DNA of 64,000 bases, taken from contig CAYPFJ010000013.1 of the NCBI GenBank assembly GCA_964409945.1, positions 1,996-65,995 on the forward strand, read 5' to 3'. The notes beneath the pieces are model-generated. The model had not been told where the DNA came from and searched no databases. It saw only the letters and a list, made by a program, of their open reading frames with translations. Positions 1 through 64,000 of this stretch are shown here, piece after piece (position 1 is the first letter of the stretch; each line of letters begins with the position of its first letter). The translations under genes were made by a program, and so were the position numbers. The stretch comes from an uncultured archaeon (GTDB lineage Archaea; Asgardarchaeota; Lokiarchaeia; Sigyniarchaeales; SOKP01).

Positions 1-1807
1 GCATTATTGCAGTATGTCGATGGTCAACTGGATACCAATATTGGAACTCCTCCTGCATCTCTTTAAGGATTTTCTCTTCAATATTGATTTTTTTTGATAG
101 TGCAGTCATATCTCCTTTCTCTAAGAATACAAAATTAAAAAATTCTGGAATTAATTGTTTGGGTTTAATTTGATATTTTCTTATTTTATATGAAATTGTA
201 TAAAATGCCATATATATTGTCGAATCGGATAGAGATTCTATTATCCACTCCTTATTGAATGGCAATTTTGTCCCAATACCCCTCTTTCTTGCGCAGGGTC
301 TTTTTTCAAGCCAATTAAAAACATTTTCAAAATTTAATCGATATTTATGAGGAATAATTTTCATGTTATTAAGGCACTTAAATGCTTTTTTCTTCCATTC
401 TCCTGCATTAAAATTCAGAAACCACTGATCTTTTAAAATGGAGACTATAATGTTTGCTCCACATTTGCATTTAAGATTTTTAGTAACTGGAATAAATAAT
501 TTATCCGCTCTATTCTCTTCGATTAAATCTTCTACAACTTGTTTGGCAGCTTCACTAACCTTCATTCCCTGGTATTTACCACATTTATCATTAAGAAATC
601 CATTATAAAATTCAGCTTTATAATTTTCACTTGTTGCTAAATCTAGTTTTTCTTTGTCTATTTGAGATTCAACATTATATTTCTCACAATATATTTTTGC
701 GGGAAAATCTTTGAACCCTTTTAATTCAATAATTTGAATTGGATAAATTAATTCGGTTTCTCTTTTATCTAAATTAAATTCTTCAATTAAATCTGTATCT
801 TTTTGTAAATCAATTAAAGCTATATAATCATAAGGAGCGTGGGCTGGAACTGAATAAACCACACCGGTAGCTGTAGCTGTATCAACAAAATCTCCGGGTA
901 AAATTGGAATTTCTTTAATTCCATAAACATCTCTAGCCTTTTTTCCAATGATTTTACTTCCTTTAAACTTTTTTAATAATTCAATCTCTTTGTTTTGACT
1001 TTTTAATATATGGGTTGCTTCCTCGGAGATAAACCATATCTCCTCATTTATAGATGCCTTAATATAATCTCCATTGGGTTTTATCCATATATTTGTAACT
1101 CCATAGATTGTTTCTGGTCTTAGTGTAGAAGCCACGAGAAAACCATCTTCAAAAGGAAATTTTATACAAATAAATTCATTAATATTAAGGTCTAACTCAT
1201 CCCCATTAGCAATATCGTCCTCGCCTACAGCGTTCTTATCTCGTGGGCAATATAAAATTGGATATTCACCTTTTTCAATATATCCCTTTTCATTTAAATG
1301 ATAATATTGCCATTCGATGAATTTATTATAGATTTTATCTCCAGTTGTAAATTCTCTTCTCCAGTCCAAACTCATACCAATTGATTTAAAATCCATTTTA
1401 ATAGTATTAGAAAAGTATTTTACAATATTCCAAGGATCTACAAAACTATTAACGATTTCATCTACTTTTTTCTGATCTTTAGTATGTAATAATACGTATT
1501 CTTTCATCCTTGTTATTTGTATTTGAACCCCTCTTTCTATAGAAGAAGAAATTGCTAAAACTGGAGTACCAGTTATATGAAATGCCATAGGATATAACAC
1601 ATTATATCCTTTCGCCCGATAATATCTTGCAAATATATCTCCGTTAATAAAACTTCTCCCATGCCCTATATGAGTAGGACCTGAGGCATATGGATAAGGA
1701 GAGGTAATAAAAATTTTCTTTCGTTTCTTATCTGGATTTGCTTCGAATATTTTTGCTTGCTCCCATCTATCTTGCCATTTCTTTTCAATTTCTAGTGGAA
1801 TATACAT
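1..1807 (-). CDS. leuS: Leucyl-tRNA synthetase, N-terminal ~600 codons (partial; C-terminus lies beyond the window start)
   Basis: The minus-strand frame is open from the ATG at 1807 to the window edge, which is why it is absent from the ORF track. My translation reads MYIPLEIEKKWQDRWEQAKIFEANPDKKRKKIFITSPYPYASGPTHIGHGRSF (class I HIGH motif) ... WYPVDHRHTAIM. This layout is typical of archaeal/eukaryal-type LeuRS. Confidence 0.9.
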   Translation of the reverse strand, partial: MYIPLEIEKKWQDRWEQAKIFEANPDKKRKKIFITSPYPYASGPTHIGHGRSFINGDIFARYYRAKGYNVLYPMAFHITGTPVLAISSSIERGVQIQITRMKEYVLLHTKDQKKVDEIVNSFVDPWNIVKYFSNTIKMDFKSIGMSLDWRREFTTGDKIYNKFIEWQYYHLNEKGYIEKGEYPILYCPRDKNAVGEDDIANGDELDLNINEFICIKFPFEDGFLVASTLRPETIYGVTNIWIKPNGDYIKASINEEIWFISEEATHILKSQNKEIELLKKFKGSKIIGKKARDVYGIKEIPILPGDFVDTATATGVVYSVPAHAPYDYIALIDLQKDTDLIEEFNLDKRETELIYPIQIIELKGFKDFPAKIYCEKYNVESQIDKEKLDLATSENYKAEFYNGFLNDKCGKYQGMKVSEAAKQVVEDLIEENRADKLFIPVTKNLKCKCGANIIVSILKDQWFLNFNAGEWKKKAFKCLNNMKIIPHKYRLNFENVFNWLEKRPCARKRGIGTKLPFNKEWIIESLSDSTIYMAFYTISYKIRKYQIKPKQLIPEFFNFVFLEKGDMTALSKKINIEEKILKEMQEEFQYWYPVDHRHTAIM

Positions 1808-2337
1808 TTCTTTTAACACATTCGTGGTTTTTTCTGCTTTACTTCAAGTTAAATTCTTATTTGAGTGAAAAACCACTCATGATCTTTTTCAGTTAAATTT
1901 ACCAACCAAGCGAACAAATCCGTGGAAAAAGTAAAAGAAAAAGAGCATGAGGATTTGATTCGCTCAAGATAATAATAAAACTGCGAGTAAATCGACTAAT
2001 GATATTTTTTCTATTAAATTCATCTTCAACGCAGTCTTATTTGAAATCATTCTTATAAAGAGTATATACTTTTTTATATTAAAATATTTGCAAGTCCTGA
2101 AATCATAGTTTATTAATCTAAATTAGACGAAGATAGATATTGCATTTAATTCTAATGCAATAACTCGTTTTTAGAAAATAATGTAAATTGTTAAATTTAT
2201 AAAGGTTCCACTTTTTATTTTACTCTTCCATGAATTACACAAAATAAAGAGTAAATAGTCTTTCTTCAGAAAAATAATACAAATCTAAAATTCATAACTA
2301 CATAATCCTTTTTAATAAAATTCAAATTTTATTACCT

Positions 2338-2958
2338 ATGTCAATAACGAAAAAAAATGCTGAAATCAAAGCAGAAAATATTGTAAGGAGAGTATTAGAA
2401 GAAAAAAATTATCTTTCTAAAGTGTTAAAAGGAATTCTGGCTAAAGAAGATTCAGTGAGATATCCAAATGCGATCGCTTTAGAAATTCTAAGCAAGGAGA
2501 ATCCTAAAATTATTTATCCTGAATGGAATTTTTTTGTTGATTTACTCAAAAGCAAAAATGCTTATCAAAAATCGATTGCAATCTCTACAATTTCAAATTT
2601 AACTACAATAGATGAAAAAAATAGATTTGAAGAAATTTTTGAAGATTTTTTTAAGCTTATTGATGATAAAAGTGTTATTGTTTCTAGAAAGTTAGCAATT
2701 TATGCAGGGAGAATTGCTACTGCTAAACTCTCATTAAAATCTAAAATAACAGCAGTTTTGCTAAGTATTGATGATACTCAACATAGCCCAAGTCGCAAAG
2801 ACTTAATAAAAGGAGACATTATTGAAAGTTTTAGTGAATATTTTGAAGATATAAAGGATAAAAACACAATTATCGAATTTGTCAAAAAACAATTAGTTAG
2901 TAGTAGTCCAAGTACAGTGAAGAAAGCTAAAGAATTTCTCTTAAAATGGGAAAAATAA
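2338..2958 (+). CDS. Hypothetical protein, probably all-helical (HEAT/ARM-like guess only)
   Basis: 206-aa ORF with clean coding periodicity and a TAA stop. I recognise no diagnostic motif. Confidence 0.5.
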   Translation: MSITKKNAEIKAENIVRRVLEEKNYLSKVLKGILAKEDSVRYPNAIALEILSKENPKIIYPEWNFFVDLLKSKNAYQKSIAISTISNLTTIDEKNRFEEIFEDFFKLIDDKSVIVSRKLAIYAGRIATAKLSLKSKITAVLLSIDDTQHSPSRKDLIKGDIIESFSEYFEDIKDKNTIIEFVKKQLVSSSPSTVKKAKEFLLKWEK

Positions 2959-3066
2959 ATTAACTATTACCTTACTACTCAAAATTTCTATTTAAAAGTA
3001 TTAAAACTTTTAATCTTTCTGTTTATTATATAGATTTAAATCAAAATAAAATAATTGTGAATTTAT

Positions 3067-4521
3067 ATGGTTGAATTTAACCCAAAAGTGTTAAGTAAAG
3101 AGGAATTAAGTGCTATCTCAGGTGGAGTAAATGAAGAAGAATTATTATTATTTGATAAACATTTATTAGACAATTATTATGATAATAATGTGTTCATTGA
3201 AGCTAAAGAACCAGGGTCCCCTTGGGTTGTTGTAAAGGACTTTAAAACGGGAGAACAATCTGAAAAGTTTGATTGCACTGCTCAATATTGGTCATTAGCA
3301 TTAGGATTTGCTCATCCCGATGTAAATTATGCTGTGGCAGAACAAATGAAAAGATTTACTCATATTAAATCGGAAGGTGTATTTCCCTCCCGTGCTAAGT
3401 TTATCAATAAATTATCTGAATTATGTCCTGGTAGATTGAAAGGAGGAAGAGTTAAAATAAATAATGAAGGTGGGAGTTTAGCAGTTGAAGCAGCTGTAAA
3501 ATTCGCTTTAGTGGCATCTAAAGGTGGAGATCATTTCCTAACCTTCCGAGGTGGCTACCACGGAAATACCTTAGCTATGATAACAGCATCTCAACCTTTC
3601 CATACAATAACAAGATTTAGACCATTTGGCGTCGATTTTTTTACGCGAGTTCCACAACCTTATTGTTATCGATGTTTATGGAATTATAAAAATGGATTAT
3701 ATGGTAAACAAGATCCTAAATGTAATTTAGAGTGCTTTAATTTAGTTAAAGAATATTTAATGGGTCTAACTTCAAGAAAATTAGCAGGAGTTATATTGGA
3801 ACCTTGGCAGGCAGCAGGAGGTCATGTCCCATTTCCACCAGATTTTCTTGTTAAATTAAGAGAAGTTTGTGAACAAGAAAAGATCTTCATAATATATGAT
3901 GAATCGCAAACAGGTGTGTACAGGACAGGGAAATATTTTACTTTAACAGAAAAATATGAAAAGGAACTCGGAATTGATGTATCCCCTGATATGATGTGCT
4001 TCACAAAAGCTATTGGAGGAGGTTTTCCTTTAGGAGCTATGATTGTCTCAAATAAAATAAAAAAACGATTTGGCCCAACAGAAGATCATACTACATTTTG
4101 TAATACGCCAATAGGTTGTACAGCGGGTCTTGCTGCTATCATGGTTATTGAAAGAGCAAAGATTGGAGAGAATTGTGAAGAAAGAGGGAAGCAAATCACT
4201 AAACAATTAAAAGAACTTCAAGAGAAATATGATGTAATGGGTGATATTCGTGGTCCAGGATTATTCATAGGAATTGAGTTGGTTAAAGATCAAAAATCAA
4301 GAGAACCTTTTACAGAGCTGATGGAAGATATGCTTCATGAGGGTGTAAGACAAAATATACTTTTTGGACCAAGTATGCCCTATTTAAGTGGAACAGGAAA
4401 GTTGTTAAAGAGAAATTTAATAAAAATAAAGCCTCCACTCAATATTACTGAAGAAGATGCTGATTTTATCTGTGCTAAATTTGAAAGTGTACTAAAAACA
4501 TCAATTAACAATCTAAAGTAG
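3067..4521 (+). CDS. Class III PLP-dependent aminotransferase (acetylornithine/GABA aminotransferase family) with an unusual N-terminal extension
   Basis: Family-typical segments are YWSLALGFAHPDV, FRGGYHGNT and DESQTG, with the PLP-lysine context CFTKAIGGGFPLGA. The first ~22 aa are extra and contain VLSKEELSAISGG. Confidence 0.85.
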   Translation: MVEFNPKVLSKEELSAISGGVNEEELLLFDKHLLDNYYDNNVFIEAKEPGSPWVVVKDFKTGEQSEKFDCTAQYWSLALGFAHPDVNYAVAEQMKRFTHIKSEGVFPSRAKFINKLSELCPGRLKGGRVKINNEGGSLAVEAAVKFALVASKGGDHFLTFRGGYHGNTLAMITASQPFHTITRFRPFGVDFFTRVPQPYCYRCLWNYKNGLYGKQDPKCNLECFNLVKEYLMGLTSRKLAGVILEPWQAAGGHVPFPPDFLVKLREVCEQEKIFIIYDESQTGVYRTGKYFTLTEKYEKELGIDVSPDMMCFTKAIGGGFPLGAMIVSNKIKKRFGPTEDHTTFCNTPIGCTAGLAAIMVIERAKIGENCEERGKQITKQLKELQEKYDVMGDIRGPGLFIGIELVKDQKSREPFTELMEDMLHEGVRQNILFGPSMPYLSGTGKLLKRNLIKIKPPLNITEEDADFICAKFESVLKTSINNLK

Positions 4522-4528
4522 TTTTAAT

Positions 4529-5773
4529 ATGAATTCTCGAGAACGTGTACTCGCAAGTATAAACCATAAAGAACCTGACAGAGTACCGATTGATCTTGGC
4601 GCTTTACCAGTAACAGGAATTTCGGCAATTGCATATCATAACTTAAAGCATTATCTGGGAATGAACTCAGGGCATATTAGGGTTTATGATCTGATGCAAC
4701 AATTGGCTGTTCCCGAGAAAAATGTACTCGATTTATTTAAAGTAGACATTTTAGATGTTGGAAGTACTTTTAACACTAAAGATGAGGATTGGTGTGACAT
4801 ATATATAAATGGATATAATCTACAGTTCCCAAATTGGTTTCAACCAAGGCATAATCCTGACGATTCCTACGATGTTCTCCACCGTGATGGTACAGTAATT
4901 GCTAGGATGACGAAGGATGCATTAGTTTTTGATCAAACTTATTATCCATGTTTAGAAAATTATCCTGAAACATACAGTGAATTTCAAAAAATGGCTTCGA
5001 AAAATCCTTGGGTGGCTCAGGTAACACCTCCATTTAGTAATATTGGTCAAAAGAAATTTTGGAAAACTTTAAGAAAAAATGCTATTACGTTAAAAGAAGA
5101 ATCAAATAAAGTAATTGCACTCAATTTAGGCAGTACATCATTTGAATTAGCGAGCTCATTTAGAAGACTGGATAGATTTTTAATTGATTTAGTAAGAAAT
5201 ACGTCTAAAGTTGAAAAGTTTCTTGATTTTATATTGGAGTTCTTTTTTAACTCACTCAATGTAATATGTGGTTATGTGGGAGATATAATAGATATAATAA
5301 AAATTGGTGATGATCTTGGCGAAAACAAGGGTCCTTTTATTAGTCCCAAGATTTTTCGAGAAATTTTCAAACCCAGAATTACAGAGATTTGCGATTTTAT
5401 TAAGAAAAAAAGTACAATGAAAATTTTCTATCATTCCTGTGGCTCTATTGTACCTTTAATACCAGATTTAATCGACACAGGGATAGATATTCTCAATCCT
5501 GTACAAATTAACGCAAGAGATATGGCACCCAAATTTCTAAAGGAAAATTTTGGTGATGAAATTACATTTTGGGGTGGTGGTGCTGATACGCGTAATGTTA
5601 TCAATAGAAAAAGTCCCGAAGAAGTTAAAAAGCATGTATTAGAATTGCTTGAAATTTTCTTTCCTGGAGGAGGATATGTCTGGAATACAGTTCATAATAT
5701 TCTACCAGATGTACCACCACAAAACATAGTTGCCATGTTTGAAGCTATTGAGGATTTTAATGATAACCTCTAA
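4529..5773 (+). CDS. Uroporphyrinogen-decarboxylase (URO-D) family protein, MtaA/CmuA-like methyltransferase type
   Basis: N-terminus is RERVLASINHKEPDRVPIDLG and the C-terminal half has FYHSCGSIVPLIPDLIDTGIDILNPVQ, both typical of the URO-D fold family. It starts 7 nt after the aminotransferase stop, so it is probably co-transcribed. Confidence 0.75.
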   Translation: MNSRERVLASINHKEPDRVPIDLGALPVTGISAIAYHNLKHYLGMNSGHIRVYDLMQQLAVPEKNVLDLFKVDILDVGSTFNTKDEDWCDIYINGYNLQFPNWFQPRHNPDDSYDVLHRDGTVIARMTKDALVFDQTYYPCLENYPETYSEFQKMASKNPWVAQVTPPFSNIGQKKFWKTLRKNAITLKEESNKVIALNLGSTSFELASSFRRLDRFLIDLVRNTSKVEKFLDFILEFFFNSLNVICGYVGDIIDIIKIGDDLGENKGPFISPKIFREIFKPRITEICDFIKKKSTMKIFYHSCGSIVPLIPDLIDTGIDILNPVQINARDMAPKFLKENFGDEITFWGGGADTRNVINRKSPEEVKKHVLELLEIFFPGGGYVWNTVHNILPDVPPQNIVAMFEAIEDFNDNL

Positions 5774-5779
5774 AAATTT

Positions 5780-6739
5780 CTAATAGTTTTCTTCTACAAT
5801 AATACTTAAATTTTGAGTTGATTTTGGTTTAAAAGAAAATTCATTTTTATTATAAGGGATAATCTTTATTAAAGGCAAGAAATTCGCTAAATAGAGAGAA
5901 ATTCCTCTAATTTCTTTATCATTAAGAAAAAACTTAATAGAGTCAAACTTAAAAAATCCAAACTGACCATTTATTTCATGTAAAGTTCCAATCTTGTTAA
6001 TTCCTAAATATACTGGTGGAAAAATGTCGGAATTATATTCTTGTCGGAAAATGACGGTTCCAAGCTTGTAGTGAGGAATTCCACCATCTAAAATACAATT
6101 TAAATTATTTACTCTTGCTTTAACTCCATATATTGGAATTATTTTATGATAGAAGTGTTTCGGTAAACTTGCAAGAATTATTTCAGGATACACAGAATGA
6201 ATCTCGAGGGGAATTTGTGTTGTATCTATGGCTTTAAAGAATTCTTTTGAAATCCCCTCTTTTTCAACTGCTAATAAAAAGTTTTTTCCCCCCCTAGCGC
6301 GAATAGTATCATTGATGGTCCTAATCTCCAGATGTATGTGAGGACTTGACCAATAAGCAAAATAACCATTTCTAATTGTTTTTCCTAATGAATCTCCTAC
6401 GCTAATCTGATCCCCTAATTTAACATCTGGTTTAACATGCATTAATTTCCATAATAATTCAGAATTAGAAGGATTACTAATTAATATTAGATAATCTTTA
6501 TCAATTCCATCTAAAAATTTAGGTTTTGGTGCTGCTAAGGTTTTAACTTTTAATATTTTTCCTGATATGGGGCTAAATACTTCATAATTATCTATAGTCA
6601 GATTTTGGTAGATATCAATCGCAAGTCCATGTTGATGCGCATAATAGGGAGAAGTCCCAATACTAAAATGACTAGTGTTTTGTATTGATACACATATGTT
6701 ATCCATATTGACGATTTCATAAAATTCAGATTTAGTCAC
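5780..6739 (-). CDS. M23/LytM-like metallopeptidase domain protein (tentative) with an uncharacterised C-terminal half
   Basis: HQHGLAIDIY, SPISGKILKV, VKLGDQISVGDSLGKT and SSPHIHLEIR resemble the M23 H-x-x-x-D, beta-hairpin and HxH motifs. The spacing of the first motif is atypical. Confidence 0.5.
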   Translation of the reverse strand: MTKSEFYEIVNMDNICVSIQNTSHFSIGTSPYYAHQHGLAIDIYQNLTIDNYEVFSPISGKILKVKTLAAPKPKFLDGIDKDYLILISNPSNSELLWKLMHVKPDVKLGDQISVGDSLGKTIRNGYFAYWSSPHIHLEIRTINDTIRARGGKNFLLAVEKEGISKEFFKAIDTTQIPLEIHSVYPEIILASLPKHFYHKIIPIYGVKARVNNLNCILDGGIPHYKLGTVIFRQEYNSDIFPPVYLGINKIGTLHEINGQFGFFKFDSIKFFLNDKEIRGISLYLANFLPLIKIIPYNKNEFSFKPKSTQNLSIIVEENY

Positions 6740-7044
6740 AATAAAATTGATAGTATTTTCAGATTAAATTAACTTTTGTTGGTTTAATACAACTTTTTAT
6801 TTCTCATTAATCTATTAAAATGATGGTCAATTTTACTAATGGTATCAATATTGAATCTCATTCCTAATAATAAACTCATGTTTAATAATTACTTAATCGA
6901 TAAAAGAAGTAAAAATTTAATGAATAAAATTCTCCAGAAGTCCCAAAAAAGTCAAAATTTATTATTATTGGTTTCTTTTTTTTTAACAGCTCTTTAGAAA
7001 TAAAGAACATAAAATTTTAAAATTTTAGTTGAAGTTGAAACAAT

Positions 7045-7305
7045 TTGGTAAAAGGAACTGTAAAATGGTTTAACAGCCGTAAAGGCTTCGGATTTATAAA
7101 TTCTGACGAAGGAAGTGATGTTTTTGTTCATTATACCGCGTTATCTGGTAGAGATGACGAATACAAGACTTTAAACGAAAACGATAAGGTTGAGTTTGAT
7201 GTTGTCGAAGGTCAAAAAGGACCCCAAGCCAGCAACGTTGTAGTGACTGAAAAGGCTCCTCCTAATCCATATAATAGAGGCGGCAGAAGGAATCTCCGTT
7301 TTTAA
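7045..7305 (+). CDS. csp: Cold-shock domain protein (CspA family), TTG start
   Basis: [17 protein letters not shown] (RNP1) and DVFVHY (RNP2). It is a close paralog of the gene at 11526. Confidence 0.85.
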
Positions 7306-7404
7306 ATAAAAGGACTTTGTAAATCTACAAAAAGGAAAATATAATATAAGAAATAAATAATAATTAGTAAAAATCTGTTTTTGCGATTGTTATCGAATCT
7401 TATC

Positions 7405-7419
7405 TTTTTTTTTTTTTTT
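7405..7419 (+). terminator. Oligo-T tract (15 T) between the convergent csp and LRR genes; candidate archaeal intrinsic terminator
   Basis: Uninterrupted T15 about 100 nt downstream of the csp stop. Archaeal RNA polymerase terminates at oligo-T. Confidence 0.4.
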
Positions 7420-7456
7420 AATCTAAAATAATACAAATTGTAACATTTATATTAGT

Positions 7457-8905
7457 TCATTTCCATATATTTATATCCTTAACTTCCAAACCTTTAAGGA
7501 TGTTATTTATTGCGATGTCTTTTCTAATAGCTATTGGGGTATTTACGATGTATAAATCTGTGAGAGATTGAAGATCTAACAACTTTTCTGGGATTTTATT
7601 TACTGGATTATTATTTAACCATAAAACTTTTATAGATTTTAAATTGCAGATACTTTCGGGTATAATTTTAATTGTATTATTACTCAAATCCAAAATTTCA
7701 AGATTTTTAAATCCAGAAATAAGATCGGGAAATTCTTCCAATTGATTAAAACCTAACCCTAATACTCTTAATGAGTCCATTTGATTCATACATTTGGGTA
7801 AATCTCTTAGTTGATTACCCCATATTGAAAGAATCTCCAAATCTTTTAATTTGCAAATCGTTTCAGGTAAAATTTCAAGAAGATTGTGATTTAAATGCAA
7901 TTCTTTAAGATTAGTTAGTTCTCCAATCTCATTTGGGAGTTTAATTAAGTGGTTATCACTCAAATTTAATATCCTTAAAGTCTTTAAATTTCCTATTGAT
8001 TCAGGGAGAACTTTTAGTCTATTTTCAGTTATATGTAACTCTTCTAAAGACTCAAACTTTCCTATCGAAGAAGGTAATACTCTCAACCCACATCGATTAA
8101 GACCTAAAGCAAAAACCCTATGTTTTGCGCAGTAGAAACCCATATGAGTTTCCTTATTAATAATATCAACTGGTTTTAAACGATTAATTAAAAATGTCTT
8201 AGAATTTATTATATTAGTTTTAATGATGCTTAATAATGCTTCAATTTCAGTATCTTCAAGATTAGAACTTTGTTTCTTTTTAAATCTCTTTTTTATCTGC
8301 TCGAAAAGTATTTCCATCAACAATCCAAGTTCCTCTTTATTAAAATATTCAAGATAATTTTCTTGAATTAAATATTGAGCAACGTTAGTATAAAGATTCG
8401 TGAGTCTCTCAGCAATCTCATCTTTAAAAACTCGTCTTGCCCTAGGATCTCCCACATCAGTTAATTTTTTGAGAAGTGGAAAAGCTAAATTACTGTGGAG
8501 CAAACTAGTATCATAAAAATTTTCAGACCATGCTTGTAGGTTAGAGCAATGCCCCCAGAATTCGACTTCAGGGTCTAAATTATTAAATTTTATGTCATAT
8601 TCTAAAGAGTGATCAAGTTTTTCGCTTACATCATCGATTGACATGAAATCATTGAAATCCCTAATTCTATCTTTTGGAATCTCAATTAACAAATATTTAC
8701 ATTGGAGAAATTTCTCATTCTTAACATAAATTACTGTATTGCTTTGTTCAAGTTTTAATGTAATAAAGTCATTTATTTTATACTCAGGTCTTTCCTTTTT
8801 TTTTGGTTTAATATCTTCGATTGAGTATTTAATTTTTGTTCCGCATTTATGACAGTAATTATATGTAGTTTTATTCCTTGTTCCACATTTGGGGCAAAAA
8901 AGCAT
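7457..8905 (-). CDS. Zinc-ribbon + leucine-rich-repeat (LRR) protein
   Basis: N-terminus has CPKCGTRNKTTYNYCHKCG (CxxC...CxxC). The C-terminal ~230 aa consist of about ten ~23-aa LRRs such as LxxLPxSIGxLxxLxxLxLxxNxL (e.g. LKVLPESIGNLKTLRILNLSDNHLIKLPNEIGELTNLKELHLNHN). Confidence 0.85.
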   Translation of the reverse strand: MLFCPKCGTRNKTTYNYCHKCGTKIKYSIEDIKPKKKERPEYKINDFITLKLEQSNTVIYVKNEKFLQCKYLLIEIPKDRIRDFNDFMSIDDVSEKLDHSLEYDIKFNNLDPEVEFWGHCSNLQAWSENFYDTSLLHSNLAFPLLKKLTDVGDPRARRVFKDEIAERLTNLYTNVAQYLIQENYLEYFNKEELGLLMEILFEQIKKRFKKKQSSNLEDTEIEALLSIIKTNIINSKTFLINRLKPVDIINKETHMGFYCAKHRVFALGLNRCGLRVLPSSIGKFESLEELHITENRLKVLPESIGNLKTLRILNLSDNHLIKLPNEIGELTNLKELHLNHNLLEILPETICKLKDLEILSIWGNQLRDLPKCMNQMDSLRVLGLGFNQLEEFPDLISGFKNLEILDLSNNTIKIIPESICNLKSIKVLWLNNNPVNKIPEKLLDLQSLTDLYIVNTPIAIRKDIAINNILKGLEVKDINIWK

Positions 8906-9050
8906 CTTATTTTAATAAAAACTGTAATTAAGGTATAGGTCTTTTAGTTTATAATAGGCTAAGCTTTTTTATAATTATTCTCTGTAGAATATAATCAATT
9001 TTCTTCTAATTTTATGGATAATCTTATAAAAAGGATTATATCAACTAACT

Positions 9051-9464
9051 TTATTTACAATCATCGCATTCATAGTATATATCAATACGATGTCCTTTAG
9101 GTTTAATTCCTAGATCTGATATAATAGCACTCCATAATTTTTTAACATTTTCAGCTTTGTAATCCGAAATTTTTCCACACTTAGAACATACCATATTTAT
9201 GTGGAGTTCCATATCAGGATCATATCTTATATTACCCTCATTAAATCTCAATTTTTGTATTATTCCAAGCTTTTCTAATAAATCTAATGTCTTATAAATT
9301 GTTCCTAAGCTTATTGTAGGATAATCAATTTTTAATTCTTGGTAAATTTGATCAGCAGAAGGATGATCTTCTCTTGAAAATATGAATTTGCATATTGCTA
9401 AACGCTGAGCGGTAACTTTAAATTCATTTTCCCTAAAAAGATCAATTATTTCTTGATCATCCAT
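9051..9464 (-). CDS. fur: Fur-family metalloregulator (PerR-like by context)
   Basis: Winged-helix N-terminus (VTAQRLAICKFIF...HPSADQIY) followed by two CxxC pairs (CSKCGK, CDDCK). It is divergent from the catalase gene. Confidence 0.85.
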   Translation of the reverse strand: MDDQEIIDLFRENEFKVTAQRLAICKFIFSREDHPSADQIYQELKIDYPTISLGTIYKTLDLLEKLGIIQKLRFNEGNIRYDPDMELHINMVCSKCGKISDYKAENVKKLWSAIISDLGIKPKGHRIDIYYECDDCK

Positions 9465-9570
9465 TCACATCACTTTTATTTGAAACACATATAGATAAAA
9501 AGCCAAACTTATAAAATTGCTTTTATTATAAAAATATAATCTTTTTTAATAATAATTACTATTTAATATT

Positions 9571-9588
9571 TATTCCTAATTAGGAATA
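9571..9588. promoter_or_regulatory. Perfect 18-bp palindrome TATTCCTAATTAGGAATA in the fur/catalase divergent intergenic region; candidate Fur/PerR operator
   Basis: 9+9 perfect inverted repeat, AT-rich like Fur/Per boxes, located about 105 nt upstream of both divergent start codons. Confidence 0.45.
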
Positions 9589-9692
9589 TTTCTTAATTAA
9601 CTGTCTATATATGTTATAAGAAAACTGCTTAAATATAATCAAAAAAACGATTAAAATGAGATCTACACAAAAGTAAAAAAAGGTAAATAAAT

Positions 9693-11147
9693 ATGGTAGA
9701 TAAAAAAAAAGAAAATAAGACTCTTACTACTGCTGGCGGAGCACCCGTCTCTGATAATCAAAACTCTGAAACAGTGGGCGAAAGAGGTCCTGTTCTCATG
9801 CAAGATGTTCACCTAATTGAGAAATTAGCTACATTTGCTAGAGAACGAATACCTGAGCGAGTAGTACACGCAAAAGGAGCTGGAGCCTACGGGACTTTTA
9901 CTGTTACAGGGGATATAACAAAATATACAAAAGCCAAAATTTTCTCTAAAATTGGAAAAAAAACCGATCTATTCGGCCGATTCTCAACAGTTGCAGGTGA
10001 AAGAGGTTCAGCTGATACAGTTAGAGATGTTAGAGGTTTTGCAATAAAGTTTTATACAGAAGAAGGAAATTGGGATTTAGTAGGTAATAATACACCAGTA
10101 TTTTTTGTCAGAGATCCCTTAAAATTCAGTGATTTCATCCACACACAGAAACGTATGCCGAAATCAAACCTTCGATCTCAAACAATGTGGTGGGATTTCT
10201 GGTCTCTAGTTCCTGAATCTTTGCATCAAATAACCATCCTATTTTCTGATCGTGGTATCCCTAGAGGTTTTCCCCATATGAATGGCTATAGTAGCCATAC
10301 TTATAGTTTTATAAATGCAAATGATGAACGCTTCTGGGTTAAATTTCATTTTAAAACTATGCAAGGAATAAAGTGTTTCATACAAGCCGAAGCTGATGAG
10401 ATTGCAGGTAAAGATCCAGATTGGGCAACTCGTGATCTTTTTGAAAGAATTGAGAAAAAAGATTTTCCCAAATGGGAATTATCGGTACAAATCATGCCAG
10501 AGCTTGAAGCTGAAACGTATGAATGGAATCCCTTCGACCTCACTAAAGTATGGCCTCATAAGGATTATCCATTGATTAAAGTGGGAATTATGGAGCTAAA
10601 TAGAAACCCTGATAACTATTTTGCAGAAACCGAACAATGTGCTTTTGATCCCTCGAATAGAGTACCAGGTATTTCCTTTTCACCAGATAAAATGCTTCAA
10701 GGAAGACTATTTTCATATGGCGATGCACATAGGTACAGATTAGGTGTTAATTATCAGAGTTTGCCTATTAATCGCCCAAAATCAGCACAAGTTAATACAT
10801 ATCATAGGGATGGTTTAATGAGATTTGATGGAAATGCAGGAGACGCAGTGGTCTATGAACCAAATAGTTTTGGAGGCCCTAAAGAAGACCCTGCATTTAA
10901 AGAACCGCCCTTAAAGATTTCGGGTGATGCAGATAGATATAATCAACCAAGAGTTGATGCAGATTTTATTCAACCCGGTAATCTCTATAGATTGATGCCC
11001 CCTGATGAACAGGATCGTCTAATCCAAAACCTTGTTAATAGCTTAAAAACCGTACCCAAGTCCATTCAGGAACGAATGCTTCAATATTTTTATAAAGCTG
11101 ATTCGACTTGGGGCGATAGAATCGCAAAAGGATTAGGATTAAAATAG
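9693..11147 (+). CDS. katA: Monofunctional heme catalase (small-subunit type)
   Basis: [22 protein letters not shown] (distal His region), [12 protein letters not shown], and [16 protein letters not shown] (proximal Tyr ligand region). Confidence 0.95.
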
Positions 11148-11289
11148 GCTTTCTAATAAAATTTATTTTTTAAAATTAACTCCTTCTTTTTTTCAATACA
11201 TTATTATAATTTTAATGTAATTTAATCAAAATAGTATTGAACGAATAAAATTAAAAGAAAAAATAATACTAATTTTTGTTTTTTAAATA

Positions 11290-11458
11290 TTTCTTTGATT
11301 TTTTCATAGAAATCGAGTAATTCTGAATTTCTAATCGCATCTCTATTCGCCACAGCCATTCCATGAATGATTTTTATAACCGTAATTTCTACTTTCTTGT
11401 TGCTAAAGGTGTATGGAATGCCATCTTTTGGTGATTGAAATATGAGCTTCGGAAAAGT
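11290..11458 (-). pseudogene. Remnant of the last ~52 codons of an acetoacetyl-CoA synthetase paralog
   Basis: Minus-strand translation PKLIFQSPKDGIPYTFSNKKVEITVIKIIHGMAVANRDAIRNSELLDFYEKIKE aligns with the C-terminus of the intact gene at 12083 (PKLIYAAPEDGIPYTFSNKKVEIAVTKIIHGMPVANRGALRNPTSLDFYIEMKD). DNA similarity is visible by eye. A stop lies immediately upstream and no body of the gene is present. Confidence 0.75.
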
Positions 11459-11525
11459 TTATTTCCTTTAGTGTCTTATAAGAATTAGTTCTCTTAGAAC
11501 TATTATTTATTAAAAAATTAAAAAT

Positions 11526-11873
11526 ATGGTAATAAAATTGGTAAAAGGAACAGTAAAGTGGTTTAATGGCCGAAAAGGCTTTGGATTTATAAATTCTGAA
11601 GAAGGAAATGACGTATTTGTTCATTTTTCGGCATTAGCTGGAAATCATGATGAATATAAAACATTAAATGAAAATGATGAAGTTGAATTTGAAGTAACAG
11701 AAGGTCAAAAAGGTCCCCAAGCAAGTAACGTTGTCGTCACTAAAAAAGCCCCTCCCCAACAAAGCTCATCTTATGGTGGTGGTCGAGGTGGTGGTCGAGG
11801 TGGTGGTCGAGGTGATAGCCGAAGTGGAGGCCGAAGTGGAGGCCGAAGCGGTGGTAAAAAAAGAAGCTACTAA
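11526..11873 (+). CDS. csp: Cold-shock domain protein with a C-terminal Arg/Gly-rich (RGG) tail
   Basis: [17 protein letters not shown] and DVFVHF, followed by [36 protein letters not shown]. The true start may be the internal TTG at 11538, by analogy with the gene at 7045. Confidence 0.85.
11775..11854 (+). repeat. Two sets of 12-nt tandem repeats (ggtggtggtcga x3, then ggccgaagtgga-like x3) encoding the RGG tail
   Basis: Read directly from the sequence, inside the csp CDS. Confidence 0.9.
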
Positions 11874-11970
11874 TTCTATATAAGATTATAAATTCCCTAA
11901 TTGTACAAAATATTTTGAATAGCAAATAATAGTAAGTAAAATTTTTTTATTTCTATCAACGTTATTGAAC

Positions 11971-11981
11971 TTTTTTTTTTT
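11971..11981 (+). terminator. Oligo-T tract (T11) downstream of csp-RGG; candidate terminator
   Basis: T11 run about 100 nt after the stop, the same arrangement as after the first csp gene. Confidence 0.4.
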
Positions 11982-12082
11982 GTTTCTAAACCTTATTAAT
12001 AAACAAAGGAGCTAAAAATAACCGTGATTTTTAGTTTTTTATAATATGCTATGTTATCACGATAAAATGAAGAAAAAAAATA

Positions 12083-14080
12083 TTATTGGAGTTTATCCTT
12101 CATCTCAATGTAGAAATCTAAAGAGGTTGGGTTCCGGAGTGCTCCTCGATTAGCGACAGGCATGCCATGGATGATTTTGGTCACTGCAATCTCGACTTTT
12201 TTGTTGCTAAAGGTATAAGGAATGCCATCTTCTGGTGCAGCATAGATTAATTTTGGTACATGCCTTGGACTAGTCTTTTCACGTAAGGTTTGTCGAATTT
12301 TTGCTTGTAATTCATCGGTTAGTTCATATCCTTCATTTAAAAGCACAAACATTATTATTCGGATATCACCCTCCCATTTCTGACCAATGACTAGTGAGTC
12401 TGCAATCTCTGGTAATTGCTCCACCACATTATAGATTTCCGCAGTTCCGATTCTTACCCCACTTGGCTTAAGTACTGCATCAGAACGCCCCCAGAAGGTA
12501 ATTCCACCTGTATCGCTATGAATTACTATATAATCTCCGTGTCTCCAGACTATTTTCCCAACATCCTTATAATAATCAAAATAAGCTGCTTTATATTTAG
12601 TCATATTCTCGTCATCGCCCCAGAAATGAGTGGGCATTGATGGTGCAGGTGCCTCACAAACAAGCTCAGCTTGTTCATCCTCAATTGGTTCAGCTTTTCC
12701 ACTATATGACTCAACTTTCATTGCTAAAGCACGACCTTGTAATTCGCCAGAATATACTGGAAGAATAGGTATTGCTCCAGCAAAACATCCATTAATATCG
12801 GTTCCTCCACTAATTGAATTGAAAAAAAGGTCCTTCTTTATTTCTCTATATACATATTCAAATCCCTCGGGTGAAAGTGTAGATGCTGTTTGTGAAATTT
12901 CTCTCAAAGAACTTAAATCATATTTTTCAGCAGGTTTAAGTCCAAGACCCATTAAGTAATGGATATAGGCAGCACTAGTACCAAATATGCTAATTTTATA
13001 TTTTTCTATCAATTCAAAAAATCTAAGAGGATCCGGATAAAGTGGATTTCCATCATATAGAAAGATAGTTGCTCCTACTGCTAGAGCACTAATTAGCCAA
13101 TTCCACATCATCCAACTTGGTGCGGTAATATAATTTATCACATCACTCCTCTTACAATCAGAAGAAAGTATAAGTTCCTTTAAATGATTTATAAGAACCC
13201 CACCACCACTCTGTACCATACATTTTGGTTTTCCTGTCGTTCCTGAAGAGAACATTATATAGATAGGATGATCAAAAGGTAATTGTTCAAATTCTAAAGG
13301 TGGATCTTCAGCTTTAGAAATAAAATCTTCCCAATTTATTGCTTTAGGAATATAATTAACATCAGCTTTACCGTCAGAGACGTAAGAAACAACGACCACT
13401 TTTTCTATTGAAGGTATTGCTTCTACAACCTCTTTTATATTATCTCTAATATCAAAAATTTGATCTCTGTAAAAGTATCCATCAACAGTAAAGAGTACTT
13501 TTGGTTCAATTTGACTAAATCTATCAACAACGGCACTAGATTGAAGCTCAGCACCACAAGAAGCCCAGATCGCCCCAATAGCTGTTGTTGCTAACATTGC
13601 AATTGGAGTTTCAATTAGATTTGGAATATATGATACAACTCGATCACCGACCTTAATTCCTATATCTTTGAGAGATTTTCTCAAACGAGCTACTATCTTA
13701 TTTAATTCGGCGTAGGTCATTTGTTTTGATACTTTTGTTTCACCCTGAAATATAAAAGCTAATTGATCGTCTTTATACTTCAGAAGATTCTCAGCAAAAT
13801 TTAGTTTTGCACCAGGGAACCATTTGGTTCCGGGAAATACGCGTAAGTCTTCAACAACTTTATCATATGGTTGAGAAGATATAATACCAGAAAATTTCCA
13901 CATAGCCTCCCAAAAATCTGGAATCTTCTCAACGGACCATTTATAAAGATCTTTACCACCTTTTATCTTTTGACCGTATTCCTTATTAACAAGCTCGATA
14001 AAACGAGTAGCTTCTGCGTTTTTAATCCATTTTTTAGAGGGTTCCCATAGTTTTTTTCGCTTATCACTCATAATTTTCAC
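12083..14080 (-). CDS. Acetoacetyl-CoA synthetase (acetoacetate-CoA ligase, AMP-forming)
   Basis: The N-terminus KLWEPSKKWIKNAEATRFIELVN...YKWSVEKIPDFWEAMWKFSGI is characteristic of acetoacetyl-CoA synthetases. The AMP-binding motif is IMFSSGTTGKPKCMV. Confidence 0.85.
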   Translation of the reverse strand: MKIMSDKRKKLWEPSKKWIKNAEATRFIELVNKEYGQKIKGGKDLYKWSVEKIPDFWEAMWKFSGIISSQPYDKVVEDLRVFPGTKWFPGAKLNFAENLLKYKDDQLAFIFQGETKVSKQMTYAELNKIVARLRKSLKDIGIKVGDRVVSYIPNLIETPIAMLATTAIGAIWASCGAELQSSAVVDRFSQIEPKVLFTVDGYFYRDQIFDIRDNIKEVVEAIPSIEKVVVVSYVSDGKADVNYIPKAINWEDFISKAEDPPLEFEQLPFDHPIYIMFSSGTTGKPKCMVQSGGGVLINHLKELILSSDCKRSDVINYITAPSWMMWNWLISALAVGATIFLYDGNPLYPDPLRFFELIEKYKISIFGTSAAYIHYLMGLGLKPAEKYDLSSLREISQTASTLSPEGFEYVYREIKKDLFFNSISGGTDINGCFAGAIPILPVYSGELQGRALAMKVESYSGKAEPIEDEQAELVCEAPAPSMPTHFWGDDENMTKYKAAYFDYYKDVGKIVWRHGDYIVIHSDTGGITFWGRSDAVLKPSGVRIGTAEIYNVVEQLPEIADSLVIGQKWEGDIRIIMFVLLNEGYELTDELQAKIRQTLREKTSPRHVPKLIYAAPEDGIPYTFSNKKVEIAVTKIIHGMPVANRGALRNPTSLDFYIEMKDKLQ

Positions 14081-14177
14081 TATTTATATATGATTTCAAA
14101 CAATTGAATTAAAAAATTATTGATTCTAATATGTATTAATGATATCATATAATATTCATTAAAATAAGAATAATTAG

Positions 14178-14378
14178 GTGTTGCTTATAGACGAAAAAGA
14201 TGAAAATAAAAATAAAAAAAAAAACCAAACAGCTCGAGAAATAGCAGAAATTATGGTTGAAAACATGAAAGCAAATATGGCCAATCCTAATTTTTGGGCG
14301 GAGAAAGAGGAAAGATTACAAAAAGTCAGAGATAAAGTTTTAAAGGAAAGAAAGGAAAGGCAAAAAACTGAAGAATAG
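14178..14378 (+). CDS. Small Lys/Glu-rich hypothetical protein (GTG start)
   Basis: Only an ORF with low-complexity charged composition; it may not be expressed. Confidence 0.25.
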   Translation: MLLIDEKDENKNKKKNQTAREIAEIMVENMKANMANPNFWAEKEERLQKVRDKVLKERKERQKTEE

Positions 14379-14391
14379 GTTATATAACTCT

Positions 14392-15882
14392 TTAGGTTTT
14401 TATTTTCTTTTTTTTTTTATATTCCACATATTCGCAAACTTTGGCTAGGGCATTTACAGGACGATCCCATAATGTAAATAACATTGTCCCATTTTTCCTT
14501 AGTTTTTTTGACCATGGAGCATTAAAATTCATTGGATTGATATACAATATTGGGATTGAGTATTTTTGACAATTTTTCATAGTTGGTTGGAGTAATTTCT
14601 CTGCGAGTTTATCAACGAATTCTTCTGATTGATGTTGAAATTCAGCATTTTTTGCGATTTGATCATATTTAAGATATTCATCCAAAACTTCCTGGAAGCC
14701 CACTACACCATATTGAATAATTGCATCGATTTCTCCAGATTTCATTAAAATTTCAGGCAAAGCAATATAAAAATACGGTAGATCCATATCAAAAGTACAA
14801 TCTACAGGATTTTTGAAACTCGCCGTTGGAGGTAGAGTAGTCTTTAATTCTTCTTGGAGTGAATCAGAAAATTCAGGGACAATTAAACCATGTTTTTCAG
14901 CATTATTAGCGACCATTGCTCCCGGACCCCCCGAATTTGTTATGATACCAAGTCGCTTTCCTTTAGGTATTATCCCTTTTGAAAGAATAAAAGCAATGTC
15001 TAAAAATTCTTGAACATAATCAGTTTTAATAATACCAGTCTCCTTAAAAAGACCTTCATATATTTTAGAATGTCCTGCTAGAGATCCTGTGTGACTTTGC
15101 AATGCACGATTACCTGCTTTCGAACCCCCTACATAAATTGCGATAATTGGTTTTTTAGGAGTAATTTCTTTAGCTAATTCTAAGAACTTTTTCCCCCTTT
15201 TTATCTCTTCGATATACAATCCAATTATTTCAGTATATTCATCATCCTTATAGTACTCTAAACAATCTACAATATCTATGTTTGCTTCATTTCCAACAGA
15301 TAATGATCTACTCAAACCTAAATCTAAATTCTTAGGATCATACCAAATGTGGCAAGAGAGAGTACCCGATTGAGAAGCTATTGAAAATTTACTTCTCTTG
15401 AGGTTTTCCCAAATAAAGATATTAAATGACTTATTTTCTTCTTCTGATCCATACCAATTATTATAAACACCCAAACAATTAGGACCAATAAATCTTATTC
15501 CATAATCTTTAGCTATCTCGTTTATTTCTTGCGTTAATGAATTGTTACGATCTCCTATTAATTCACGAAAACCTCCTGAAATTAAAACTATCCTTTTAAC
15601 GCCTTTTTTTCCGCATTCCCTAAAAATTTGAGGTACAACTTTGGCAGGAAGGACTATCACTACAAGATCAGGAATTTCTGGAACTTCATTAATTGATTTA
15701 TACGCCTTAAATCCCATTACTGATTCTAATTTTAAATGTATTGGATACACTTTACCGTCATAACTATACTTAATTAAATTCATAATCTGAAGGCTAGCTA
15801 AAGAATTACCTTTATTATTAGCTCCATAAATAGCGATGCATTTCGGGTTTAAAAATCCATGTAAGAAGTGAGACTCATTCAT
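14392..15882 (-). CDS. ADP-forming acyl/acetyl-CoA synthetase alpha-type protein (CoA-binding + succinyl-CoA-ligase-like domains)
   Basis: The N-terminus PKCIAIYGANNKGNSLA...VVIVLPAKVVPQIFRECGKKGVKRIVLISGGF is a CoA-binding domain. The phosphohistidine segment is ALQSHTGSLAGHS. Confidence 0.75.
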   Translation of the reverse strand: MNESHFLHGFLNPKCIAIYGANNKGNSLASLQIMNLIKYSYDGKVYPIHLKLESVMGFKAYKSINEVPEIPDLVVIVLPAKVVPQIFRECGKKGVKRIVLISGGFRELIGDRNNSLTQEINEIAKDYGIRFIGPNCLGVYNNWYGSEEENKSFNIFIWENLKRSKFSIASQSGTLSCHIWYDPKNLDLGLSRSLSVGNEANIDIVDCLEYYKDDEYTEIIGLYIEEIKRGKKFLELAKEITPKKPIIAIYVGGSKAGNRALQSHTGSLAGHSKIYEGLFKETGIIKTDYVQEFLDIAFILSKGIIPKGKRLGIITNSGGPGAMVANNAEKHGLIVPEFSDSLQEELKTTLPPTASFKNPVDCTFDMDLPYFYIALPEILMKSGEIDAIIQYGVVGFQEVLDEYLKYDQIAKNAEFQHQSEEFVDKLAEKLLQPTMKNCQKYSIPILYINPMNFNAPWSKKLRKNGTMLFTLWDRPVNALAKVCEYVEYKKKKKIKT

Positions 15883-16273
15883 ATATATTCCCTTAGATCA
15901 ATAAATATTACATGATTTTAAAACCTAAATTTTTAATACATATTATCATATCCAAATTTGAATCTAAAATATACTTTTTTTAAAGAGAGCTAATAAATCT
16001 TCAAATAGAATCATCAAAAATCGAAACAATAGGAGTTAATTTTACTTAATAGAATGTAATTATTAGATATGAATAATTCATTGTATATAAGCACGTCATA
16101 TAATTTGCTTATGTATTATTTTGAACGATAGATATAATTACAAATATTAATTATATTCAGAAATATTAATGAATATAAGAAAATAGTCTTAGTTTTAAAC
16201 CATTTTTTGTAATAATTTAGGCATGACTAAAATTTAAATACTATTTTAAGTTCTACTTAATTGGTGATAAATT

Positions 16274-17200
16274 ATTAAAATATTAGTATATGGCGCGGGA
16301 GTAATAGGTAGCATTTTTGCTTATAAGCTTAAAAGTAGTGGAAATGATGTTTCTATTCTTGCGAGAGGAAAACGTCTAGAAGATTTAAAAAAACATGGAC
16401 TTATTATTCAAGATGATATTTTTCACAAAGTATACAAAACAGATATCAATGTTGTAGAGCGATTAAATAAGGAAGATCTTTATGATGTTATCTTAGTAAT
16501 TATGCAGCGACAACAAGTTAGTGAGATTTTACCCATTCTAAAGGAGAATATTAGTCCCATCATAATTTTTACAGGAAACAACCCTTCGGGAGCGGCTGAA
16601 TATTTAGATTATATTGAGAAAAGTAGAATTCTCCTTGGGTTTGGAGGGCCTGGCGGATATAGAGAAGATTATAAAATTATCGCAGCTTATGTAGATGATG
16701 CTATTTTATATGTAGGGGAGCTTGATGGAAAAAAAAGTGATCGATTAAAAAATATTGAACACGTTTTTACAAATTCAGGAATCAAAGTTGATATTAGTGA
16801 AGATATTGATGCGTGGTTAAAAACCCATATGGCATTTATAAGTCCATTAGCCATGGGAAGCGATGCAGCAAAGAAACAAAATAGAACGCTCGGAACAGAT
16901 ATTGAACTCGTTAAATTAGCCCTTCAAGGATTTCGAGAAAATATTAACGCATTAAAAGAGCTTGGTATCCCTATTCTTCCGAAAAAATTTAAGCTACTTA
17001 CTTGGATTCCTTTATCTATACTAAGAAAAAAGCTTCTTAAACTTATCAATTCTGAGTTTGGGAGAATCGTATTATCAGGACATGCAAATGCTGCGAAAAA
17101 TGAAATGAAAAGGCTTTCAGAGGATTTTTTTGAAGTAGTAAAAGATGTAAAAACTGATATGAGTTCAAATCAAAAACTCTACAAATTAAGTTTTGCTTGA
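16274..17200 (+). CDS. Ketopantoate reductase (ApbA/PanE) family oxidoreductase lacking a canonical start codon
   Basis: The frame is open from 16271, just after the TAA at 16268. It encodes IIKILVYGAGVIGSIFAYKLKSSGNDVSILARGKRLEDLKKHGL (Rossmann GxGxxG) upstream of the first ATG (16502). Only ATT/ATA codons stand where Met is expected. Confidence 0.6.
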   Translation: MKILVYGAGVIGSIFAYKLKSSGNDVSILARGKRLEDLKKHGLIIQDDIFHKVYKTDINVVERLNKEDLYDVILVIMQRQQVSEILPILKENISPIIIFTGNNPSGAAEYLDYIEKSRILLGFGGPGGYREDYKIIAAYVDDAILYVGELDGKKSDRLKNIEHVFTNSGIKVDISEDIDAWLKTHMAFISPLAMGSDAAKKQNRTLGTDIELVKLALQGFRENINALKELGIPILPKKFKLLTWIPLSILRKKLLKLINSEFGRIVLSGHANAAKNEMKRLSEDFFEVVKDVKTDMSSNQKLYKLSFA

Positions 17201-17275
17201 TTTTTAAAATTATAGAAATTCTAGCAGAGAAATCTAAGTAAAAAAGTATTTTAAAAATTTTTAATTTGATTTTTT

Positions 17276-18530
17276 ATGCCTAAAATATTTGATGGTTTAA
17301 GGATCCTTGATTGCTCACACTTCAAAACACGCATATCGCATTAAGGGGTAAAATTTATCTCGGGTCCATGGACAAGTACATTTTTTGTTGACCAAGGGGC
17401 AGAAGTAATAAAGGTAGAAATTTGAATGCAATTCGCATTCTATACTATAACCTCCACCCTTTGGAGAGGCATTCCGATTATTTATTCTTTATGATAAACC
17501 TGTCTTTCCGTTATTCTCCATTTTAAATAGAGGTAAGAAGTCTATTTCACTCGATTTAAGAAAAGAAAAGGCATTAGAGATATTCAAAAAGTTAGTGAAA
17601 AAATCTGATGTCCTCATAGAAAATTTTGTCCAAGGAACAATGGAAAACTGGGGATTAGGATATGATATTTTAAAAGAGATTAATCCTAGGTTGATATACG
17701 CAAAGATTTCTGGTTATGGGAACGAAGGATTAGAACGATATACTCAGAAAACAGCTTTTGATATAATTATTCAAGCTGAAGCGGGAATTCTGGATGCTTT
17801 GGGCTTTAAGGAAGGTCCACCAAGATTACCTATAGCAGATTATACTGCAGGACATATCGCTGCAATTGGGATAAGTCAAGCACTCTATTATAGAGAAAGA
17901 ACTGGGAAAGGACAATTTATCGATATCTCAATGCATGATATAATGTTTTCTATAAATATTAGAGCTCAAGCAAAAGAATTTATTCCAAGAGCTCAACGTA
18001 TCGATATAGCGTCAAAATATTTACCAATTTACAATCAATACCACTGTAAAGATGGATTGATTGTCTTAACTACACTAACAGAAAAACAATGGATTCATCT
18101 CTGTGAGAATGTGCTAAAAAAACCAGAACTAATGAAAGATCCTCGTTTCGATAATATTATAAAAAGATTTGATTATATTGAGGTATTGGATAAAATAATT
18201 GAAGGATGGAGTAAAAGATTCACACGTGATGAAGCAATTAAACAATTAGAAGCAGTAAGAATCCCCTGTGGTAAGACTTTACGAATAGATGAAGTTCATG
18301 CCCATCCAAATCTTATAGAAAGAGGAATGCTATGTGATCAATTTGATTTCTCTAAATGGGGTGTTGAAAAAGCCACGATCCCTAATCGTTTGATAAATTT
18401 TTCTGACACTAAAGGCTCTGTTGAGAGTTCAGGACCTGAATTTGGAGCAAATAATGAAGAAATTTACTGTGATTTGCTCGGTTATAACAAAGATGACCTT
18501 AAAAGTTGGAAACAACAAAAGTTAATATAA
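17276..18530 (+). pseudogene. Family III CoA-transferase (CaiB/BaiF/formyl-CoA transferase-like) with a disrupted 5' end
   Basis: The ATG at 17276 gives MPKIFDGLRILDCSHF and then an in-frame TAA. The frame then reads ISGPWTSTFFVDQGAEVIKVE and hits a TGA. The next conserved block (PPPFGEAFRLF...LNRGKKSISLDLRKEKALEIFKKLVKKSDVLIENF) is in another frame. Only 17595..18530 (311 aa) is intact. Confidence 0.75.
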
Positions 18531-18599
18531 TATAGCATATGGATTTTAATATTTTAAAAAATTATTTAAAATAATTTATTTAAAAAGGTTTATATGTAA

Positions 18600-18896
18600 A
18601 TGAGTGAAGAAGGAAAAAAAGAAAAAAACTTCATAGAAAAGCTGAATGAACAATTTACTTCATTTGTTGGTTCAGTGTTTGGTGAATCTGGAAAAGACTT
18701 TATAGAAGAAACTTCTGAAAAAATAAAAGAGTTCAGTTCTGGTGCTATCGAAAAATTTATGGAATTTAGCGATGACGTAATTGAAAAACTTAACTTAAAT
18801 GAAAATGAACAAGTAATTAAAGCTCGTGATAGTGTAGAAGATATGCTAAAGCAAGCAGGACTACTAAAAGAAGACGAGGAAGAAGAGGAGTTTTAA
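18600..18896 (+). CDS. Small acidic hypothetical protein
   Basis: 98-aa ORF, Glu-rich, ending EDEEEEEF. No recognised motif. Confidence 0.4.
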   Translation: MSEEGKKEKNFIEKLNEQFTSFVGSVFGESGKDFIEETSEKIKEFSSGAIEKFMEFSDDVIEKLNLNENEQVIKARDSVEDMLKQAGLLKEDEEEEEF

Positions 18897-18977
18897 TTCA
18901 AATTTTAGAAATTAGGATTTAAAATTTTATTAAATCTTTATTTATTTTAATTATAAAAATTAGTTTTTAATTAGTAA

Positions 18978-19220
18978 TTATAAGGTCTTAGCATTTTTTA
19001 GGAAAGATTTAATCTCTTCTTGAGTTGCATTGAACAATTCGGATATTACCATTAACGACGTCGCTTGATCCATGCCTAAACCTACATAATCTTTATATAA
19101 TTTTATCCAAGTTTCTTTTTGAGTATATTTATTTGGATGATCTGTCTGAATATGTTGCCAATAAGGATGTTCCAACTCAATGCCGCAATAGGGGCAAAAT
19201 CTAGATTCTTCTTCGCTCAT
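18978..19220 (-). CDS. Small protein with an N-terminal C2H2-like zinc finger
   Basis: FCPYCGIELEHPYWQHIQTDH fits C-x2-C-x10-H-x4-H. Confidence 0.55.
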   Translation of the reverse strand: MSEEESRFCPYCGIELEHPYWQHIQTDHPNKYTQKETWIKLYKDYVGLGMDQATSLMVISELFNATQEEIKSFLKNAKTL

Positions 19221-19351
19221 AAAATTAGTCCCTTAACTTTATATTTAGTTTATTTTTTTTCTGAATAATTGTAATAAACCAATGTTTATATAAAAAACTT
19301 ATAATTTCAAAAAGTTAAAAATTTCGTATTTAGAGATTTTTTTAAAATACT

Positions 19352-19888
19352 TTATTCCCAGCTTTTTTTTAATTCTTCACGCGTAAGCTTTCCTACTTGA
19401 TCTACAGCCCATACTACATAATGATAACAAATTTTTGTCCAAGTTTCACTATTTCGATATTCTGTCATACCTTCAGGTTCACTGAAATCATAACCACAGA
19501 GTTCAGGGCATACTACAGAGCCAAATTCTTTTTCAAATTCACTAGCAAATTTTGCTGCTTTTAAATATGCCGTCAACATAGTTCCATTATCCATTCTTTC
19601 ATGACCACCCAATATTACTCCTATTGCTGAACAACCTCCACAAACAGCCCCACATGCTCCCTGCCATCCGTTTTTTGATTTATAACCCCCAAAACTTCCA
19701 GCTAAAGGAATTGCCAAATTATGGAAGGTGTAATTGTCGAGGTCTAGAATATCTAACACGCTTGTTAATGTCAATTCAGCACAATTAACTCCTTCTTTAA
19801 GATTAGGTAATAAAACATTTAGCTCCTTAATTTTTTCATTAAATCTTTTATCAATATTTTCTTTCATGATAATAACTTGTTTTAACAC
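19352..19888 (-). CDS. C_GCAxxG_C_C family redox-active protein
   Basis: The signature GACGAVCGGCSAIG plus additional conserved Cys residues (VNCAE, CPELCG). Confidence 0.75.
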   Translation of the reverse strand: MLKQVIIMKENIDKRFNEKIKELNVLLPNLKEGVNCAELTLTSVLDILDLDNYTFHNLAIPLAGSFGGYKSKNGWQGACGAVCGGCSAIGVILGGHERMDNGTMLTAYLKAAKFASEFEKEFGSVVCPELCGYDFSEPEGMTEYRNSETWTKICYHYVVWAVDQVGKLTREELKKSWE

Positions 19889-20002
19889 GTTCTTTTTAAC
19901 AGTAAATATATATTGTTTAAAGTTAAATATGAAAACAACTATTAAATTCTTAACAAAAATATTAAGTATTTAAATTATAAATAATAATTATCTAACCCTA
20001 AA

Positions 20003-20449
20003 TTGAAGGAACTTTACGAAATTGGTTTTGTATTCCGGGGATTTGTACTTGTAAATCAAATTTTTAAAGAATTACCTGTTCAAAAAGAAAGCGGAGTGGA
20101 TAAAGATCTGAGAGGGGCATTTATTTCTGCAATTAATGCTTTCGTGGATATTGCATTTAATAAAAGTTCTTTAGAATATTTAGAATCAGGGAATACCCTA
20201 TTTATCTTTAAAATATCTGAAATCCAATCAGAAGATAATCATGATAAAGAACCAATTATATTATATGGGCTAGTTGATAAGAGTAAAAAGAAATCTGATA
20301 AACTTGTTAGGAAGTTTTTCGAAAAAGTTGATCCCGTGATTCAATTGTTTATTCAACAATATAATGGAGTGGATTTCACACAATTAAATCAATTTGAGTA
20401 TTTTAATGACACACTACTAAATTTTTTTATAAAAAAAACTCAAGAATAA
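20003..20449 (+). CDS. Hypothetical small alpha/beta protein, possibly a longin/roadblock-like fold (TTG start)
   Basis: The pattern beta strand (IGFVFRGFVLV), helix (DLRGAFISAINAFVDIAF), strands (LEYLESGNTLFIFKI, PIILYGLV), helix resembles the N-terminal domain of the GTPase at 26576. This is fold inference only. Confidence 0.4.
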   Translation: MKELYEIGFVFRGFVLVNQIFKELPVQKESGVDKDLRGAFISAINAFVDIAFNKSSLEYLESGNTLFIFKISEIQSEDNHDKEPIILYGLVDKSKKKSDKLVRKFFEKVDPVIQLFIQQYNGVDFTQLNQFEYFNDTLLNFFIKKTQE

Positions 20450-22120
20450 TTATTTAGCTAAACACCAACCCTTCGGTTTAGCCCGAGAGTATTGAATTTT
20501 ACCTTGATCCTTTAGTAATGTAATTTCTTTTTCAATTTGAGTGTTAGAGAATCCTTTTTTTTGGATATCATTAACAAATTGAGCTTTTGTTTCAACAGCT
20601 TTTTGTTCCTTTAGATAAGCTAAAATTGTATCTTCTAATGACCCCGCAACACTCACTATTTCTTTAGGAACAGGTTTTGTCGCTTCGGGTTCAAGAGCAG
20701 CTCGTAATTTTTCCTTTATAGGTTCTACTGGTTTTTCAATAACTAATGGTTGGACTTTAGGTTTTGGTCGTTCCTTAACTACAATTTCTGCTTTAATTTC
20801 TTCAGGAATTTCTTTCTCTATTTCTTTTTCAGGTCGACTCCAAACGGGGAAAGTAATCTTTTCATACGTAACTGACTTTTGCGTTTTTAATAGTGTGAAT
20901 TCTTCTAATATTTCATCCTCTGAATATCCTAATTCTGATAATTCATTCATTAAATCTTTTAAATGCCCCTTTTCTTGCAAGCTGTTAAAAATATATTCTC
21001 TTATATTTGTTGGAACATCTTTTATTTGAGCTATTTGCTCAATTAAATCCTCTTTTCTACTTGTTTGTGTTTTGGGGATTTGAATGTTTTGAGGAATATC
21101 AAGTATTTCTTTTTGTCCCCATTCAAAATCAGTTACATTTCTGATTCTACGATCATAACCTCCAAATATAATATGCTTTAAATTTTGTTCTTTTCCTGAA
21201 ATAGAGCATACATTTTTTATCGATGACGCAACCTTAGTCTTCCATTTTAACTCAAAATCTTGAGAATTTAACGATTGATTATGAAAGACTTTTAAAGAAC
21301 CATCTGCACATCCAGCAACAATTTCCTTTGCATTATCACCGTCAATATCTTCAATTAATAATGAAACTGGACGTCCCTCATCAATTTCAATCTCTTTAAT
21401 AAGTTCACCTTTACAATTTAAAATCCTAATAAATGAATCATCAGTAGCTAATACGATCTCATTAAATCCATCATTAATAACATCTCCAACTTTGATATCA
21501 TTAATCTGAGTATTAAAATTGTTCTGCCAAGTAATATCTGGCATGTTTTCTTTAAATTGAATTAATTGAACCAACCCATTTTTAGTTCCAACTAATAATG
21601 CGTTAATAGGCTCATCGAGATCTGGTAATTTTAAATATCCTAATGTACAAGCTGTAACCCAAGAATCATAATAAAATGTATATTTTGGCTCTTTTGCTTT
21701 AATATCATCGAAAATTTTAAGTGTTTTATCTTCACTCCCAAAAATCATTTCAATATTCCCATCTTGAGTGAAGTCTCCCGCGATACAGCAATTTATCCTC
21801 TTGGAGGCTTTGTACCGCATCAATCCAGTCAGTTTGTTTTTTTCTATATTTAATTTCATAACCATAAAATTTCCATCGCCAGCTCCTACTAATATCTCAT
21901 CACATCCATCTCCATCTATATCAATTGGATAAGTGCAGCGACACCAGCCATCAAAAGCTCGTTCATCAAGTATATTATTTTCCTCATCCATTAGATAAAG
22001 AGTTTTATCATGTCCCCCAAATACAAGAAAATTTTCATCTTCACATTTCAAAATAGAACATGTTAATACGGCATCTGGACACTCAAACATCCAATTTAGC
22101 TGATAACGTTTTCTTAACAT
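20450..22120 (-). CDS. FG-GAP/integrin-alpha-like beta-propeller protein with a Pro/Glu/Lys linker and C-terminal winged-helix-like modules
   Basis: Repeated Ca-binding-type FG-GAP motifs: DIDGDGCDEILVGAGDG, AGDFTQDGNIEMIFGSEDK, VGDVINDGFNEIVLATDD and IEDIDGDNAKEIVAGCADG. Confidence 0.75.
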   Translation of the reverse strand: MLRKRYQLNWMFECPDAVLTCSILKCEDENFLVFGGHDKTLYLMDEENNILDERAFDGWCRCTYPIDIDGDGCDEILVGAGDGNFMVMKLNIEKNKLTGLMRYKASKRINCCIAGDFTQDGNIEMIFGSEDKTLKIFDDIKAKEPKYTFYYDSWVTACTLGYLKLPDLDEPINALLVGTKNGLVQLIQFKENMPDITWQNNFNTQINDIKVGDVINDGFNEIVLATDDSFIRILNCKGELIKEIEIDEGRPVSLLIEDIDGDNAKEIVAGCADGSLKVFHNQSLNSQDFELKWKTKVASSIKNVCSISGKEQNLKHIIFGGYDRRIRNVTDFEWGQKEILDIPQNIQIPKTQTSRKEDLIEQIAQIKDVPTNIREYIFNSLQEKGHLKDLMNELSELGYSEDEILEEFTLLKTQKSVTYEKITFPVWSRPEKEIEKEIPEEIKAEIVVKERPKPKVQPLVIEKPVEPIKEKLRAALEPEATKPVPKEIVSVAGSLEDTILAYLKEQKAVETKAQFVNDIQKKGFSNTQIEKEITLLKDQGKIQYSRAKPKGWCLAK

Positions 22121-22264
22121 AGGTTTTCAGAACTATGTATGATTATAGAAATTAATAGTAATTAAATTAAATTTCATTGTTTATTCATTTAATACTTATC
22201 TGTAAGATTATTAAACTATTATTGTAAAAAAAAAAATAAAAAAATAAAAAATATTAATTTTATA

Positions 22265-24460
22265 TTAAAACGCTAATTGGGCATCAGATGGGCTATATTT
22301 ACCTGTACCCGTTATTTCATATGTGATTTCTAATTTTTCGCCGACTTCTAAAGTTTCAATATCCCATTTTAAGGTATCTTCTCCTACTTCATCTGTTATT
22401 TCTGGTGTCATAGAATAAGTACCATATTCAAACGAATCAGGAACTTTATCTAAAAGCACTAAATGATGTAATGTAGACTCACCAATGTTTTCAAGCGTTA
22501 AAGTAATTCTGTAATGTCCAAGCTCTCCAATTGTGGCAATCTCTTTACCAACACGAAATTTCCTTCTGATGTGCATTGCTTCAATAACAGGAACTTCCGG
22601 TTTGAATTCTAACTCTTGACTTATTGGAAAAGTATTAGCGAGATATATGATTTCAGTTTCAAAAGTGGATTCACGTGCAGGATTTACACAATGAATAGGA
22701 TATTCAAATTCCATTGTTGATTCTGGTTTAAACATACCAGTGCTACTGTCTTTTAGATCTTTTAGACCAATCTTGAATTCTTTATCGTCAAAAGTTACAG
22801 CTGCAGCGGCTACTTCAACTTCTTCTCCATCCCATACTAACTTTATCTCATTAGCTTTTGGTGGTTGATATTTTTCTGAGAAAGCACGTTGTACAACAGT
22901 TATTTCATTTAGAGGAGCTGAACCATTATTAACTACTTTAAGTGTGGCGATAACATCTTTAGGACGATAAGTTGGAACTTCAGTTAAGTTATATGACATT
23001 ACTCCAGTGATACTTCCAATTTCTAATATAACATCTGAAAGAGAAACGGTTCCATTTACGATTGTTTGAAAATCCGGCATTACTCGAAATTCCAATTTCT
23101 TCCTAAACGTAGGATATTCCTCACTCTGAAATTCCCACTTTATTGAGTGCCATTGAGCGCCACTTGGTAATAAAGGTACATCATTTGGGTCAATATCAAT
23201 AAATTTTTTTGATTCATCCTCTGGGGAATACACATCCGCATTGAAGAGTTGTATGATAAACTCCGAAGAATTATCAAATACAAGCTTGCAATCAAAAATA
23301 CCTGGTTCTTCATCTCTTTCGACCGTATCGACATAGAACTTATTTCTAGTATAAGCATCAAATTTACCTATATTTAATCCTTCAGCAAAAGAAGATGCAC
23401 TTTGATAAGTAACCTCAATTGTTCCCGTTCGTCTTTTAATAATATCGGTAACCATAATGTTGCATGTGAATTTCAACATCACTGTATGTTCTGGAGCTAA
23501 TTTATCCATTGTCCAGACTATTTGCTTTCCTTCAATATTAGCTCTTCCATCAGTAGTATCTACAATCACTGGATTTTTAAAATCATCTGGAATATTTTTT
23601 ACGACTTTAATGTTGGATACAGGTTTATCAAACAAGCTTCTAAGAGCAATTGCGAAGTGAACAACATTTTCTCTATCAATCGAGATTCCAAAAGACTCTA
23701 ATCCTGTTTCAACTAGAGTTCCACCATCCCCCCATGTATCACCTACTTCATCGTCTTCCTTATCTTCTTCCTTATCTTCTTCCTCTTCTTCTTCCTCCTT
23801 TTTGGTTTCAGGTTCTTTTTTGGAGGGTTTAGAGGGTTTAGAGGGTTTAGAGGGAACTCCGCTTTTTTTATCCTTTAATTTTACTAACTCTTTCTCAATG
23901 TCGTTAATATTCAATACATCATCTGCATTAGGAAGTGTACAAATAAACTCTTTAATAAGCAATAAATTCTTTATATCCCTTGTTATTTGAAATTCTCTGG
24001 AGTTAATATTATCTGGTGTCTCTGTACCTAATTCTTGTATTGAAATATCCTTTGATTTCAAATCAGTGCTACCAATGTTTTCAAGTGAAACATCAATATC
24101 CCACAATCTATCAACATTACTAGGGTTTTCAATATTTAATTTTCCGTTGTGGGTAAATGAATTAATGTTAGCATCATGGTCTTGTTTTACGTCCACTTCT
24201 TCAATAATTTTAACTAATGCTAATAAACCTTCTCTATTTCTATTTTTTAATACAATGCTTCCTTCGAGTTTTCCGGTGTCTTCATCGTAAGTTTCAATTA
24301 CAGGAGTCGAAGTGTCTCGATCTATTAATTCAACACGACCAGTATCCATATCTTTTCTTTTCAATCCCTCAGATACGATTTCTTCTTCAGCTTCTTCTTT
24401 ATCCCAGCCCATTCGCGTTGTTGGTTTTGTTTCTTTCTTTTTCTTATCTTTTTTAGCCAT
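22265..24460 (-). CDS. Large (731 aa) hypothetical protein with an acidic low-complexity insert and repeated beta-sandwich-like (DUF11/CARDB-like) segments
   Basis: Contains KPSKPSKPSKKEPETKKEEEEEEEDKEEDKEDDE. Segments such as LKVVNNGSAPLNEITVV and ITLTLENIGESTLHHLVLLDKVPDSFEY resemble CARDB/DUF11 strands. Confidence 0.65.
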   Translation of the reverse strand: MAKKDKKKKETKPTTRMGWDKEEAEEEIVSEGLKRKDMDTGRVELIDRDTSTPVIETYDEDTGKLEGSIVLKNRNREGLLALVKIIEEVDVKQDHDANINSFTHNGKLNIENPSNVDRLWDIDVSLENIGSTDLKSKDISIQELGTETPDNINSREFQITRDIKNLLLIKEFICTLPNADDVLNINDIEKELVKLKDKKSGVPSKPSKPSKPSKKEPETKKEEEEEEEDKEEDKEDDEVGDTWGDGGTLVETGLESFGISIDRENVVHFAIALRSLFDKPVSNIKVVKNIPDDFKNPVIVDTTDGRANIEGKQIVWTMDKLAPEHTVMLKFTCNIMVTDIIKRRTGTIEVTYQSASSFAEGLNIGKFDAYTRNKFYVDTVERDEEPGIFDCKLVFDNSSEFIIQLFNADVYSPEDESKKFIDIDPNDVPLLPSGAQWHSIKWEFQSEEYPTFRKKLEFRVMPDFQTIVNGTVSLSDVILEIGSITGVMSYNLTEVPTYRPKDVIATLKVVNNGSAPLNEITVVQRAFSEKYQPPKANEIKLVWDGEEVEVAAAAVTFDDKEFKIGLKDLKDSSTGMFKPESTMEFEYPIHCVNPARESTFETEIIYLANTFPISQELEFKPEVPVIEAMHIRRKFRVGKEIATIGELGHYRITLTLENIGESTLHHLVLLDKVPDSFEYGTYSMTPEITDEVGEDTLKWDIETLEVGEKLEITYEITGTGKYSPSDAQLAF
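23824..23855 (-). repeat. 9-nt tandem repeat (agggtttag x3.5) encoding the (KPS)n tract
   Basis: Read directly from the sequence, inside the CDS. Confidence 0.9.
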
Positions 24461-24614
24461 TGTTTTTTACCAAGAATTTGTTTTTCTCAAATTGAAAACT
24501 ATTTACCAATTAATATAAATTAATCGATAAAATAATTTGATCGCCAAACTATAAAAAATTTATCAATATAAAGTATGAGAGTTGTGTGCAACAGAAATGC
24601 AGTTTTATCCAATA

Positions 24615-24776
24615 TTACCAAAATTTCTTATCATCTTCTTTTACAGGAAAGGGTAATATGTTAGGATTGCTAAATTCATGACCACACATTGGACATACAA
24701 TCTTGTCTTTTTTACTTTTTACGCTTAAATCTCTGAAGCTAAAACCACAAACGGGGCAAACAATTACTCCAACCAT
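24615..24776 (-). CDS. Small zinc-ribbon protein (53 aa), below the ORF-track size cutoff
   Basis: My translation is MVGVIVCPVCGFSFRDLSVKSKKDKIVCPMCGHEFSNPNILPFPVKEDDKKFW, with two CPxCG knuckles. It sits between two co-directional genes. Confidence 0.55.
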   Translation of the reverse strand: MVGVIVCPVCGFSFRDLSVKSKKDKIVCPMCGHEFSNPNILPFPVKEDDKKFW

Positions 24777-24809
24777 TTTATTTACTTTCATTTTTCTTTT
24801 TGTTTAAAG

Positions 24810-26240
24810 TTATCTTGAGATGAGAATTAATACCAGATCATTTACATTACATCCAGTTGGACCTGTAATAATCTCAGTCCCAATTTTTTTAAAAAAACTA
24901 TTAGAATCATTATTATCCAAATAGCTTTTAGTATCAATAACTCCTTCTTTAATATTCTTTACAACTATATTATCAACTAGAGCACCACATGCGTCGCTGT
25001 TTCCCTCAATTCCATCAAGATTAGCGCCAATAATCAAGAAATTATAATTAAATTTTCTATTTTTTACATTATTTAGGTAGCTTAGTAGCATCTCTTGATT
25101 TCTTCCACCAATACCCTTTCCAGCAATGGTAACTGTCAATTCACCAGTTCCAATTAACGCCAGTTTTTCAGTTTTAGTTTGAATTTTATATTCTTCTATA
25201 TGATGTGAAATAATATTATGAAGAGTTTTTCCAAATTCTCGAGCTTCACCCTTTAACCTATTAGAAAAATAGTTGGCCTCAAATCCTTTACTATTTAATA
25301 AAGATCTAATTTCTTTTACAGCAAAATCTACACTTCCAATTAAATAATTATGAACATTAGTAAAGCACAAATCATTGGGCTTTGGATTTTCGAACTTTTT
25401 ATCTGATAACCCTTTTTCTAAATATTCCTTGATTGAGTTAGGAATTTTATCTAAAAGTCCATATTTTTTAACAATTTCAAGACTATCCTTAAAAGTAGTT
25501 TTATCGGGTACCGTAGGTCCAGAAGCAATAGAATCTAAATCATCTCCGATTACATCCGAAATGATCAAAGAAATTAAGAGAGCTCTACTTGAATTATAAA
25601 TTTTTTTAGCAAGGTTTCCCCCTTTGAAATCTGATATGTGCTTTCGAATTGTATTAATTTCATGAATAGATGCCCCAGAATCTAAGAGTAAAGAATTGAT
25701 TTCTTGTAAATCTTTAAGATTTATACCATGTTTTGGTAATGGAAGCAATGCAGAGCCTCCTCCAGAAATTAAGCAGAAAATAAGATCATTTTTAGTGGAA
25801 TGTTCTATAATTTCCATCATGGATCTAATCCCTTTTACCCCATGCACATCTGGAATGGGATGAGATGCGTAATTAAAGACAATTTTACTTTTTTCAAACA
25901 ATCCTTTTTTTTCTGTATTTTTTGGTATGTTAATAATACCTTTATAATCAATATCTTTCAAGCTTATCATTAATCTTTCAAGCGACACTGCCATTTCAGC
26001 GGTTGCTTTTCCACCACCTATAATGTATATTTTTTTAAATTTTGATAAATCGTATTCATCATTTTGAATAAATATTTTGCTATTTTGGATTTTAATCGAT
26101 CTTTCCATCAGAATTTGTGGTTTTACAGCATAAATTGATTTTTCAAGTGCTTGAAGTCCAATTTCTCTTAAATTTAACAGATTCCTATCTAGATTATCTG
26201 AAAGTAGCTGAGAAATGTTTTTAATATACACTAAGAACAC
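24810..26240 (-). CDS. gck: Glycerate 2-kinase / hydroxypyruvate-reductase-like protein (DUF4147 + MOFRL domains)
   Basis: YIIGGGKATAEMAVSLE, LISGGGSALLPLP, SGPTVPD and GTGELTVTIAGKGIGGRNQE are typical of class II glycerate kinases. GTG start. Confidence 0.85.
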   Translation of the reverse strand: MFLVYIKNISQLLSDNLDRNLLNLREIGLQALEKSIYAVKPQILMERSIKIQNSKIFIQNDEYDLSKFKKIYIIGGGKATAEMAVSLERLMISLKDIDYKGIINIPKNTEKKGLFEKSKIVFNYASHPIPDVHGVKGIRSMMEIIEHSTKNDLIFCLISGGGSALLPLPKHGINLKDLQEINSLLLDSGASIHEINTIRKHISDFKGGNLAKKIYNSSRALLISLIISDVIGDDLDSIASGPTVPDKTTFKDSLEIVKKYGLLDKIPNSIKEYLEKGLSDKKFENPKPNDLCFTNVHNYLIGSVDFAVKEIRSLLNSKGFEANYFSNRLKGEAREFGKTLHNIISHHIEEYKIQTKTEKLALIGTGELTVTIAGKGIGGRNQEMLLSYLNNVKNRKFNYNFLIIGANLDGIEGNSDACGALVDNIVVKNIKEGVIDTKSYLDNNDSNSFFKKIGTEIITGPTGCNVNDLVLILISR

Positions 26241-26575
26241 TTCGTTATTCGGATATTTTTTGTATTATATAGAGGATTTATTAATTAAGCGAGGGAATTT
26301 CTAATAAATAATCTTTTCCAATTTAATAATTTATTTGTATAAAATGTATTATATTTGTAAAGTTATTCATAAAAAAAGTAGCCTACTTCAAGAATAGTAT
26401 TTGAACTTTTTTGAGTTATCTGCAGTTTTTTTATGTGTGCTTTTAGTTCGATGCCCTATTAAAAAATTCTTGCTTTTAATGAACTTTAAATAGATCTAGT
26501 TTTACTAAGTATTTGTTTTTGATATTAACCTTAAGTAATGTACTTAATATTGATGAGTAGAAATTAATATAAACC

Positions 26576-27931
26576 ATGCTGCGCCAAGTTTTTGTACTCC
26601 AAGGAAATGATATTATTTATAGAAGAGTTTATGGAAATGCGTTGAATAGTTCTGAGATTGAGGATATTAGTTTTAAGATTATAAGGGAGGCAAAAAGAAG
26701 TCTTGGTGAAACAATGGGATATTTTGATTTTATAAAATTTAGAGTATCGTATGATGTTGAACTTGAAAATAATTTAATTTTTCTTTTTATAACAGGATTA
26801 ATGGACGATTTTTATAGAGTAATCAAAACTCAGTTGATGAATTTTAAAAATCTATTCTTAAACCGCTTCAGTATTAAATTAAAGGATAATCAATCTCAGG
26901 ATTTAGATTTTAAAGGAATTAATGTAGCTCTTGATGAAATGCATAGAAATTTAAAACCTAAAATCGCAGTAGTAGGTTTTGCAGGTGTTGGTAAAACAAC
27001 TATCAAAAAACTAATAAAAATGGATGAGATTCCGCTTCAACATATTCCGACTATTACGGGGGAAATTGCTACTATTAAAATAGGGAAACTTTTTTTTCAT
27101 TTATTTGATTTTGCTGGATAGGAGCAATTTAAATTTCTTTGGAAAGGCTTTATAAAAGAAAGCGATGCAGTCCTTATTGTTACAGATTCTACACTAAAGA
27201 ATGTTGAGAAAAGCAAATTCTTTTTAGATTTAAAAGCTAAAGAAGTTCCTCATGCTCGGGCAGCTATTATTGGAAATAAGCAAGATTTACTTAATGCATT
27301 GAGTGTACAAGAGATTGAGACTCTCACGGGATTAAAAACTTATCCAATGGTAGCGAATAGAAAGGAAAATCGTAGTAAAATGATTCGAATTATCGCAGAT
27401 ATATTAGATATGAGTACGGAAGATTCTCCGTTATTGGCTGAATTATATAAGAGTACAGAAGTAAGTTATGAAACTTTATTCGGGTTAGAATTAGAATCAA
27501 CTCAAGAAGATTCCTTGATAGTAACAGAAGAACCAGTTCTTTTGAAAACTACTCATATTGAGAATAAAATCGATGTCAGCGATACTAGACGACGTATAGA
27601 TCAAATTCTTTCGGAAACTATTGTAGTAGAACCAACATTCTTTAAAGGAGCGAAAGTAATTGAAGAAAATCTAAAAATTCCTGTTGAGAATGCTTTAGTT
27701 TCTTCTGATTTATATACTGACTTTATGAAGACTAATTCATTTACATTGAATGAGAAATTAGGAATTTTATTTACTGCAATAAATTGTGTTTTTCTTACAG
27801 AAATCAAACCAAAAATATATCCACGATTCAGTTCTTTTTTAAGAAGTTACAAAATGGATGTATTTAACACTAAAGAAATAAATATTATTCGTAAATATTA
27901 TACAAAGATTTTGAAAAATTTGAAGAAATGA
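26576..27931 (+). CDS. Longin/roadblock-like domain + Ras-superfamily small GTPase + C-terminal extension, one reading frame interrupted by an in-frame TAG at 27119..27121
   Basis: G1 is VVGFAGVGKTT and G3 is DFAG-TAG-EQFKFLW. G4 is NKQD, 56 residues after G3, which is the Ras-like spacing. The track ORFs 26576..27121 and 27299..27931 are in the same frame with no other stop between them. Confidence 0.75.
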
Positions 27932-27965
27932 AATTTTGGATAACCTAAGAATTTAAATCTTCAAT

Positions 27966-30017
27966 TTAACGAGTGATATATTTTACTTTAAAAGAACTTA
28001 ATTTGCCATCCTTAACAATTATTTCTCTGTACCCTCCAGCTGTATCAGGATGCTTATAACTCCCTAATCCTAAAGCGGGGGTTTGCACTACAAAAGGTCC
28101 ATTCTCCCTTATACTTTTCTCATCGGTATATATGTCAGAATAATTATCATAATATATTGCTGCGGGGTTTTCAATTTTATTTAACCTAAATGGAGGCGCA
28201 TCATACACACTAGTTTTTTTCTCGGGGTTTTCTAATCTAAATTCCAATGAATCATGAGTATGACCAGCAAGAGTTAAAATACAATAATTTTTACAAAATT
28301 CAATAATTTTTTCCCAATTTGATGAAATTGTTCCATATTTCATATTAAATACTCCATCAATACGTGCTGCTGAAATGGGTTTTCCCAATTTTGTAATTAA
28401 CGATTCTTTAAACTCATTCATCTTTTGTGTAATAAATCGACTTCCTTTTTTTTCAAATATATTAATACTATACTTTTTACCTCCAGTGTTTAATGGAGGC
28501 CCATGTAAAAATAGAAAAGTGTTAGTATCATTTTTAATTACGTTGTTTATCAGATTCTCTAAATAATTTATTTGTTTGAATGAAATTCCAGTAACAGAAG
28601 GATGACCAGTTATTAAATCTCTTACATTTTTAAAAGAATCAGCCCCTGTATTCAATATAATAAACAAGTTATTTCCAAGCATGATAGAAAAGTCCAAAGA
28701 AGAATTAATTTCTGCTAAATACCCTTTTAAAGCTAGGGAGGTTTTTGTTAAAGCTGTAATAGGGGATGCAGAAAATAATTCATTCAATGCAATTGCTTCA
28801 GAGGCATTTAGCCCAATCTTCTTGTACATATCTGCCCATGTGAGATCATAATGAAAAGGTCGATAATCATGATTTCCTAAGGTCGTAAAAATTGGACAAT
28901 TTAATTCTTCACCTCTAATTACTCCTTTAAATTTCTCTTTAGGTGGTATATTCAAGACTGTATTTTTGAAAGTTAACCAATTACTATCCTCGTATTTAAA
29001 TTCGTTCAATTTACGAATTTTCTTAGATAAATTACTTAAAACTGTATAATCAACAATATCTCCCGTTATTACAATGAAATCTAATTCATTCTTAAGCACT
29101 TTCTTATTCATCAGTTTTATAAATCTTCTAAATTGATTATTTGGATTAATTATACGCTTTCTTAAGGGAATTTTCAATTCTGAGAGTATATTTTCCTCAT
29201 TCTTTACTCTCTTTTTAATTTTCAACTTTTTTTTTATAGTCTCAAAAAAATCTTCTACATTCTCTTTAATTGAGGATTCTGTCCATTTTTTAACAATTCC
29301 ATAAATTTTATCATTTCTTTCTGCTAAGTGTAGATCTGTAGCATGAATAAAGGTAAAATCTTCCCATTTTTGCTTGGAAACCACAAGAGAATGATAGTTT
29401 ATTTGGTGATTAGCGCTATGTATATCAAACATAACAAAATTTTGTTCCTTTAGAATTTTCAGGATTTCTTTATTTAAAGTAAATTCGATAGTCACCTTAT
29501 AAAATTTATTTAATTCGCCAAATACTTGATTTTTTACTAAAAATTCTTGTGGATTCAAATCATCTGTCTTAGAGATATTTTGAATTGGGATTATGGGAGA
29601 ATCTTCAACATTAACTACTTTGGGAAAAATAGGATCCCCTCTATGTAATCGTGATTTTAATTCTTTCAGTCGTTCTAAATTTAGATCTAATTTTTTTCCA
29701 GTTTTTAAAATGTCTTCAATAAATTTTTTGTTTTTTTTCCTAGCTCTTTTCTCTCTCCATTTTGAGAACAATCCTTTTGGTTTTTTCACGAAAATTAGTT
29801 TATAAGACCATTTATAATCATATAATGGAATTAAAGATATCTGACTTTGAATGGATTTAGTAAAAATCTCTAAATCATAATTTTCAGCAATAAACAGTAA
29901 ATGAGCTTGAAAATATTTATTTTTTAATTTATTATCAATTTTTAAAATTGATGGAAGTCCCAAGTTTGGACTTATTAAATTTGATTTTCCTATTTTTTCT
30001 AGCTCTGGCGCAGTCAA
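27966..30017 (-). CDS. Calcineurin-like metallophosphoesterase with a long N-terminal region
   Basis: FIHATDLHLAERND, ITGDIVDY, LGNHDYRP, FLHGPP and LAGHTHDS match the metallophosphoesterase motif series D-x-H, GD, GNH, H and GHxH. Confidence 0.85.
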   Translation of the reverse strand: MTAPELEKIGKSNLISPNLGLPSILKIDNKLKNKYFQAHLLFIAENYDLEIFTKSIQSQISLIPLYDYKWSYKLIFVKKPKGLFSKWREKRARKKNKKFIEDILKTGKKLDLNLERLKELKSRLHRGDPIFPKVVNVEDSPIIPIQNISKTDDLNPQEFLVKNQVFGELNKFYKVTIEFTLNKEILKILKEQNFVMFDIHSANHQINYHSLVVSKQKWEDFTFIHATDLHLAERNDKIYGIVKKWTESSIKENVEDFFETIKKKLKIKKRVKNEENILSELKIPLRKRIINPNNQFRRFIKLMNKKVLKNELDFIVITGDIVDYTVLSNLSKKIRKLNEFKYEDSNWLTFKNTVLNIPPKEKFKGVIRGEELNCPIFTTLGNHDYRPFHYDLTWADMYKKIGLNASEAIALNELFSASPITALTKTSLALKGYLAEINSSLDFSIMLGNNLFIILNTGADSFKNVRDLITGHPSVTGISFKQINYLENLINNVIKNDTNTFLFLHGPPLNTGGKKYSINIFEKKGSRFITQKMNEFKESLITKLGKPISAARIDGVFNMKYGTISSNWEKIIEFCKNYCILTLAGHTHDSLEFRLENPEKKTSVYDAPPFRLNKIENPAAIYYDNYSDIYTDEKSIRENGPFVVQTPALGLGSYKHPDTAGGYREIIVKDGKLSSFKVKYITR

Positions 30018-30228
30018 TTTTCAACAACTACTCCATTATCAAGGTTAATAAATGAATTTATTTCAAACTTTTATACTAATATATACTAAACAATTTCGCG
30101 TTAAAAATATGATTAAGTCTCTATTATTTAACAATGGTTAATAGCATACAAATATTTCTAAAATATTTATAAATGCTTCTTTTATCTACTAATATCATCT
30201 TAAATTAAAAAACTAAAATATAAGTCGC

Positions 30229-30501
30229 CTATACCTGCGCAAGATTCACGAATATCACATTATCTCCTCGAACTACGATTGATCCGAGGTTTTCATGTTC
30301 TTCTCGAATGTTACCCTCATCATCTTGATATTCGAAAATCTGACTGGTCTCTTCAAGATACAGATTTAAGTGTTCATCGAATCCACCAAGGCGTCCTCGG
30401 AACAAACGGTTACGTTTAACTTTAATGAGGATTATTTCATTTATGGATGACTTTAAATAATCAATTGGACGATTTGATCTCGAAAAACTTTCACGTGACA
30501 T
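30229..30501 (-). CDS. Sm-like (LSm/SmAP) RNA-binding protein
   Basis: Sm1 is ILIKVKRNRLFRGRLGGFDEHLNLYLEE and Sm2 is GSIVVRGDNVIFV. Confidence 0.9.
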   Translation of the reverse strand: MSRESFSRSNRPIDYLKSSINEIILIKVKRNRLFRGRLGGFDEHLNLYLEETSQIFEYQDDEGNIREEHENLGSIVVRGDNVIFVNLAQV

Positions 30502-30637
30502 TATTAATTAAACTCTAAAAAAGCAATTATTCATAAAAAAATATTTATAATTACTTTATGAATAAATTAAAATTAAAACCTTTTGATTATTTTTATAGGT
30601 TCATACTTAAATATTCACATGAAAATCAATGATAAAA

Positions 30638-30793
30638 GTGTCTAATGAAAAAAAAGAGAAGAAACAAAAAGTGTCTTGCTGTATTATGAATTGCCAAACA
30701 GAAATACCAATTGAAAAAGCAATAATAATCGAGGGTCAATATTTCCGTCCTATTTGCAGTGTAGTATACTACAGAAGCAAATTGAATATTTGA
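30638..30793 (+). CDS. Possible small Cys-containing protein (51 aa, GTG start)
   Basis: My translation is MSNEKKEKKQKVSCCIMNCQTEIPIEKAIIIEGQYFRPICSVVYYRSKLNI. There is no supporting motif. Confidence 0.2.
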   Translation: MSNEKKEKKQKVSCCIMNCQTEIPIEKAIIIEGQYFRPICSVVYYRSKLNI

Positions 30794-30822
30794 GTAATAT
30801 CTAAATTTTTATTTTACCATAC

Positions 30823-30830
30823 TTTTATAT
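30823..30830 (+). promoter_or_regulatory. Candidate archaeal TATA box (TTTTATAT) for the tRNA gene
   Basis: Lies about 26-33 nt upstream of the predicted mature tRNA 5' end, the expected TBP-site distance. Confidence 0.4.
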
Positions 30831-30855
30831 GAGTATATCTCAAGATTTTAGCTAA

Positions 30856-30933
30856 AGGCTCGTGGCGAAGCATGGATATCGCGGCAGCCTCCTAAGCTGA
30901 CGATCGGGGGTTCAAATCCCCCCGGGCCTGCCA
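30856..30933 (+). tRNA. tRNA-Arg (anticodon CCU), CCA encoded, no intron
   Basis: Manual cloverleaf fold. The acceptor AGGCTCG pairs with CGGGCCT, and the D arm is GCGA/TCGC with a GG-containing loop. The anticodon loop is CT-CCT-AA, and the T arm is GGGGG-TTCAAAT-CCCCC. The discriminator is G, followed by CCA and then a T5 run. There is one G-A mismatch at the top of the anticodon stem. Confidence 0.85.
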
Positions 30934-30980
30934 TTTTTCATTTTTAAAACTTTTTAAATGATAGTTATTTTTTCAGGTTA

Positions 30981-32927
30981 ATGAAAAAAAAATATGTTAC
31001 TAACCTATCTTATTTAAAAGTAATAGTGAAACCACGACTTCCAAAGCTCTTACATTCATTAAACAAAATTATAATGAGACATGGTTCTGTTCCATTAGTG
31101 AAGATTTTAGGGATAGTTTTAGGTTTAGGGTACGCTAAGAACAGTGTTAAAAGGTATCCTGAATGTATTGTAAAATTGAAAGATGGAACAAGATTAGCAA
31201 CAGATATCTATGTTCCAAAAAAGGTGTATAAGAAAAAGAACAAATGTCCAACAATATTAGTACGATTACCATATTGGAAGGATAGTATGAGTATTTTAGG
31301 CTATGCATATGCCGCTTTTGGATTCGTAACGATAATTCAAGATATACGAGGAACAGGTCACTCAAATGGATTCAATTATTATTTATTCACAGAAAGAGAT
31401 GACGGAATAGATACTTTAAAATGGATTTCTAAACAATATTGGTACAATGGGAAAATAGGTATGGGAGGAGCAAGTTATTTTGGTATAACTCAACTTGCAT
31501 TATCGTGGGATAATAATTATTTAACTTGTATTGCGCCAGGCATTACTTCAACCTTGAATTTATGGAAAAACAATGGAGGTCTCGAAATCCATGCTCTTAC
31601 AACTTCTATTTATAGAATAATGGTTAATATTTCGTCACACAGAGAGGCTCCTGAGGTAGATAATTTAACAAATTTAATGTATGAGAGATATTTAAATCCT
31701 CAATACGCATTATATAATGATCCCATTAAAAAGAAAAGCGGAATTAGATTATCTCATCTAAAAGGGAAATCTATTCAAGAAGTTCAAGATCTTTTAGTAT
31801 CATATTATAATGTTAACAACTTTGATCATTCAAAACGTAATCTCAAGATTTATTTTAAATTTTTAAATGATTTCTTAATTACACGAGGTTTAGATAAGGA
31901 CACATACAAAATGTCTGGATTTTTAGAAATGGATAGTAAAAAGTTCTCGCAACCTGCTTTTATGCTAGCTGGATGGCAAGATATGTTTTTTGAAAAACAA
32001 TTAGAGGACTTTATCGAAATTAAAAATAACGCTACTGGTGATGCTAGAAAATATTCAAAACTGCTTATAGGGTCGTGGGCACATGGTGCGAGTGGTCATC
32101 CTGAAAGCCGCATTAGAAATGCTGGAATGTTAAGATTTTATAAAGAATTTTTAAATCTTGCCTGGAACCGTCATTGGTTGATGGGAGATATGAATGCTTT
32201 TCCTGATATAAATAAACCTTCTATAAAGTATTGGGTTATAGGGAAAAATATTTGGAGATACACAGAGACGTGGCCCCCTGAAAATATTGATTATCAAAAA
32301 TTGTATATTCATTCTGTAAGAGGAGCAAATAGTCTAAAAGGAGATGGTGTATTAGATTTCAAAGAACCAATTAATGAATCAGAGGATACATATACTTTTA
32401 ATCCTATGGATCCTGTTATCACAAAAGGAGGTAGGAACTTAGGTATTTTAAAAGGAGCTCAAAATCAAAAAGATGCCGAAAAACGCAAGGATGTCTTAAT
32501 CTTCTCAACTAAACCTTTAAAAGAAGGATTAGAAATAACTGGCGCTGTAAGAATGATACTTTTTGCTTCCTCATCGGCGAAAGATACTGATTTCATGATC
32601 AAATTAGTAGACGTTTATCCTCGAGGAAAAGGGATAAATATTTTAGATGCTGGAATCAGGGCAAGATTTAGAAATAATGAAGATATTCCTTCCCTTATTG
32701 AGCCAAGGAAAGTCTATGAGTATGAGATAGAATTGGGAAATACATCTAATTATTTTAGGAAAGGACATCAAATACGAATAGAAATAACCTCAAGTAATTT
32801 TCCGCGATTTGATATAAATTCAAATTTAGGAGGAGAAGGTCAACCAGGAGATTACATCATAGCTGAACAGAAAATCTATCATACACGAGAATTTCCAAGT
32901 CATCTTCTAATTCCTGTTTTAAAATAG
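30981..32927 (+). CDS. CocE/NonD family hydrolase (X-Pro dipeptidyl-peptidase S15-like)
   Basis: LATDIYVPKK, ILVRLPYWKD, QDIRGTGHSNG, DGIDTLKWIS and GMGGASYFG (nucleophile elbow), plus the C-terminal beta-sandwich segment ITSSNFPRFD. Confidence 0.85.
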   Translation: MKKKYVTNLSYLKVIVKPRLPKLLHSLNKIIMRHGSVPLVKILGIVLGLGYAKNSVKRYPECIVKLKDGTRLATDIYVPKKVYKKKNKCPTILVRLPYWKDSMSILGYAYAAFGFVTIIQDIRGTGHSNGFNYYLFTERDDGIDTLKWISKQYWYNGKIGMGGASYFGITQLALSWDNNYLTCIAPGITSTLNLWKNNGGLEIHALTTSIYRIMVNISSHREAPEVDNLTNLMYERYLNPQYALYNDPIKKKSGIRLSHLKGKSIQEVQDLLVSYYNVNNFDHSKRNLKIYFKFLNDFLITRGLDKDTYKMSGFLEMDSKKFSQPAFMLAGWQDMFFEKQLEDFIEIKNNATGDARKYSKLLIGSWAHGASGHPESRIRNAGMLRFYKEFLNLAWNRHWLMGDMNAFPDINKPSIKYWVIGKNIWRYTETWPPENIDYQKLYIHSVRGANSLKGDGVLDFKEPINESEDTYTFNPMDPVITKGGRNLGILKGAQNQKDAEKRKDVLIFSTKPLKEGLEITGAVRMILFASSSAKDTDFMIKLVDVYPRGKGINILDAGIRARFRNNEDIPSLIEPRKVYEYEIELGNTSNYFRKGHQIRIEITSSNFPRFDINSNLGGEGQPGDYIIAEQKIYHTREFPSHLLIPVLK

Positions 32928-32948
32928 CAGATGATTGAATAAGATCGT

Positions 32949-33227
32949 TTAAAATATTTTCTCATAATATACCTTTAACTTATTACCAAATTTCTTTATA
33001 ATTTCTTGTAAAGACAAATCTAAATCAAGATCTCCTACCATCTTTCCGTTTTCATTACTTAGATAAGTATTTTTTAGTTTAAGTTTTAATTTTTTTAATA
33101 ATAAACTGTATACCTCATCAAATTTTTTCCCCAAATTCGATCTAGATAATGAAACTTTTACGATTTCCCCACTCTGGATTATCTTGAAAGATATAAACTC
33201 ATTAGTATGTTCATTTACATCATCCAT
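32949..33227 (-). CDS. Hypothetical small protein (beta-grasp/ubiquitin-like fold is a weak guess)
   Basis: 92-aa ORF. The alternating strand/helix pattern is ISFKIIQ, IVKVSLS, FDEVYSLLLKKLKL, KLKVYY. There is no C-terminal GG. Confidence 0.35.
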   Translation of the reverse strand: MDDVNEHTNEFISFKIIQSGEIVKVSLSRSNLGKKFDEVYSLLLKKLKLKLKNTYLSNENGKMVGDLDLDLSLQEIIKKFGNKLKVYYEKIF

Positions 33228-33397
33228 ATCTCTTAAAAAGTAATAAACTTAGATTTGTATTAAATCTATTATTTTTCTTATATTTAATTAATTTTAAAAT
33301 TCGACGTAATTCTTAAGAATGAAAAGAAGTCAAATTTATCGTTATAACACTTAGTACATAACGAGCCGTTTAAATAACACTGAAACACTATTATTAT

Positions 33398-35155
33398 TTG
33401 CCTAAAAAAAAAGAGGTGAAAATTTTGCCAAAAAGAATATTAAGAGTTAATATGAATAATCTAGAAGCTAAATTTGAAGATCTACCCGGAGATTATGCTG
33501 CTTTAGGAGGTCGTGGTATGACTTCAACAATAGTTGCTAAAGAAGTCCCACCAACTTGTAATCCATTAGGAATTCATAATAAATTAGTGTTTGCTCCCGG
33601 GATAGTCACAGGGACTGCTGCACCCTCAAGTGGAAGACTCTCTGTTGGGGGGAAGTCTCCATTAACAGGAGGTATTAAAGAAGCTAATGCAGGAACTCCA
33701 TTTGCTCAGATGTTAGCAAGAATGCGTATTGGAGCAATAATTATTGAAGGTAAACATGCTGGAGATGATTATTATCTTCTAAAAGTGACTATGGATGGTG
33801 GAAAATTTATAAATGCTAATAAATGGGCGGGAAAAGGTCTCTATGGTGTGTATAAAGATCTCCGTAAAGAATTTGGTGATAAAGTAGGGATATGTGGTGT
33901 AGGAATAGCAGCTGAACTCCTTGGAGCTATGTCAGGAGTTTGTTTTAACGATCCAGAAGGATTGCCTAGTAGGTATGCTGGAAGAGGCGGTTTAGGTGCT
34001 GTCATGGCATCTAAGGGTTTAAAATTTATAGTGGTCGATGAGAAAGGAGCTCTAGGAGTAGAAATTGCGAACCAAGAAGTATTCAAAGCAGGTATCACAA
34101 AATTAAGAGATGCGTTGACAACTCATGCCGTTACCAAACCAGGAGGAGCGCTCAATTCATATGGTACAGCCGTATTAGTGAATATTATTAATGAAGCAGG
34201 AGGTTTACCTCAACGAAATTTCTCTTATGGTCAAGATGAGCGAGCTGAGAAAGTCTCTGGTGAGGCTAAAGCTGAGGAAATAAAGAAGCGAGGAGGAACA
34301 CGCCCTCATTTCTGTAACCCTGGTTGTATTATACAGTGTTCAGAAGTGTGGGTAAAGCCAAATGGAAAAGACCCAGTCGGTGTTCTTGAATATGAAAGTG
34401 TTTGGGCTCTTGGACCTAATAGTGGTATCTACAATTTAGATGATATTGGTGAACTAAATCGAGCTTGTAATGATTTAGGATGTGATACAATTGAAGCAGG
34501 AGGTACTTTAGGAGTGGCAATGGAAGGTGGTTTAGTTAATTTTGGAGATGCTAAAGGAGCTTTAAAACTCATGGAAGAGATTCGTAATAAAACACCTACA
34601 GGAAGAATATTAGCTCAAGGTACTGAAATTACGGGTAAGGTTTTAGGAGTAACAAGAATCCCTACTGTAAAAGGTCAATCATTGCCAGCCTATGATCCTC
34701 GGGCAATAAAGGGTATTGGAGTTACCTTTGCCACGACTCCTATGGGCGCTGACCACACAGCAGGTTATGCAATTGCTCCAGAAATTCTAGGAGTTGGAGG
34801 AACATTAGATCCATTGGATCCAAAGAAAGCTGAAGTTTCACGTAACCTACAATTAGCTACCGCAGCTGTTGATGCCTCAGGATACTGTCTTTTCATTGCA
34901 TTTGCAATACTTGATATTCCTGAAGGATTGCAAGGTGTTGTCGAGTCTTTAAACGGTGTATTAGGAGCTAATCTAACTGTTGGTGATGTTGGACCAATTG
35001 GGAAGTCAATTATTGACACAGAACTTGAGTTCAATAAAAAAGCAGGATTTACATCAATGGATGATAGACTTCCAGAGTTTTTCTTAGAAGAAAAGCTCCC
35101 ACCGCATAATACTGTATTCGATGTACCAGATGCAGATTTAGATAGTGTGTTTTAA
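33398..35155 (+). CDS. aor: Tungsten-containing aldehyde:ferredoxin oxidoreductase (AOR family)
   Basis: ILRVNMNNLEAKFEDLP, LGGRGMTS, GRLSVGGKSPLTGG, and the C-terminal tungstopterin-binding domain GADHTAGY. The real start may be the GTG at 33416 (preceded by GAGG) rather than the TTG at 33398. Confidence 0.93.
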   Translation: MPKKKEVKILPKRILRVNMNNLEAKFEDLPGDYAALGGRGMTSTIVAKEVPPTCNPLGIHNKLVFAPGIVTGTAAPSSGRLSVGGKSPLTGGIKEANAGTPFAQMLARMRIGAIIIEGKHAGDDYYLLKVTMDGGKFINANKWAGKGLYGVYKDLRKEFGDKVGICGVGIAAELLGAMSGVCFNDPEGLPSRYAGRGGLGAVMASKGLKFIVVDEKGALGVEIANQEVFKAGITKLRDALTTHAVTKPGGALNSYGTAVLVNIINEAGGLPQRNFSYGQDERAEKVSGEAKAEEIKKRGGTRPHFCNPGCIIQCSEVWVKPNGKDPVGVLEYESVWALGPNSGIYNLDDIGELNRACNDLGCDTIEAGGTLGVAMEGGLVNFGDAKGALKLMEEIRNKTPTGRILAQGTEITGKVLGVTRIPTVKGQSLPAYDPRAIKGIGVTFATTPMGADHTAGYAIAPEILGVGGTLDPLDPKKAEVSRNLQLATAAVDASGYCLFIAFAILDIPEGLQGVVESLNGVLGANLTVGDVGPIGKSIIDTELEFNKKAGFTSMDDRLPEFFLEEKLPPHNTVFDVPDADLDSVF

Positions 35156-35174
35156 TTAGCAAGATGGGTAAAAA

Positions 35175-35459
35175 ATGTCAATTGATTTAAAATTATTCGG
35201 AGACTTAAGAAAAAAAGCAGATCCAAAGGTATCAGGAACCTTACCATTACGACTAAAGATCAGTGATTCAGACATAACTTGGATAGCAGATATCCTAAGG
35301 AAGTTTAATATTGAAGATGATGACGTTAGCCATATTTTCGTAAATGGAAGATATGCGGGATTTAAAAAGAGAGTAATAAATGGAGATAAAGTTTCGTTAT
35401 TTCCTCGGAATATGGGATTATTATACAAATGGTATTTTAAACGAGAAGAAGATGAATAA
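35175..35459 (+). CDS. MoaD/ThiS-like beta-grasp protein without a C-terminal Gly-Gly
   Basis: LKLFGDLRKK...HIFVNGRYAGFKKRVINGDKVSLFPR resembles MoaD/ThiS, but the protein ends ...YKWYFKREEDE. Confidence 0.55.
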   Translation: MSIDLKLFGDLRKKADPKVSGTLPLRLKISDSDITWIADILRKFNIEDDDVSHIFVNGRYAGFKKRVINGDKVSLFPRNMGLLYKWYFKREEDE

Positions 35460-35697
35460 TAATACAATTTCACTTACAGTAAAATTTTTTGCTACATTAA
35501 GGCAATATGGACCAATTAAGGAAGTTTTATCAATTCCAGAAAATAGTGAGATTAAGGTGCTATTCGATAAATATAATATTCCGAAGGATGAAAGGAGAGC
35601 AATAATTTTAGTTAATGGACGACCACATAAAAATCTTAAAACTATTCTTAAAGAGGGAGACTTAATTTCAATATTCCCTCCCATAGGTGGCGGTTAA
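35452..35697 (+). CDS. MoaD/ThiS/SAMP-type ubiquitin-like beta-grasp protein ending in Gly-Gly
   Basis: MNNNTISLTVKFFATLRQYG...ILVNGRPHK...EGDLISIFPPIGGG. The ATG at 35452 overlaps the preceding gene by 8 nt (ATGAATAA). The longer track ORF starting at 35380 is probably not the true start. Confidence 0.8.
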   Translation: MNNNTISLTVKFFATLRQYGPIKEVLSIPENSEIKVLFDKYNIPKDERRAIILVNGRPHKNLKTILKEGDLISIFPPIGGG

Positions 35698-35750
35698 ACC
35701 GTCTTAAATACTAATTCTCTTTTTTTCATTTTTTTTTTCAAAACAGAAAG

Positions 35751-36041
35751 GTTGAAAAGGCAATTGTAGATATCTCTGTTAAGATTTCGAAACAAGAATT
35801 AGATCAGAAAACAAATATCAAAATCGAATTTCTTGATAATGGTATTGGTATTATTGATAAAAGGAAAGAAGTAATATTTCAGCGAGGTAAGAGAGCACTG
35901 AATGGTTCTAAGGGGATGGGAATTGGTCTCTCTCTCGTAAGTAAAATAATTCAAATTTTCAATGATAAAATTTGGGTTGAAGATAGAATAAAAGGAGATT
36001 ATACCAAAGGGAGTAATTTTATTACATTATTGCCAAAATAG
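35751..36041 (+). pseudogene. Orphan C-terminal fragment of a sensor histidine kinase (HATPase_c G1/G2 boxes only)
   Basis: My translation is VEKAIVDISVKISKQELDQKTNIKIEFLDNGIGIIDKRKEVIFQRGKRALNGSKGMGIGLSLVSKIIQIFNDKIWVEDRIKGDYTKGSNFITLLPK. There is no in-frame start, no H-box/DHp region and no N box upstream, and a stop lies at 35712. Confidence 0.7.
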
Positions 36042-36083
36042 AAATTCTAAGCAGTATAAAGAAAAAAAAGATAATTAATATTA

Positions 36084-37475
36084 TTAAAGATTCATTTCCT
36101 CTAATTTTAGTTTGTTGTGCGTCGCATCCTCTTTGGATATTTTGTACATAAGTGCAAAAGCAATTGTCCCTATTATAAATATAATCATCGGTATTATAGA
36201 CATTTGAAAGATTAAACCGAATTTAGCAGTATTACTATTTCCTGTTCCAAGAGCAGTATCATAACCAGTTATTCCAGAGACTATTGCAAATATTATTGTT
36301 TGGAAGAAGTAAGAGAATGCTGTGAAAAATTTCCACACACTTGTATAACTTCCTTCTTCTCGTTTTCCTGAGGTAACTGAAGCATTATCAATTCCTTCTG
36401 CTCTTAATAAACCATAAATTGCTCCAGAAGTTGCGCTAAATCCGACACCCTGAAATGTAAACATAAGAATGAGCCCTGGCAAACTGGTTATAAAGAATAA
36501 AAGGAAGAACCCAATTATATTTAATCCCATTCCTAGTATATAGGCTTTTTTGTTACCTATTTTTTTTGATATCCATACCCATAAAGGAGCTAAAGCAAAT
36601 CCAATAAAGTATAGCATAACCAGCGGTATTGCTGTAGCACCAATTTCCAATCCTAGACTATCTACTACGAAAAAATTAAGTCCATATAAGAAACAAGCTC
36701 CACCAACGGCCCATGTAAAACCTGCGATAACAATTCCCATCCAATTTTTATCTTTAAAAATTCGATTAATAATTTCCTTTACTGGAGAAGTTGCTCTGTT
36801 GGTTGCATCTAATTCTGCGCGAAATGTTTTCATCTCCTCTGGCTCTCTTATCCCATAATTATATGGTATAACAAAAAGATATGCAATAACAACTATAATT
36901 ATAACTGTAACTAAATAACCTAGCCCCTCTATTAAACTTGGAACCAAACCATTAGCTACAATAGAAATAATACCACCAAGAATAGATCCGATCCAAATTA
37001 CCTTACCCCTATGAGAAGATCCCCTAAATAAATCAGGAAATAAAGCATTATGATTTATCTCAACACTAGTCATAAATGTATCATGCAAAATCATAGTAAA
37101 AATTAGCCAAATCACTAACACAGTTATATTCGATGAAATTTGAATAAAACTAAATATCAGAATAACTGGGCCAAAAATCAACCCAACCATGATCCACGGA
37201 TACCTTTTTCCAAATCGAGATGTAAATCTTTTTGATCTATCTGCTAAATAACCTATTACGGGATCATTTATAGCTTCTAAAATGGAGTACACAAGATAAA
37301 TCACAGCTATAAATATTTGAGGAATTAAAAGAATATTTGCTGCAAAAAATTGAATTTGACCCCACATGGCAAACAAGAATCCAGTACTAACCCCTTGTAA
37401 TGTGAAAAGTATTATTCTTTTGTTAGTTATAATCTCAGAATATTTAGCTTTTTGAGGTTCTGACATTTTTCTCAC
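36084..37475 (-). CDS. MFS transporter of the glycoside-pentoside-hexuronide (GPH) cation symporter family
   Basis: About 12 hydrophobic segments plus the GPH signature DPVIGYLADRSKRFTSRFGKRYPWIMVG. Confidence 0.85.
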   Translation of the reverse strand: MRKMSEPQKAKYSEIITNKRIILFTLQGVSTGFLFAMWGQIQFFAANILLIPQIFIAVIYLVYSILEAINDPVIGYLADRSKRFTSRFGKRYPWIMVGLIFGPVILIFSFIQISSNITVLVIWLIFTMILHDTFMTSVEINHNALFPDLFRGSSHRGKVIWIGSILGGIISIVANGLVPSLIEGLGYLVTVIIIVVIAYLFVIPYNYGIREPEEMKTFRAELDATNRATSPVKEIINRIFKDKNWMGIVIAGFTWAVGGACFLYGLNFFVVDSLGLEIGATAIPLVMLYFIGFALAPLWVWISKKIGNKKAYILGMGLNIIGFFLLFFITSLPGLILMFTFQGVGFSATSGAIYGLLRAEGIDNASVTSGKREEGSYTSVWKFFTAFSYFFQTIIFAIVSGITGYDTALGTGNSNTAKFGLIFQMSIIPMIIFIIGTIAFALMYKISKEDATHNKLKLEEMNL

Positions 37476-37641
37476 AATTTTAGATTATTTTTTATGTCTA
37501 CTTTTATTTGATTATAAATTTTAGTTAATTTTATTTTTCAACTTAAAACTATTTATAGATTTATTTGGTTCTTTAAAAAAGCTCATATGATAAAATTAAT
37601 ATCTTTTAATTTTTATTTAGAGTAAAGAAATAAAGAGGATT

Positions 37642-38220
37642 TCAAACTAATTCTTCTTTTTTAATCCAATCTCTTCTAAACAACCCGAATTGGTGGAAAT
37701 CAACATAGTTTCCATCGACATACATATCTTCTTTTAAAAGTCCTTCTTGTTGAAAGCCTAATTTTTCAGCTGCCCTAAGTAATCTTTTATTTGGATTGAT
37801 AATAGTTGCATATATCTTATGGAAATTTAATTCTGTAAATCCATAATTAATTAACATTTTGGCAGCTTCACCTATAGAACCTTTTCCCCAATAATCTGGC
37901 TCTCCGATTAAAGCACCTATAAAGGCATTACGATTTATCCAATTGATACGATTAAACCCGATACTACCGATAGGGCACTTATCATTTTTATGGTAGATCG
38001 TAAAATATACTCCCTCTTTTACACCATGTTCCGATGGAGGTTCGAACCATTTTTTAACTTCTTCAGGAGTTCTCGGCATAACGTGGTGAGCAAAATGACA
38101 TACTTCTGAATTATTATGCCATTTACAATATAAAGTAATCCATTTAGAATTTGGGGCTAATAAATCTATTCTTTCTCCCTCAATAAAAGGGAAAATTTGG
38201 ATCTCTTCTTTCTCCCTCAA
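37642..38220 (-). CDS. GNAT N-acetyltransferase, RimJ/RimL-like (array copy 1); 5' end remodelled by a 37-bp duplication, TTG start in the ORF track
   Basis: FIEGERIDLLAP...GEPDYWGKGSIGEAAKMLINYGF...NPNKRLLRAAEKLGFQQEG has the Acetyltransf_3-type layout. Confidence 0.8.
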   Translation of the reverse strand: MREKEEIQIFPFIEGERIDLLAPNSKWITLYCKWHNNSEVCHFAHHVMPRTPEEVKKWFEPPSEHGVKEGVYFTIYHKNDKCPIGSIGFNRINWINRNAFIGALIGEPDYWGKGSIGEAAKMLINYGFTELNFHKIYATIINPNKRLLRAAEKLGFQQEGLLKEDMYVDGNYVDFHQFGLFRRDWIKKEELV

Positions 38221-38251
38221 TAAAAGGGAAAATTTGGATCTCTTCTTTCTC
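38169..38251. repeat. Direct tandem duplication, 37-bp unit x 2.2 copies, spanning the 5' end of GNAT copy 1
   Basis: 38169..38205 is identical to 38206..38242, and 9 further nt repeat again. Confidence 0.95.
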
Positions 38252-38360
38252 TTCTTCCGTCATTTAAAACTACCAGAATATTTTTAGAAATTAATATAAT
38301 TAATATATATATTTAAGAGATTGAATAGATTAAAATCTTAGGAATTAAATTTGACTAGTT

Positions 38361-38942
38361 TTAATCATTTGATTTTTCTTTTCTTTTTATCCAATCTTCC
38401 TTTAATAAACTATAAGTTTTTACTCCAAGGTGTTTACCGTCAAGATAGAATTCATCTTCTTTTATGCCTTCAAACTGAAAGCCACATTTTTCAGCAACAC
38501 TCCAAGACCCAATGTTTTCCACACAAACTCCACCGTGTAATTTATTGAGATTTAATTCATTGAAAGCGTATTCATTAAGTAATTCTGTAGCCTCTGTAGC
38601 AATTTTTTTACCCCAATAATCAGGTTCTCCAATTCGTATAAAAGCATTTGCCCATCCGTTAATCCAATCTATCCAACCCACGCCTACATGACCAATAGGC
38701 TTTTTATCCTTATTATGCCAGATTTCGAAAGATACAAAATAAGGCATTTCCCAATCTCGTGGTTCAAACCACTTTTTAACATTCTCTACTCTACTTGGTA
38801 TAATATTCCTCGCATATTTACGTACTTCAGGATCATTGAGCCATTTAACATACAAGTTTATATTTTCTAAATTTTGAGGTATAAAACTTATAGTTTCTCC
38901 TTCAATAAAGACAGGAACCTCTTTATTTTCCTTTTCTTCCAT
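38361..38942 (-). CDS. GNAT N-acetyltransferase, RimJ/RimL-like (array copy 2)
   Basis: VPVFIEGETISFIP, LNDPEVRKYARN, IDWINGWANAFIRIGEPDYWGK, SWSVAEKCGFQFEG. Confidence 0.85.
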   Translation of the reverse strand: MEEKENKEVPVFIEGETISFIPQNLENINLYVKWLNDPEVRKYARNIIPSRVENVKKWFEPRDWEMPYFVSFEIWHNKDKKPIGHVGVGWIDWINGWANAFIRIGEPDYWGKKIATEATELLNEYAFNELNLNKLHGGVCVENIGSWSVAEKCGFQFEGIKEDEFYLDGKHLGVKTYSLLKEDWIKRKEKSND

Positions 38943-38993
38943 TATTATTGTTAAATCGTAATTTTTTTGGTTTTATATTTAATTTTAATTAAT

Positions 38994-39572
38994 TTATTTC
39001 TTTGAATTTAACCAATCTTCCTTTGATAAACGATACAGCTTTCCATTAATATATTTTCCATCAATAAATAAATCATTTTTCTCTAATCCCCGATACTTAA
39101 ATCCAATTTTCTCAGCAACGCTCCATGAACTTATGTTTTCAACAGCTGCTCCTGCTTGTAATATATTAAGATTCAATTCATTAAATGCATATTCTATAAT
39201 CATTCTTGCACCTTCTGTAGCTATATCTTTTCCCCAATATTCTGGTTCTCCAATGAAAAGAAATATATTTGCCCATCCATTAACCCAGTCAATCCCTGAC
39301 AAGCCTACTTCACCTATTGGTCTTTTATCTTTTTTATGCCAAAGTTCAAAAGCAATACCTCTGGGGATTCTCCCCTCTTGGGATTCAAACCATTTTTTAA
39401 TATCGTCACTAGTAACTGGCATTACCCATCGAGCAAATTTTCTAACTTTTGGGTGATTTAACCATTTTAAATATAAATTGATATGTTCTGAATTTGGAGG
39501 AATAAGACTAATGATTTTTCCATCGATAAAAACTGGAACTTCTTTATCTTCTATTACTTCTTTCTCTCTCAT
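38994..39572 (-). CDS. GNAT N-acetyltransferase, RimJ/RimL-like (array copy 3)
   Basis: Same motif set (IDWVNGWANIFLFIGEPEYWGK). I prefer the ATG at 39572, which forms an ATGA start/stop overlap with copy 4, over the track start at 39590. Confidence 0.85.
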   Translation of the reverse strand: MREKEVIEDKEVPVFIDGKIISLIPPNSEHINLYLKWLNHPKVRKFARWVMPVTSDDIKKWFESQEGRIPRGIAFELWHKKDKRPIGEVGLSGIDWVNGWANIFLFIGEPEYWGKDIATEGARMIIEYAFNELNLNILQAGAAVENISSWSVAEKIGFKYRGLEKNDLFIDGKYINGKLYRLSKEDWLNSKK

Positions 39573-40141
39573 AACTTTCTTTCTCTCCACTCATCTTTTA
39601 ATAGATAGTATGTTTTAACATCAACATATTCTCCATCTACAAAAAGCTCATCCTTTCTGATTCCTTCAAAAGTAAATCCTCTTTTTTCAGCTACTGTCCA
39701 AGACCCAATATTAGCAACTATCGCTCCAGCATGTAATTTATGAAGATTTAGTTCACTAAAAGCATATTCAATGATCAGATCTGTAACTTCAGTGGCAATA
39801 TTTTTATTCCAATAATCAGGTTCGCCAATAGTCATCCCTACATTCGCCCAACCATTTACCCAATCTATACCAGTTAAGAAAGTATGACCAACTGGCTTAT
39901 TATCCATTTTATGCCAAATTTCAAGTACAATAAAATTCCGAACTCTTCCTTCTTGAGGTTCAAACCATCCTTTCGCGTCATTTACTGTTATGGGTATCAT
40001 ATTACGAGCATATTTACGGACTTTTGGGTCATTTATCCATTTTACATATAAATTTACTCGTTCTAAGCTCTGAGGTATTAAATAGACATTTTGCCCTTCA
40101 ATAAACAAAGGAATTTCTTGTTTTTCCATGCTGTTTATCAC
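39569..40141 (-). CDS. GNAT N-acetyltransferase, RimJ/RimL-like (array copy 4)
   Basis: IPLFIEGQNVYLIP, IDWVNGWANVGMTIGEPDYWNK, SWTVAEKRGFTFEG. Confidence 0.85.
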   Translation of the reverse strand: MINSMEKQEIPLFIEGQNVYLIPQSLERVNLYVKWINDPKVRKYARNMIPITVNDAKGWFEPQEGRVRNFIVLEIWHKMDNKPVGHTFLTGIDWVNGWANVGMTIGEPDYWNKNIATEVTDLIIEYAFSELNLHKLHAGAIVANIGSWTVAEKRGFTFEGIRKDELFVDGEYVDVKTYYLLKDEWRERKL

Positions 40142-40160
40142 AATTTAATGAGATTATTAT

Positions 40161-40763
40161 TTAATCCTTTTTCAATTCTCTAGATTTTATCCAATCTTCT
40201 TTTGACAACCGAAATATTTTTGCATCAACATATTTTCCATCAACATACATTTCATGCTTTCTTATTCCATCAAGTACAAACCCAATCTTCCCTGCTACAG
40301 ACCATGAGCCAATATTATCAACAGCAACTCCTCCGTGTATTTTATTTAGTTTCAACTCATTAAATGCATATTCCATGAGCAATTCAGTAGCTTCCGTCCC
40401 AATATCTTTATTCCAATAATTTGGTTCTCCAATTTGAAGAAAAGCATTTGCCCACCCATTTACCCAATCTATATGGCTTAATCCAATTTGACCTATTGGT
40501 TTCTTATCTTCTTTATGCCAAACGTCTAATGATACAAAATCGCTAATTTCTTCACTTCTACTTTCTGACTTTTTTTTCTGTTCATCTATTGTCCTTGGTA
40601 TTATATTACGAGCATATTTACGGACTTTAGGATGATTCTTCCATTTTACATATAAATTCGCATATTTGGAGTTTCGAGGGCAAAGATCTATTCTCGATCC
40701 TCGAATAAATGGAAATTCTTCCGTTTCCTCATTTTGTTTAGATTCTTCTTCTTTCTTCGCCAC
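40161..40763 (-). CDS. GNAT N-acetyltransferase, RimJ/RimL-like (array copy 5)
   Basis: FPFIRGSRIDLCP, IDWVNGWANAFLQIGEPNYWNK, SWSVAGKIGFVLDG. Confidence 0.85.
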   Translation of the reverse strand: MAKKEEESKQNEETEEFPFIRGSRIDLCPRNSKYANLYVKWKNHPKVRKYARNIIPRTIDEQKKKSESRSEEISDFVSLDVWHKEDKKPIGQIGLSHIDWVNGWANAFLQIGEPNYWNKDIGTEATELLMEYAFNELKLNKIHGGVAVDNIGSWSVAGKIGFVLDGIRKHEMYVDGKYVDAKIFRLSKEDWIKSRELKKD

Positions 40764-40799
40764 TAAATTAACCTCTTAATTTTAAAAATTAGGGAAACA

Positions 40800-41357
40800 T
40801 TATTTCATCCAATCGTCTTTAAATATTGAATATTCGAGTACATCCATATGCTCTCCATCAATATAAACTTCTTTCTTAAGTGTAATTTCAAGCTTAAAAC
40901 CTAATTTCTCTGCTATTTGTATCGAAGCTTTATTTAGTGCAAACAAACGTGCCGTGATTTTGTGTAAGTTTAACTCTTTATAAGCATAATCTAAAACCAA
41001 CTTTCCTACTTCAGTTCCAATGTGTTGTTTCCAATATTTTGGATCAATTATATAAGATATATGTGCATTGCGAGTAAACCATTGAATTCTAAATAAATTT
41101 GCCAAACCTATTGGTTTTTTATCTTTTTTATGCCATATCTCGAAGAAGATATCCTCTTTTACAGCCTCTTTCTTTGGTTCGAACATTTTCTTTACCTCAT
41201 CAATTGTTTGAGGCATATTAAATTTTGTAAATTTCCTAGTTTCTGGATGATTCATCCAACCAGCATATAGGTTAACGTGATCTGCATTTGCTACACAAAG
41301 AGAGACAGTTTCTCCTTCAACAAATGGTAACACTATTTCCTCTTTTCCTTCTGACAT
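40800..41357 (-). CDS. GNAT N-acetyltransferase, RimJ/RimL-like (array copy 6, the most divergent together with copy 1)
   Basis: LPFVEGETVSLCV, IQWFTRNAHISYIIDPKYWKQ, ASIQIAEKLGFKLE. Confidence 0.85.
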   Translation of the reverse strand: MSEGKEEIVLPFVEGETVSLCVANADHVNLYAGWMNHPETRKFTKFNMPQTIDEVKKMFEPKKEAVKEDIFFEIWHKKDKKPIGLANLFRIQWFTRNAHISYIIDPKYWKQHIGTEVGKLVLDYAYKELNLHKITARLFALNKASIQIAEKLGFKLEITLKKEVYIDGEHMDVLEYSIFKDDWMK

Positions 41358-41610
41358 ACTTCAAAAAATTTATATTTTTTATTGTTATAGTTCTAAAATG
41401 AGCCATAATATATTAAATCTAAGATGTGTGGAAATATGTTGCAGTTTATTTTAAGAGATATTTTATTAAAATACCCAAATCAAAAATTAGATATACTTTA
41501 CGGTATTGTTAGACATCGAGTCTGAAATTTTTAAGCCCTTTATTAGTAAAAGGAAAAAATTGAGAAGATTTTATAATTTAATTATATCTTAATTTAGATT
41601 ATAGAAAAAA

Positions 41611-42696
41611 CTACCTGAAAATAATTTTTTGTATAAATTCACCAATCTTAATTATAGCTTCTTTTGCTTCTGGCAGATTATGCAACCCAAATCCTTGGAA
41701 GACATGAATTGTATCTTTCCATTCCTGTAATGTAGCATCAACCCCCGCTGCTTTAGCTCGTTCAATGAAACGAGTAGAATGATCATATAACATTTCACTA
41801 GTACTTACTTGAAGGAGAATTGGAGGTAATCCTTTTAAATCTGCAAATAAAGGTGAAATCAATGGATTATTCGGATCCGCTCCCGCTAAATATGCTGGTA
41901 TCCACCAAAAAATCCCAATATCTGCTAAAATCGGATCTGTTTCAGCATTTTCATAAAAAGTTTTACTCTCTGCTGTAAAATCGGTCGCGGGTGATAATGC
42001 TACTGCTCCAGCAGGTAAGATTATTTTTTCATCTCTTAATTTAATTAAAGTACTTAGTGTTAAACTACCACCTGCAGAATCTCCAGCAATAATTATATTT
42101 TCAGCTCTAAAACCTTGTGAAAGAAGCCATTTATAAGCTTTCACACAATCTTCTAAAGGAGCTGGGAAAGGATGTTCAGGTGCGAGACGATAATCAACAC
42201 TTAACACACGCAATTTAGTACGTTGAGCAATTTCTATAGTTAAGGCTCTATGAGTCTTTGGCGACATCAAAACGAAACCTCCTCCATGAAAATATAAAAC
42301 GACTTTATCCTTTTGCGCACCGGGTACTATTTGCCATTCAGCAAGAACTCCTCCAGCATTAATTTCTTCAATTCGTACATCTTCTGGAAGTGGAAATTGT
42401 TCTAATTCGGCTTCTGTATAATATTCAACAACAAATCTAAAAAATTTTGCTAGTAAAAGCATTTCCTCATCACTAAAGAATCCATATAAATCTTCTACAC
42501 TTCCTTTATTTTCAGATAACAACTGAAAGAGTTTTTTATTTCCTTCTTCGACTTTTTGCATATATACTTGGAGATTAAATCCTTTGTTTTCTTTAAATTT
42601 AAGAAATTCTAATGCACCTTTCATTTGAAGCTTTTGATTCTCATCTATAGCTTTAAGAATCTCAGGACGAATTTTTGACCTATCTAATATTGGCAT
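41611..42696 (-). CDS. Alpha/beta-hydrolase carboxylesterase/lipase of the hormone-sensitive-lipase (HSL, family IV) type with a ~100-aa N-terminal extension
   Basis: The oxyanion motif is YFHGGGF, the nucleophile elbow is GDSAGG, and the C-terminal segment is DTIHVF. Confidence 0.85.
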   Translation of the reverse strand: MPILDRSKIRPEILKAIDENQKLQMKGALEFLKFKENKGFNLQVYMQKVEEGNKKLFQLLSENKGSVEDLYGFFSDEEMLLLAKFFRFVVEYYTEAELEQFPLPEDVRIEEINAGGVLAEWQIVPGAQKDKVVLYFHGGGFVLMSPKTHRALTIEIAQRTKLRVLSVDYRLAPEHPFPAPLEDCVKAYKWLLSQGFRAENIIIAGDSAGGSLTLSTLIKLRDEKIILPAGAVALSPATDFTAESKTFYENAETDPILADIGIFWWIPAYLAGADPNNPLISPLFADLKGLPPILLQVSTSEMLYDHSTRFIERAKAAGVDATLQEWKDTIHVFQGFGLHNLPEAKEAIIKIGEFIQKIIFR

Positions 42697-42844
42697 GCTC
42701 TTTTTACACCTAATTGTATAATTTAAAATTAAGATCTCTTAATGGTTCTTTTACATTTTAATATTCTTATTATAATACAACAAAAGCTAAAAATAGAGAA
42801 AAAAAAGATAATAATTTTTATAGGTTGTAAATATTTAATATAGA

Positions 42845-43057
42845 TTAGATAATTGTCATTGCCAAGTCCATGTCCTGAAGAGTTAATTTCTTCCTTCCCG
42901 CATGTCGAGTCATTTCAAGAGCTTTATTCGTCATTACTTTAGCTAATTTTTCTAAATAATCAATTAAGGCATCAACAGCATCTCGAGCAACCATTTCAGC
43001 ACCGTTGTCTTTCATTAACTTTCGAACAGGTGACCAGGCAAATACTTTTTTGGCCAT
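42845..43057 (-). CDS. Archaeal histone (HMfA/B-type histone fold)
   Basis: The 70-aa sequence PVRKLMKDNGAEMVARDAVDALIDYLEKLAKVMTNKALEMTRHAGRKKLTLQDMDLA matches the single histone-fold pattern. A GGAGG lies about 10 nt upstream of the ATG. Confidence 0.9.
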   Translation of the reverse strand: MAKKVFAWSPVRKLMKDNGAEMVARDAVDALIDYLEKLAKVMTNKALEMTRHAGRKKLTLQDMDLAMTII

Positions 43058-43366
43058 TTTATTATTCCTCCACTTTCTAATTTTATTAATAGTTACTTAA
43101 AGTTCACATTTTTTAACATGAACTTTATTATATTATAATATTTCTTTCAAATATTTAAAGCTTCCGTAAAATTTTCGATAGAGTATGATTCGGTTAATAA
43201 TTTTATCTGATCGACAAAATTGCGATGTCTGAAATGCACGCTGGTGGATATGGATCTGAGCTGTTAGATCTAAGATTTTTTTTGATTTTAAATTTTTTAA
43301 TTAGAGAAGGTAAAATAGTTAAGATTTTTTACCCATCCTATAATTTGAATTATTCATTGATAATTT

Positions 43367-43939
43367 TCAGAGTGTTTTACGCATTACGTAATAATCTTTA
43401 AATTCTTTATAAATAGAAAATTCCTCAGATGCGTATAATGAAAATGGTCCTCGATAACTATGAGCATCTGATAATTCTTCTCCTTTCCTTGGGTATACTT
43501 CAATTAAATCATAACCTTTATCCTTCGAGCTAGAGCAAGCATAATTCAGAAGTTGTTTGGCTACACCTTGTTTTCTATATGAAGGAGCGACTACAAAGCA
43601 AATAAGTGAAGCGATTTTAGCCTCTGATTCTTCTTCATAAGGGATTTTTGCATAATTTTCCTTAATATTAATGTTACACCATCCAATTGGTTTTCCATCT
43701 AAATATGCCATATATCCATTCATCTTTTCAGAAAGGATAAGCTCTTTTGAAGCTTTTCTATTTTGTTCTGCAGTTCTTTTATTAAATTGTTTATTGGTTC
43801 CAGCAAAATGATAAAAATGACAGTAACAAATAGCCCAATCAGGATTATCAGAAAATGCAACTTTATCAAAAAAATATAGAAAATCTTCAAGAAGATCAGG
43901 AGTTAAAGACTTTATCTGAATATCCAATTTTGTAGTCAC
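43367..43939 (-). CDS. GNAT family N-acetyltransferase (unrelated to the six-copy array)
   Basis: The acetyl-CoA motif A is VVAPSYRKQGVAKQLL. Confidence 0.8.
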   Translation of the reverse strand: MTTKLDIQIKSLTPDLLEDFLYFFDKVAFSDNPDWAICYCHFYHFAGTNKQFNKRTAEQNRKASKELILSEKMNGYMAYLDGKPIGWCNINIKENYAKIPYEEESEAKIASLICFVVAPSYRKQGVAKQLLNYACSSSKDKGYDLIEVYPRKGEELSDAHSYRGPFSLYASEEFSIYKEFKDYYVMRKTL

Positions 43940-43966
43940 CTCAAGTATAGAAAAAGAGATTGAAGA

Positions 43967-45526
43967 TTAATATTTTTCATCTATTGCAGACAACATAACT
44001 TCTAATTGGTCGAATATATCTAAACGAAAGTCAAGCCCTATTCTAAAGAATAAGAGATCTACTACTTTTTTATCAATACGTTCATCAATATTTAAATGAT
44101 CAATTATTTCTGACCAATTAATACTCTCAGAAGCTCGTATTCCAATTAAAATTACAACATTCTTTTTCCCATTTTCAACAATTTTTAGAATCATTTCTCT
44201 AAAATTTGGATCAATTTGCTCTTTGGAACGCACATCAAAAACACAAAAGATTCCATCAGAACTGGAAATATCATCAAGAGCAGAATATTCATGTTGTTTT
44301 AAAATCATCCCATTCGTATATTGGTAAACCTGTTCATCATCATAATCTCTTATCAATGACTTTTCTCCTAATTTGCTTATACTAGTAATTATTTGTAACC
44401 CAGGACTCCAAACCGAGCTTTCAGTTATAAATGATAAAGTGAAAACAATTTTTTTCTTCAGTATAGAGTTAATTATATTAAATAATAATTCACTACGCCT
44501 TTCATCTTCAATTTCTTTACTCTTCATTACATAGTGATATGAAATTAAGTTAAATGCATCCTCAACATTACTTCCAGTTAACGCACTTGTCTCAATATAT
44601 GACAACTTAATTTTTTCGCTTTCTGAAAGGTTGTTCGCTAATTTAGCACCTTCTTGATAATAGACTTTTCTATCTTCAAGCAAATCAGTCTTGTTTCCAA
44701 CTATTACAATTGGTATGTCTTCTCCTAATGTAAAGAGCCTTAGTTCCTCATACCAACTTTTAACATTTTCGAAAGATTCACGATTAGCAAGATCAAATAC
44801 GATGAAAGCTGCTTGAGCGCCTAAATAATAGATTTTTCGAAATCTTTTGAAATATTTCTGAGCACCAAGATCATACAAACTTACGCCTATTTTGTTTCCA
44901 AAAAATTCAAACTCATGAGACAAGATATTAATGCCAATAGTTGCTCTATAATCTGTTGTATATCTTTTTTCAACAAATCTACGGATGATTGAAGTTTTTC
45001 CAACTTCGTGATCTCCCAAAATTACGAATTTAAAACGATATTCCCCATCTAGACCTAACTCCATCTGGTATAACTGATTTTTCAATCGTTCAACGTTGCC
45101 TGCTTCATATTCAAAATTTGGAATTTCTACTTGAATTAAATCGCCCTCTTCAGCTGTGAGAATTTGAGCCGTTTTTTCTGCAAGAAAAAATCCGTAGGGA
45201 GAAATTTTTTCAATTGAAGCCATACTTTCTAAGACCAAACTTATAATTCTTTCTTCATCAACAGAAATAAATAGTAGACGATGATCTTCGGTATCGAAAC
45301 TTGCAGTACCAAATTTTTGAAATTCAAATTCACTACGCATTCTTTCTAATATGGGATTGATTATTGACGTTAAAACTGAAACGAGTTCAATGTCAACATC
45401 TTTTCTTTTTTCTCCCGCAATAACTAATCCTTCATTATCAGAAACAATAACAGATTCTACTTCTCTATTAGATTCGAGAAACTTATTAAATAATTCTCTA
45501 AAGAGCTTATTTTTCTGTATCGTCAA
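43967..45526 (-). CDS. Roadblock/LC7 (MglB-like) domain + Rab/Ras-like small GTPase + C-terminal degenerate GTPase-like domain
   Basis: The Roadblock part is VESVIVSDNEGLVIAGEKRKDVDIELVSVLTSIINPILERM. G1 is ILGDHEVGKTS, G3 is YDLGAQ, G4 is GNKTD and G5 is ETSA. The C-terminal segment GIFCVFDVRSKEQ...VVILIGIRAS mimics the G3-G4 strands without a P-loop. Confidence 0.85.
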   Translation of the reverse strand: MTIQKNKLFRELFNKFLESNREVESVIVSDNEGLVIAGEKRKDVDIELVSVLTSIINPILERMRSEFEFQKFGTASFDTEDHRLLFISVDEERIISLVLESMASIEKISPYGFFLAEKTAQILTAEEGDLIQVEIPNFEYEAGNVERLKNQLYQMELGLDGEYRFKFVILGDHEVGKTSIIRRFVEKRYTTDYRATIGINILSHEFEFFGNKIGVSLYDLGAQKYFKRFRKIYYLGAQAAFIVFDLANRESFENVKSWYEELRLFTLGEDIPIVIVGNKTDLLEDRKVYYQEGAKLANNLSESEKIKLSYIETSALTGSNVEDAFNLISYHYVMKSKEIEDERRSELLFNIINSILKKKIVFTLSFITESSVWSPGLQIITSISKLGEKSLIRDYDDEQVYQYTNGMILKQHEYSALDDISSSDGIFCVFDVRSKEQIDPNFREMILKIVENGKKNVVILIGIRASESINWSEIIDHLNIDERIDKKVVDLLFFRIGLDFRLDIFDQLEVMLSAIDEKY

Positions 45527-45678
45527 GAATTTCTCTCCCTTCTTAAATTATAACCTAATAATCTTATTCTTATCTATATAATAAATAATTATCATTTGAA
45601 TTTTTATTATTATTGATTATTAATAATCACTGATATTCTTTTATTGCATGAATTCAAGATACTTATTATTAGTAAGGC

Positions 45679-47265
45679 TTAAAGATACTTAATTGTGTTT
45701 AACATAACCTTTAATTGATCGTAAATTTCTAGTCTATATTCAAGTCCTATTTTGAAGAATAATAATGATACCATCTTTTTTTCCAATAATTCGTTAACAC
45801 TAAAGTCTTCCATGATTACTGACCAGTCGCTTTTATCTGACACCCTAATTCCTATCAATACCACTTTATTCTCTCCAATTTCGTTTATAATTTTTGCAAC
45901 AACATTTTTCCAATCTTGGATTATATGTTCTTTTTCTCGCGCATCGAAAATACAAAATACTCCATCAGAACTAGTAACATCAAAATTGTTGTAAAGAAAA
46001 TTTTTTACTATTACTCCATTTGAAAATTTATAGAATTTCTCATCCCTTTCATCCTTTATTTTCTCACATTCGTTTGAAATATTGATTTCAGAGAGTATCT
46101 GAAGCCCAGGGCTCCAAAATTCATTTTCTGATATAACTGTTAAGGTTAATAATGAGCTTTGATCTTCTACTTCTTGTTTTCTTTTCATTATAATCAAATT
46201 AAGTTCTTCTAATAGATCTTGCTTGACAATATCCTCTTCTTCTTCTTTACTTTTAGAGATATAATGAAATGCTATTAAAGTAAAGGCATCTTCCACATTT
46301 TCCCCCGATAAAGCACTAGTTTCAATATAGGAGATTTTAATGTTAGGTTTTTGGGATAAGCTATTTACTAGTTGTACACCATCTTGATATTCTACCACTC
46401 GTTGTTCCTTCAAATCACATTTATTTCCAATAATTATGATAGGAATTTCCCTACCACTAATAAATTCTTCCAATTCAGCATACCATTGTTTTACATTCTC
46501 ATAGGACTCTTTCTTTGTTAAATCAAATACAATAAATGCTGCTTGGGTACCTAAATAATAAGTTTGGCGAAAGCGTTTGAAATAAACTTGAGCTCCTACG
46601 TCCCACAGACTGTAAATGATTTCATTTCCAAAAAATTCTATAGAATGGGATAAAATGTTTAATCCTATTGTAGCACGATAATCATGAGAAAATCTATTTT
46701 CTACAAAACGTCGTACTAAAGATGTTTTACCTACTTCATGATCTCCAATGATTACAAATTTAAATCTATATTTTCCTCCTTGATCTAATCTCATTTGATA
46801 AATTTGATTCTTCACCCTATCATTCCGCGATATTTCATCAGTTTCATATTCAAAATTTGGAATTGCAAGTTGGATCTTATCACCCTCTTCTGCGTTAAGA
46901 ATTTGTACAGATTTTTCTGCTAAGAGATATGCATATGGACTAGCTTTATCGATCGACGCTAAATTATTTAATACGACACTAAGAGTTCTATGCTCATCTA
47001 AAGAAATAAATAGTAATCTGTAGAATTCTGTATCGAAGCTTGCAGTACCAAATTTTTTGAACATAAATTCATCACGAATTCTCTCAACAATCGGATTTAT
47101 GATAGAAGTTAAAACTGAGACGATTTCCATATCTACATCGCTTCTTTTTTCACCTGCAATAACTAAACCCTGTTGGTCACTTACAATTACAGCTTCTACA
47201 TCTTTATTTACTTCTAAGAATTGGTTGAATAATTCGATAAAGAGTCTATTCCTATTTATTGACAT
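45679..47265 (-). CDS. Roadblock/LC7 domain + Rab/Ras-like small GTPase + degenerate GTPase-like domain (tandem paralog)
   Basis: VEAVIVSDQQGLVIAGEKRSDVDMEIVSVLTSIINPIVERI. G1 is IIGDHEVGKTS, G3 is WDVGAQ, G4 is GNKCD and G5 is ETSA. The architecture matches the neighbour. Confidence 0.85.
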   Translation of the reverse strand: MSINRNRLFIELFNQFLEVNKDVEAVIVSDQQGLVIAGEKRSDVDMEIVSVLTSIINPIVERIRDEFMFKKFGTASFDTEFYRLLFISLDEHRTLSVVLNNLASIDKASPYAYLLAEKSVQILNAEEGDKIQLAIPNFEYETDEISRNDRVKNQIYQMRLDQGGKYRFKFVIIGDHEVGKTSLVRRFVENRFSHDYRATIGLNILSHSIEFFGNEIIYSLWDVGAQVYFKRFRQTYYLGTQAAFIVFDLTKKESYENVKQWYAELEEFISGREIPIIIIGNKCDLKEQRVVEYQDGVQLVNSLSQKPNIKISYIETSALSGENVEDAFTLIAFHYISKSKEEEEDIVKQDLLEELNLIIMKRKQEVEDQSSLLTLTVISENEFWSPGLQILSEINISNECEKIKDERDEKFYKFSNGVIVKNFLYNNFDVTSSDGVFCIFDAREKEHIIQDWKNVVAKIINEIGENKVVLIGIRVSDKSDWSVIMEDFSVNELLEKKMVSLLFFKIGLEYRLEIYDQLKVMLNTIKYL

Positions 47266-47453
47266 GAATTTTTTTTACTCTTGTATATTTTTATTGGTGT
47301 TGTTTTCCTTATAATACCTATAAAAAAAGTTATTTTTATTATTTATTAAATCGTTGTTTCGAAATACATATTCTTATAAATTGCTATTTTTTTTAATTTA
47401 TTATATTACACCTTGAGTACCGAAAATTTTCAAAAAAAGTATAATAAAAAATA

Positions 47454-48041
47454 ATGCCTTCTTGTATAATTTGCCATTTAAATATAAATGAGAACACAGA
47501 TTCTTTTAAATCTTGTAAGAATTTACATCTTGTTCACAAAACCTGTCTAGCTGAATGGTTATTACACTCACAAAATTGTCCATTATGTAGTGAGCCATAT
47601 CCTCAGAGTTTAATTGATCAGTTTAAGGATTATAAAGATATGAAAGAAGAAGAAAAACAGGCTGCATTAAATAAAAAATTACAAAAAGAATCAAGAAAAA
47701 AAATGCAACAAGTTGCAGATAAAATCCTAATTCTTAAATTAGCTGAATCTATTGAACATTTGATTAAAGTAGAAAAGTTTGATGAGGCAATAGAAAAACT
47801 TTTAGATATATATAATGAAAATTCTACTGATGAGAGAGATTTAAATATTCTTTATCTATTAGGAAAAGCAAATTATCTAAAAGGACGATATGACATGGCA
47901 ATCAACTTTTTCTTTAAATTAGTTAAAATTAGATATAATTATCCTGATGGATTTTTATATTTAGGAAAATCGTATGAAAAACTTGGTCTCAAAGATAAAG
48001 CCCAATGGGCTTATGATAGGATTTCTTCCCCCCAAGACTAG
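47454..48041 (+). CDS. RING-H2 zinc-finger protein with a C-terminal TPR-like helical region
   Basis: C4-x2-C7-x13-C21-x3-H25-x2-H28-x2-C31-x10-C42-x2-C45 fits the RING-H2 consensus exactly, including the CLxxW context (LVHKTCLAEWLLHSQNCPLC). The C-terminal part (YLLGKANYLKGRYDMAINFFFKLV...YLGKSYEKLGLKDKAQWAY) is TPR-like. Confidence 0.75.
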   Translation: MPSCIICHLNINENTDSFKSCKNLHLVHKTCLAEWLLHSQNCPLCSEPYPQSLIDQFKDYKDMKEEEKQAALNKKLQKESRKKMQQVADKILILKLAESIEHLIKVEKFDEAIEKLLDIYNENSTDERDLNILYLLGKANYLKGRYDMAINFFFKLVKIRYNYPDGFLYLGKSYEKLGLKDKAQWAYDRISSPQD

Positions 48042-48124
48042 TTTTTTTATCGCTTATTATCTCAACTATTATATTATTATGAAATAAAGCAAATAATTTT
48101 ATTGGTTTTTAACCTACAATTATT

Positions 48125-49531
48125 ATGAAACCTATTTGTCTAACGATAGCGGGAGCAGATCCTACTTCTGGTGCTGGAATTCAAGCAGATATAAGAACAT
48201 TTGACAGATGTGGCGTTCACCCATTTTCTGTTATTACTGCGATAACTTATCAAACAGCTACTAAATTTTATGGATATCAATCTCTTTCAGATATATTAGA
48301 TAAGCAATTAGATACTGTATTAACCGCCTATCCTATAAAATATGTAAAAATTGGCATGATTCCAGATGTTAAAGCACTAGATATCATTGTAGATTTTATT
48401 AAGAAATATAATTTGAATGTTGTATTCGATACTGTTTCAGTTTCTAGTGCTGGAGAAAGATTATCTAGCGAGGATTTAGAATTAGAAATTGAAAGAACAA
48501 TATTTCCGTATGCAAAAATAATTACACCTAATGTCGTAGAAGCAGCAATCTATTCAAATAGAGATATAAACAATGAAACAAAAAAAGATGTTGATGATCT
48601 CAAGAAAGCAGCTGAAATTCTACTTAAGAAGTTGTATGTAAAGAAAAATTCACACTATGTTGAAAAAGCAGTAGTTATTAAAGGTGTGAAAAGTAATCAC
48701 GATAATATTATAGATTTAGTTCTGATGAATAAAAAAACAAATGGTATTATGCAGAAAGAATTTCAAGTATTTAAGAAAAAAAAGGTTCTATTTAAAGGTA
48801 ATGTTCATGGGACCGGATGTGTATTTTCTTCTGCAATTGCTGCCTTTTTGGCTAAAAATTGTTCTTTAGAAGATGCTATCATTAAAGCAGAAGATTTTTT
48901 TGATAATAAATTTCAATCTTTCATCGAACTGCCAGATAATGGAAAACTAATTGATTTAACTACCGTCGATGAGCGTTTTAATGTTATAAATCAGATAAAA
49001 GAAATCTACAACGTTATATCTCAGTCAAAAAAGTTCAGTGTATTGATTCCTGAAGTAAGAATGAATATATCTTGTTCACTTCCGAACGCTGTTACAAAAG
49101 ATGATATTGCAGGCATAGAAGGAAGAATAACAATTGTAAATGAGTTTCCAAAAGCTTCAGGTGAAATTAAATTTGGGGTATCAGATCATACGGCTAGACT
49201 GCTTATCTCTGCGAAAGAGTTTGATAATTCTATTAATTTTGTAATGAATTTAAAATATAATCCAGACTGGATAACTTTAATTAAAGAAAACACAAATTTA
49301 GTGTTAAAAGAAATTATAAGAGAAGATCAGCCAGAAAAAGTTAAAGAAAAAGAATTTTCTACAATGCAATGGTTAATAAAAGAAAGTATTAATAAGTTTG
49401 GTAAAATTCCCGATATTATTTGGGACAAGGGTTCCTTAGGAAAAGAACCAATGATGAGATTATTTGGCAAAAATTCTAAGGAGATGATATCAAAACTCAA
49501 TAAAATTATTGAATTAATCAATAATGAATAA
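48125..49531 (+). CDS. thiDN: Bifunctional hydroxymethylpyrimidine/phosphomethylpyrimidine kinase + ThiN-type thiamine-phosphate synthase (archaeal ThiDN)
   Basis: The ThiD N-terminus is ICLTIAGADPTSGAGIQADIRTF and GTGCVFSSAIAAFLA. It is followed by a ~190-aa C-terminal ThiN-like domain. Confidence 0.88.
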   Translation: MKPICLTIAGADPTSGAGIQADIRTFDRCGVHPFSVITAITYQTATKFYGYQSLSDILDKQLDTVLTAYPIKYVKIGMIPDVKALDIIVDFIKKYNLNVVFDTVSVSSAGERLSSEDLELEIERTIFPYAKIITPNVVEAAIYSNRDINNETKKDVDDLKKAAEILLKKLYVKKNSHYVEKAVVIKGVKSNHDNIIDLVLMNKKTNGIMQKEFQVFKKKKVLFKGNVHGTGCVFSSAIAAFLAKNCSLEDAIIKAEDFFDNKFQSFIELPDNGKLIDLTTVDERFNVINQIKEIYNVISQSKKFSVLIPEVRMNISCSLPNAVTKDDIAGIEGRITIVNEFPKASGEIKFGVSDHTARLLISAKEFDNSINFVMNLKYNPDWITLIKENTNLVLKEIIREDQPEKVKEKEFSTMQWLIKESINKFGKIPDIIWDKGSLGKEPMMRLFGKNSKEMISKLNKIIELINNE

Positions 49532-49536
49532 ATATC

Positions 49537-50871
49537 TTACTTTTTAGATTTCTTTTTACTTTCTAAAGCATCTTTTAAAAGTTTAATAGCACAGAATTCT
49601 CCACACATACTACAAACTTCATTATCAATAGCATTTCCATTTCTATAATGAACTTCCCTTGCTAAATCTGGATCAATGGAATGTTTAATCATTGCTTCCC
49701 AATCTAAATTCTTTCTGGCAATGTCCATTTTATAATCCCAATTTGAGACTCTTTTACCATATTTAGCAATATTGACAGCGTGAGCTGCGATTTTAGATGC
49801 AATCACACCTCTTTTAACTTCTTCTTTTGTAGGAAGTCCTAGATGTTCTGAAGGAGTCACATAGCACAAATAATCAGCTCCTGCTAATCCTGCTATAGTT
49901 CCTCCAATTGCACTTACAAGATCATCATATCCAGGAGCTATATCAGTGACTAATGGTCCTAATACGTAAAACGGTGCTTCATCGCATAATGATTTTTGCA
50001 GCTTAATATTCATCTCAATTTCATTAGCAGGAATATGCCCAGGACCCTCAACCATAACTTGGACATCTGCTTTCCATGCTCGCTTAACTAGTTTAGAAAT
50101 TTCAAGCAGCTCCTGTATTTGAGCATAATCTGTGGAGTCAAAAATACAACCAGGACGCATCCCATCTCCTAAAGATAATGTAAAGTCATATTCTTGAGCC
50201 ATTTCAAGGAGATAATCAAATCTGTGATTAAAAGGATTTTCTGTCTCATTTTCTAAAATCCAAGATGCTAGAAAAGTTCCACCTCTCGATACAACTCCCA
50301 TCGTCCGAGGATGATCAACTAAATAATCTACAATTTCTTTTGTAACTCCAACATGGATAGTAAAAAAATCAACACCTTCTTTTGCTTGCTCTTCTACAAT
50401 ATTAAACATATCATCTTCATCCATATGGATAATAGCTCCTTTAGTCTCGATAGCTCTCAGAGCAGACTGATATATAGGTACAGTGCCTATAGGGACTTTA
50501 AGTTCATCAAGTATGTGCTTTCTAATAGTTTGAACATTTGACTCAGATATGCCAGTACTTAGATCCATAACCGTATCTGCACCATATTTAACAGCTATTT
50601 TAGCTTTTTCAACTTCTTCATCAATATTGCAAACAGTTTTAGAAGAACCAACATTCGCGTTAATTTTTACTAATAATCCCTTTCCAATACCAATAGGAGG
50701 ATCTAATTCTCTTCTATTTGAGTTAGGTATAATTATTCTTCCTTTTTCTATCCCTCGCCTTATGAAATCAACATCAACTTGCTCATTTTTAGCAACAATC
50801 TCCATTTCTTTGGTAATATTTCCGTTCTTGGCTGTTTTCATTAATGTAGACAAGTCTTTGAACCTTCTCAC
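49537..50871 (-). CDS. thiC: Phosphomethylpyrimidine synthase ThiC (radical SAM)
   Basis: VMDLSTG, TIHVGV, MVEGPGH, and the C-terminal Fe-S motif CSMCGEFCAIK. Confidence 0.95.
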   Translation of the reverse strand: MRRFKDLSTLMKTAKNGNITKEMEIVAKNEQVDVDFIRRGIEKGRIIIPNSNRRELDPPIGIGKGLLVKINANVGSSKTVCNIDEEVEKAKIAVKYGADTVMDLSTGISESNVQTIRKHILDELKVPIGTVPIYQSALRAIETKGAIIHMDEDDMFNIVEEQAKEGVDFFTIHVGVTKEIVDYLVDHPRTMGVVSRGGTFLASWILENETENPFNHRFDYLLEMAQEYDFTLSLGDGMRPGCIFDSTDYAQIQELLEISKLVKRAWKADVQVMVEGPGHIPANEIEMNIKLQKSLCDEAPFYVLGPLVTDIAPGYDDLVSAIGGTIAGLAGADYLCYVTPSEHLGLPTKEEVKRGVIASKIAAHAVNIAKYGKRVSNWDYKMDIARKNLDWEAMIKHSIDPDLAREVHYRNGNAIDNEVCSMCGEFCAIKLLKDALESKKKSKK

Positions 50872-51011
50872 AACATTTTTTTAATATATCTCTAAACGAT
50901 ACTCTATTATAAAGTAATAATGATAAAATTATATTATTTTGTTTTATTAATTAAAAGTTCTAACTAGCCTAAGTTCTCAAGAAATTAAAAAAAAAGTTAT
51001 TTATTATTTTA

Positions 51012-51332
51012 TTATTCAGGAACCTTAAATCCAGCAATTCCAGCTGCTTCTTCAAATGTATACCAAACATCTACCGAGTATTCACAATTTTCAATATTAA
51101 CAAATTCATAGAACTATTTTCTAAAATAAGCTAATGCTTGTTCAAGTTTTCCTGGTTTTATTTCCCAGATGCTTTTAACTATTACACCATTTTCAGTTGT
51201 CGTTACAGGGGCACAAAGTTGTTCTGCGACATTTTCATCAGTTTTATATTTAGGTGATATTTGAAGATATTTTTTTACAACCTCATTTTGTATATGGCTT
51301 GGATATTTAATGGTTGCAATTATGTATGGCAT
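51012..51332 (-). CDS. Small hypothetical protein (family member B); 72 codons, in-frame TAG (51114..51116), then 33 more homologous codons
   Basis: The track ORF 51114..51332 ends in TAG. The same frame continues FYEFVNIENCEYSVDVWYTFEEAAGIAGFKVPE to a TAA at 51012, and this tail aligns with the C-terminus of the neighbouring paralog. Confidence 0.55.
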
Positions 51333-51356
51333 ATTTAATACCTCTCTTACATTTTT

Positions 51357-51698
51357 TTATACTTCTGGTGGTGGTGTCATGCCTAATATCTTATAGGCTT
51401 CAGTAAAATCCATGAATATATCAGTTTTATATCTTAAACCATCAATTTTGGATGCTAAGAACAGATTTTGTTTAGTGTTGATTTGTAAGGCTTCTTTTTC
51501 TTTTCCTTTCATTATTTCACCAATACCCTAAGCCAGTATATATCCATTCTCATCGGAAGAAATGGCTATACATAAGTTTTTCTCTACGGTTTTATCGGGA
51601 GGATTATCTTTAAGCCAATCTACAAAACTCTTAGCTATTTTATTTGCTTGATCTGGTGGAAACCAAACTCTGTTAAAAAGAATTGTAATTTTCGACAC
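51357..51698 (-). CDS. Small hypothetical protein (family member A); GTG start, in-frame TAG at 51528..51530
   Basis: My translation is (M)SKITILFNRVWFPPDQANKIAKSFVDWLKDNPPDKTVEKNLCIAISSDENGYILA-TAG-GIGEIMKGKEKEALQINTKQNLFLASKIDGLRYKTDIFMDFTEAYKILGMTPPPEV. It is collinear with member B on both sides of the TAG, and was missed by the ORF track. Confidence 0.55.
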
Positions 51699-51945
51699 CT
51701 TTATAATGATTTTTAGTAATTAGATTTCGTTGCAAGTCTAAATATGAAGGTTTGATATTTAAATATTTACGTTTCTGTCAGAAAAAATAAATGATTTTAT
51801 TACCATAAAACACTTTTAGAAGTTTTAATAGAGATCCAGTTAGTTTATAGGTTTAAAGTTGATCAAAATATATAAATATAATAATAAGAACTTGATATTC
51901 AATCCAATTTTTTAAAATAAAAAATTAAAAAAAATAAGATGTAAA

Positions 51946-54900
51946 ATGTGTATTCTTAAATCAAACTATAATAAAAAGTCGATTATTTTCCTGTTTATAA
52001 TTACTGGTTTTCTCTTTTACCCAAATATAGCAAATATAGAAGCCAAAATTAAAAAAGTAGAAGATAAGTCAAGTTTCCAAGAAATTAATCTTAATCAATC
52101 GCAATACGATACAAAGAAGGTTCCAAAATGGGAGGAACAATATTTAAATATTGATCAAGACCAAAATGGTATAGATGATAAACTCGACGTTAGGTTAAAA
52201 CATTTATCACAATTTAGATATATTGATGAAGAAAGGGAAAGTTCAAGAAATATGAATAATATTGATGATGTCTTTGGAATTAGGTCTCAAAAAACAGAAA
52301 AAATCACATTTGAAGATGTTCCTATTATTATTTCGTTCCCTAAAGGAAATTACGATTCAAATTTACTTTTATTTAAAGCTCTAGGAGGTAGGATAAAATC
52401 AACCTATACTACAGCGATAAACGGATTCTCAGGTAGTATTAGCTGTGATTCCTTAATTGAATTTTGTACAATGTTGAAGCAAAATGAGATACAATTTTTA
52501 GTTGAGGAAGATAAACTCTATAACGCACAATTATATTATACGGGTAGAAATATGAATCTTAGACCTTATGTTTGGAATACACTATCGTATGATGGAGATG
52601 AGTATAGCTCAATTGCTATAATTGATACAGGAATAGATGATTCACACAACTTCTTCTCTCCTGGTTATTCAGATGGTGATTTTTCCTACAAAATTGTAGG
52701 GTGGAGGGATGAAGTAAATGGAGTACTTACTCCTTATGATGATAATGGTCACGGTTCCCATTGTTCTGGAATTTCAACAGGAGAAGGAAGCCCCAATTAC
52801 GACATATCAGGACGATCTGTTGCCACTGCCGCGTATGGTTTCAATTATACCGGTTGGTATATAGAATCAGGAGTATATGAATTTAATTGGGCAAGATTTA
52901 ACGTAACAGATCCTGGTATAATAGACCTTTTCTGTGAATTTGATGATTTTACTCCAGGTGTTGATGATGTTGATTTTTGGGTATATCTTTATTATGGAGA
53001 AACTATAGTTGATTCGTATGAGATAAATTCTGACTCTTGGTCTCATACGCTTTCGTACACTGCAAACAGTAGTACCCTAGGGATATATTCTTTTAGATTT
53101 ATAATGAATCTAATTGACAATAATGGAGATTCTTTAATTGGTAATTTTACATCTAGGTTCAGAAGCGAAATACATTGGCCTTTTAACCCATTTCTTTTTG
53201 GGAGTGGAGATCCATGGCAAGGAGTAGCTCCTGATGCTCATCTTGTTGGGGTTAAGGTGCTTGACCAAGAAGGTTCTGGCTGGAGTTCGGATATAATCGA
53301 TGGTATAAATTGGATAATAAATAACAAGATGATTTATAATATAACTACAATATCCATGAGCCTTGGAGGCGGACCAGGTGACTTAGCATTGATTAATGCT
53401 GTAAATAATGCTGTTGAGAATGGAATTGTAACCGTTGTTGCGGCAGGAAATTCTGGTCCAGGATATAATTTTATTGGATCTCCTGGAGATGCAGATAATG
53501 TAATAACGGTTGCTGCAATGAGTATAAATGACGAGATAACTGACTACAGTAGTCAAGGTGGTTTATCATATACGGGAAAAACTATTAAACCTGATATAAC
53601 GGCACCTGGTGGAAGTGTTAATAATTTGCAAATGTTTTCTACTGATACAAATGATAATGATGCTTATGGTATGTATCCTACTGACGGCTATGCAAATGAT
53701 ATGGAGGGTGCTCAAGGAACTTCAATGGCAACTCCTGCTGTCGCTGGTGCCTCAAACTTATTAATTGAAGCTTTAGGCGGTCATGAAAACTGGAATTATA
53801 CCGCAACCGAAGCTAAAAGAGTTAAAGCATTGTTATTAATGTCAGCTACTGAAACTTTTCCATTACTAAGAGAAACTCCTTATAGTCTTTATTCACCTGT
53901 TCTTAATCGTGGTGGTAAAGATGTACATGAAGGATATGGAAGGCTTAATATTGATATTGCAATAGAAGCATACACTCAAAAACTGAATTTAGGGGCACAA
54001 TGTAATGCTTGGATCTCAAGTAGTTCTGATAATTCATTCAATAAACATGGTTTAGGCTGTTATGTAAATCTTATTAAAGGAAATTCCTATATTTTTACCT
54101 TAGATGTCCCAAATGGAGCAGATTTTGATTTTCATTTATATTCTAATAGTCCATCCCCAATAGGAGAACCTATTATGGTAGCTTCAAGTACTTCAACTGG
54201 TTTAGGAAAAGATGAAGTGATAACTTTTACAGCAGCAGAAACAAGTAAGTATTATTTAATTGCGAAAGCAATTTCTGGTGAAGGAAATGCGGTTATCTCT
54301 TATCCTATTCTTGATCATGATATACATGTTTTTTTGCAAGCTCCTACTACTCCAGAATTTAATATTACGTATGTAATTAATGCAACTGTAGTCAATACTG
54401 GTATCAATGCAGAAGCTAATGTTGATCTGATATTGTACCTTAATGGTGTGGTTATAAATTCTACTTCTTTATCTACTCTTCCTGTCGGTGCAAATAAAAC
54501 AATAAGTTATGAATGGAAACCAATTGTCTATAAAACTTACAATTTCACATGTTATTCTCCACCGATACCAGGTGAAACTATATTTGTAAATAATATAGCT
54601 ACGAAGTTAGTAACACTTTCTACCTTAAGAAACTACACCATGGATATAGGTAATCCTTATACTTGGATAGATGCTTCTGGTGGTCAAGAGTTAATTTTAA
54701 CGGATGATGATTATTCAGCAATACCTCTGCCTTTTGAATTTCAGTTTTATAATGAGACATTTTCAACTATCTATATAAGTTCAAATGGATACCTCAGTTT
54801 CACCGATACATCACCTTATTGGTTTTATAATATTCCTTTCCCTTCAAGTAATCCCTATCATGCATACATGATTTCTCCATTTTGGGATGATCTAAACCCC

Positions 54901-56664
54901 TCTGATGGAGGACATATCTTTATACAATCATTTGGAAGCTATTGGGTCGCAGAATGGCAAGGTATTCATCATTATAGTGGTCCTTTAGTTGGTTCATTTC
55001 AAGTTATTTTATATAAATCAGGAAGAATTGTATTTAACTATGATTATATTGATTATATTGATCCTTACAACAATTATACATGTGGTTTAAACTTAGGAGT
55101 AGATACAAGATACTATAATTTATATGATGGTATAAGCAATCTTACTAATGATTTTTCAATTAAATTTACTCCTTGGTTTTCAGAATTAGATCATGATCTA
55201 AGAGTTTCTTTAGAGGTTCCAGACTTTCCAAACATTAATAACACATACCTTATAAATGCAACTATTACCAATACAGGCAATAATAATGAATCTAATGTGG
55301 ATTTGTTCTTATATCTTGATGGTATACCTGTAAATTCTACTTTTATTTCTTTCCTTCAAGTAGGAGAAAGTGAAACCATTAATTATATGTGGAATATTTC
55401 TTTATATACGAGTTATAATTTAACTGCGTATGCACCACCTTTATTTAATGAACCATATATAGATAACAACTTAGTTACCAAGATTTTACGAGTAAGAAAA
55501 ATCGCGATATTCGATTATATGTTCATCAACTATACTTTTTCAATTTTCGGTACAAATATGTCTGCAATGTTCACTTATTATTATGATTCAGGTTCTATAT
55601 TCAATGTCGAATGGTTAATGAATTCTTTTGATGCATATTGGGATGTTGATGTCCAAACAAGGATTATGTCAAATGCATATGGCGGTTATAATTTTGGGAG
55701 TGGTATTCATACTCCCATCTGGATTTTTCCAGATATTTCATTAGGGAATGAGATTTTAATTGCTGTTGATTATGAAGGTGATCATGTTTTCAATGTATCA
55801 GGAGAATTTATGTATGAGAAACCTGGCTTTGGGCAAGTAGAAGTCTGGGAGCTTAAAGATTTATCTTTTCCAGGAGGAGTTGCATGGTATGAGAAAACTA
55901 CAGGAATACTCATGAATGGTACATTTTTTTATTTTACAGGAGGTAATTTCAATTATTCGTTCAAGTTTATAGATACAGGGATTTATACGCCACCACTAGG
56001 TCCTTTCTATCTTTTTTCAACTTCTTACGATGATGATGATGGAAATTTCGATTTGTATTGGACTACATCAGATAATGCTGTAAACTACTCTGTATATCAA
56101 TATTCAAGTTTTATAACTAAAATTAATGGAAGTTTAACACCTTTAGCTGATGAGATTACAGATTTTACGTTTCCTATAAGAGACTATTCTGAAGGAACTT
56201 ATTATTTTATTGCTGTAGCACATAACAAAAACGACGATATTAAATCTAATTGTATTTTGGTGACTGTTCAATTTCCTATTCCTGAATCTCTCACTATTAC
56301 AAATCCAGATAGTTCAAGTTCATGGGAAGTAGGAACCTCTCATTACATTAATTGGAACTCTACCGGTAATATTTATTTTATCAATATTGAACTCTACAAA
56401 GGTAGTATATTTGAAATGGTTATATATTCAAGTAAGATTAATAACGGTGAATATCGTTGGAAAATACCCTCTAATTTCAATGCATCTGATGACTATCAGA
56501 TAAAGATCAGTGATCTTTATAATTCCACAACTTTTGATTTCAGTGATTATTTTGAAATTAAAAGTCCATCAAGAGCATCCCGAATTCCAGGGTACAACGT
56601 TTTCATAATTATAGGGGCTTTATCTCTCTTGTCAATAATTTTAGTAAAAAAAAGAATCAAATAA
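51946..56664 (+). CDS. Giant secreted/cell-surface subtilisin-like serine protease (peptidase S8) with multiple accessory domains
   Basis: The N-terminus has a signal/TM segment (IIFLFIITGFLFYP). The catalytic triad contexts are AIIDTGIDDSH, HGSHCSG and GTSMATPAVAG. After the catalytic domain come a PPC domain (NSYIFTLDVPNGADFDFHLY) and CARDB-like segments (VINATVVNTGINAEANVDLILYLNG, LINATITNTGNNNESNVDLFLYLDG). A NIDO-like segment follows (IYISSNGYLSF...ISPFWDDL). The C-terminus is IPGYNVFIIIGALSLLSIILVKKRIK. There are many N-x-S/T sequons. Confidence 0.9.
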   Translation: MCILKSNYNKKSIIFLFIITGFLFYPNIANIEAKIKKVEDKSSFQEINLNQSQYDTKKVPKWEEQYLNIDQDQNGIDDKLDVRLKHLSQFRYIDEERESSRNMNNIDDVFGIRSQKTEKITFEDVPIIISFPKGNYDSNLLLFKALGGRIKSTYTTAINGFSGSISCDSLIEFCTMLKQNEIQFLVEEDKLYNAQLYYTGRNMNLRPYVWNTLSYDGDEYSSIAIIDTGIDDSHNFFSPGYSDGDFSYKIVGWRDEVNGVLTPYDDNGHGSHCSGISTGEGSPNYDISGRSVATAAYGFNYTGWYIESGVYEFNWARFNVTDPGIIDLFCEFDDFTPGVDDVDFWVYLYYGETIVDSYEINSDSWSHTLSYTANSSTLGIYSFRFIMNLIDNNGDSLIGNFTSRFRSEIHWPFNPFLFGSGDPWQGVAPDAHLVGVKVLDQEGSGWSSDIIDGINWIINNKMIYNITTISMSLGGGPGDLALINAVNNAVENGIVTVVAAGNSGPGYNFIGSPGDADNVITVAAMSINDEITDYSSQGGLSYTGKTIKPDITAPGGSVNNLQMFSTDTNDNDAYGMYPTDGYANDMEGAQGTSMATPAVAGASNLLIEALGGHENWNYTATEAKRVKALLLMSATETFPLLRETPYSLYSPVLNRGGKDVHEGYGRLNIDIAIEAYTQKLNLGAQCNAWISSSSDNSFNKHGLGCYVNLIKGNSYIFTLDVPNGADFDFHLYSNSPSPIGEPIMVASSTSTGLGKDEVITFTAAETSKYYLIAKAISGEGNAVISYPILDHDIHVFLQAPTTPEFNITYVINATVVNTGINAEANVDLILYLNGVVINSTSLSTLPVGANKTISYEWKPIVYKTYNFTCYSPPIPGETIFVNNIATKLVTLSTLRNYTMDIGNPYTWIDASGGQELILTDDDYSAIPLPFEFQFYNETFSTIYISSNGYLSFTDTSPYWFYNIPFPSSNPYHAYMISPFWDDLNPSDGGHIFIQSFGSYWVAEWQGIHHYSGPLVGSFQVILYKSGRIVFNYDYIDYIDPYNNYTCGLNLGVDTRYYNLYDGISNLTNDFSIKFTPWFSELDHDLRVSLEVPDFPNINNTYLINATITNTGNNNESNVDLFLYLDGIPVNSTFISFLQVGESETINYMWNISLYTSYNLTAYAPPLFNEPYIDNNLVTKILRVRKIAIFDYMFINYTFSIFGTNMSAMFTYYYDSGSIFNVEWLMNSFDAYWDVDVQTRIMSNAYGGYNFGSGIHTPIWIFPDISLGNEILIAVDYEGDHVFNVSGEFMYEKPGFGQVEVWELKDLSFPGGVAWYEKTTGILMNGTFFYFTGGNFNYSFKFIDTGIYTPPLGPFYLFSTSYDDDDGNFDLYWTTSDNAVNYSVYQYSSFITKINGSLTPLADEITDFTFPIRDYSEGTYYFIAVAHNKNDDIKSNCILVTVQFPIPESLTITNPDSSSSWEVGTSHYINWNSTGNIYFINIELYKGSIFEMVIYSSKINNGEYRWKIPSNFNASDDYQIKISDLYNSTTFDFSDYFEIKSPSRASRIPGYNVFIIIGALSLLSIILVKKRIK

Positions 56665-56700
56665 AATCTTTTTTTTTTTAATCGTTTAAACTGTAAGTTA

Positions 56701-57168
56701 TTACATTCCCATTTTTAATTGTTTTAAAAGTTCGATTAAAGATTCAGTTAATTTGTAGTTTTTAAGCTGATCAAAAGGTACAAATCTCGCATCAAGGGCG
56801 TCATCTGCTGCCTTAGGTGGCTGATTTAAATCCCCATCTATTTGTTCAACAAAATAATTGATTAACACATAATGATATTCAATTTTACCTGTTTTATCAT
56901 ACATAATTTTGTCAATAATGCCAGCCAATTTTGAAACCTTCACTTTAAACCCTGTTTCTTCAAAAGCTTCTCTCTCTGCTGCTACTTCCACCTTTTCTCC
57001 AAGATCTAAATGTCCTCCAGGAATGCTCCAATACCCTGCATCAGGATTATATTTTCTTTTTACTAATAATAGATGATTATCACGTGTTAATAAAACACCT
57101 ACTCCTATATGTGGCCTCACTGGATATTTTCGTGTATCAAAAGCTGTTAATTTTTCTTTATCTACCAT
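56701..57168 (-). CDS. NUDIX hydrolase
   Basis: The Nudix box is GGHLDLGEKVEVAAEREAFEETGF. Confidence 0.9.
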   Translation of the reverse strand: MVDKEKLTAFDTRKYPVRPHIGVGVLLTRDNHLLLVKRKYNPDAGYWSIPGGHLDLGEKVEVAAEREAFEETGFKVKVSKLAGIIDKIMYDKTGKIEYHYVLINYFVEQIDGDLNQPPKAADDALDARFVPFDQLKNYKLTESLIELLKQLKMGM

Positions 57169-57392
57169 ATTTCAAAATTTGATAGCACATTTTAGGTTAT
57201 AAAACGAGAGAACTATTATAAAGATTCATTAATCATCATATTTATAGAAAACTTGAGATAGTCATATTCTTTAAAAGTTAAAAGCAGTTTAGACTCCAGA
57301 AATAATTTTAATCGAATGAAAAATATAAATAGGAAAATGATTAGTTATATCTCAAGGTTGGGAATAATCTTTTTTTCCAAATTAAAAACAAT

Positions 57393-57620
57393 ATGGCGAA
57401 AATGGAAATGAAAAATATAAGATTGAATTCTATAAAAGATAAAATTTTACTGAAAACGATTCTTATTTTAGTATTTTTTACTTCTGCTGGGGTAAAGAAC
57501 ATAAATTTAACTTTAACATCTAAAGATAGCTTAAATAATTCTATTTTATTTGCCTCTGAAAATGTTCATATTGATTTTAGAATATCAATACATAAGAATA
57601 TCCAAGATGATAAAAAATAA
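57393..57620 (+). CDS. Possible small membrane protein
   Basis: 75-aa ORF with one hydrophobic segment (ILLKTILILVFFTSAGV). No other support. Confidence 0.25.
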   Translation: MAKMEMKNIRLNSIKDKILLKTILILVFFTSAGVKNINLTLTSKDSLNNSILFASENVHIDFRISIHKNIQDDKK

Positions 57621-57813
57621 TTAATAATTATTTTTTCTACAATTTTTTTTGAATAGATTAATCCAATACTCTAAATTTCTATAGCCATTCACATCTATTC
57701 TTGAATAAATTGACCATTATGTAAACAAGACATTATATAGGTGAGTTTCATTTAATTCTAATATTACATAATATCTAAATAGAGAAATCACAATAAAAGT
57801 AAGTTAGAACATC

Positions 57814-59358
57814 ATGAAAAAAATAAATTTAAAAGCTAAATTAGCTCTAGGGTTAACAATCATTCTTTTGTTCCTTCCATTGATTTCAAGTTTCACTATT
57901 TTGAAAGATAATCCTCGAATCAATATAGATGTACCAAAAAACATCAAGAGTTCTCAAGCAGAAATATTTGATGGTATGGTCATAAATTATACATTTTATA
58001 TTTCGGGAACCCAACATAATTCAGGATTCAGCTATGAATACGATTCTGGTAATAATTTTAATGTATTGAGTTGGTTTAGCGGTGTGGGACTTAGTAGATG
58101 GGTTGAGGATGAAACTACTCGCCAAATTAGTATGTCAAGTGGACCAATTACCTTTACTGATGGATCACATGCCCCACTTTGGATTTTTACAAATGTTAGT
58201 CTTTACGACCTTGTACCAATTGTAGTAGATGGCGAGGGAGACCATATATTTAATATAACGAAACAAAAAATTTTTAATATTCCGGGATTTGGATCTGTTG
58301 AAGTCTGGCAGTTGGAAGATTTGACTTTACCGGGAGGAATTGCATGGTATGAAAAGAGTACTGGAATTTTAATTAAAGGATACTTTATTTATGGAATTGG
58401 CGATTATATATTTGAATTTTTTAATACTAATGCTGTTTTTAGCAATGTCCCACCCGTTTCTGGATTATTTGATGGATTATATATGGATTATATAGTGTAC
58501 GGAGAGACTACAAGTCTCCCTTTAAAAATTCAGTATACAGGATATTCAGTTAATATATACAATTGCACTTCAGATTTATCTCCGATAGGTGTTGATAACT
58601 GGACTGATGATACCACAACTAGAATTATGAGCAATGACGCAGGTACTGGAATGAGTTTCTTTCCAGGCTTATATACTCCATTTTGGATATTTACTAACGT
58701 TTCATTAGGATCTAATGTACCTATTGCTGTTGATGCAGAAGGAGATCATATTTTCGAGGTTAAAAAGAGCGTTAATTCAGAGTTTCCTGGATTTGGACTT
58801 ATTAGCATTTGGGAACTTGAAGATCTAGATGGTTTCGGGGGATTAGTATGGTATGAAAAGAATTCAGGAATTTTATTAAATGGTACATTTTTTTGGGGAT
58901 CTGGAATGGGTAATTATTCTTTTATGTTGCAAGATACTAATGCTGTATTTGGATATCTGCGTCCATATTCTTTTACTCTCTCAACAAACGCAACCAATCC
59001 AGATACCGACGGAATTTTTGATTTAGAATGGACAAACTCAGAATCTGCGAAGAATTATTCTATCTATGAATACTCACACTATATTACTGAATTTAATGGG
59101 AGTTTAACATCCATTGCATTGGAAACCACAAATATGACCAAGCATCTAAGTGGATATAACACGGGAGAATATTATTTTGCAGCTGTCGCTAAAAATAATT
59201 ATGGTATAACTCTCTCTAACTGTATTAAGATTACGGTAACCATCCCCTCAACAGGGGGAGGGATCCCAGGATATAGTATATTCTTTATAATATTAGCGGG
59301 ATTAAGCATTTCTATGATAATACTCAAAAAATCAAAAGCAATCCGTACAATAAAATAA
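57814..59358 (+). CDS. Cell-surface protein with a signal peptide, two copies of the unnamed module shared with the S8 protease, an FN3-like module and a C-terminal IPGY + TM + basic tail
   Basis: The signal-like N-terminus is LALGLTIILLFLPLISS. The repeats contain PLWIFTNVSL...VDGEGDHIF...VEVWQLEDL...GGIAWYEKSTGIL and PFWIFTNVSL...VDAEGDHIF...ISIWELEDL...GGLVWYEKNSGIL. The C-terminus is IPGYSIFFIILAGLSISMIILKKSK. Confidence 0.85.
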   Translation: MKKINLKAKLALGLTIILLFLPLISSFTILKDNPRINIDVPKNIKSSQAEIFDGMVINYTFYISGTQHNSGFSYEYDSGNNFNVLSWFSGVGLSRWVEDETTRQISMSSGPITFTDGSHAPLWIFTNVSLYDLVPIVVDGEGDHIFNITKQKIFNIPGFGSVEVWQLEDLTLPGGIAWYEKSTGILIKGYFIYGIGDYIFEFFNTNAVFSNVPPVSGLFDGLYMDYIVYGETTSLPLKIQYTGYSVNIYNCTSDLSPIGVDNWTDDTTTRIMSNDAGTGMSFFPGLYTPFWIFTNVSLGSNVPIAVDAEGDHIFEVKKSVNSEFPGFGLISIWELEDLDGFGGLVWYEKNSGILLNGTFFWGSGMGNYSFMLQDTNAVFGYLRPYSFTLSTNATNPDTDGIFDLEWTNSESAKNYSIYEYSHYITEFNGSLTSIALETTNMTKHLSGYNTGEYYFAAVAKNNYGITLSNCIKITVTIPSTGGGIPGYSIFFIILAGLSISMIILKKSKAIRTIK

Positions 59359-59402
59359 TCTCAATTAAATCTAATAACTTTTTTTTCTTTTATTAATTTT
59401 TA

Positions 59403-59933
59403 TCAAAACTTTTTATTTTTAAATAGGTTTAAAGAATAATCAACAATTTTTTGGGCATCATTGGCTCCTTTCCATTCCTTAAATTTAACCCATTTATGTG
59501 GCTCTAATCTTTTATATGTCTCATAGAATTCTTGAATTTCTTTAAGTTTGTGGCCATGTATATCTTGAATATCATTATATCCACTAAATCTCGGATCATT
59601 AACTATAACAGAAAGAATTTTTGGGTCATCTCCATGTTCATCTTCGATAATTAACGCACCTATAACTCGCACTTTTACAACACACCCCACTTCGAGTGGT
59701 TCATAACTCAATACCATTATATCTAAAGGATCATCATCATCTGACCAAGTTTGAGGGATAAAACCATACTCAACAGGAAAAATAACAGAGGAGGGAATAA
59801 CTCTATCTAATACAAAAACTTCCCATTCAGAGTTATACTCATACTTATCTCTTGAACCACTAATGACTTCGATAACTGCATTTAAAGTAATTGGCGGATT
59901 ATCTCCAGAAGGAACATCTTTCCATAGATTCAT
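59403..59933 (-). CDS. ppa: Inorganic pyrophosphatase, family I
   Basis: VIEVISGSRDKYEY, YGFIPQTWSDDDDPLDIMVL and DDPKIL. Confidence 0.93.
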   Translation of the reverse strand: MNLWKDVPSGDNPPITLNAVIEVISGSRDKYEYNSEWEVFVLDRVIPSSVIFPVEYGFIPQTWSDDDDPLDIMVLSYEPLEVGCVVKVRVIGALIIEDEHGDDPKILSVIVNDPRFSGYNDIQDIHGHKLKEIQEFYETYKRLEPHKWVKFKEWKGANDAQKIVDYSLNLFKNKKF

Positions 59934-60014
59934 ACATATCTAAATTTAAATAAATTTTTAAAATATTAGTTCTTAATTGCCAAAATATTTATAAATTCTA
60001 ATATAAGATGATCT

Positions 60015-60506
60015 ATGGTTCGTCCTTGGTATTGGCCCAAAGAGGGTATTCCTGAAAAAACTGTGCCATTTACTTAGATTGTGAAGGAAAGAATTGCAGC
60101 GTCGTGGTGGCCAGATACACTCTTATTTGAGCAATATAAAAAGGAAGGTATAAAAGCTATTATAAATTGTTCGGAATTCGATTATCGAAAAGATTTCCCA
60201 AATGAGTTTCACTATTTTCACATAAACATACCTGATTTTGGAACTCCAACAGATTCTCAAATAGAAAAATTCTTAGAGATTACACGTAAGTGTGGAGCGA
60301 ACAGAGATCCAATTGTTGTACATTGCGTAGCAGGTTGTGGAAGAACAGGTATAATGATCGTAGCATGGGCTGCTTTTAATGGTTATATTCCAAATGGATT
60401 GGATCCAGTAAAATGGATTCGAAAACTCAGACCGTGTTCATTAGAAACAAAGGAACAAATGGAATTAGCGCGAAAAATAGCTAAAAAGTATCGAAAATAT
60501 CATTAA
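60015..60506 (+). CDS. Cys-based protein tyrosine/dual-specificity phosphatase; track ORF starts at GTG 60081, but an ATG at 60015 is in frame and separated only by a TAG (60075..60077)
   Basis: The active site is VHCVAGCGRTG (HCx5R). The upstream in-frame segment is MVRPWYWPKEGIPEKTVPFT-TAG-IVKERIAASWWP. Confidence 0.8.
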
Positions 60507-60589
60507 TGTAAAGTATATAAGAATAGAATTTATTTTATTATTAAGATTATAATTTTTAATTGCCATATCGTATATATTATTAGATACTT

Positions 60590-61753
60590 ATGCAAAAATC
60601 AGACTACATTTATATGATAACTGATAATATTATGGTATATCAGATTAATTTACCCACCGATTTTCGCGGAAATCAATTACATGAGCATCTTAATAGCTTC
60701 GATGAAAAATTTCTTAGTATAATTGCAGGATTCGATAAAAATTTCTTAGAACACTTCTTAATTATATCAAAAGGAAGAAGTCAAGAAGATATTGCTGAAA
60801 TACTTAGAAAAATGGAAAAAATTTCTCATATGATCGGACCAACAGGAAATTTAAATTATCTCACACCTAATCAAATCCAATATATCCTCACTAAATTAGG
60901 TTCACTCAATGTAAGCGAAATAAAAGAGGAAAATATTAGCCAAATTGCTGATGAACAAATAGAAAAAGAATTTGGAACCACCTACAGCGGATCATCTGCA
61001 TTAGAACAACAGCTTGCTAGTGCAGCATTTTATTTACAATCAATTGGATATAATATTCAAGAGATACAGGAGAAATTCAATGAAGTAAGACAAGATCCCT
61101 CCAAATTGGATACCTTATTTACATTATCGCCTCAAGAAATTATAAGTGTACCTGCAGAAATCCAAACAAGGGACACTCCTCCATCAAGGGTTCAACAAGC
61201 TTCAACAACACAATCTACTTCTATTGATAGAAGCCAACAAACTCAAAATGACATCGATCAACATGTAACATCAATTGAACATGAAATTACGGGAGAACGA
61301 GCAAAAAAAGTCGAAGAAATAATGGAACTTATAAAAGCACATGTTAAAGATAATATGAATGATAGTTATGAAAGAGTTTTTCGCCAAATCCATCCGGAAA
61401 GGTTAAATAAAGCTTACAAAATGTTAAAAGATACAAAAAGAAAATCAAAAAGAATGAATCTTTATTTAGAATGGTTCTTCTGCTCAAATCTCTTGTCCAA
61501 AATTGAACTGAAAGTAGAACATTGGCAAGTATCATCACAGGCTGGTCATGATCAAGCGGGAGTTTATACCGCGGGAATAGATTTCTCTCGTTATGATAAT
61601 ATTGTACGAGAATTTCCAGATGTCAAATTAACACAAGTAATAAACATTTCTAGACGATTATTACAAAATCCTACAAAAAATGCAATTCAAAAGTTAGCTA
61701 CAGACTTGGTAGCTGAGACTGGATTTGATGAACATCTTTATTTTACAGATTGA
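60590..61753 (+). CDS. Hypothetical protein (387 aa)
   Basis: Long clean ORF with a Gln/Ser/Thr-rich central linker (TPPSRVQQASTTQSTSIDRSQQTQ). No recognised motif. Confidence 0.5.
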   Translation: MQKSDYIYMITDNIMVYQINLPTDFRGNQLHEHLNSFDEKFLSIIAGFDKNFLEHFLIISKGRSQEDIAEILRKMEKISHMIGPTGNLNYLTPNQIQYILTKLGSLNVSEIKEENISQIADEQIEKEFGTTYSGSSALEQQLASAAFYLQSIGYNIQEIQEKFNEVRQDPSKLDTLFTLSPQEIISVPAEIQTRDTPPSRVQQASTTQSTSIDRSQQTQNDIDQHVTSIEHEITGERAKKVEEIMELIKAHVKDNMNDSYERVFRQIHPERLNKAYKMLKDTKRKSKRMNLYLEWFFCSNLLSKIELKVEHWQVSSQAGHDQAGVYTAGIDFSRYDNIVREFPDVKLTQVINISRRLLQNPTKNAIQKLATDLVAETGFDEHLYFTD

Positions 61754-61832
61754 AATCTATTTGAGAGTAAATAATTTCTTTTTTTAATTGTGTTACCTAA
61801 TATAGTAAAGATCAAATTTTGATAATTATGAG

Positions 61833-62652
61833 ATGAGAAAAAATTCCTTATTTTAGGTATAATGATATAGAAATAAATTATATAAAAAGAGGCAGAGGCG
61901 AACCTCTTTTAATGTTTCAAGGTCTTGGTCAATCTATTGGCAGTTGGACCTTCCAAATACCATTCTTTAAACGAAGAATGATGGTAATAGCATTAGATAA
62001 TCGGGGAATTGGAGAAAGTTCAAGACCAAACTATCCTTATACAATGGAGATGTTTATTGAGGAGACAAATGCTTTATTAGAATATTTACAAATAGAAGAT
62101 CAACTTCATGTAATAGGAATCAGTTTGGGAGGAATGATAGCTCAGCAGTTTGTCTTAAAATTCCCCAAAAAAGTAAAAACATTAATTTTGCTAGCAACAG
62201 CTGCGTATATGAACCCTCAACCTTTAATTGAGAAATATAGGTATTTTAAAGAAGATTTATCTTTAGAGGAGGCGTTTAGAGAACGACTTGAATTGATGTT
62301 TTCACAGGACTTTATTAAAAAGGTTCAAGAAGATGAAAATTTAGCTGAAACGCTTAAAAATAAGTTATTACTTGAGAATCCTCCTACAATGCAAGATTAT
62401 ATAAATCGTGGCGCTGCGATTGCTGAACATGATACTCGTGACTCTTTACATAAAATTACGCAACCAACCTTAATATTAACAGGTTCTAAGGATAAAATAA
62501 TAAATTTTAAGGAATCTGAATTTTTACATGAAAAAATTCCCCACTCAAAATTGGAAATAATTGAAGGCTATGGTCACGGCAGCTTGCTTATTGAGGATTT
62601 TGAAAAAATTAATACTATAATCTGGGATTTTATTCAACTTAATATGGGATAA
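61833..62652 (+). CDS. Alpha/beta-fold hydrolase; 5' end out of frame because of an A6 run at 38-43 of this kb (61838..61843)
   Basis: The nucleophile elbow is GISLGG, with GYGHGSLLIED near the C-terminus. The conserved N-terminal strand KIPYFRYNDIEINYIKRGRGEPLLMFQGLG is open upstream of the track start (61912) but lacks an in-frame ATG. The ATG at 61833 is one base out of frame. Confidence 0.75.
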
Positions 62653-62658
62653 AGAAGA

Positions 62659-64000
62659 TTATTTATCTTGTTTCTTGTAAATTGATTTACCTCTAATAAT
62701 AGTCTCTACAATCTTAATTTCTTTAATTTTATCTTTCGGAACATCAAGAGGATTTGTGTCCAATATAACTAAATCTGCTAATTTTCCAACTTCTATACTC
62801 CCTTTAACTTTTTCTTCAAATGCCCCATAAGCAGCATTAATGGTATAGGTTTTTAATGCTTCTTCCATTGTTAGACACTGCTCAGGAACAAATCCATTTC
62901 TGTTTACTAATGCGTGGAGTCCTAAAATAGGGTTAGGATCTTCGATTGGCGCGTCACTTCCGGATATAAGAACAACTCCACCTTCTATTATTGATTTCAT
63001 AGGATATGTATACTTACATCTTTCTTTTCCCAATCTTTTCTCAAGCCATTTATATTCTGAATTTATGAAAGGAGGTTGACATGATGCAATAATTCCATAC
63101 CTATTCATATCTTCTATAACATCATCAGTTAACATTGAGGCATGTTCAATTCTATGTCTATGATCTTTTCTCGGAAATTCGTTTAAAAGCTTTTTATATA
63201 GGTTTACACAGATTCTATTGCCTCTATCTCCAATTACATGAATAGCTATTTGCAATCCATTGTTATGAGCAACTCTCATCTTTTCATAGATTTCATCTTC
63301 ATCTACTACGCAAAATCCGCACCTATCAGGTGCGTCTGAAAAAGGTTCCCACAAACAAGCAGTTTTAGCTCCAAATGTACCATCGAGGAATAATTTTAGA
63401 CATCCAACTTTGAATTTACTATCCTCTTTGCCTCCATCCAACGGATATTTCTTAATTTTAAGTATTTTTTTTGGCTTATCAGTAGCTATAAGACCATACC
63501 AGTTCTGGAATATTTTCTCTTGAACCGATTTGAAAAGAGGTGTTTCAATAGGTCCAAGACTTCCACTTTCACGAGTTTTACCAAACTGAATAATTCCATG
63601 AATAGAAGTAATACCTTTTTCAGCTAATATTTTAAAAGCTTTTTCAGTATTTGCTTGAAAAAATTCCAATTCAGGAATGACATACTTATCAATCTTAGAA
63701 TAAACTAAAGTTAAGGCGTTTTCAGATATTACACCTGTTAGTTCTCCTTTTTCATTGATACTGATTTCCCCTCCCTCTGGTATTTTTGTATTAGTGTTAA
63801 TCTCAACTAATTCCAAAGCCTTTGAATTAGCAACGCCAATATGAGAATCGTATCGCAAAAGGAATACGGGATTCTCAGGGCATGCACTATCCAAATCCCA
63901 TCTTGAGGGTAAAACAGGAACTTTAAAATTCTCTTCATTTAAACGCAAACCAAGTATAAACTCTTGTTTACCTTTTATTTTTGCAGTTTCTCTTAAAATG
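62659..64000 (-). CDS. Amidohydrolase-3 (YtcJ-like metal-dependent hydrolase), partial; N-terminus lies beyond the window end
   Basis: HVIGDRGN, HRIEHASML and ISGSDAPIEDPNP. The frame stays open upstream of the track Met at 63948 to the window edge, and family members are longer. Confidence 0.8.
   Translation of the reverse strand, partial: ILRETAKIKGKQEFILGLRLNEENFKVPVLPSRWDLDSACPENPVFLLRYDSHIGVANSKALELVEINTNTKIPEGGEISINEKGELTGVISENALTLVYSKIDKYVIPELEFFQANTEKAFKILAEKGITSIHGIIQFGKTRESGSLGPIETPLFKSVQEKIFQNWYGLIATDKPKKILKIKKYPLDGGKEDSKFKVGCLKLFLDGTFGAKTACLWEPFSDAPDRCGFCVVDEDEIYEKMRVAHNNGLQIAIHVIGDRGNRICVNLYKKLLNEFPRKDHRHRIEHASMLTDDVIEDMNRYGIIASCQPPFINSEYKWLEKRLGKERCKYTYPMKSIIEGGVVLISGSDAPIEDPNPILGLHALVNRNGFVPEQCLTMEEALKTYTINAAYGAFEEKVKGSIEVGKLADLVILDTNPLDVPKDKIKEIKIVETIIRGKSIYKKQDK

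Follow-up and report, generated by a model that had tools for sequence, protein, structure and literature searches.

In-frame TAG codons in four genes of a Lokiarchaeal window: candidate young amber alleles under the standard code

Four genes with an internal TAG

The window, that is, the whole stretch of 64,000 nucleotides from an uncultured archaeon analyzed here, carries an in-frame TAG in a small GTPase gene, a phosphatase gene and two small paralogous genes (A and B), all four at the coordinates given by the initial annotation. These genes, and the other features used below, are as follows:

26576..27931, plus strand: longin/roadblock-Arf-like small GTPase gene, 451 codons, with Pfam Arf/Roc/Ras matches
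30856..30933, plus strand: tRNA-Arg(CCT), the sole tRNA gene of the window (ARAGORN, Rfam)
30981..32927, plus strand: peptidase S15 (CocE/NonD) gene, ending in TAG followed by four codons and TAA; the TAG stop and tail also occur in the related species L021
47454..48041, plus strand: RING/TPR gene, an ordinary gene ending in TAG, with a non-coding-looking tail of 28 codons to the next stop
51012..51332, minus strand: small paralog B, 106 codons, TAG at 51114-51116
51357..51698, minus strand: small paralog A, 113 codons, of an Asgard-specific family that matches no Pfam entry, TAG at 51528-51530
60015..60506, plus strand: Cys-based protein phosphatase (DSP/PTP) gene, 163 codons, matching Pfam PTP/DSP families

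As previously described, the frames are otherwise open on both sides of each TAG, and uninterrupted full-length homologues were found for all four genes. The GTPase TAG (27119-27121), with 181 codons upstream and 270 downstream, replaces the catalytic Gln of the DxxGQ motif, which was present in 120/120 homologues and in 86/86 tblastn comparisons. Opposite the phosphatase TAG (60075-60077) Trp was found in 120/120 homologues, and at the paralog A site Tyr occurred in 89 of 120, including 23 of the 24 nearest among the matches listed. For paralog B, Tyr stands at the TAG site in P0241, its nearest cluster representative; P0070, guessed to be a paralog from the same population, derived from an unrelated sample and was rejected. 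Accordingly, alignment with homologues, an analysis suggested by the initial annotation, assigned Gln, Trp, Tyr and Tyr to the four sites.

A single base separates every TAG from its ancestral codon, and three residues are replaced (Gln, Trp and, twice, Tyr). At the GTPase site, L022, the nearest relative (95.8% at the nucleotide level), has the ancestral CAG, and L021 has CAA; TGG and TAT alleles are carried by strains otherwise 99.98-100% identical. The base changes are CAG>TAG (C>T) in the GTPase, TGG>TAG (G>A) in the phosphatase, TAT>TAG (T>G) in paralog B, and TAT/TAC>TAG in paralog A; a third-position T>G transversion is involved in at least one of the Tyr changes, and probably in both.

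The claim that only TAG interrupts genes here, never TAA or TGA, was borne out when all six frames were scanned for single stops lying between open stretches: no comparable TAA or TGA case emerged, with the caveat of a CoA-transferase gene whose N-terminus (17276..17470) is broken by two short inserts bearing TAA and TGA. These inserts are an old lesion common to a related species and a phenomenon distinct from the TAGs; neither intron-like folding nor other copies of them were found. An apparent ochre-split gene at TAA 43969 was also rejected, since this codon separates two complete genes, the upstream one matching its paralog over the full length. In ~74 kb (window and flanks), neither a frameshift nor a TAA/TGA lesion of like age was detected, and ~10 kb of extra flanking sequence contained no further interruption.

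Reality and age of the TAG alleles

The possibility that the TAGs reflect sequencing, assembly or consensus artefacts can be set aside with near certainty, since independent assemblies from many samples (JGI and Logan) agree on them. Identical TAGs were present at the four sites in 10, 7, 7 and 2 contigs, assembled independently from different JGI samples and SRA runs, and the alternative alleles are clean single-base differences; nothing in favor of an artefact was found.

The GTPase TAG was carried by 10/10 contigs of other samples and the paralog A TAG by 7/7 contigs with the gene, and sense alleles of the other two genes are still in circulation. In the phosphatase gene, contigs L011-L014 have TGG and L015-L020 have TAG, the TGG/TAG base being the sole difference between L011 and the window over 10.4 kb. 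At the paralog B site, L015, L291-L294 and L296 have TAT (Tyr), and L295 shares TAG with the window; four contigs (3.6-5.5 kb) match the window except at this base. Overall, the window differs from most other contigs examined at only two places over ~45 kb, and both create TAG, a result expected of only about 1.2% of random point mutations. The other isolated SNPs of the population are nearly all synonymous (6 synonymous/1 non-synonymous), which indicates that purifying selection is active.

The lesions appear to be young. In the GTPase gene, 7 non-synonymous and 6 synonymous changes were counted 3' of the TAG on the window branch vs. 7 and 2 on the L022 branch; the downstream part is not more decayed than the intact orthologue, as fits a recent lesion. 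The initial annotation had considered very young pseudogenes created by C-to-T/G-to-A mutation, and the youth of the alleles stands (TGG and TAT segregating, CAG in the nearest relative), but the single process does not, as C>T and G>A account for just two of the changes. Deamination cannot cover all four sites, because the paralog B change is a T>G transversion, and we rejected such a process on the basis of this Tyr change, one at least. More generally, with three types of base change (C>T, G>A and T>G), no single mutational bias accounts for the restriction to amber codons.

TAG as terminator and the search for decoding machinery

TAG works as a terminator in this organism. The 49 genes counted in the window end in TAA (35), TGA (7) or TAG (7), besides the internal TAG of the GTPase, matching the earlier estimate of about 7 of roughly 50 genes and the view of TAA as the commonest terminator. 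The TAG share (14-16%, vs. 11% in related genomes) is not depleted, and the sequence after TAG terminators looks non-coding, two of the tails being 25-28 codons long; the RING/TPR gene, with its TAG end and non-coding tail, therefore places TAG in terminator use. In four genes TAG is followed by a TAA, as the initial annotation had observed (at 1, 2, 4 and 3 codons), but this arrangement is not a sign of read-through: a second stop within ≤4 codons occurred in 4/7 genes ending in TAG vs. 13/42 ending in TAA or TGA (Fisher P=0.22). Tandem stops, being no commoner after TAG than after TAA/TGA, were consequently rejected as evidence of read-through. Programmed stop-codon read-through was likewise rejected, since folding of 100 nt from each TAG revealed no read-through-type RNA structure 3' of any of them (z = 0.05 to 1.14) and the 3' contexts are not alike, the following base being G, A, G and T.

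These observations bear on a full reassignment of TAG to one amino acid, e.g., to Gln (code 15; also in recoded phages), which was suggested by the first site examined, where the GTPase TAG aligns with an invariant Gln. However, Trp and Tyr stand opposite the remaining TAGs, which rules out Gln, and TAG terminates seven genes whose tails resemble non-coding sequence, one such stop being kept in a related species. We regard reassignment as having a negligible chance of being correct; there is no new genetic code here.

Decoding of TAG as pyrrolysine by tRNA-Pyl and PylRS, known from Methanosarcina and, among Asgard archaea, from the class Sifarchaeia, would agree with a TAG-specific pattern and with the occurrence of Pyl in one Asgard lineage (PMC9723677). 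Nevertheless, the sites are invariant Gln or Trp and conserved Tyr; the genes encode a GTPase, a phosphatase and small proteins instead of methylamine methyltransferases (mtmB/mtbB/mttB); and conspecific strains have sense alleles one base away. Moreover, tRNA and Pfam searches found no pyl genes (pylT, pylS/pylBCD) in the window or flanks, and the Pyl cluster is reported to be missing from Lokiarchaeia and confined to a single Asgard family (PMC9723677; bioRxiv 10.1101/2024.09.30.615893). Hence Pyl-type recoding, and single-amino-acid recoding in general, as proposed by the initial annotation, did not withstand the replacement of Gln, Trp, Tyr and Tyr and the normal termination at TAG; pyrrolysine, in particular, is highly improbable and close to refuted.

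A different decoder was also sought. No tRNA-CUA was detected by ARAGORN and Rfam in the 64,000-nt window, nor by ARAGORN in ~95 fetched loci, and about 700 kb of related loci were likewise without one. The pattern CTCTARA-N12-13-GGTTCAAATCC gave 92 matches in GTDB representative genomes, with no Asgard among the 80 that were listed and with the archaeal matches checked not being tRNA-CUA, and 88 in IMG/VR, with none from the same samples among the 80 that were listed. These searches are of low power: the pattern is narrow, tRNAs with introns or with a different loop would escape it, and neither collection includes the genome of the population itself.

The all-amber pattern, its interpretation and known systems

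From the codon usage of the window, one-step nonsense mutations are expected to give about 50% TAA, 28% TGA and 22% TAG (TAG range 21-30%), which agrees with the earlier expectation that nonsense should here mostly yield TAA. The stop types at the interruptions do not follow this mutational opportunity (TAA > TGA > TAG), since 4/4 are TAG; the probability of this outcome is 0.002-0.008 (0.02 when the amino acids hit are taken as given), nominally significant values that are post hoc. The density is also high, with 4 of ~54 genes interrupted vs. 1/481 testable ORFs in 83 related Lokiarchaeal loci (Fisher P=4e-4), these controls being related species from a metagenome scan and not this population. 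The all-against-all tblastn used was filtered, as its raw output was full of conserved off-frame "shadow" ORFs and 5'-UTR matches. The sole interrupted control ORF carries TAA, TAA and TGA.

The all-amber pattern and the high density therefore make amber-specific tolerance a live rival. Here the same point mutations would have occurred, with UAG partly read through now or recently, possibly because a normal synthetase charges an orphan tRNA-CUA or because aRF1 recognizes UAG weakly. In this scenario amber alleles would act as hypomorphs and escape purifying selection, and TAA, TGA and frameshift alleles would be purged; with a Tyr-inserting tRNA-CUA, two of the four changes would be silent. 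A variant holds that the suppressor was lost and that TGG and TAT are revertant alleles favored by selection. Such tolerance would fit the occurrence of amber alone despite three mutation types, a density far over that of relatives whose one interrupted gene has TAA/TGA, and polymorphism concentrated at amber sites on a mostly synonymous background. In this context, orphan tRNA(CUA) genes without Pyl genes, with no role assigned there, have been reported from some Lokiarchaeia and Thorarchaeia MAGs (PMC9723677), and an ambiguous use of UAG, as stop and sense, is documented for Pyl-encoding methanogens (PMC12626013). On the other hand, no tRNA-CUA emerged from the window, the 700 kb of related loci or the narrow-pattern scan of GTDB representatives and IMG/VR; TAG terminators are neither depleted nor specially backed up, two having junk tails of 25-28 codons; one inserted amino acid cannot restore both an invariant Gln and an invariant Trp; and tolerance alone leaves the amber dominance among the newest mutations unaccounted for. 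We consider it possible, though doubtful, that such tolerance operates. In its specific form, namely a Lokiarchaeon without pyrrolysine that reads UAG ambiguously (through weak aRF1 recognition or by an orphan tRNA-CUA that may accept Tyr), in which ambers persist or switch genes to low output and other stops are purged, the proposal is tentative and rather unlikely.

Our favored interpretation, held with no more than even confidence, is that each TAG is a real single-nucleotide amber mutation of very recent origin, in a near-clonal population of an AT-rich Lokiarchaeon (Promethearchaeota) with the standard code, and that the genes are nascent pseudogenes. The ribosome would halt at each TAG, and because of this proposed stop the four genes would be young loss-of-function alleles. 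The TAG is fixed in every contig seen for the GTPase and paralog A, with the phosphatase and paralog B still polymorphic against an intact allele; for these two genes, the alleles have built up stepwise in one lineage, from (TGG,TAT) through (TAG,TAT) to (TAG,TAG). The all-amber pattern would then be a small-sample coincidence. Points that speak against plain nonsense are the 4/4 ambers, the lack of any other lesion type, the high density and the selection still active.

If these are plain nonsense alleles, they warn against reading in-frame TAG codons in metagenomic Asgard contigs as pyrrolysine or a new code, and offer a clean snapshot of a natural, near-clonal population of Lokiarchaea losing genes one at a time, among them a small GTPase counted in the "eukaryote-like" set. 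Should the all-amber bias instead extend across the whole genome, natural amber suppression would be indicated in an archaeon that lacks Pyl. Such suppression, if true, would give the orphan tRNA(CUA) genes of Loki- and Thorarchaeia a function, and would represent a living case of the ambiguous intermediate proposed for stop-codon reassignment, as well as an early or transient stage in the capture of a stop codon, in the lineage of archaea nearest to eukaryotes.

Among known systems, ordinary amber nonsense mutations and the young pseudogenes that they produce belong to classical bacterial genetics, and the present case resembles them in that each TAG is one base from a sense codon, intact alleles circulate, homologues are whole and there are no further lesions. 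It differs in being all amber where ochre and opal should prevail, in a density roughly 35-fold that of related genomes, and in ambers piled up one by one amid almost solely synonymous variation. The reassignment of TAG to Gln, known as translation table 15 and from recoded phages, shares with our data one TAG of four at a Gln position, but the other three are not, and TAG terminates normal genes here. Orphan tRNA(CUA) genes have been described in MAGs of the same organism class (PMC9723677), and such a tRNA could suppress amber and thereby provide an amber-specific filter, whereas none was found here in the window or related loci. Finally, ambiguous UAG in Pyl archaea, including Methanosarcina (PMC12626013), the "Pyl code" archaea (bioRxiv 10.1101/2024.09.30.615893) and Sifarchaeia (PMC9723677), is similar in that TAG is involved and still serves as a terminator too; in contrast, Lokiarchaeia have no known Pyl machinery, and the TAGs described here stand in place of Gln, Trp and Tyr, lie in genes other than methyltransferase genes and segregate alongside sense codons.

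Four reading frames interrupted by TAG

Four genes each carry an in-frame TAG exactly where the initial annotation had placed it; each frame is otherwise open and aligns with uninterrupted full-length homologues (4/4 genes):

26576..27931 (+), Arf-like GTPase with a longin/roadblock-like part at the N-terminus (Pfam Arf, Roc and Ras), TAG at 27119-27121
51357..51698 (-), paralog A, of an Asgard-specific family of ~110 residues without a Pfam match, TAG at 51528-51530
51012..51332 (-), paralog B, of the same family and adjacent to paralog A, TAG at 51114-51116
60015..60506 (+), Cys-based DSP/PTP phosphatase (Pfam), TAG at 60075-60077

As also claimed there, no comparable TAA or TGA interruption was found in the window by a six-frame mechanical scan for single stops with open flanks. 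A TAA at 43969 was rejected as a gene-splitting stop, since it lies between two complete genes.

Homologues carry Gln, Trp, Tyr, and Tyr at the interrupted positions. The GTPase site corresponds to the catalytic Gln of the G3 motif DxxGQ, present in all 120 homologues and in all 86 tblastn comparisons, and is encoded by CAG in the nearest relative (95.8% nucleotide identity) and by CAA in a more distant one. The phosphatase position is Trp in all 120 homologues, with the ancestral TGG retained in four contigs of the same population. For paralog B, Tyr is found in the nearest cluster representative and as TAT in six same-population contigs; for paralog A, Tyr occurs in 89 of 120 homologues, including 23/24 of the nearest among those listed, its ancestral codon (TAT/TAC) being taken from the homologue residue, not from a sense allele. 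All changes are single-base: C>T, G>A, T>G, and Tyr (TAT/TAC)>TAG.

Since three different amino acids were replaced, TAG cannot have been reassigned to one amino acid, be it Gln or pyrrolysine; pyrrolysine decoding, raised initially, fails because the TAGs replace Gln, Trp, and Tyr. In published surveys, pyrrolysine is confined to a single Asgard family, and its gene cluster has been reported absent from Lokiarchaeia (PMC9723677; bioRxiv 10.1101/2024.09.30.615893). Furthermore, no pyl genes were present among the Pfam annotations, and RNA structure 3' of the TAG was not unusual at any of the four sites. Three different base changes likewise exclude a single mutational process; of the proposal that a C-to-T/G-to-A process had generated very young pseudogenes, the very young pseudogenes are supported and the common process is not.

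Amber alleles in a near-clonal population

The window DNA has ~30% G+C, and its protein matches are to Asgard archaea under the names Promethearchaeota or Lokiarchaeota. It is contained in a 73-kb JGI metagenome contig (Ga0307444_1000024, sample 3300031360), and its sequence was found again at 99.98-100% identity in contigs from ~10 JGI samples and ~10 SRA runs (independent Logan assemblies), denoting a near-clonal natural population. The same strain was recognized in JGI samples 3300031257, 3300031364, and 3300031698, and in SRR8557363-65, SRR8556609, SRR9700687/88, and SRR9710542/561/702; the 95.8%-identical sister strain is Ga0315553 (sample 3300031652). Recovery of the same TAGs in independently assembled contigs from many samples also disposes of the suggested assembly or consensus artefact.

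Within this population, TAG was present in 10/10 contigs for the GTPase and 7/7 for paralog A. At the phosphatase site, four contigs carry TGG and six TAG, and in one of the former that base is the sole difference from the window across 10.4 kb. At the paralog B site, six contigs read TAT, and one contig besides the window reads TAG; the site is the sole difference from the window in four contigs of 3.6-5.5 kb. The haplotypes seen (phosphatase, paralog B) form a chain: (TGG,TAT), (TAG,TAT), and (TAG,TAG). The window departs from most other examined contigs at two sites only (~45 kb compared), and both make TAG, while TAG-creating changes account for ~1.2% of random point mutations. The remaining isolated SNPs, six synonymous and one non-synonymous, indicate that purifying selection is acting.

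The best explanation, to which we give about an even chance, keeps the standard code and takes the four TAGs as very young amber nonsense alleles, i.e., nascent pseudogenes, of which two would be fixed and two still segregating. Consistent with a young lesion, the GTPase sequence beyond the TAG has not decayed more than that of the intact orthologue.

Two other difference clusters were observed. In the amidohydrolase gene (62923..63013), the Logan contig L016 has 14 mostly synonymous differences in 90 nt and is identical elsewhere, a pattern suggestive of a short tract recombined in from a diverged strain. In a leucine-rich-repeat (LRR) protein gene (8222..8302), contig L025 has four clustered differences, three non-synonymous, reflecting either repeat-driven variation or mis-assembly.

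The all-amber bias and the reading of UAG

From window codon usage, one-step nonsense changes should give ~50% TAA, 28% TGA, and 22% TAG, so that TAG at four sites out of four has a probability of 0.002-0.008 (0.02 when conditioned on which residues were hit). As a control, all ORFs were compared with all loci among 80 fetched related Lokiarchaeal loci plus three more (~700 kb, partly dependent on one another), with off-frame and 5'-UTR matches removed. The only clean single mid-gene stop left was that of the window GTPase, and one control gene had a cluster of TAA, TAA, and TGA. Interrupted genes numbered 1/481 testable control ORFs vs. 4/~54 in the window (Fisher P = 4e-4, the control loci not being fully independent). 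All of these figures, together with the two TAG-creating departures described above, were obtained post hoc on a window picked for its TAGs, and coincidence may account for them. The all-amber bias is genuine in the window and lies beyond the reach of the nonsense-allele explanation.

In a ~86%-related strain (L123 3008..3029, JGI Ga0307378_10020819), a stretch of ten codons in the metallophosphatase orthologue, a gene otherwise 92% identical, contains TAA, TAA, and TGA; this is a local lesion with multiple hits or else an artefact of assembly.

The bias would follow if UAG were partly read through, now or recently, in this organism, since amber alleles would then escape selection while other lesions were purged. 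Some Loki- and Thorarchaeia MAGs reportedly contain orphan tRNA(CUA) genes but no Pyl genes (PMC9723677); were such a tRNA to accept Tyr, two of the four changes would be silent. Such leakiness is the leading alternative to plain nonsense alleles, though we consider it the less likely of the two. The only tRNA of the window is tRNA-Arg(CCT), no candidate tRNA-CUA was found there or in related loci, and when GTDB genomes and IMG/VR were scanned with a narrow pattern, none of the matches listed was Asgard or from the same samples. Against efficient suppression, no one inserted residue restores the invariant Gln and invariant Trp together, TAG terminators are not depleted, and the tails behind them are unprotected. 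Indeed, terminators in the window comprise 35 TAA, 7 TGA, and 7 TAG, with seven ordinary genes finishing at TAG as first noted; the TAG share (14-16%) is no smaller than the 11% of 83 related loci. Junk-like sequence follows two TAG stops for 25-28 codons, and one TAG stop is also kept in a related species. The four genes in which TAG is soon followed by TAA exist as described, but show no enrichment, a second stop within four codons being equally usual after TAA/TGA (4/7 TAG genes vs. 13/42; Fisher P = 0.22).

A 27% G+C contig that, by its name alone, may share a sample series with the window (L141, JGI Ga0315549_1001654) bears 14 divergent tRNA genes in two arrays (32..442 and 5222..6325), including Tyr, Gln, Trp, and Ile-TAT, beside Arf-like GTPase genes. 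None of the 14 has a CUA anticodon, and the arrays may belong to a lokiarchaeal virus or mobile element.

Other genes of the window

In a family III CoA-transferase gene (17276..18530, +; also 709..1962 of locus L021), the first ~80 residues lie upstream of the called ORF, split by two short inserts, ~33 nt with a TAA and ~31 nt with a TGA and a frame shift. With both removed, the N-terminus is canonical and has exactly the length expected. Both inserts recur in a related species (~89% nucleotide identity), there with another frameshift, and a dN/dS of 0.12 indicates purifying selection on the gene body. Neither an intron-like fold nor other copies of the inserts were found, and the region may represent an old N-terminal truncation or small intervening sequences.

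Several paralogous sets were also observed. Genes at 7045..7305 and 11526..11873 (+), ~4 kb apart and flanking LRR, FUR, and catalase genes, encode products 82% identical across 73 residues; the former has a Pfam cold-shock-domain match, and none is on record for the latter. Six tandem GNAT acetyltransferase paralogs (37642..41357, -) of ~190 aa share 40-60% identity, and a seventh GNAT gene (43367..43939) has a different GNAT domain match and no BLASTP match to the six. Finally, two neighbouring roadblock-Ras GTPase paralogs (43967..47265, -) of 519 and 528 aa, 58% identical, are intact, whereas the Arf-like GTPase is amber-interrupted.

Follow-up and report, generated by a model that had tools for sequence, protein, structure and literature searches.

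An Amber Codon at the Catalytic Glutamine of a Longin/Arf-like GTPase Gene

The window (the whole 64-kb stretch of DNA that was analyzed) has a GC content of ~30%, typical of a Loki-type Asgard genome, and carries on its forward strand a GTPase gene whose reading frame is interrupted by an amber codon. The frame opens with an ATG at 26576, runs through 181 sense codons to a TAG, and continues for another 269 sense codons to a TGA at 27929-27931. The gene and its parts are listed below, with coordinates referring to the window and residues numbered as in the uninterrupted protein.

26576..27931, forward strand: interrupted 451-residue longin/Arf-like GTPase gene (more than 48 full-length orthologs of ~451 aa, 62-94% identity)
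26576..26950, forward strand: N-terminal longin-like domain, residues 1 to ~125, beta-beta-alpha-beta-beta-beta-alpha (AlphaFold pLDDT ~85-90; Foldseek matches to longin folds in the PDB)
26957..27118, forward strand: N-terminal half of the G domain, residues 128-181; contains G1, switch I (PTITG), and the DFAG portion of G3 (Pfam, alignment, PDB profile)
26975-27001, forward strand: P-loop GFAGVGKTT (G1), residues 134-142
27119..27121, forward strand: premature amber codon TAG in place of the G3/switch II catalytic Gln182; ancestral codon CAG
27122..27445, forward strand: second half of the G domain, residues 183-290, downstream of the stop (Pfam, alignment, AlphaFold)
27275-27286, forward strand: G4 motif NKQD, residues 234-237
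27446..27700, forward strand: variable linker, predicted to be disordered, residues ~291-375 (pLDDT <50 at 295-297, 303-337, and 344-368; poorly conserved alignment columns)
27701..27928, forward strand: conserved helical C-terminal domain, residues ~376-451 (helices 377-384, 391-410, 419-424, and 432-450, pLDDT 80-91; conserved alignment columns)

Positions 27107-27136 of the window read GAT TTT GCT GGA TAG GAG CAA TTT AAA TTT, i.e., D F A G stop E Q F K F. When the family profile is aligned with PDB chains, the interrupted codon falls on the Gln of the Arf motif DVGGQD, which is Gln71 of Arf1. An earlier note on this DNA, made from the sequence alone, had placed the stop at the catalytic Gln of the G3 motif; the codon reading and the alignment with Arf1 both bear this out. 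The same note had described G1 and G4 as intact and correctly spaced and had pointed to a long C-terminal extension. All of this is found: the P-loop and NKQD lie where listed, NKQD following 56 residues after Asp178, and the extension is present. The window allele itself does not encode the DxxGQ signature of G3, since DFAG is followed directly by TAG, whereas all orthologs have DFAGQ at this place; by descent, the gene is nonetheless a member of an Arf-like family.

Architecture and Relatives of the GTPase

With the internal stop read as Gln, the match to the Pfam Arf model (PF00025) covers residues 123-255 and spans the position of the stop (E = 1.1e-20; 74.3 bits versus a cut-off of 22.3); the next-ranked models are Roc and Ras. 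A protein search with the GTPase returned 1007 relatives. The named orthologs are annotated as "ADP-ribosylation factor-like protein" and come from Promethearchaeota, Lokiarchaeota, Odinarchaeota, or Hermodarchaeota MAGs. The G domain is nearly invariant among orthologs with 62-94% identity; the P-loop GFAGVGKTT and NKQD are invariant in 46 homologs, and the 46 aligned members of the family, with identities as low as 42%, all have Gln182. One member of this Asgard-specific family, with 51% identity, lies on a contig labeled "Candidatus Nanopelagicaceae bacterium" (L032, DATKTW010000113.1), which is probably mis-binned.

A full-length AlphaFold model was available as that of a 94%-identical ortholog (P0001, mean pLDDT 76). 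It comprises an N-terminal alpha/beta domain, the G domain, a disordered stretch at ~295-368, and a helical C-terminal domain at 377-450. Foldseek neighbors of the G domain are the Asgard protein GerdArfR1 (8oum) and the eukaryotic Arl1 and Arf1. In a model of the 181-residue product that ends at the TAG, the N-terminal domain was grouped with the folds of delta-COP, AP sigma subunits, VAMP7, TRAPP subunits, SRX, and Sec22b, in agreement with its earlier description as longin-like. We conclude that the gene belongs to a conserved Asgard family in which a longin-like domain is followed by an Arf-like G domain, a disordered linker, and a helical C-terminal domain. The first reading of the locus had approached the G3 motif by way of Ras and Rab; the assignment as a GTPase motif stands, but not the Ras- or Rab-like type, the G domain being Arf-like by profile as well as by fold.

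Arf1 and Arl1 share G1, G3, and G4 with the family (Pfam Arf E = 1e-20; PDB profile E ~1e-20; Foldseek TM ~0.75, target-normalized), and Q71L locked mutants, altered at the residue homologous to the interrupted codon, occur among several matched PDB entries. In Arf1 Q71L the Gln is substituted, whereas in the window allele its codon is a stop. Two features set the window GTPase apart from Arf proper: a longin-like alpha/beta domain (residues 1-125) takes the place of the N-terminal amphipathic (often myristoylated) helix of Arf, and a linker and helical domain of together 160 residues extend the protein beyond the G domain. GerdArfR1 (PDB 8oum/8oun), likewise of Asgard origin, is the best match among solved structures (profile E = 1.6e-21, fold E = 5.7e-11, 29% identity), but it is a single domain of ~175-190 aa, compared with 451 aa and extra N- and C-terminal domains in the window family.

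Two paralogs deviate at G3 by substitution. Locus L068 (1501-2436) has DFAGK and therefore lacks the catalytic Gln; L065 (1501-2370) may be a pseudo-GTPase, as its G3 has degenerated to DLKET.

The Same Amber Codon Is Found in Independent Samples

The truncated 181-aa ORF is on record for 16 contigs. All 10 of the contigs listed carry the TAG and an intact downstream frame. Five derive from as many JGI samples (3300031257, 3300031698, 3300031585, 3300031255, and 3300031277) and five from SRA runs (SRR8557363-5, SRR8556609, and SRR9710702), the two sets having been assembled by different pipelines. Each of the 10 matches the window at 100% identity over 2.0-6.5 kb, which makes them copies from a single clonal population that add no evolutionary depth. 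A Gln version of this population's allele was absent from a collection of 5.8 billion proteins, in which the best match is 94% identical.

The source is metagenomic and is known here from assemblies rather than reads, so one might suppose that the organism truly has CAG and that the TAG arose in sequencing or assembly. With the identical TAG in 10 samples and two pipelines, and with no CAG version of the allele in the protein collection, we find this scarcely credible. The premature stop, as judged against full-length orthologs, is reproduced in independent data; the TAG is genuine, and an assembly artifact is ruled out for practical purposes.

The Ancestral Codon Is CAG

Related loci were drawn from 185,579 species-representative genomes and from the JGI metagenome collection. 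Two syntenic sister loci, L011 from a JGI sample of the same accession series and L013 from MAG SRP185410_co1_442, are 95.8% and 96.5% identical to the window at the nucleotide level, and both have CAG at the G3 codon. The nearest named relative, "Promethearchaeia archaeon ABR06" (GCA_029856155.1; 87% protein identity, syntenic), has CAA. One C>T transition on a short branch therefore accounts for the TAG. Both the one-step derivation from CAG that had been proposed and the expectation that orthologs would have CAG at this codon are borne out by the two nearest sisters, and the wider family agrees in having a sense codon throughout: among related loci, where 83 G3 motifs were read, CAA occurs 60 times, CAG 22 times, and AAA once, and a stop is found in none.

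The pattern FDFAG-TAR-EQFK gave no match in the 185,579 species genomes or the JGI metagenomes, versus 14 metagenome contigs for the control pattern FDFAG-CAR-EQFK. The scans did not recover the window population's own JGI contigs either, which means that the collections do not hold this population or mask it. A UAG conserved among orthologs is thus seen neither in the 83 motifs nor in the two collections, and a conserved recoding site was rejected as an explanation.

Codons Downstream of the Stop Show No Measurable Decay

No further stop and no frameshift occur in the codons after the TAG. Values of dN/dS for codons 183-451, calculated by the Nei-Gojobori method, were as follows.

Window versus the two sisters: 0.29-0.34
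Among the three intact genes: 0.18-0.28
Window versus ABR06: 0.23
Sister L013 versus ABR06: 0.23

With ABR06 as the outgroup, 5-8 downstream amino-acid changes fall on the window branch and 6 on the sister branch. The five window-branch changes that could be cleanly polarized are all conservative (V>A, N>S, D>E, L>V, and F>Y). Relaxed selection was not measurable in codons 183-451, by a test that is of low power here, since the sequences had probably diverged for the most part before the mutation arose. A downstream dN/dS near 1, which the earlier note had named as speaking against its reading, was not observed; the value is ~0.3, with the same low power for so young a lesion. The lack of secondary decay agrees with a very young lesion without being positive evidence for one, and, as far as codon comparison can tell, an intact downstream part with a dN/dS of ~0.3 would fit continued selection as well as recency.

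TAG Is an Ordinary Terminator in the Window

TAG terminates 6 of the 42 window genes (14%). In the aminotransferase, catalase, and PepX genes, the Pfam domains end 3-8 residues before the TAG, and the terminal TAG of PepX is conserved in MAG ABR06. Elsewhere among the ~45 window genes there is no mid-gene TAG, and the distance to a back-up in-frame stop is not significantly shorter for TAG than for TAA or TGA (p = 0.29). A genome-wide TAG-to-Gln code, of the code 15-like kind found in some phages and ciliates, was rejected: TAG ends six genes, and the one in the GTPase gene is the single mid-gene TAG in ~45 genes.

An in-frame UAG in an archaeal gene is a hallmark of pyrrolysine (Pyl) use, and we therefore considered decoding by a dedicated suppressor encoded elsewhere in the genome, either the pyrrolysine system (pylT/pylS) or a tRNA-Gln(CUA). 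The examined DNA is 64 kb of that genome, and it contains, at 4517-5773, a gene with weak likeness to MtaA/URO-D methyltransferases. The locus resembles the UAG-containing genes of Pyl users (Methanosarcina mtmB/mtbB/mttB; Thg1 of M. acetivorans) in having an in-frame UAG in an archaeal ORF with an intact downstream part. It differs from them in that its UAG is not conserved in orthologs and replaces an ancestral Gln; the site is Gln in all orthologs, with CAG in the sister population. Moreover, the 64-kb window yielded no pyl genes, no suppressor tRNA, and no tRNA-CUA, its sole tRNA being Arg-CCT, and TAG is a frequent terminator there rather than a depleted one, with no second in-frame TAG. 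Among Asgard archaea, the Pyl machinery is reportedly confined to Sifarchaeia. Nothing in the 64 kb points to Pyl or another suppressor elsewhere in the genome, and we regard a dedicated suppressor as highly improbable.

The gene at 4517-5773 (forward strand) encodes a URO-D family protein whose matches to MtaA/MtbA-type methylcobamide methyltransferases are weak and sub-threshold. The class-III aminotransferase gene upstream of it (3061-4521) ends in a TAG that overlaps the start of the URO-D family gene.

Read-through of the UAG

Leaky or programmed read-through of the UAG would yield some full-length GTPase, as a low-dose Gln variant or as a GTPase-deficient "locked" variant. It would be in keeping with the wholly intact downstream frame (omega ~0.3), with the presence of the allele in all 10 samples listed, and with the location of the stop exactly where a substitution locks Arf and Ras proteins. 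The intact frame is, however, equally expected for a very young lesion. A PYLIS-like or other read-through-stimulating RNA structure was not apparent, as shuffled sequences fold at least as well as the 122 nt that begin with the TAG (z = +0.96), and an Rfam scan of the window returned nothing but a tRNA. TAG is, in addition, found in none of the 83 related G3 motifs and is a common, conserved terminator in the window. Basal read-through rates in other organisms are well below 1%. On balance, we consider read-through unlikely.

In E. coli and yeast, near-cognate decoding of UAG mostly inserts Gln. Near-cognate decoding by tRNA-Gln would therefore often restore the wild-type residue and supply a small dose of normal protein rather than a GTP-locked one. 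The proposal in the earlier note that read-through leads to a GTP-locked form is not sustained: TAG is a normal terminator, it is not conserved at this site, and the window offers no suppressor tRNA or stimulatory RNA structure. A stronger version, in which the UAG is partly decoded to give a naturally selected regulatory or "locked" GTPase variant and the allele is not a knock-out, appears quite improbable to us. In that case, tRNA-Gln would provide a low dose of the wild-type protein, and an unrecognized suppressor would produce a hydrolysis-deficient switch. Were read-through to occur, the locus would be a natural experiment on an Asgard homolog of the eukaryotic Arf switch.

The Product Ending at the Amber Codon

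In the model of the 181-aa product, residues 1-126 have a pLDDT of ~85-90 and residues 129-181 a pLDDT below 50; the half G domain is therefore not expected to fold on its own. After the TAG, the frame contains no ATG, GTG, or TTG until a TTG at 27299, 59 codons further on and already past NKQD. The remainder of the G domain can therefore not be made separately, and a split gene with a restart was rejected for the same reason. Annotators should be cautious here, since the 181-aa ORF and the 194/210-aa ORFs are all pieces of a single gene.

The truncated longin protein might itself be under selection, as a domain-liberating truncation, possibly together with a separately translated C-terminal fragment. 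Its longin-like domain (residues 1-126) is confidently predicted to fold alone, longin domains are stand-alone regulators in eukaryotes, as the PDB matches illustrate, and the allele persists over all samples listed. Residues 129-181 would, on the other hand, remain attached as a tail that is unfolded in the model, the C-terminal fragment would lack a start, and no such split is seen in any relative. We judge a selected truncation to be very unlikely.

The Position of the Stop and Other Lesions in the Family

Single-base routes to a stop were counted in the ancestral-like gene L011. There are 200 such routes over 160 codons; 16 are transitions, 12 of these 16 lie at Gln codons, and CAG>TAG at Q182 is one of the 16. 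Depending on the strength of transition bias, a random nonsense mutation would land on the Q182 codon with a chance of 0.5-6%. Because Gln codons give nearly all transition routes to a stop, mutational bias makes a coincidence of position easier. For a finding picked out after the fact, such a position of the stop is uncommon without being extraordinary.

Unrelated lesions were also found in MAG and metagenome sequences of the family's other members. An ortholog with 62% identity (L024; 1618-1620 in JAGXNO010000029.1, Promethearchaeota MAG bin60) has an in-frame TAA in place of the invariant Lys40 in a frame of 450 codons that is otherwise intact; it is a second, independent nonsense allele of the family. 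A paralog, L070, has a TAA. L084 (Ga0114925_10218259) has a frameshift near residues 171-173, beside the site of a T8 run in the window, and L069 has a frameshift in a contig with 2.5x coverage. All four resemble the window allele in that a single disabling lesion interrupts an otherwise intact ORF where relatives have a sense codon. They differ in that the lesions are at other positions and involve other stop codons, and reproducibility is known for the window lesion alone. The window lesion is also the only one found in the family that lies at the catalytic residue.

At least 10 MAGs have two family loci each, including the sister MAG (L013 and L035). By analogy with these sister genomes, paralogs of the same longin/Arf architecture may buffer the loss of one gene.

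The TAG Is Probably a Recent Nonsense Allele

We think it probable that the TAG represents a recent null or strongly hypomorphic allele, an ordinary knock-out of a conserved longin/Arf-like GTPase, and that the position of the stop on the catalytic Gln is most likely a coincidence rather than a recoding event. On this account, a CAG>TAG transition would have occurred recently and become fixed in one clonal Promethearchaeia (Loki-type Asgard) population. Termination at the UAG is presumably efficient, so translation would normally end there and release a 181-residue product of ~21 kDa, in which the longin-like domain could fold and the half G domain could not. This product would probably not function as a GTPase. 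Loss of the gene is presumably tolerated, as sister genomes carry longin/Arf paralogs, and the locus would in effect be a young unitary pseudogene.

Several observations count against a knock-out. The conservation of the family is very strong, and loss of the gene is therefore not expected to be neutral. The allele occurs in 10 samples and has therefore not been quickly purged. To these we add the chance of 0.5-6% of striking the catalytic residue and the fact that the sequence seen is 64 kb of the genome, the rest of which may encode a suppressor tRNA or Pyl genes.

Three outcomes had been put forward earlier for this locus: a truncated protein, a recent inactivation, and a read-through product locked by the change at the catalytic position. 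Our analysis favors recent inactivation, from which it follows that the truncated 181-aa protein would be the sole abundant product, so the first two outcomes would hold together, and the read-through lock finds no support. If a knock-out is the correct reading, a Loki-type population in nature can do without this conserved longin/Arf-like GTPase or with much less of it. As it stands, the event would be a strain-level loss-of-function allele in an uncultured archaeon and matters little.

Other Genes in the Window

The window also encodes Roadblock-Ras GTPases, an LRR protein, a BBS7-like propeller, and a RING-TPR protein. Genes that stand out are listed below.

20450-22126, reverse strand: 558-aa beta-propeller protein with BBS7 and BBS2 (BBSome) propellers as its best Pfam matches (E = 4.8e-21)
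37642-41360, reverse strand: six GNAT (Acetyltransf_3) paralogs in a row
43367-43966, reverse strand: a seventh GNAT gene nearby
43967-45547 and 45679-47274, both reverse strand: tandem genes for proteins of ~526-531 aa with a Ras-family G domain (Pfam Ras E ~1e-44)
47448-48041, forward strand: RING-finger and TPR protein
51916-56664, forward strand: 1582-aa subtilase with CARDB and Kre9/KNH-like domains

The first protein of the tandem Ras pair also has an N-terminal Roadblock/LC7 match. The beta-propeller locus is syntenic in MAG ABR06 (L012:3901-5571).
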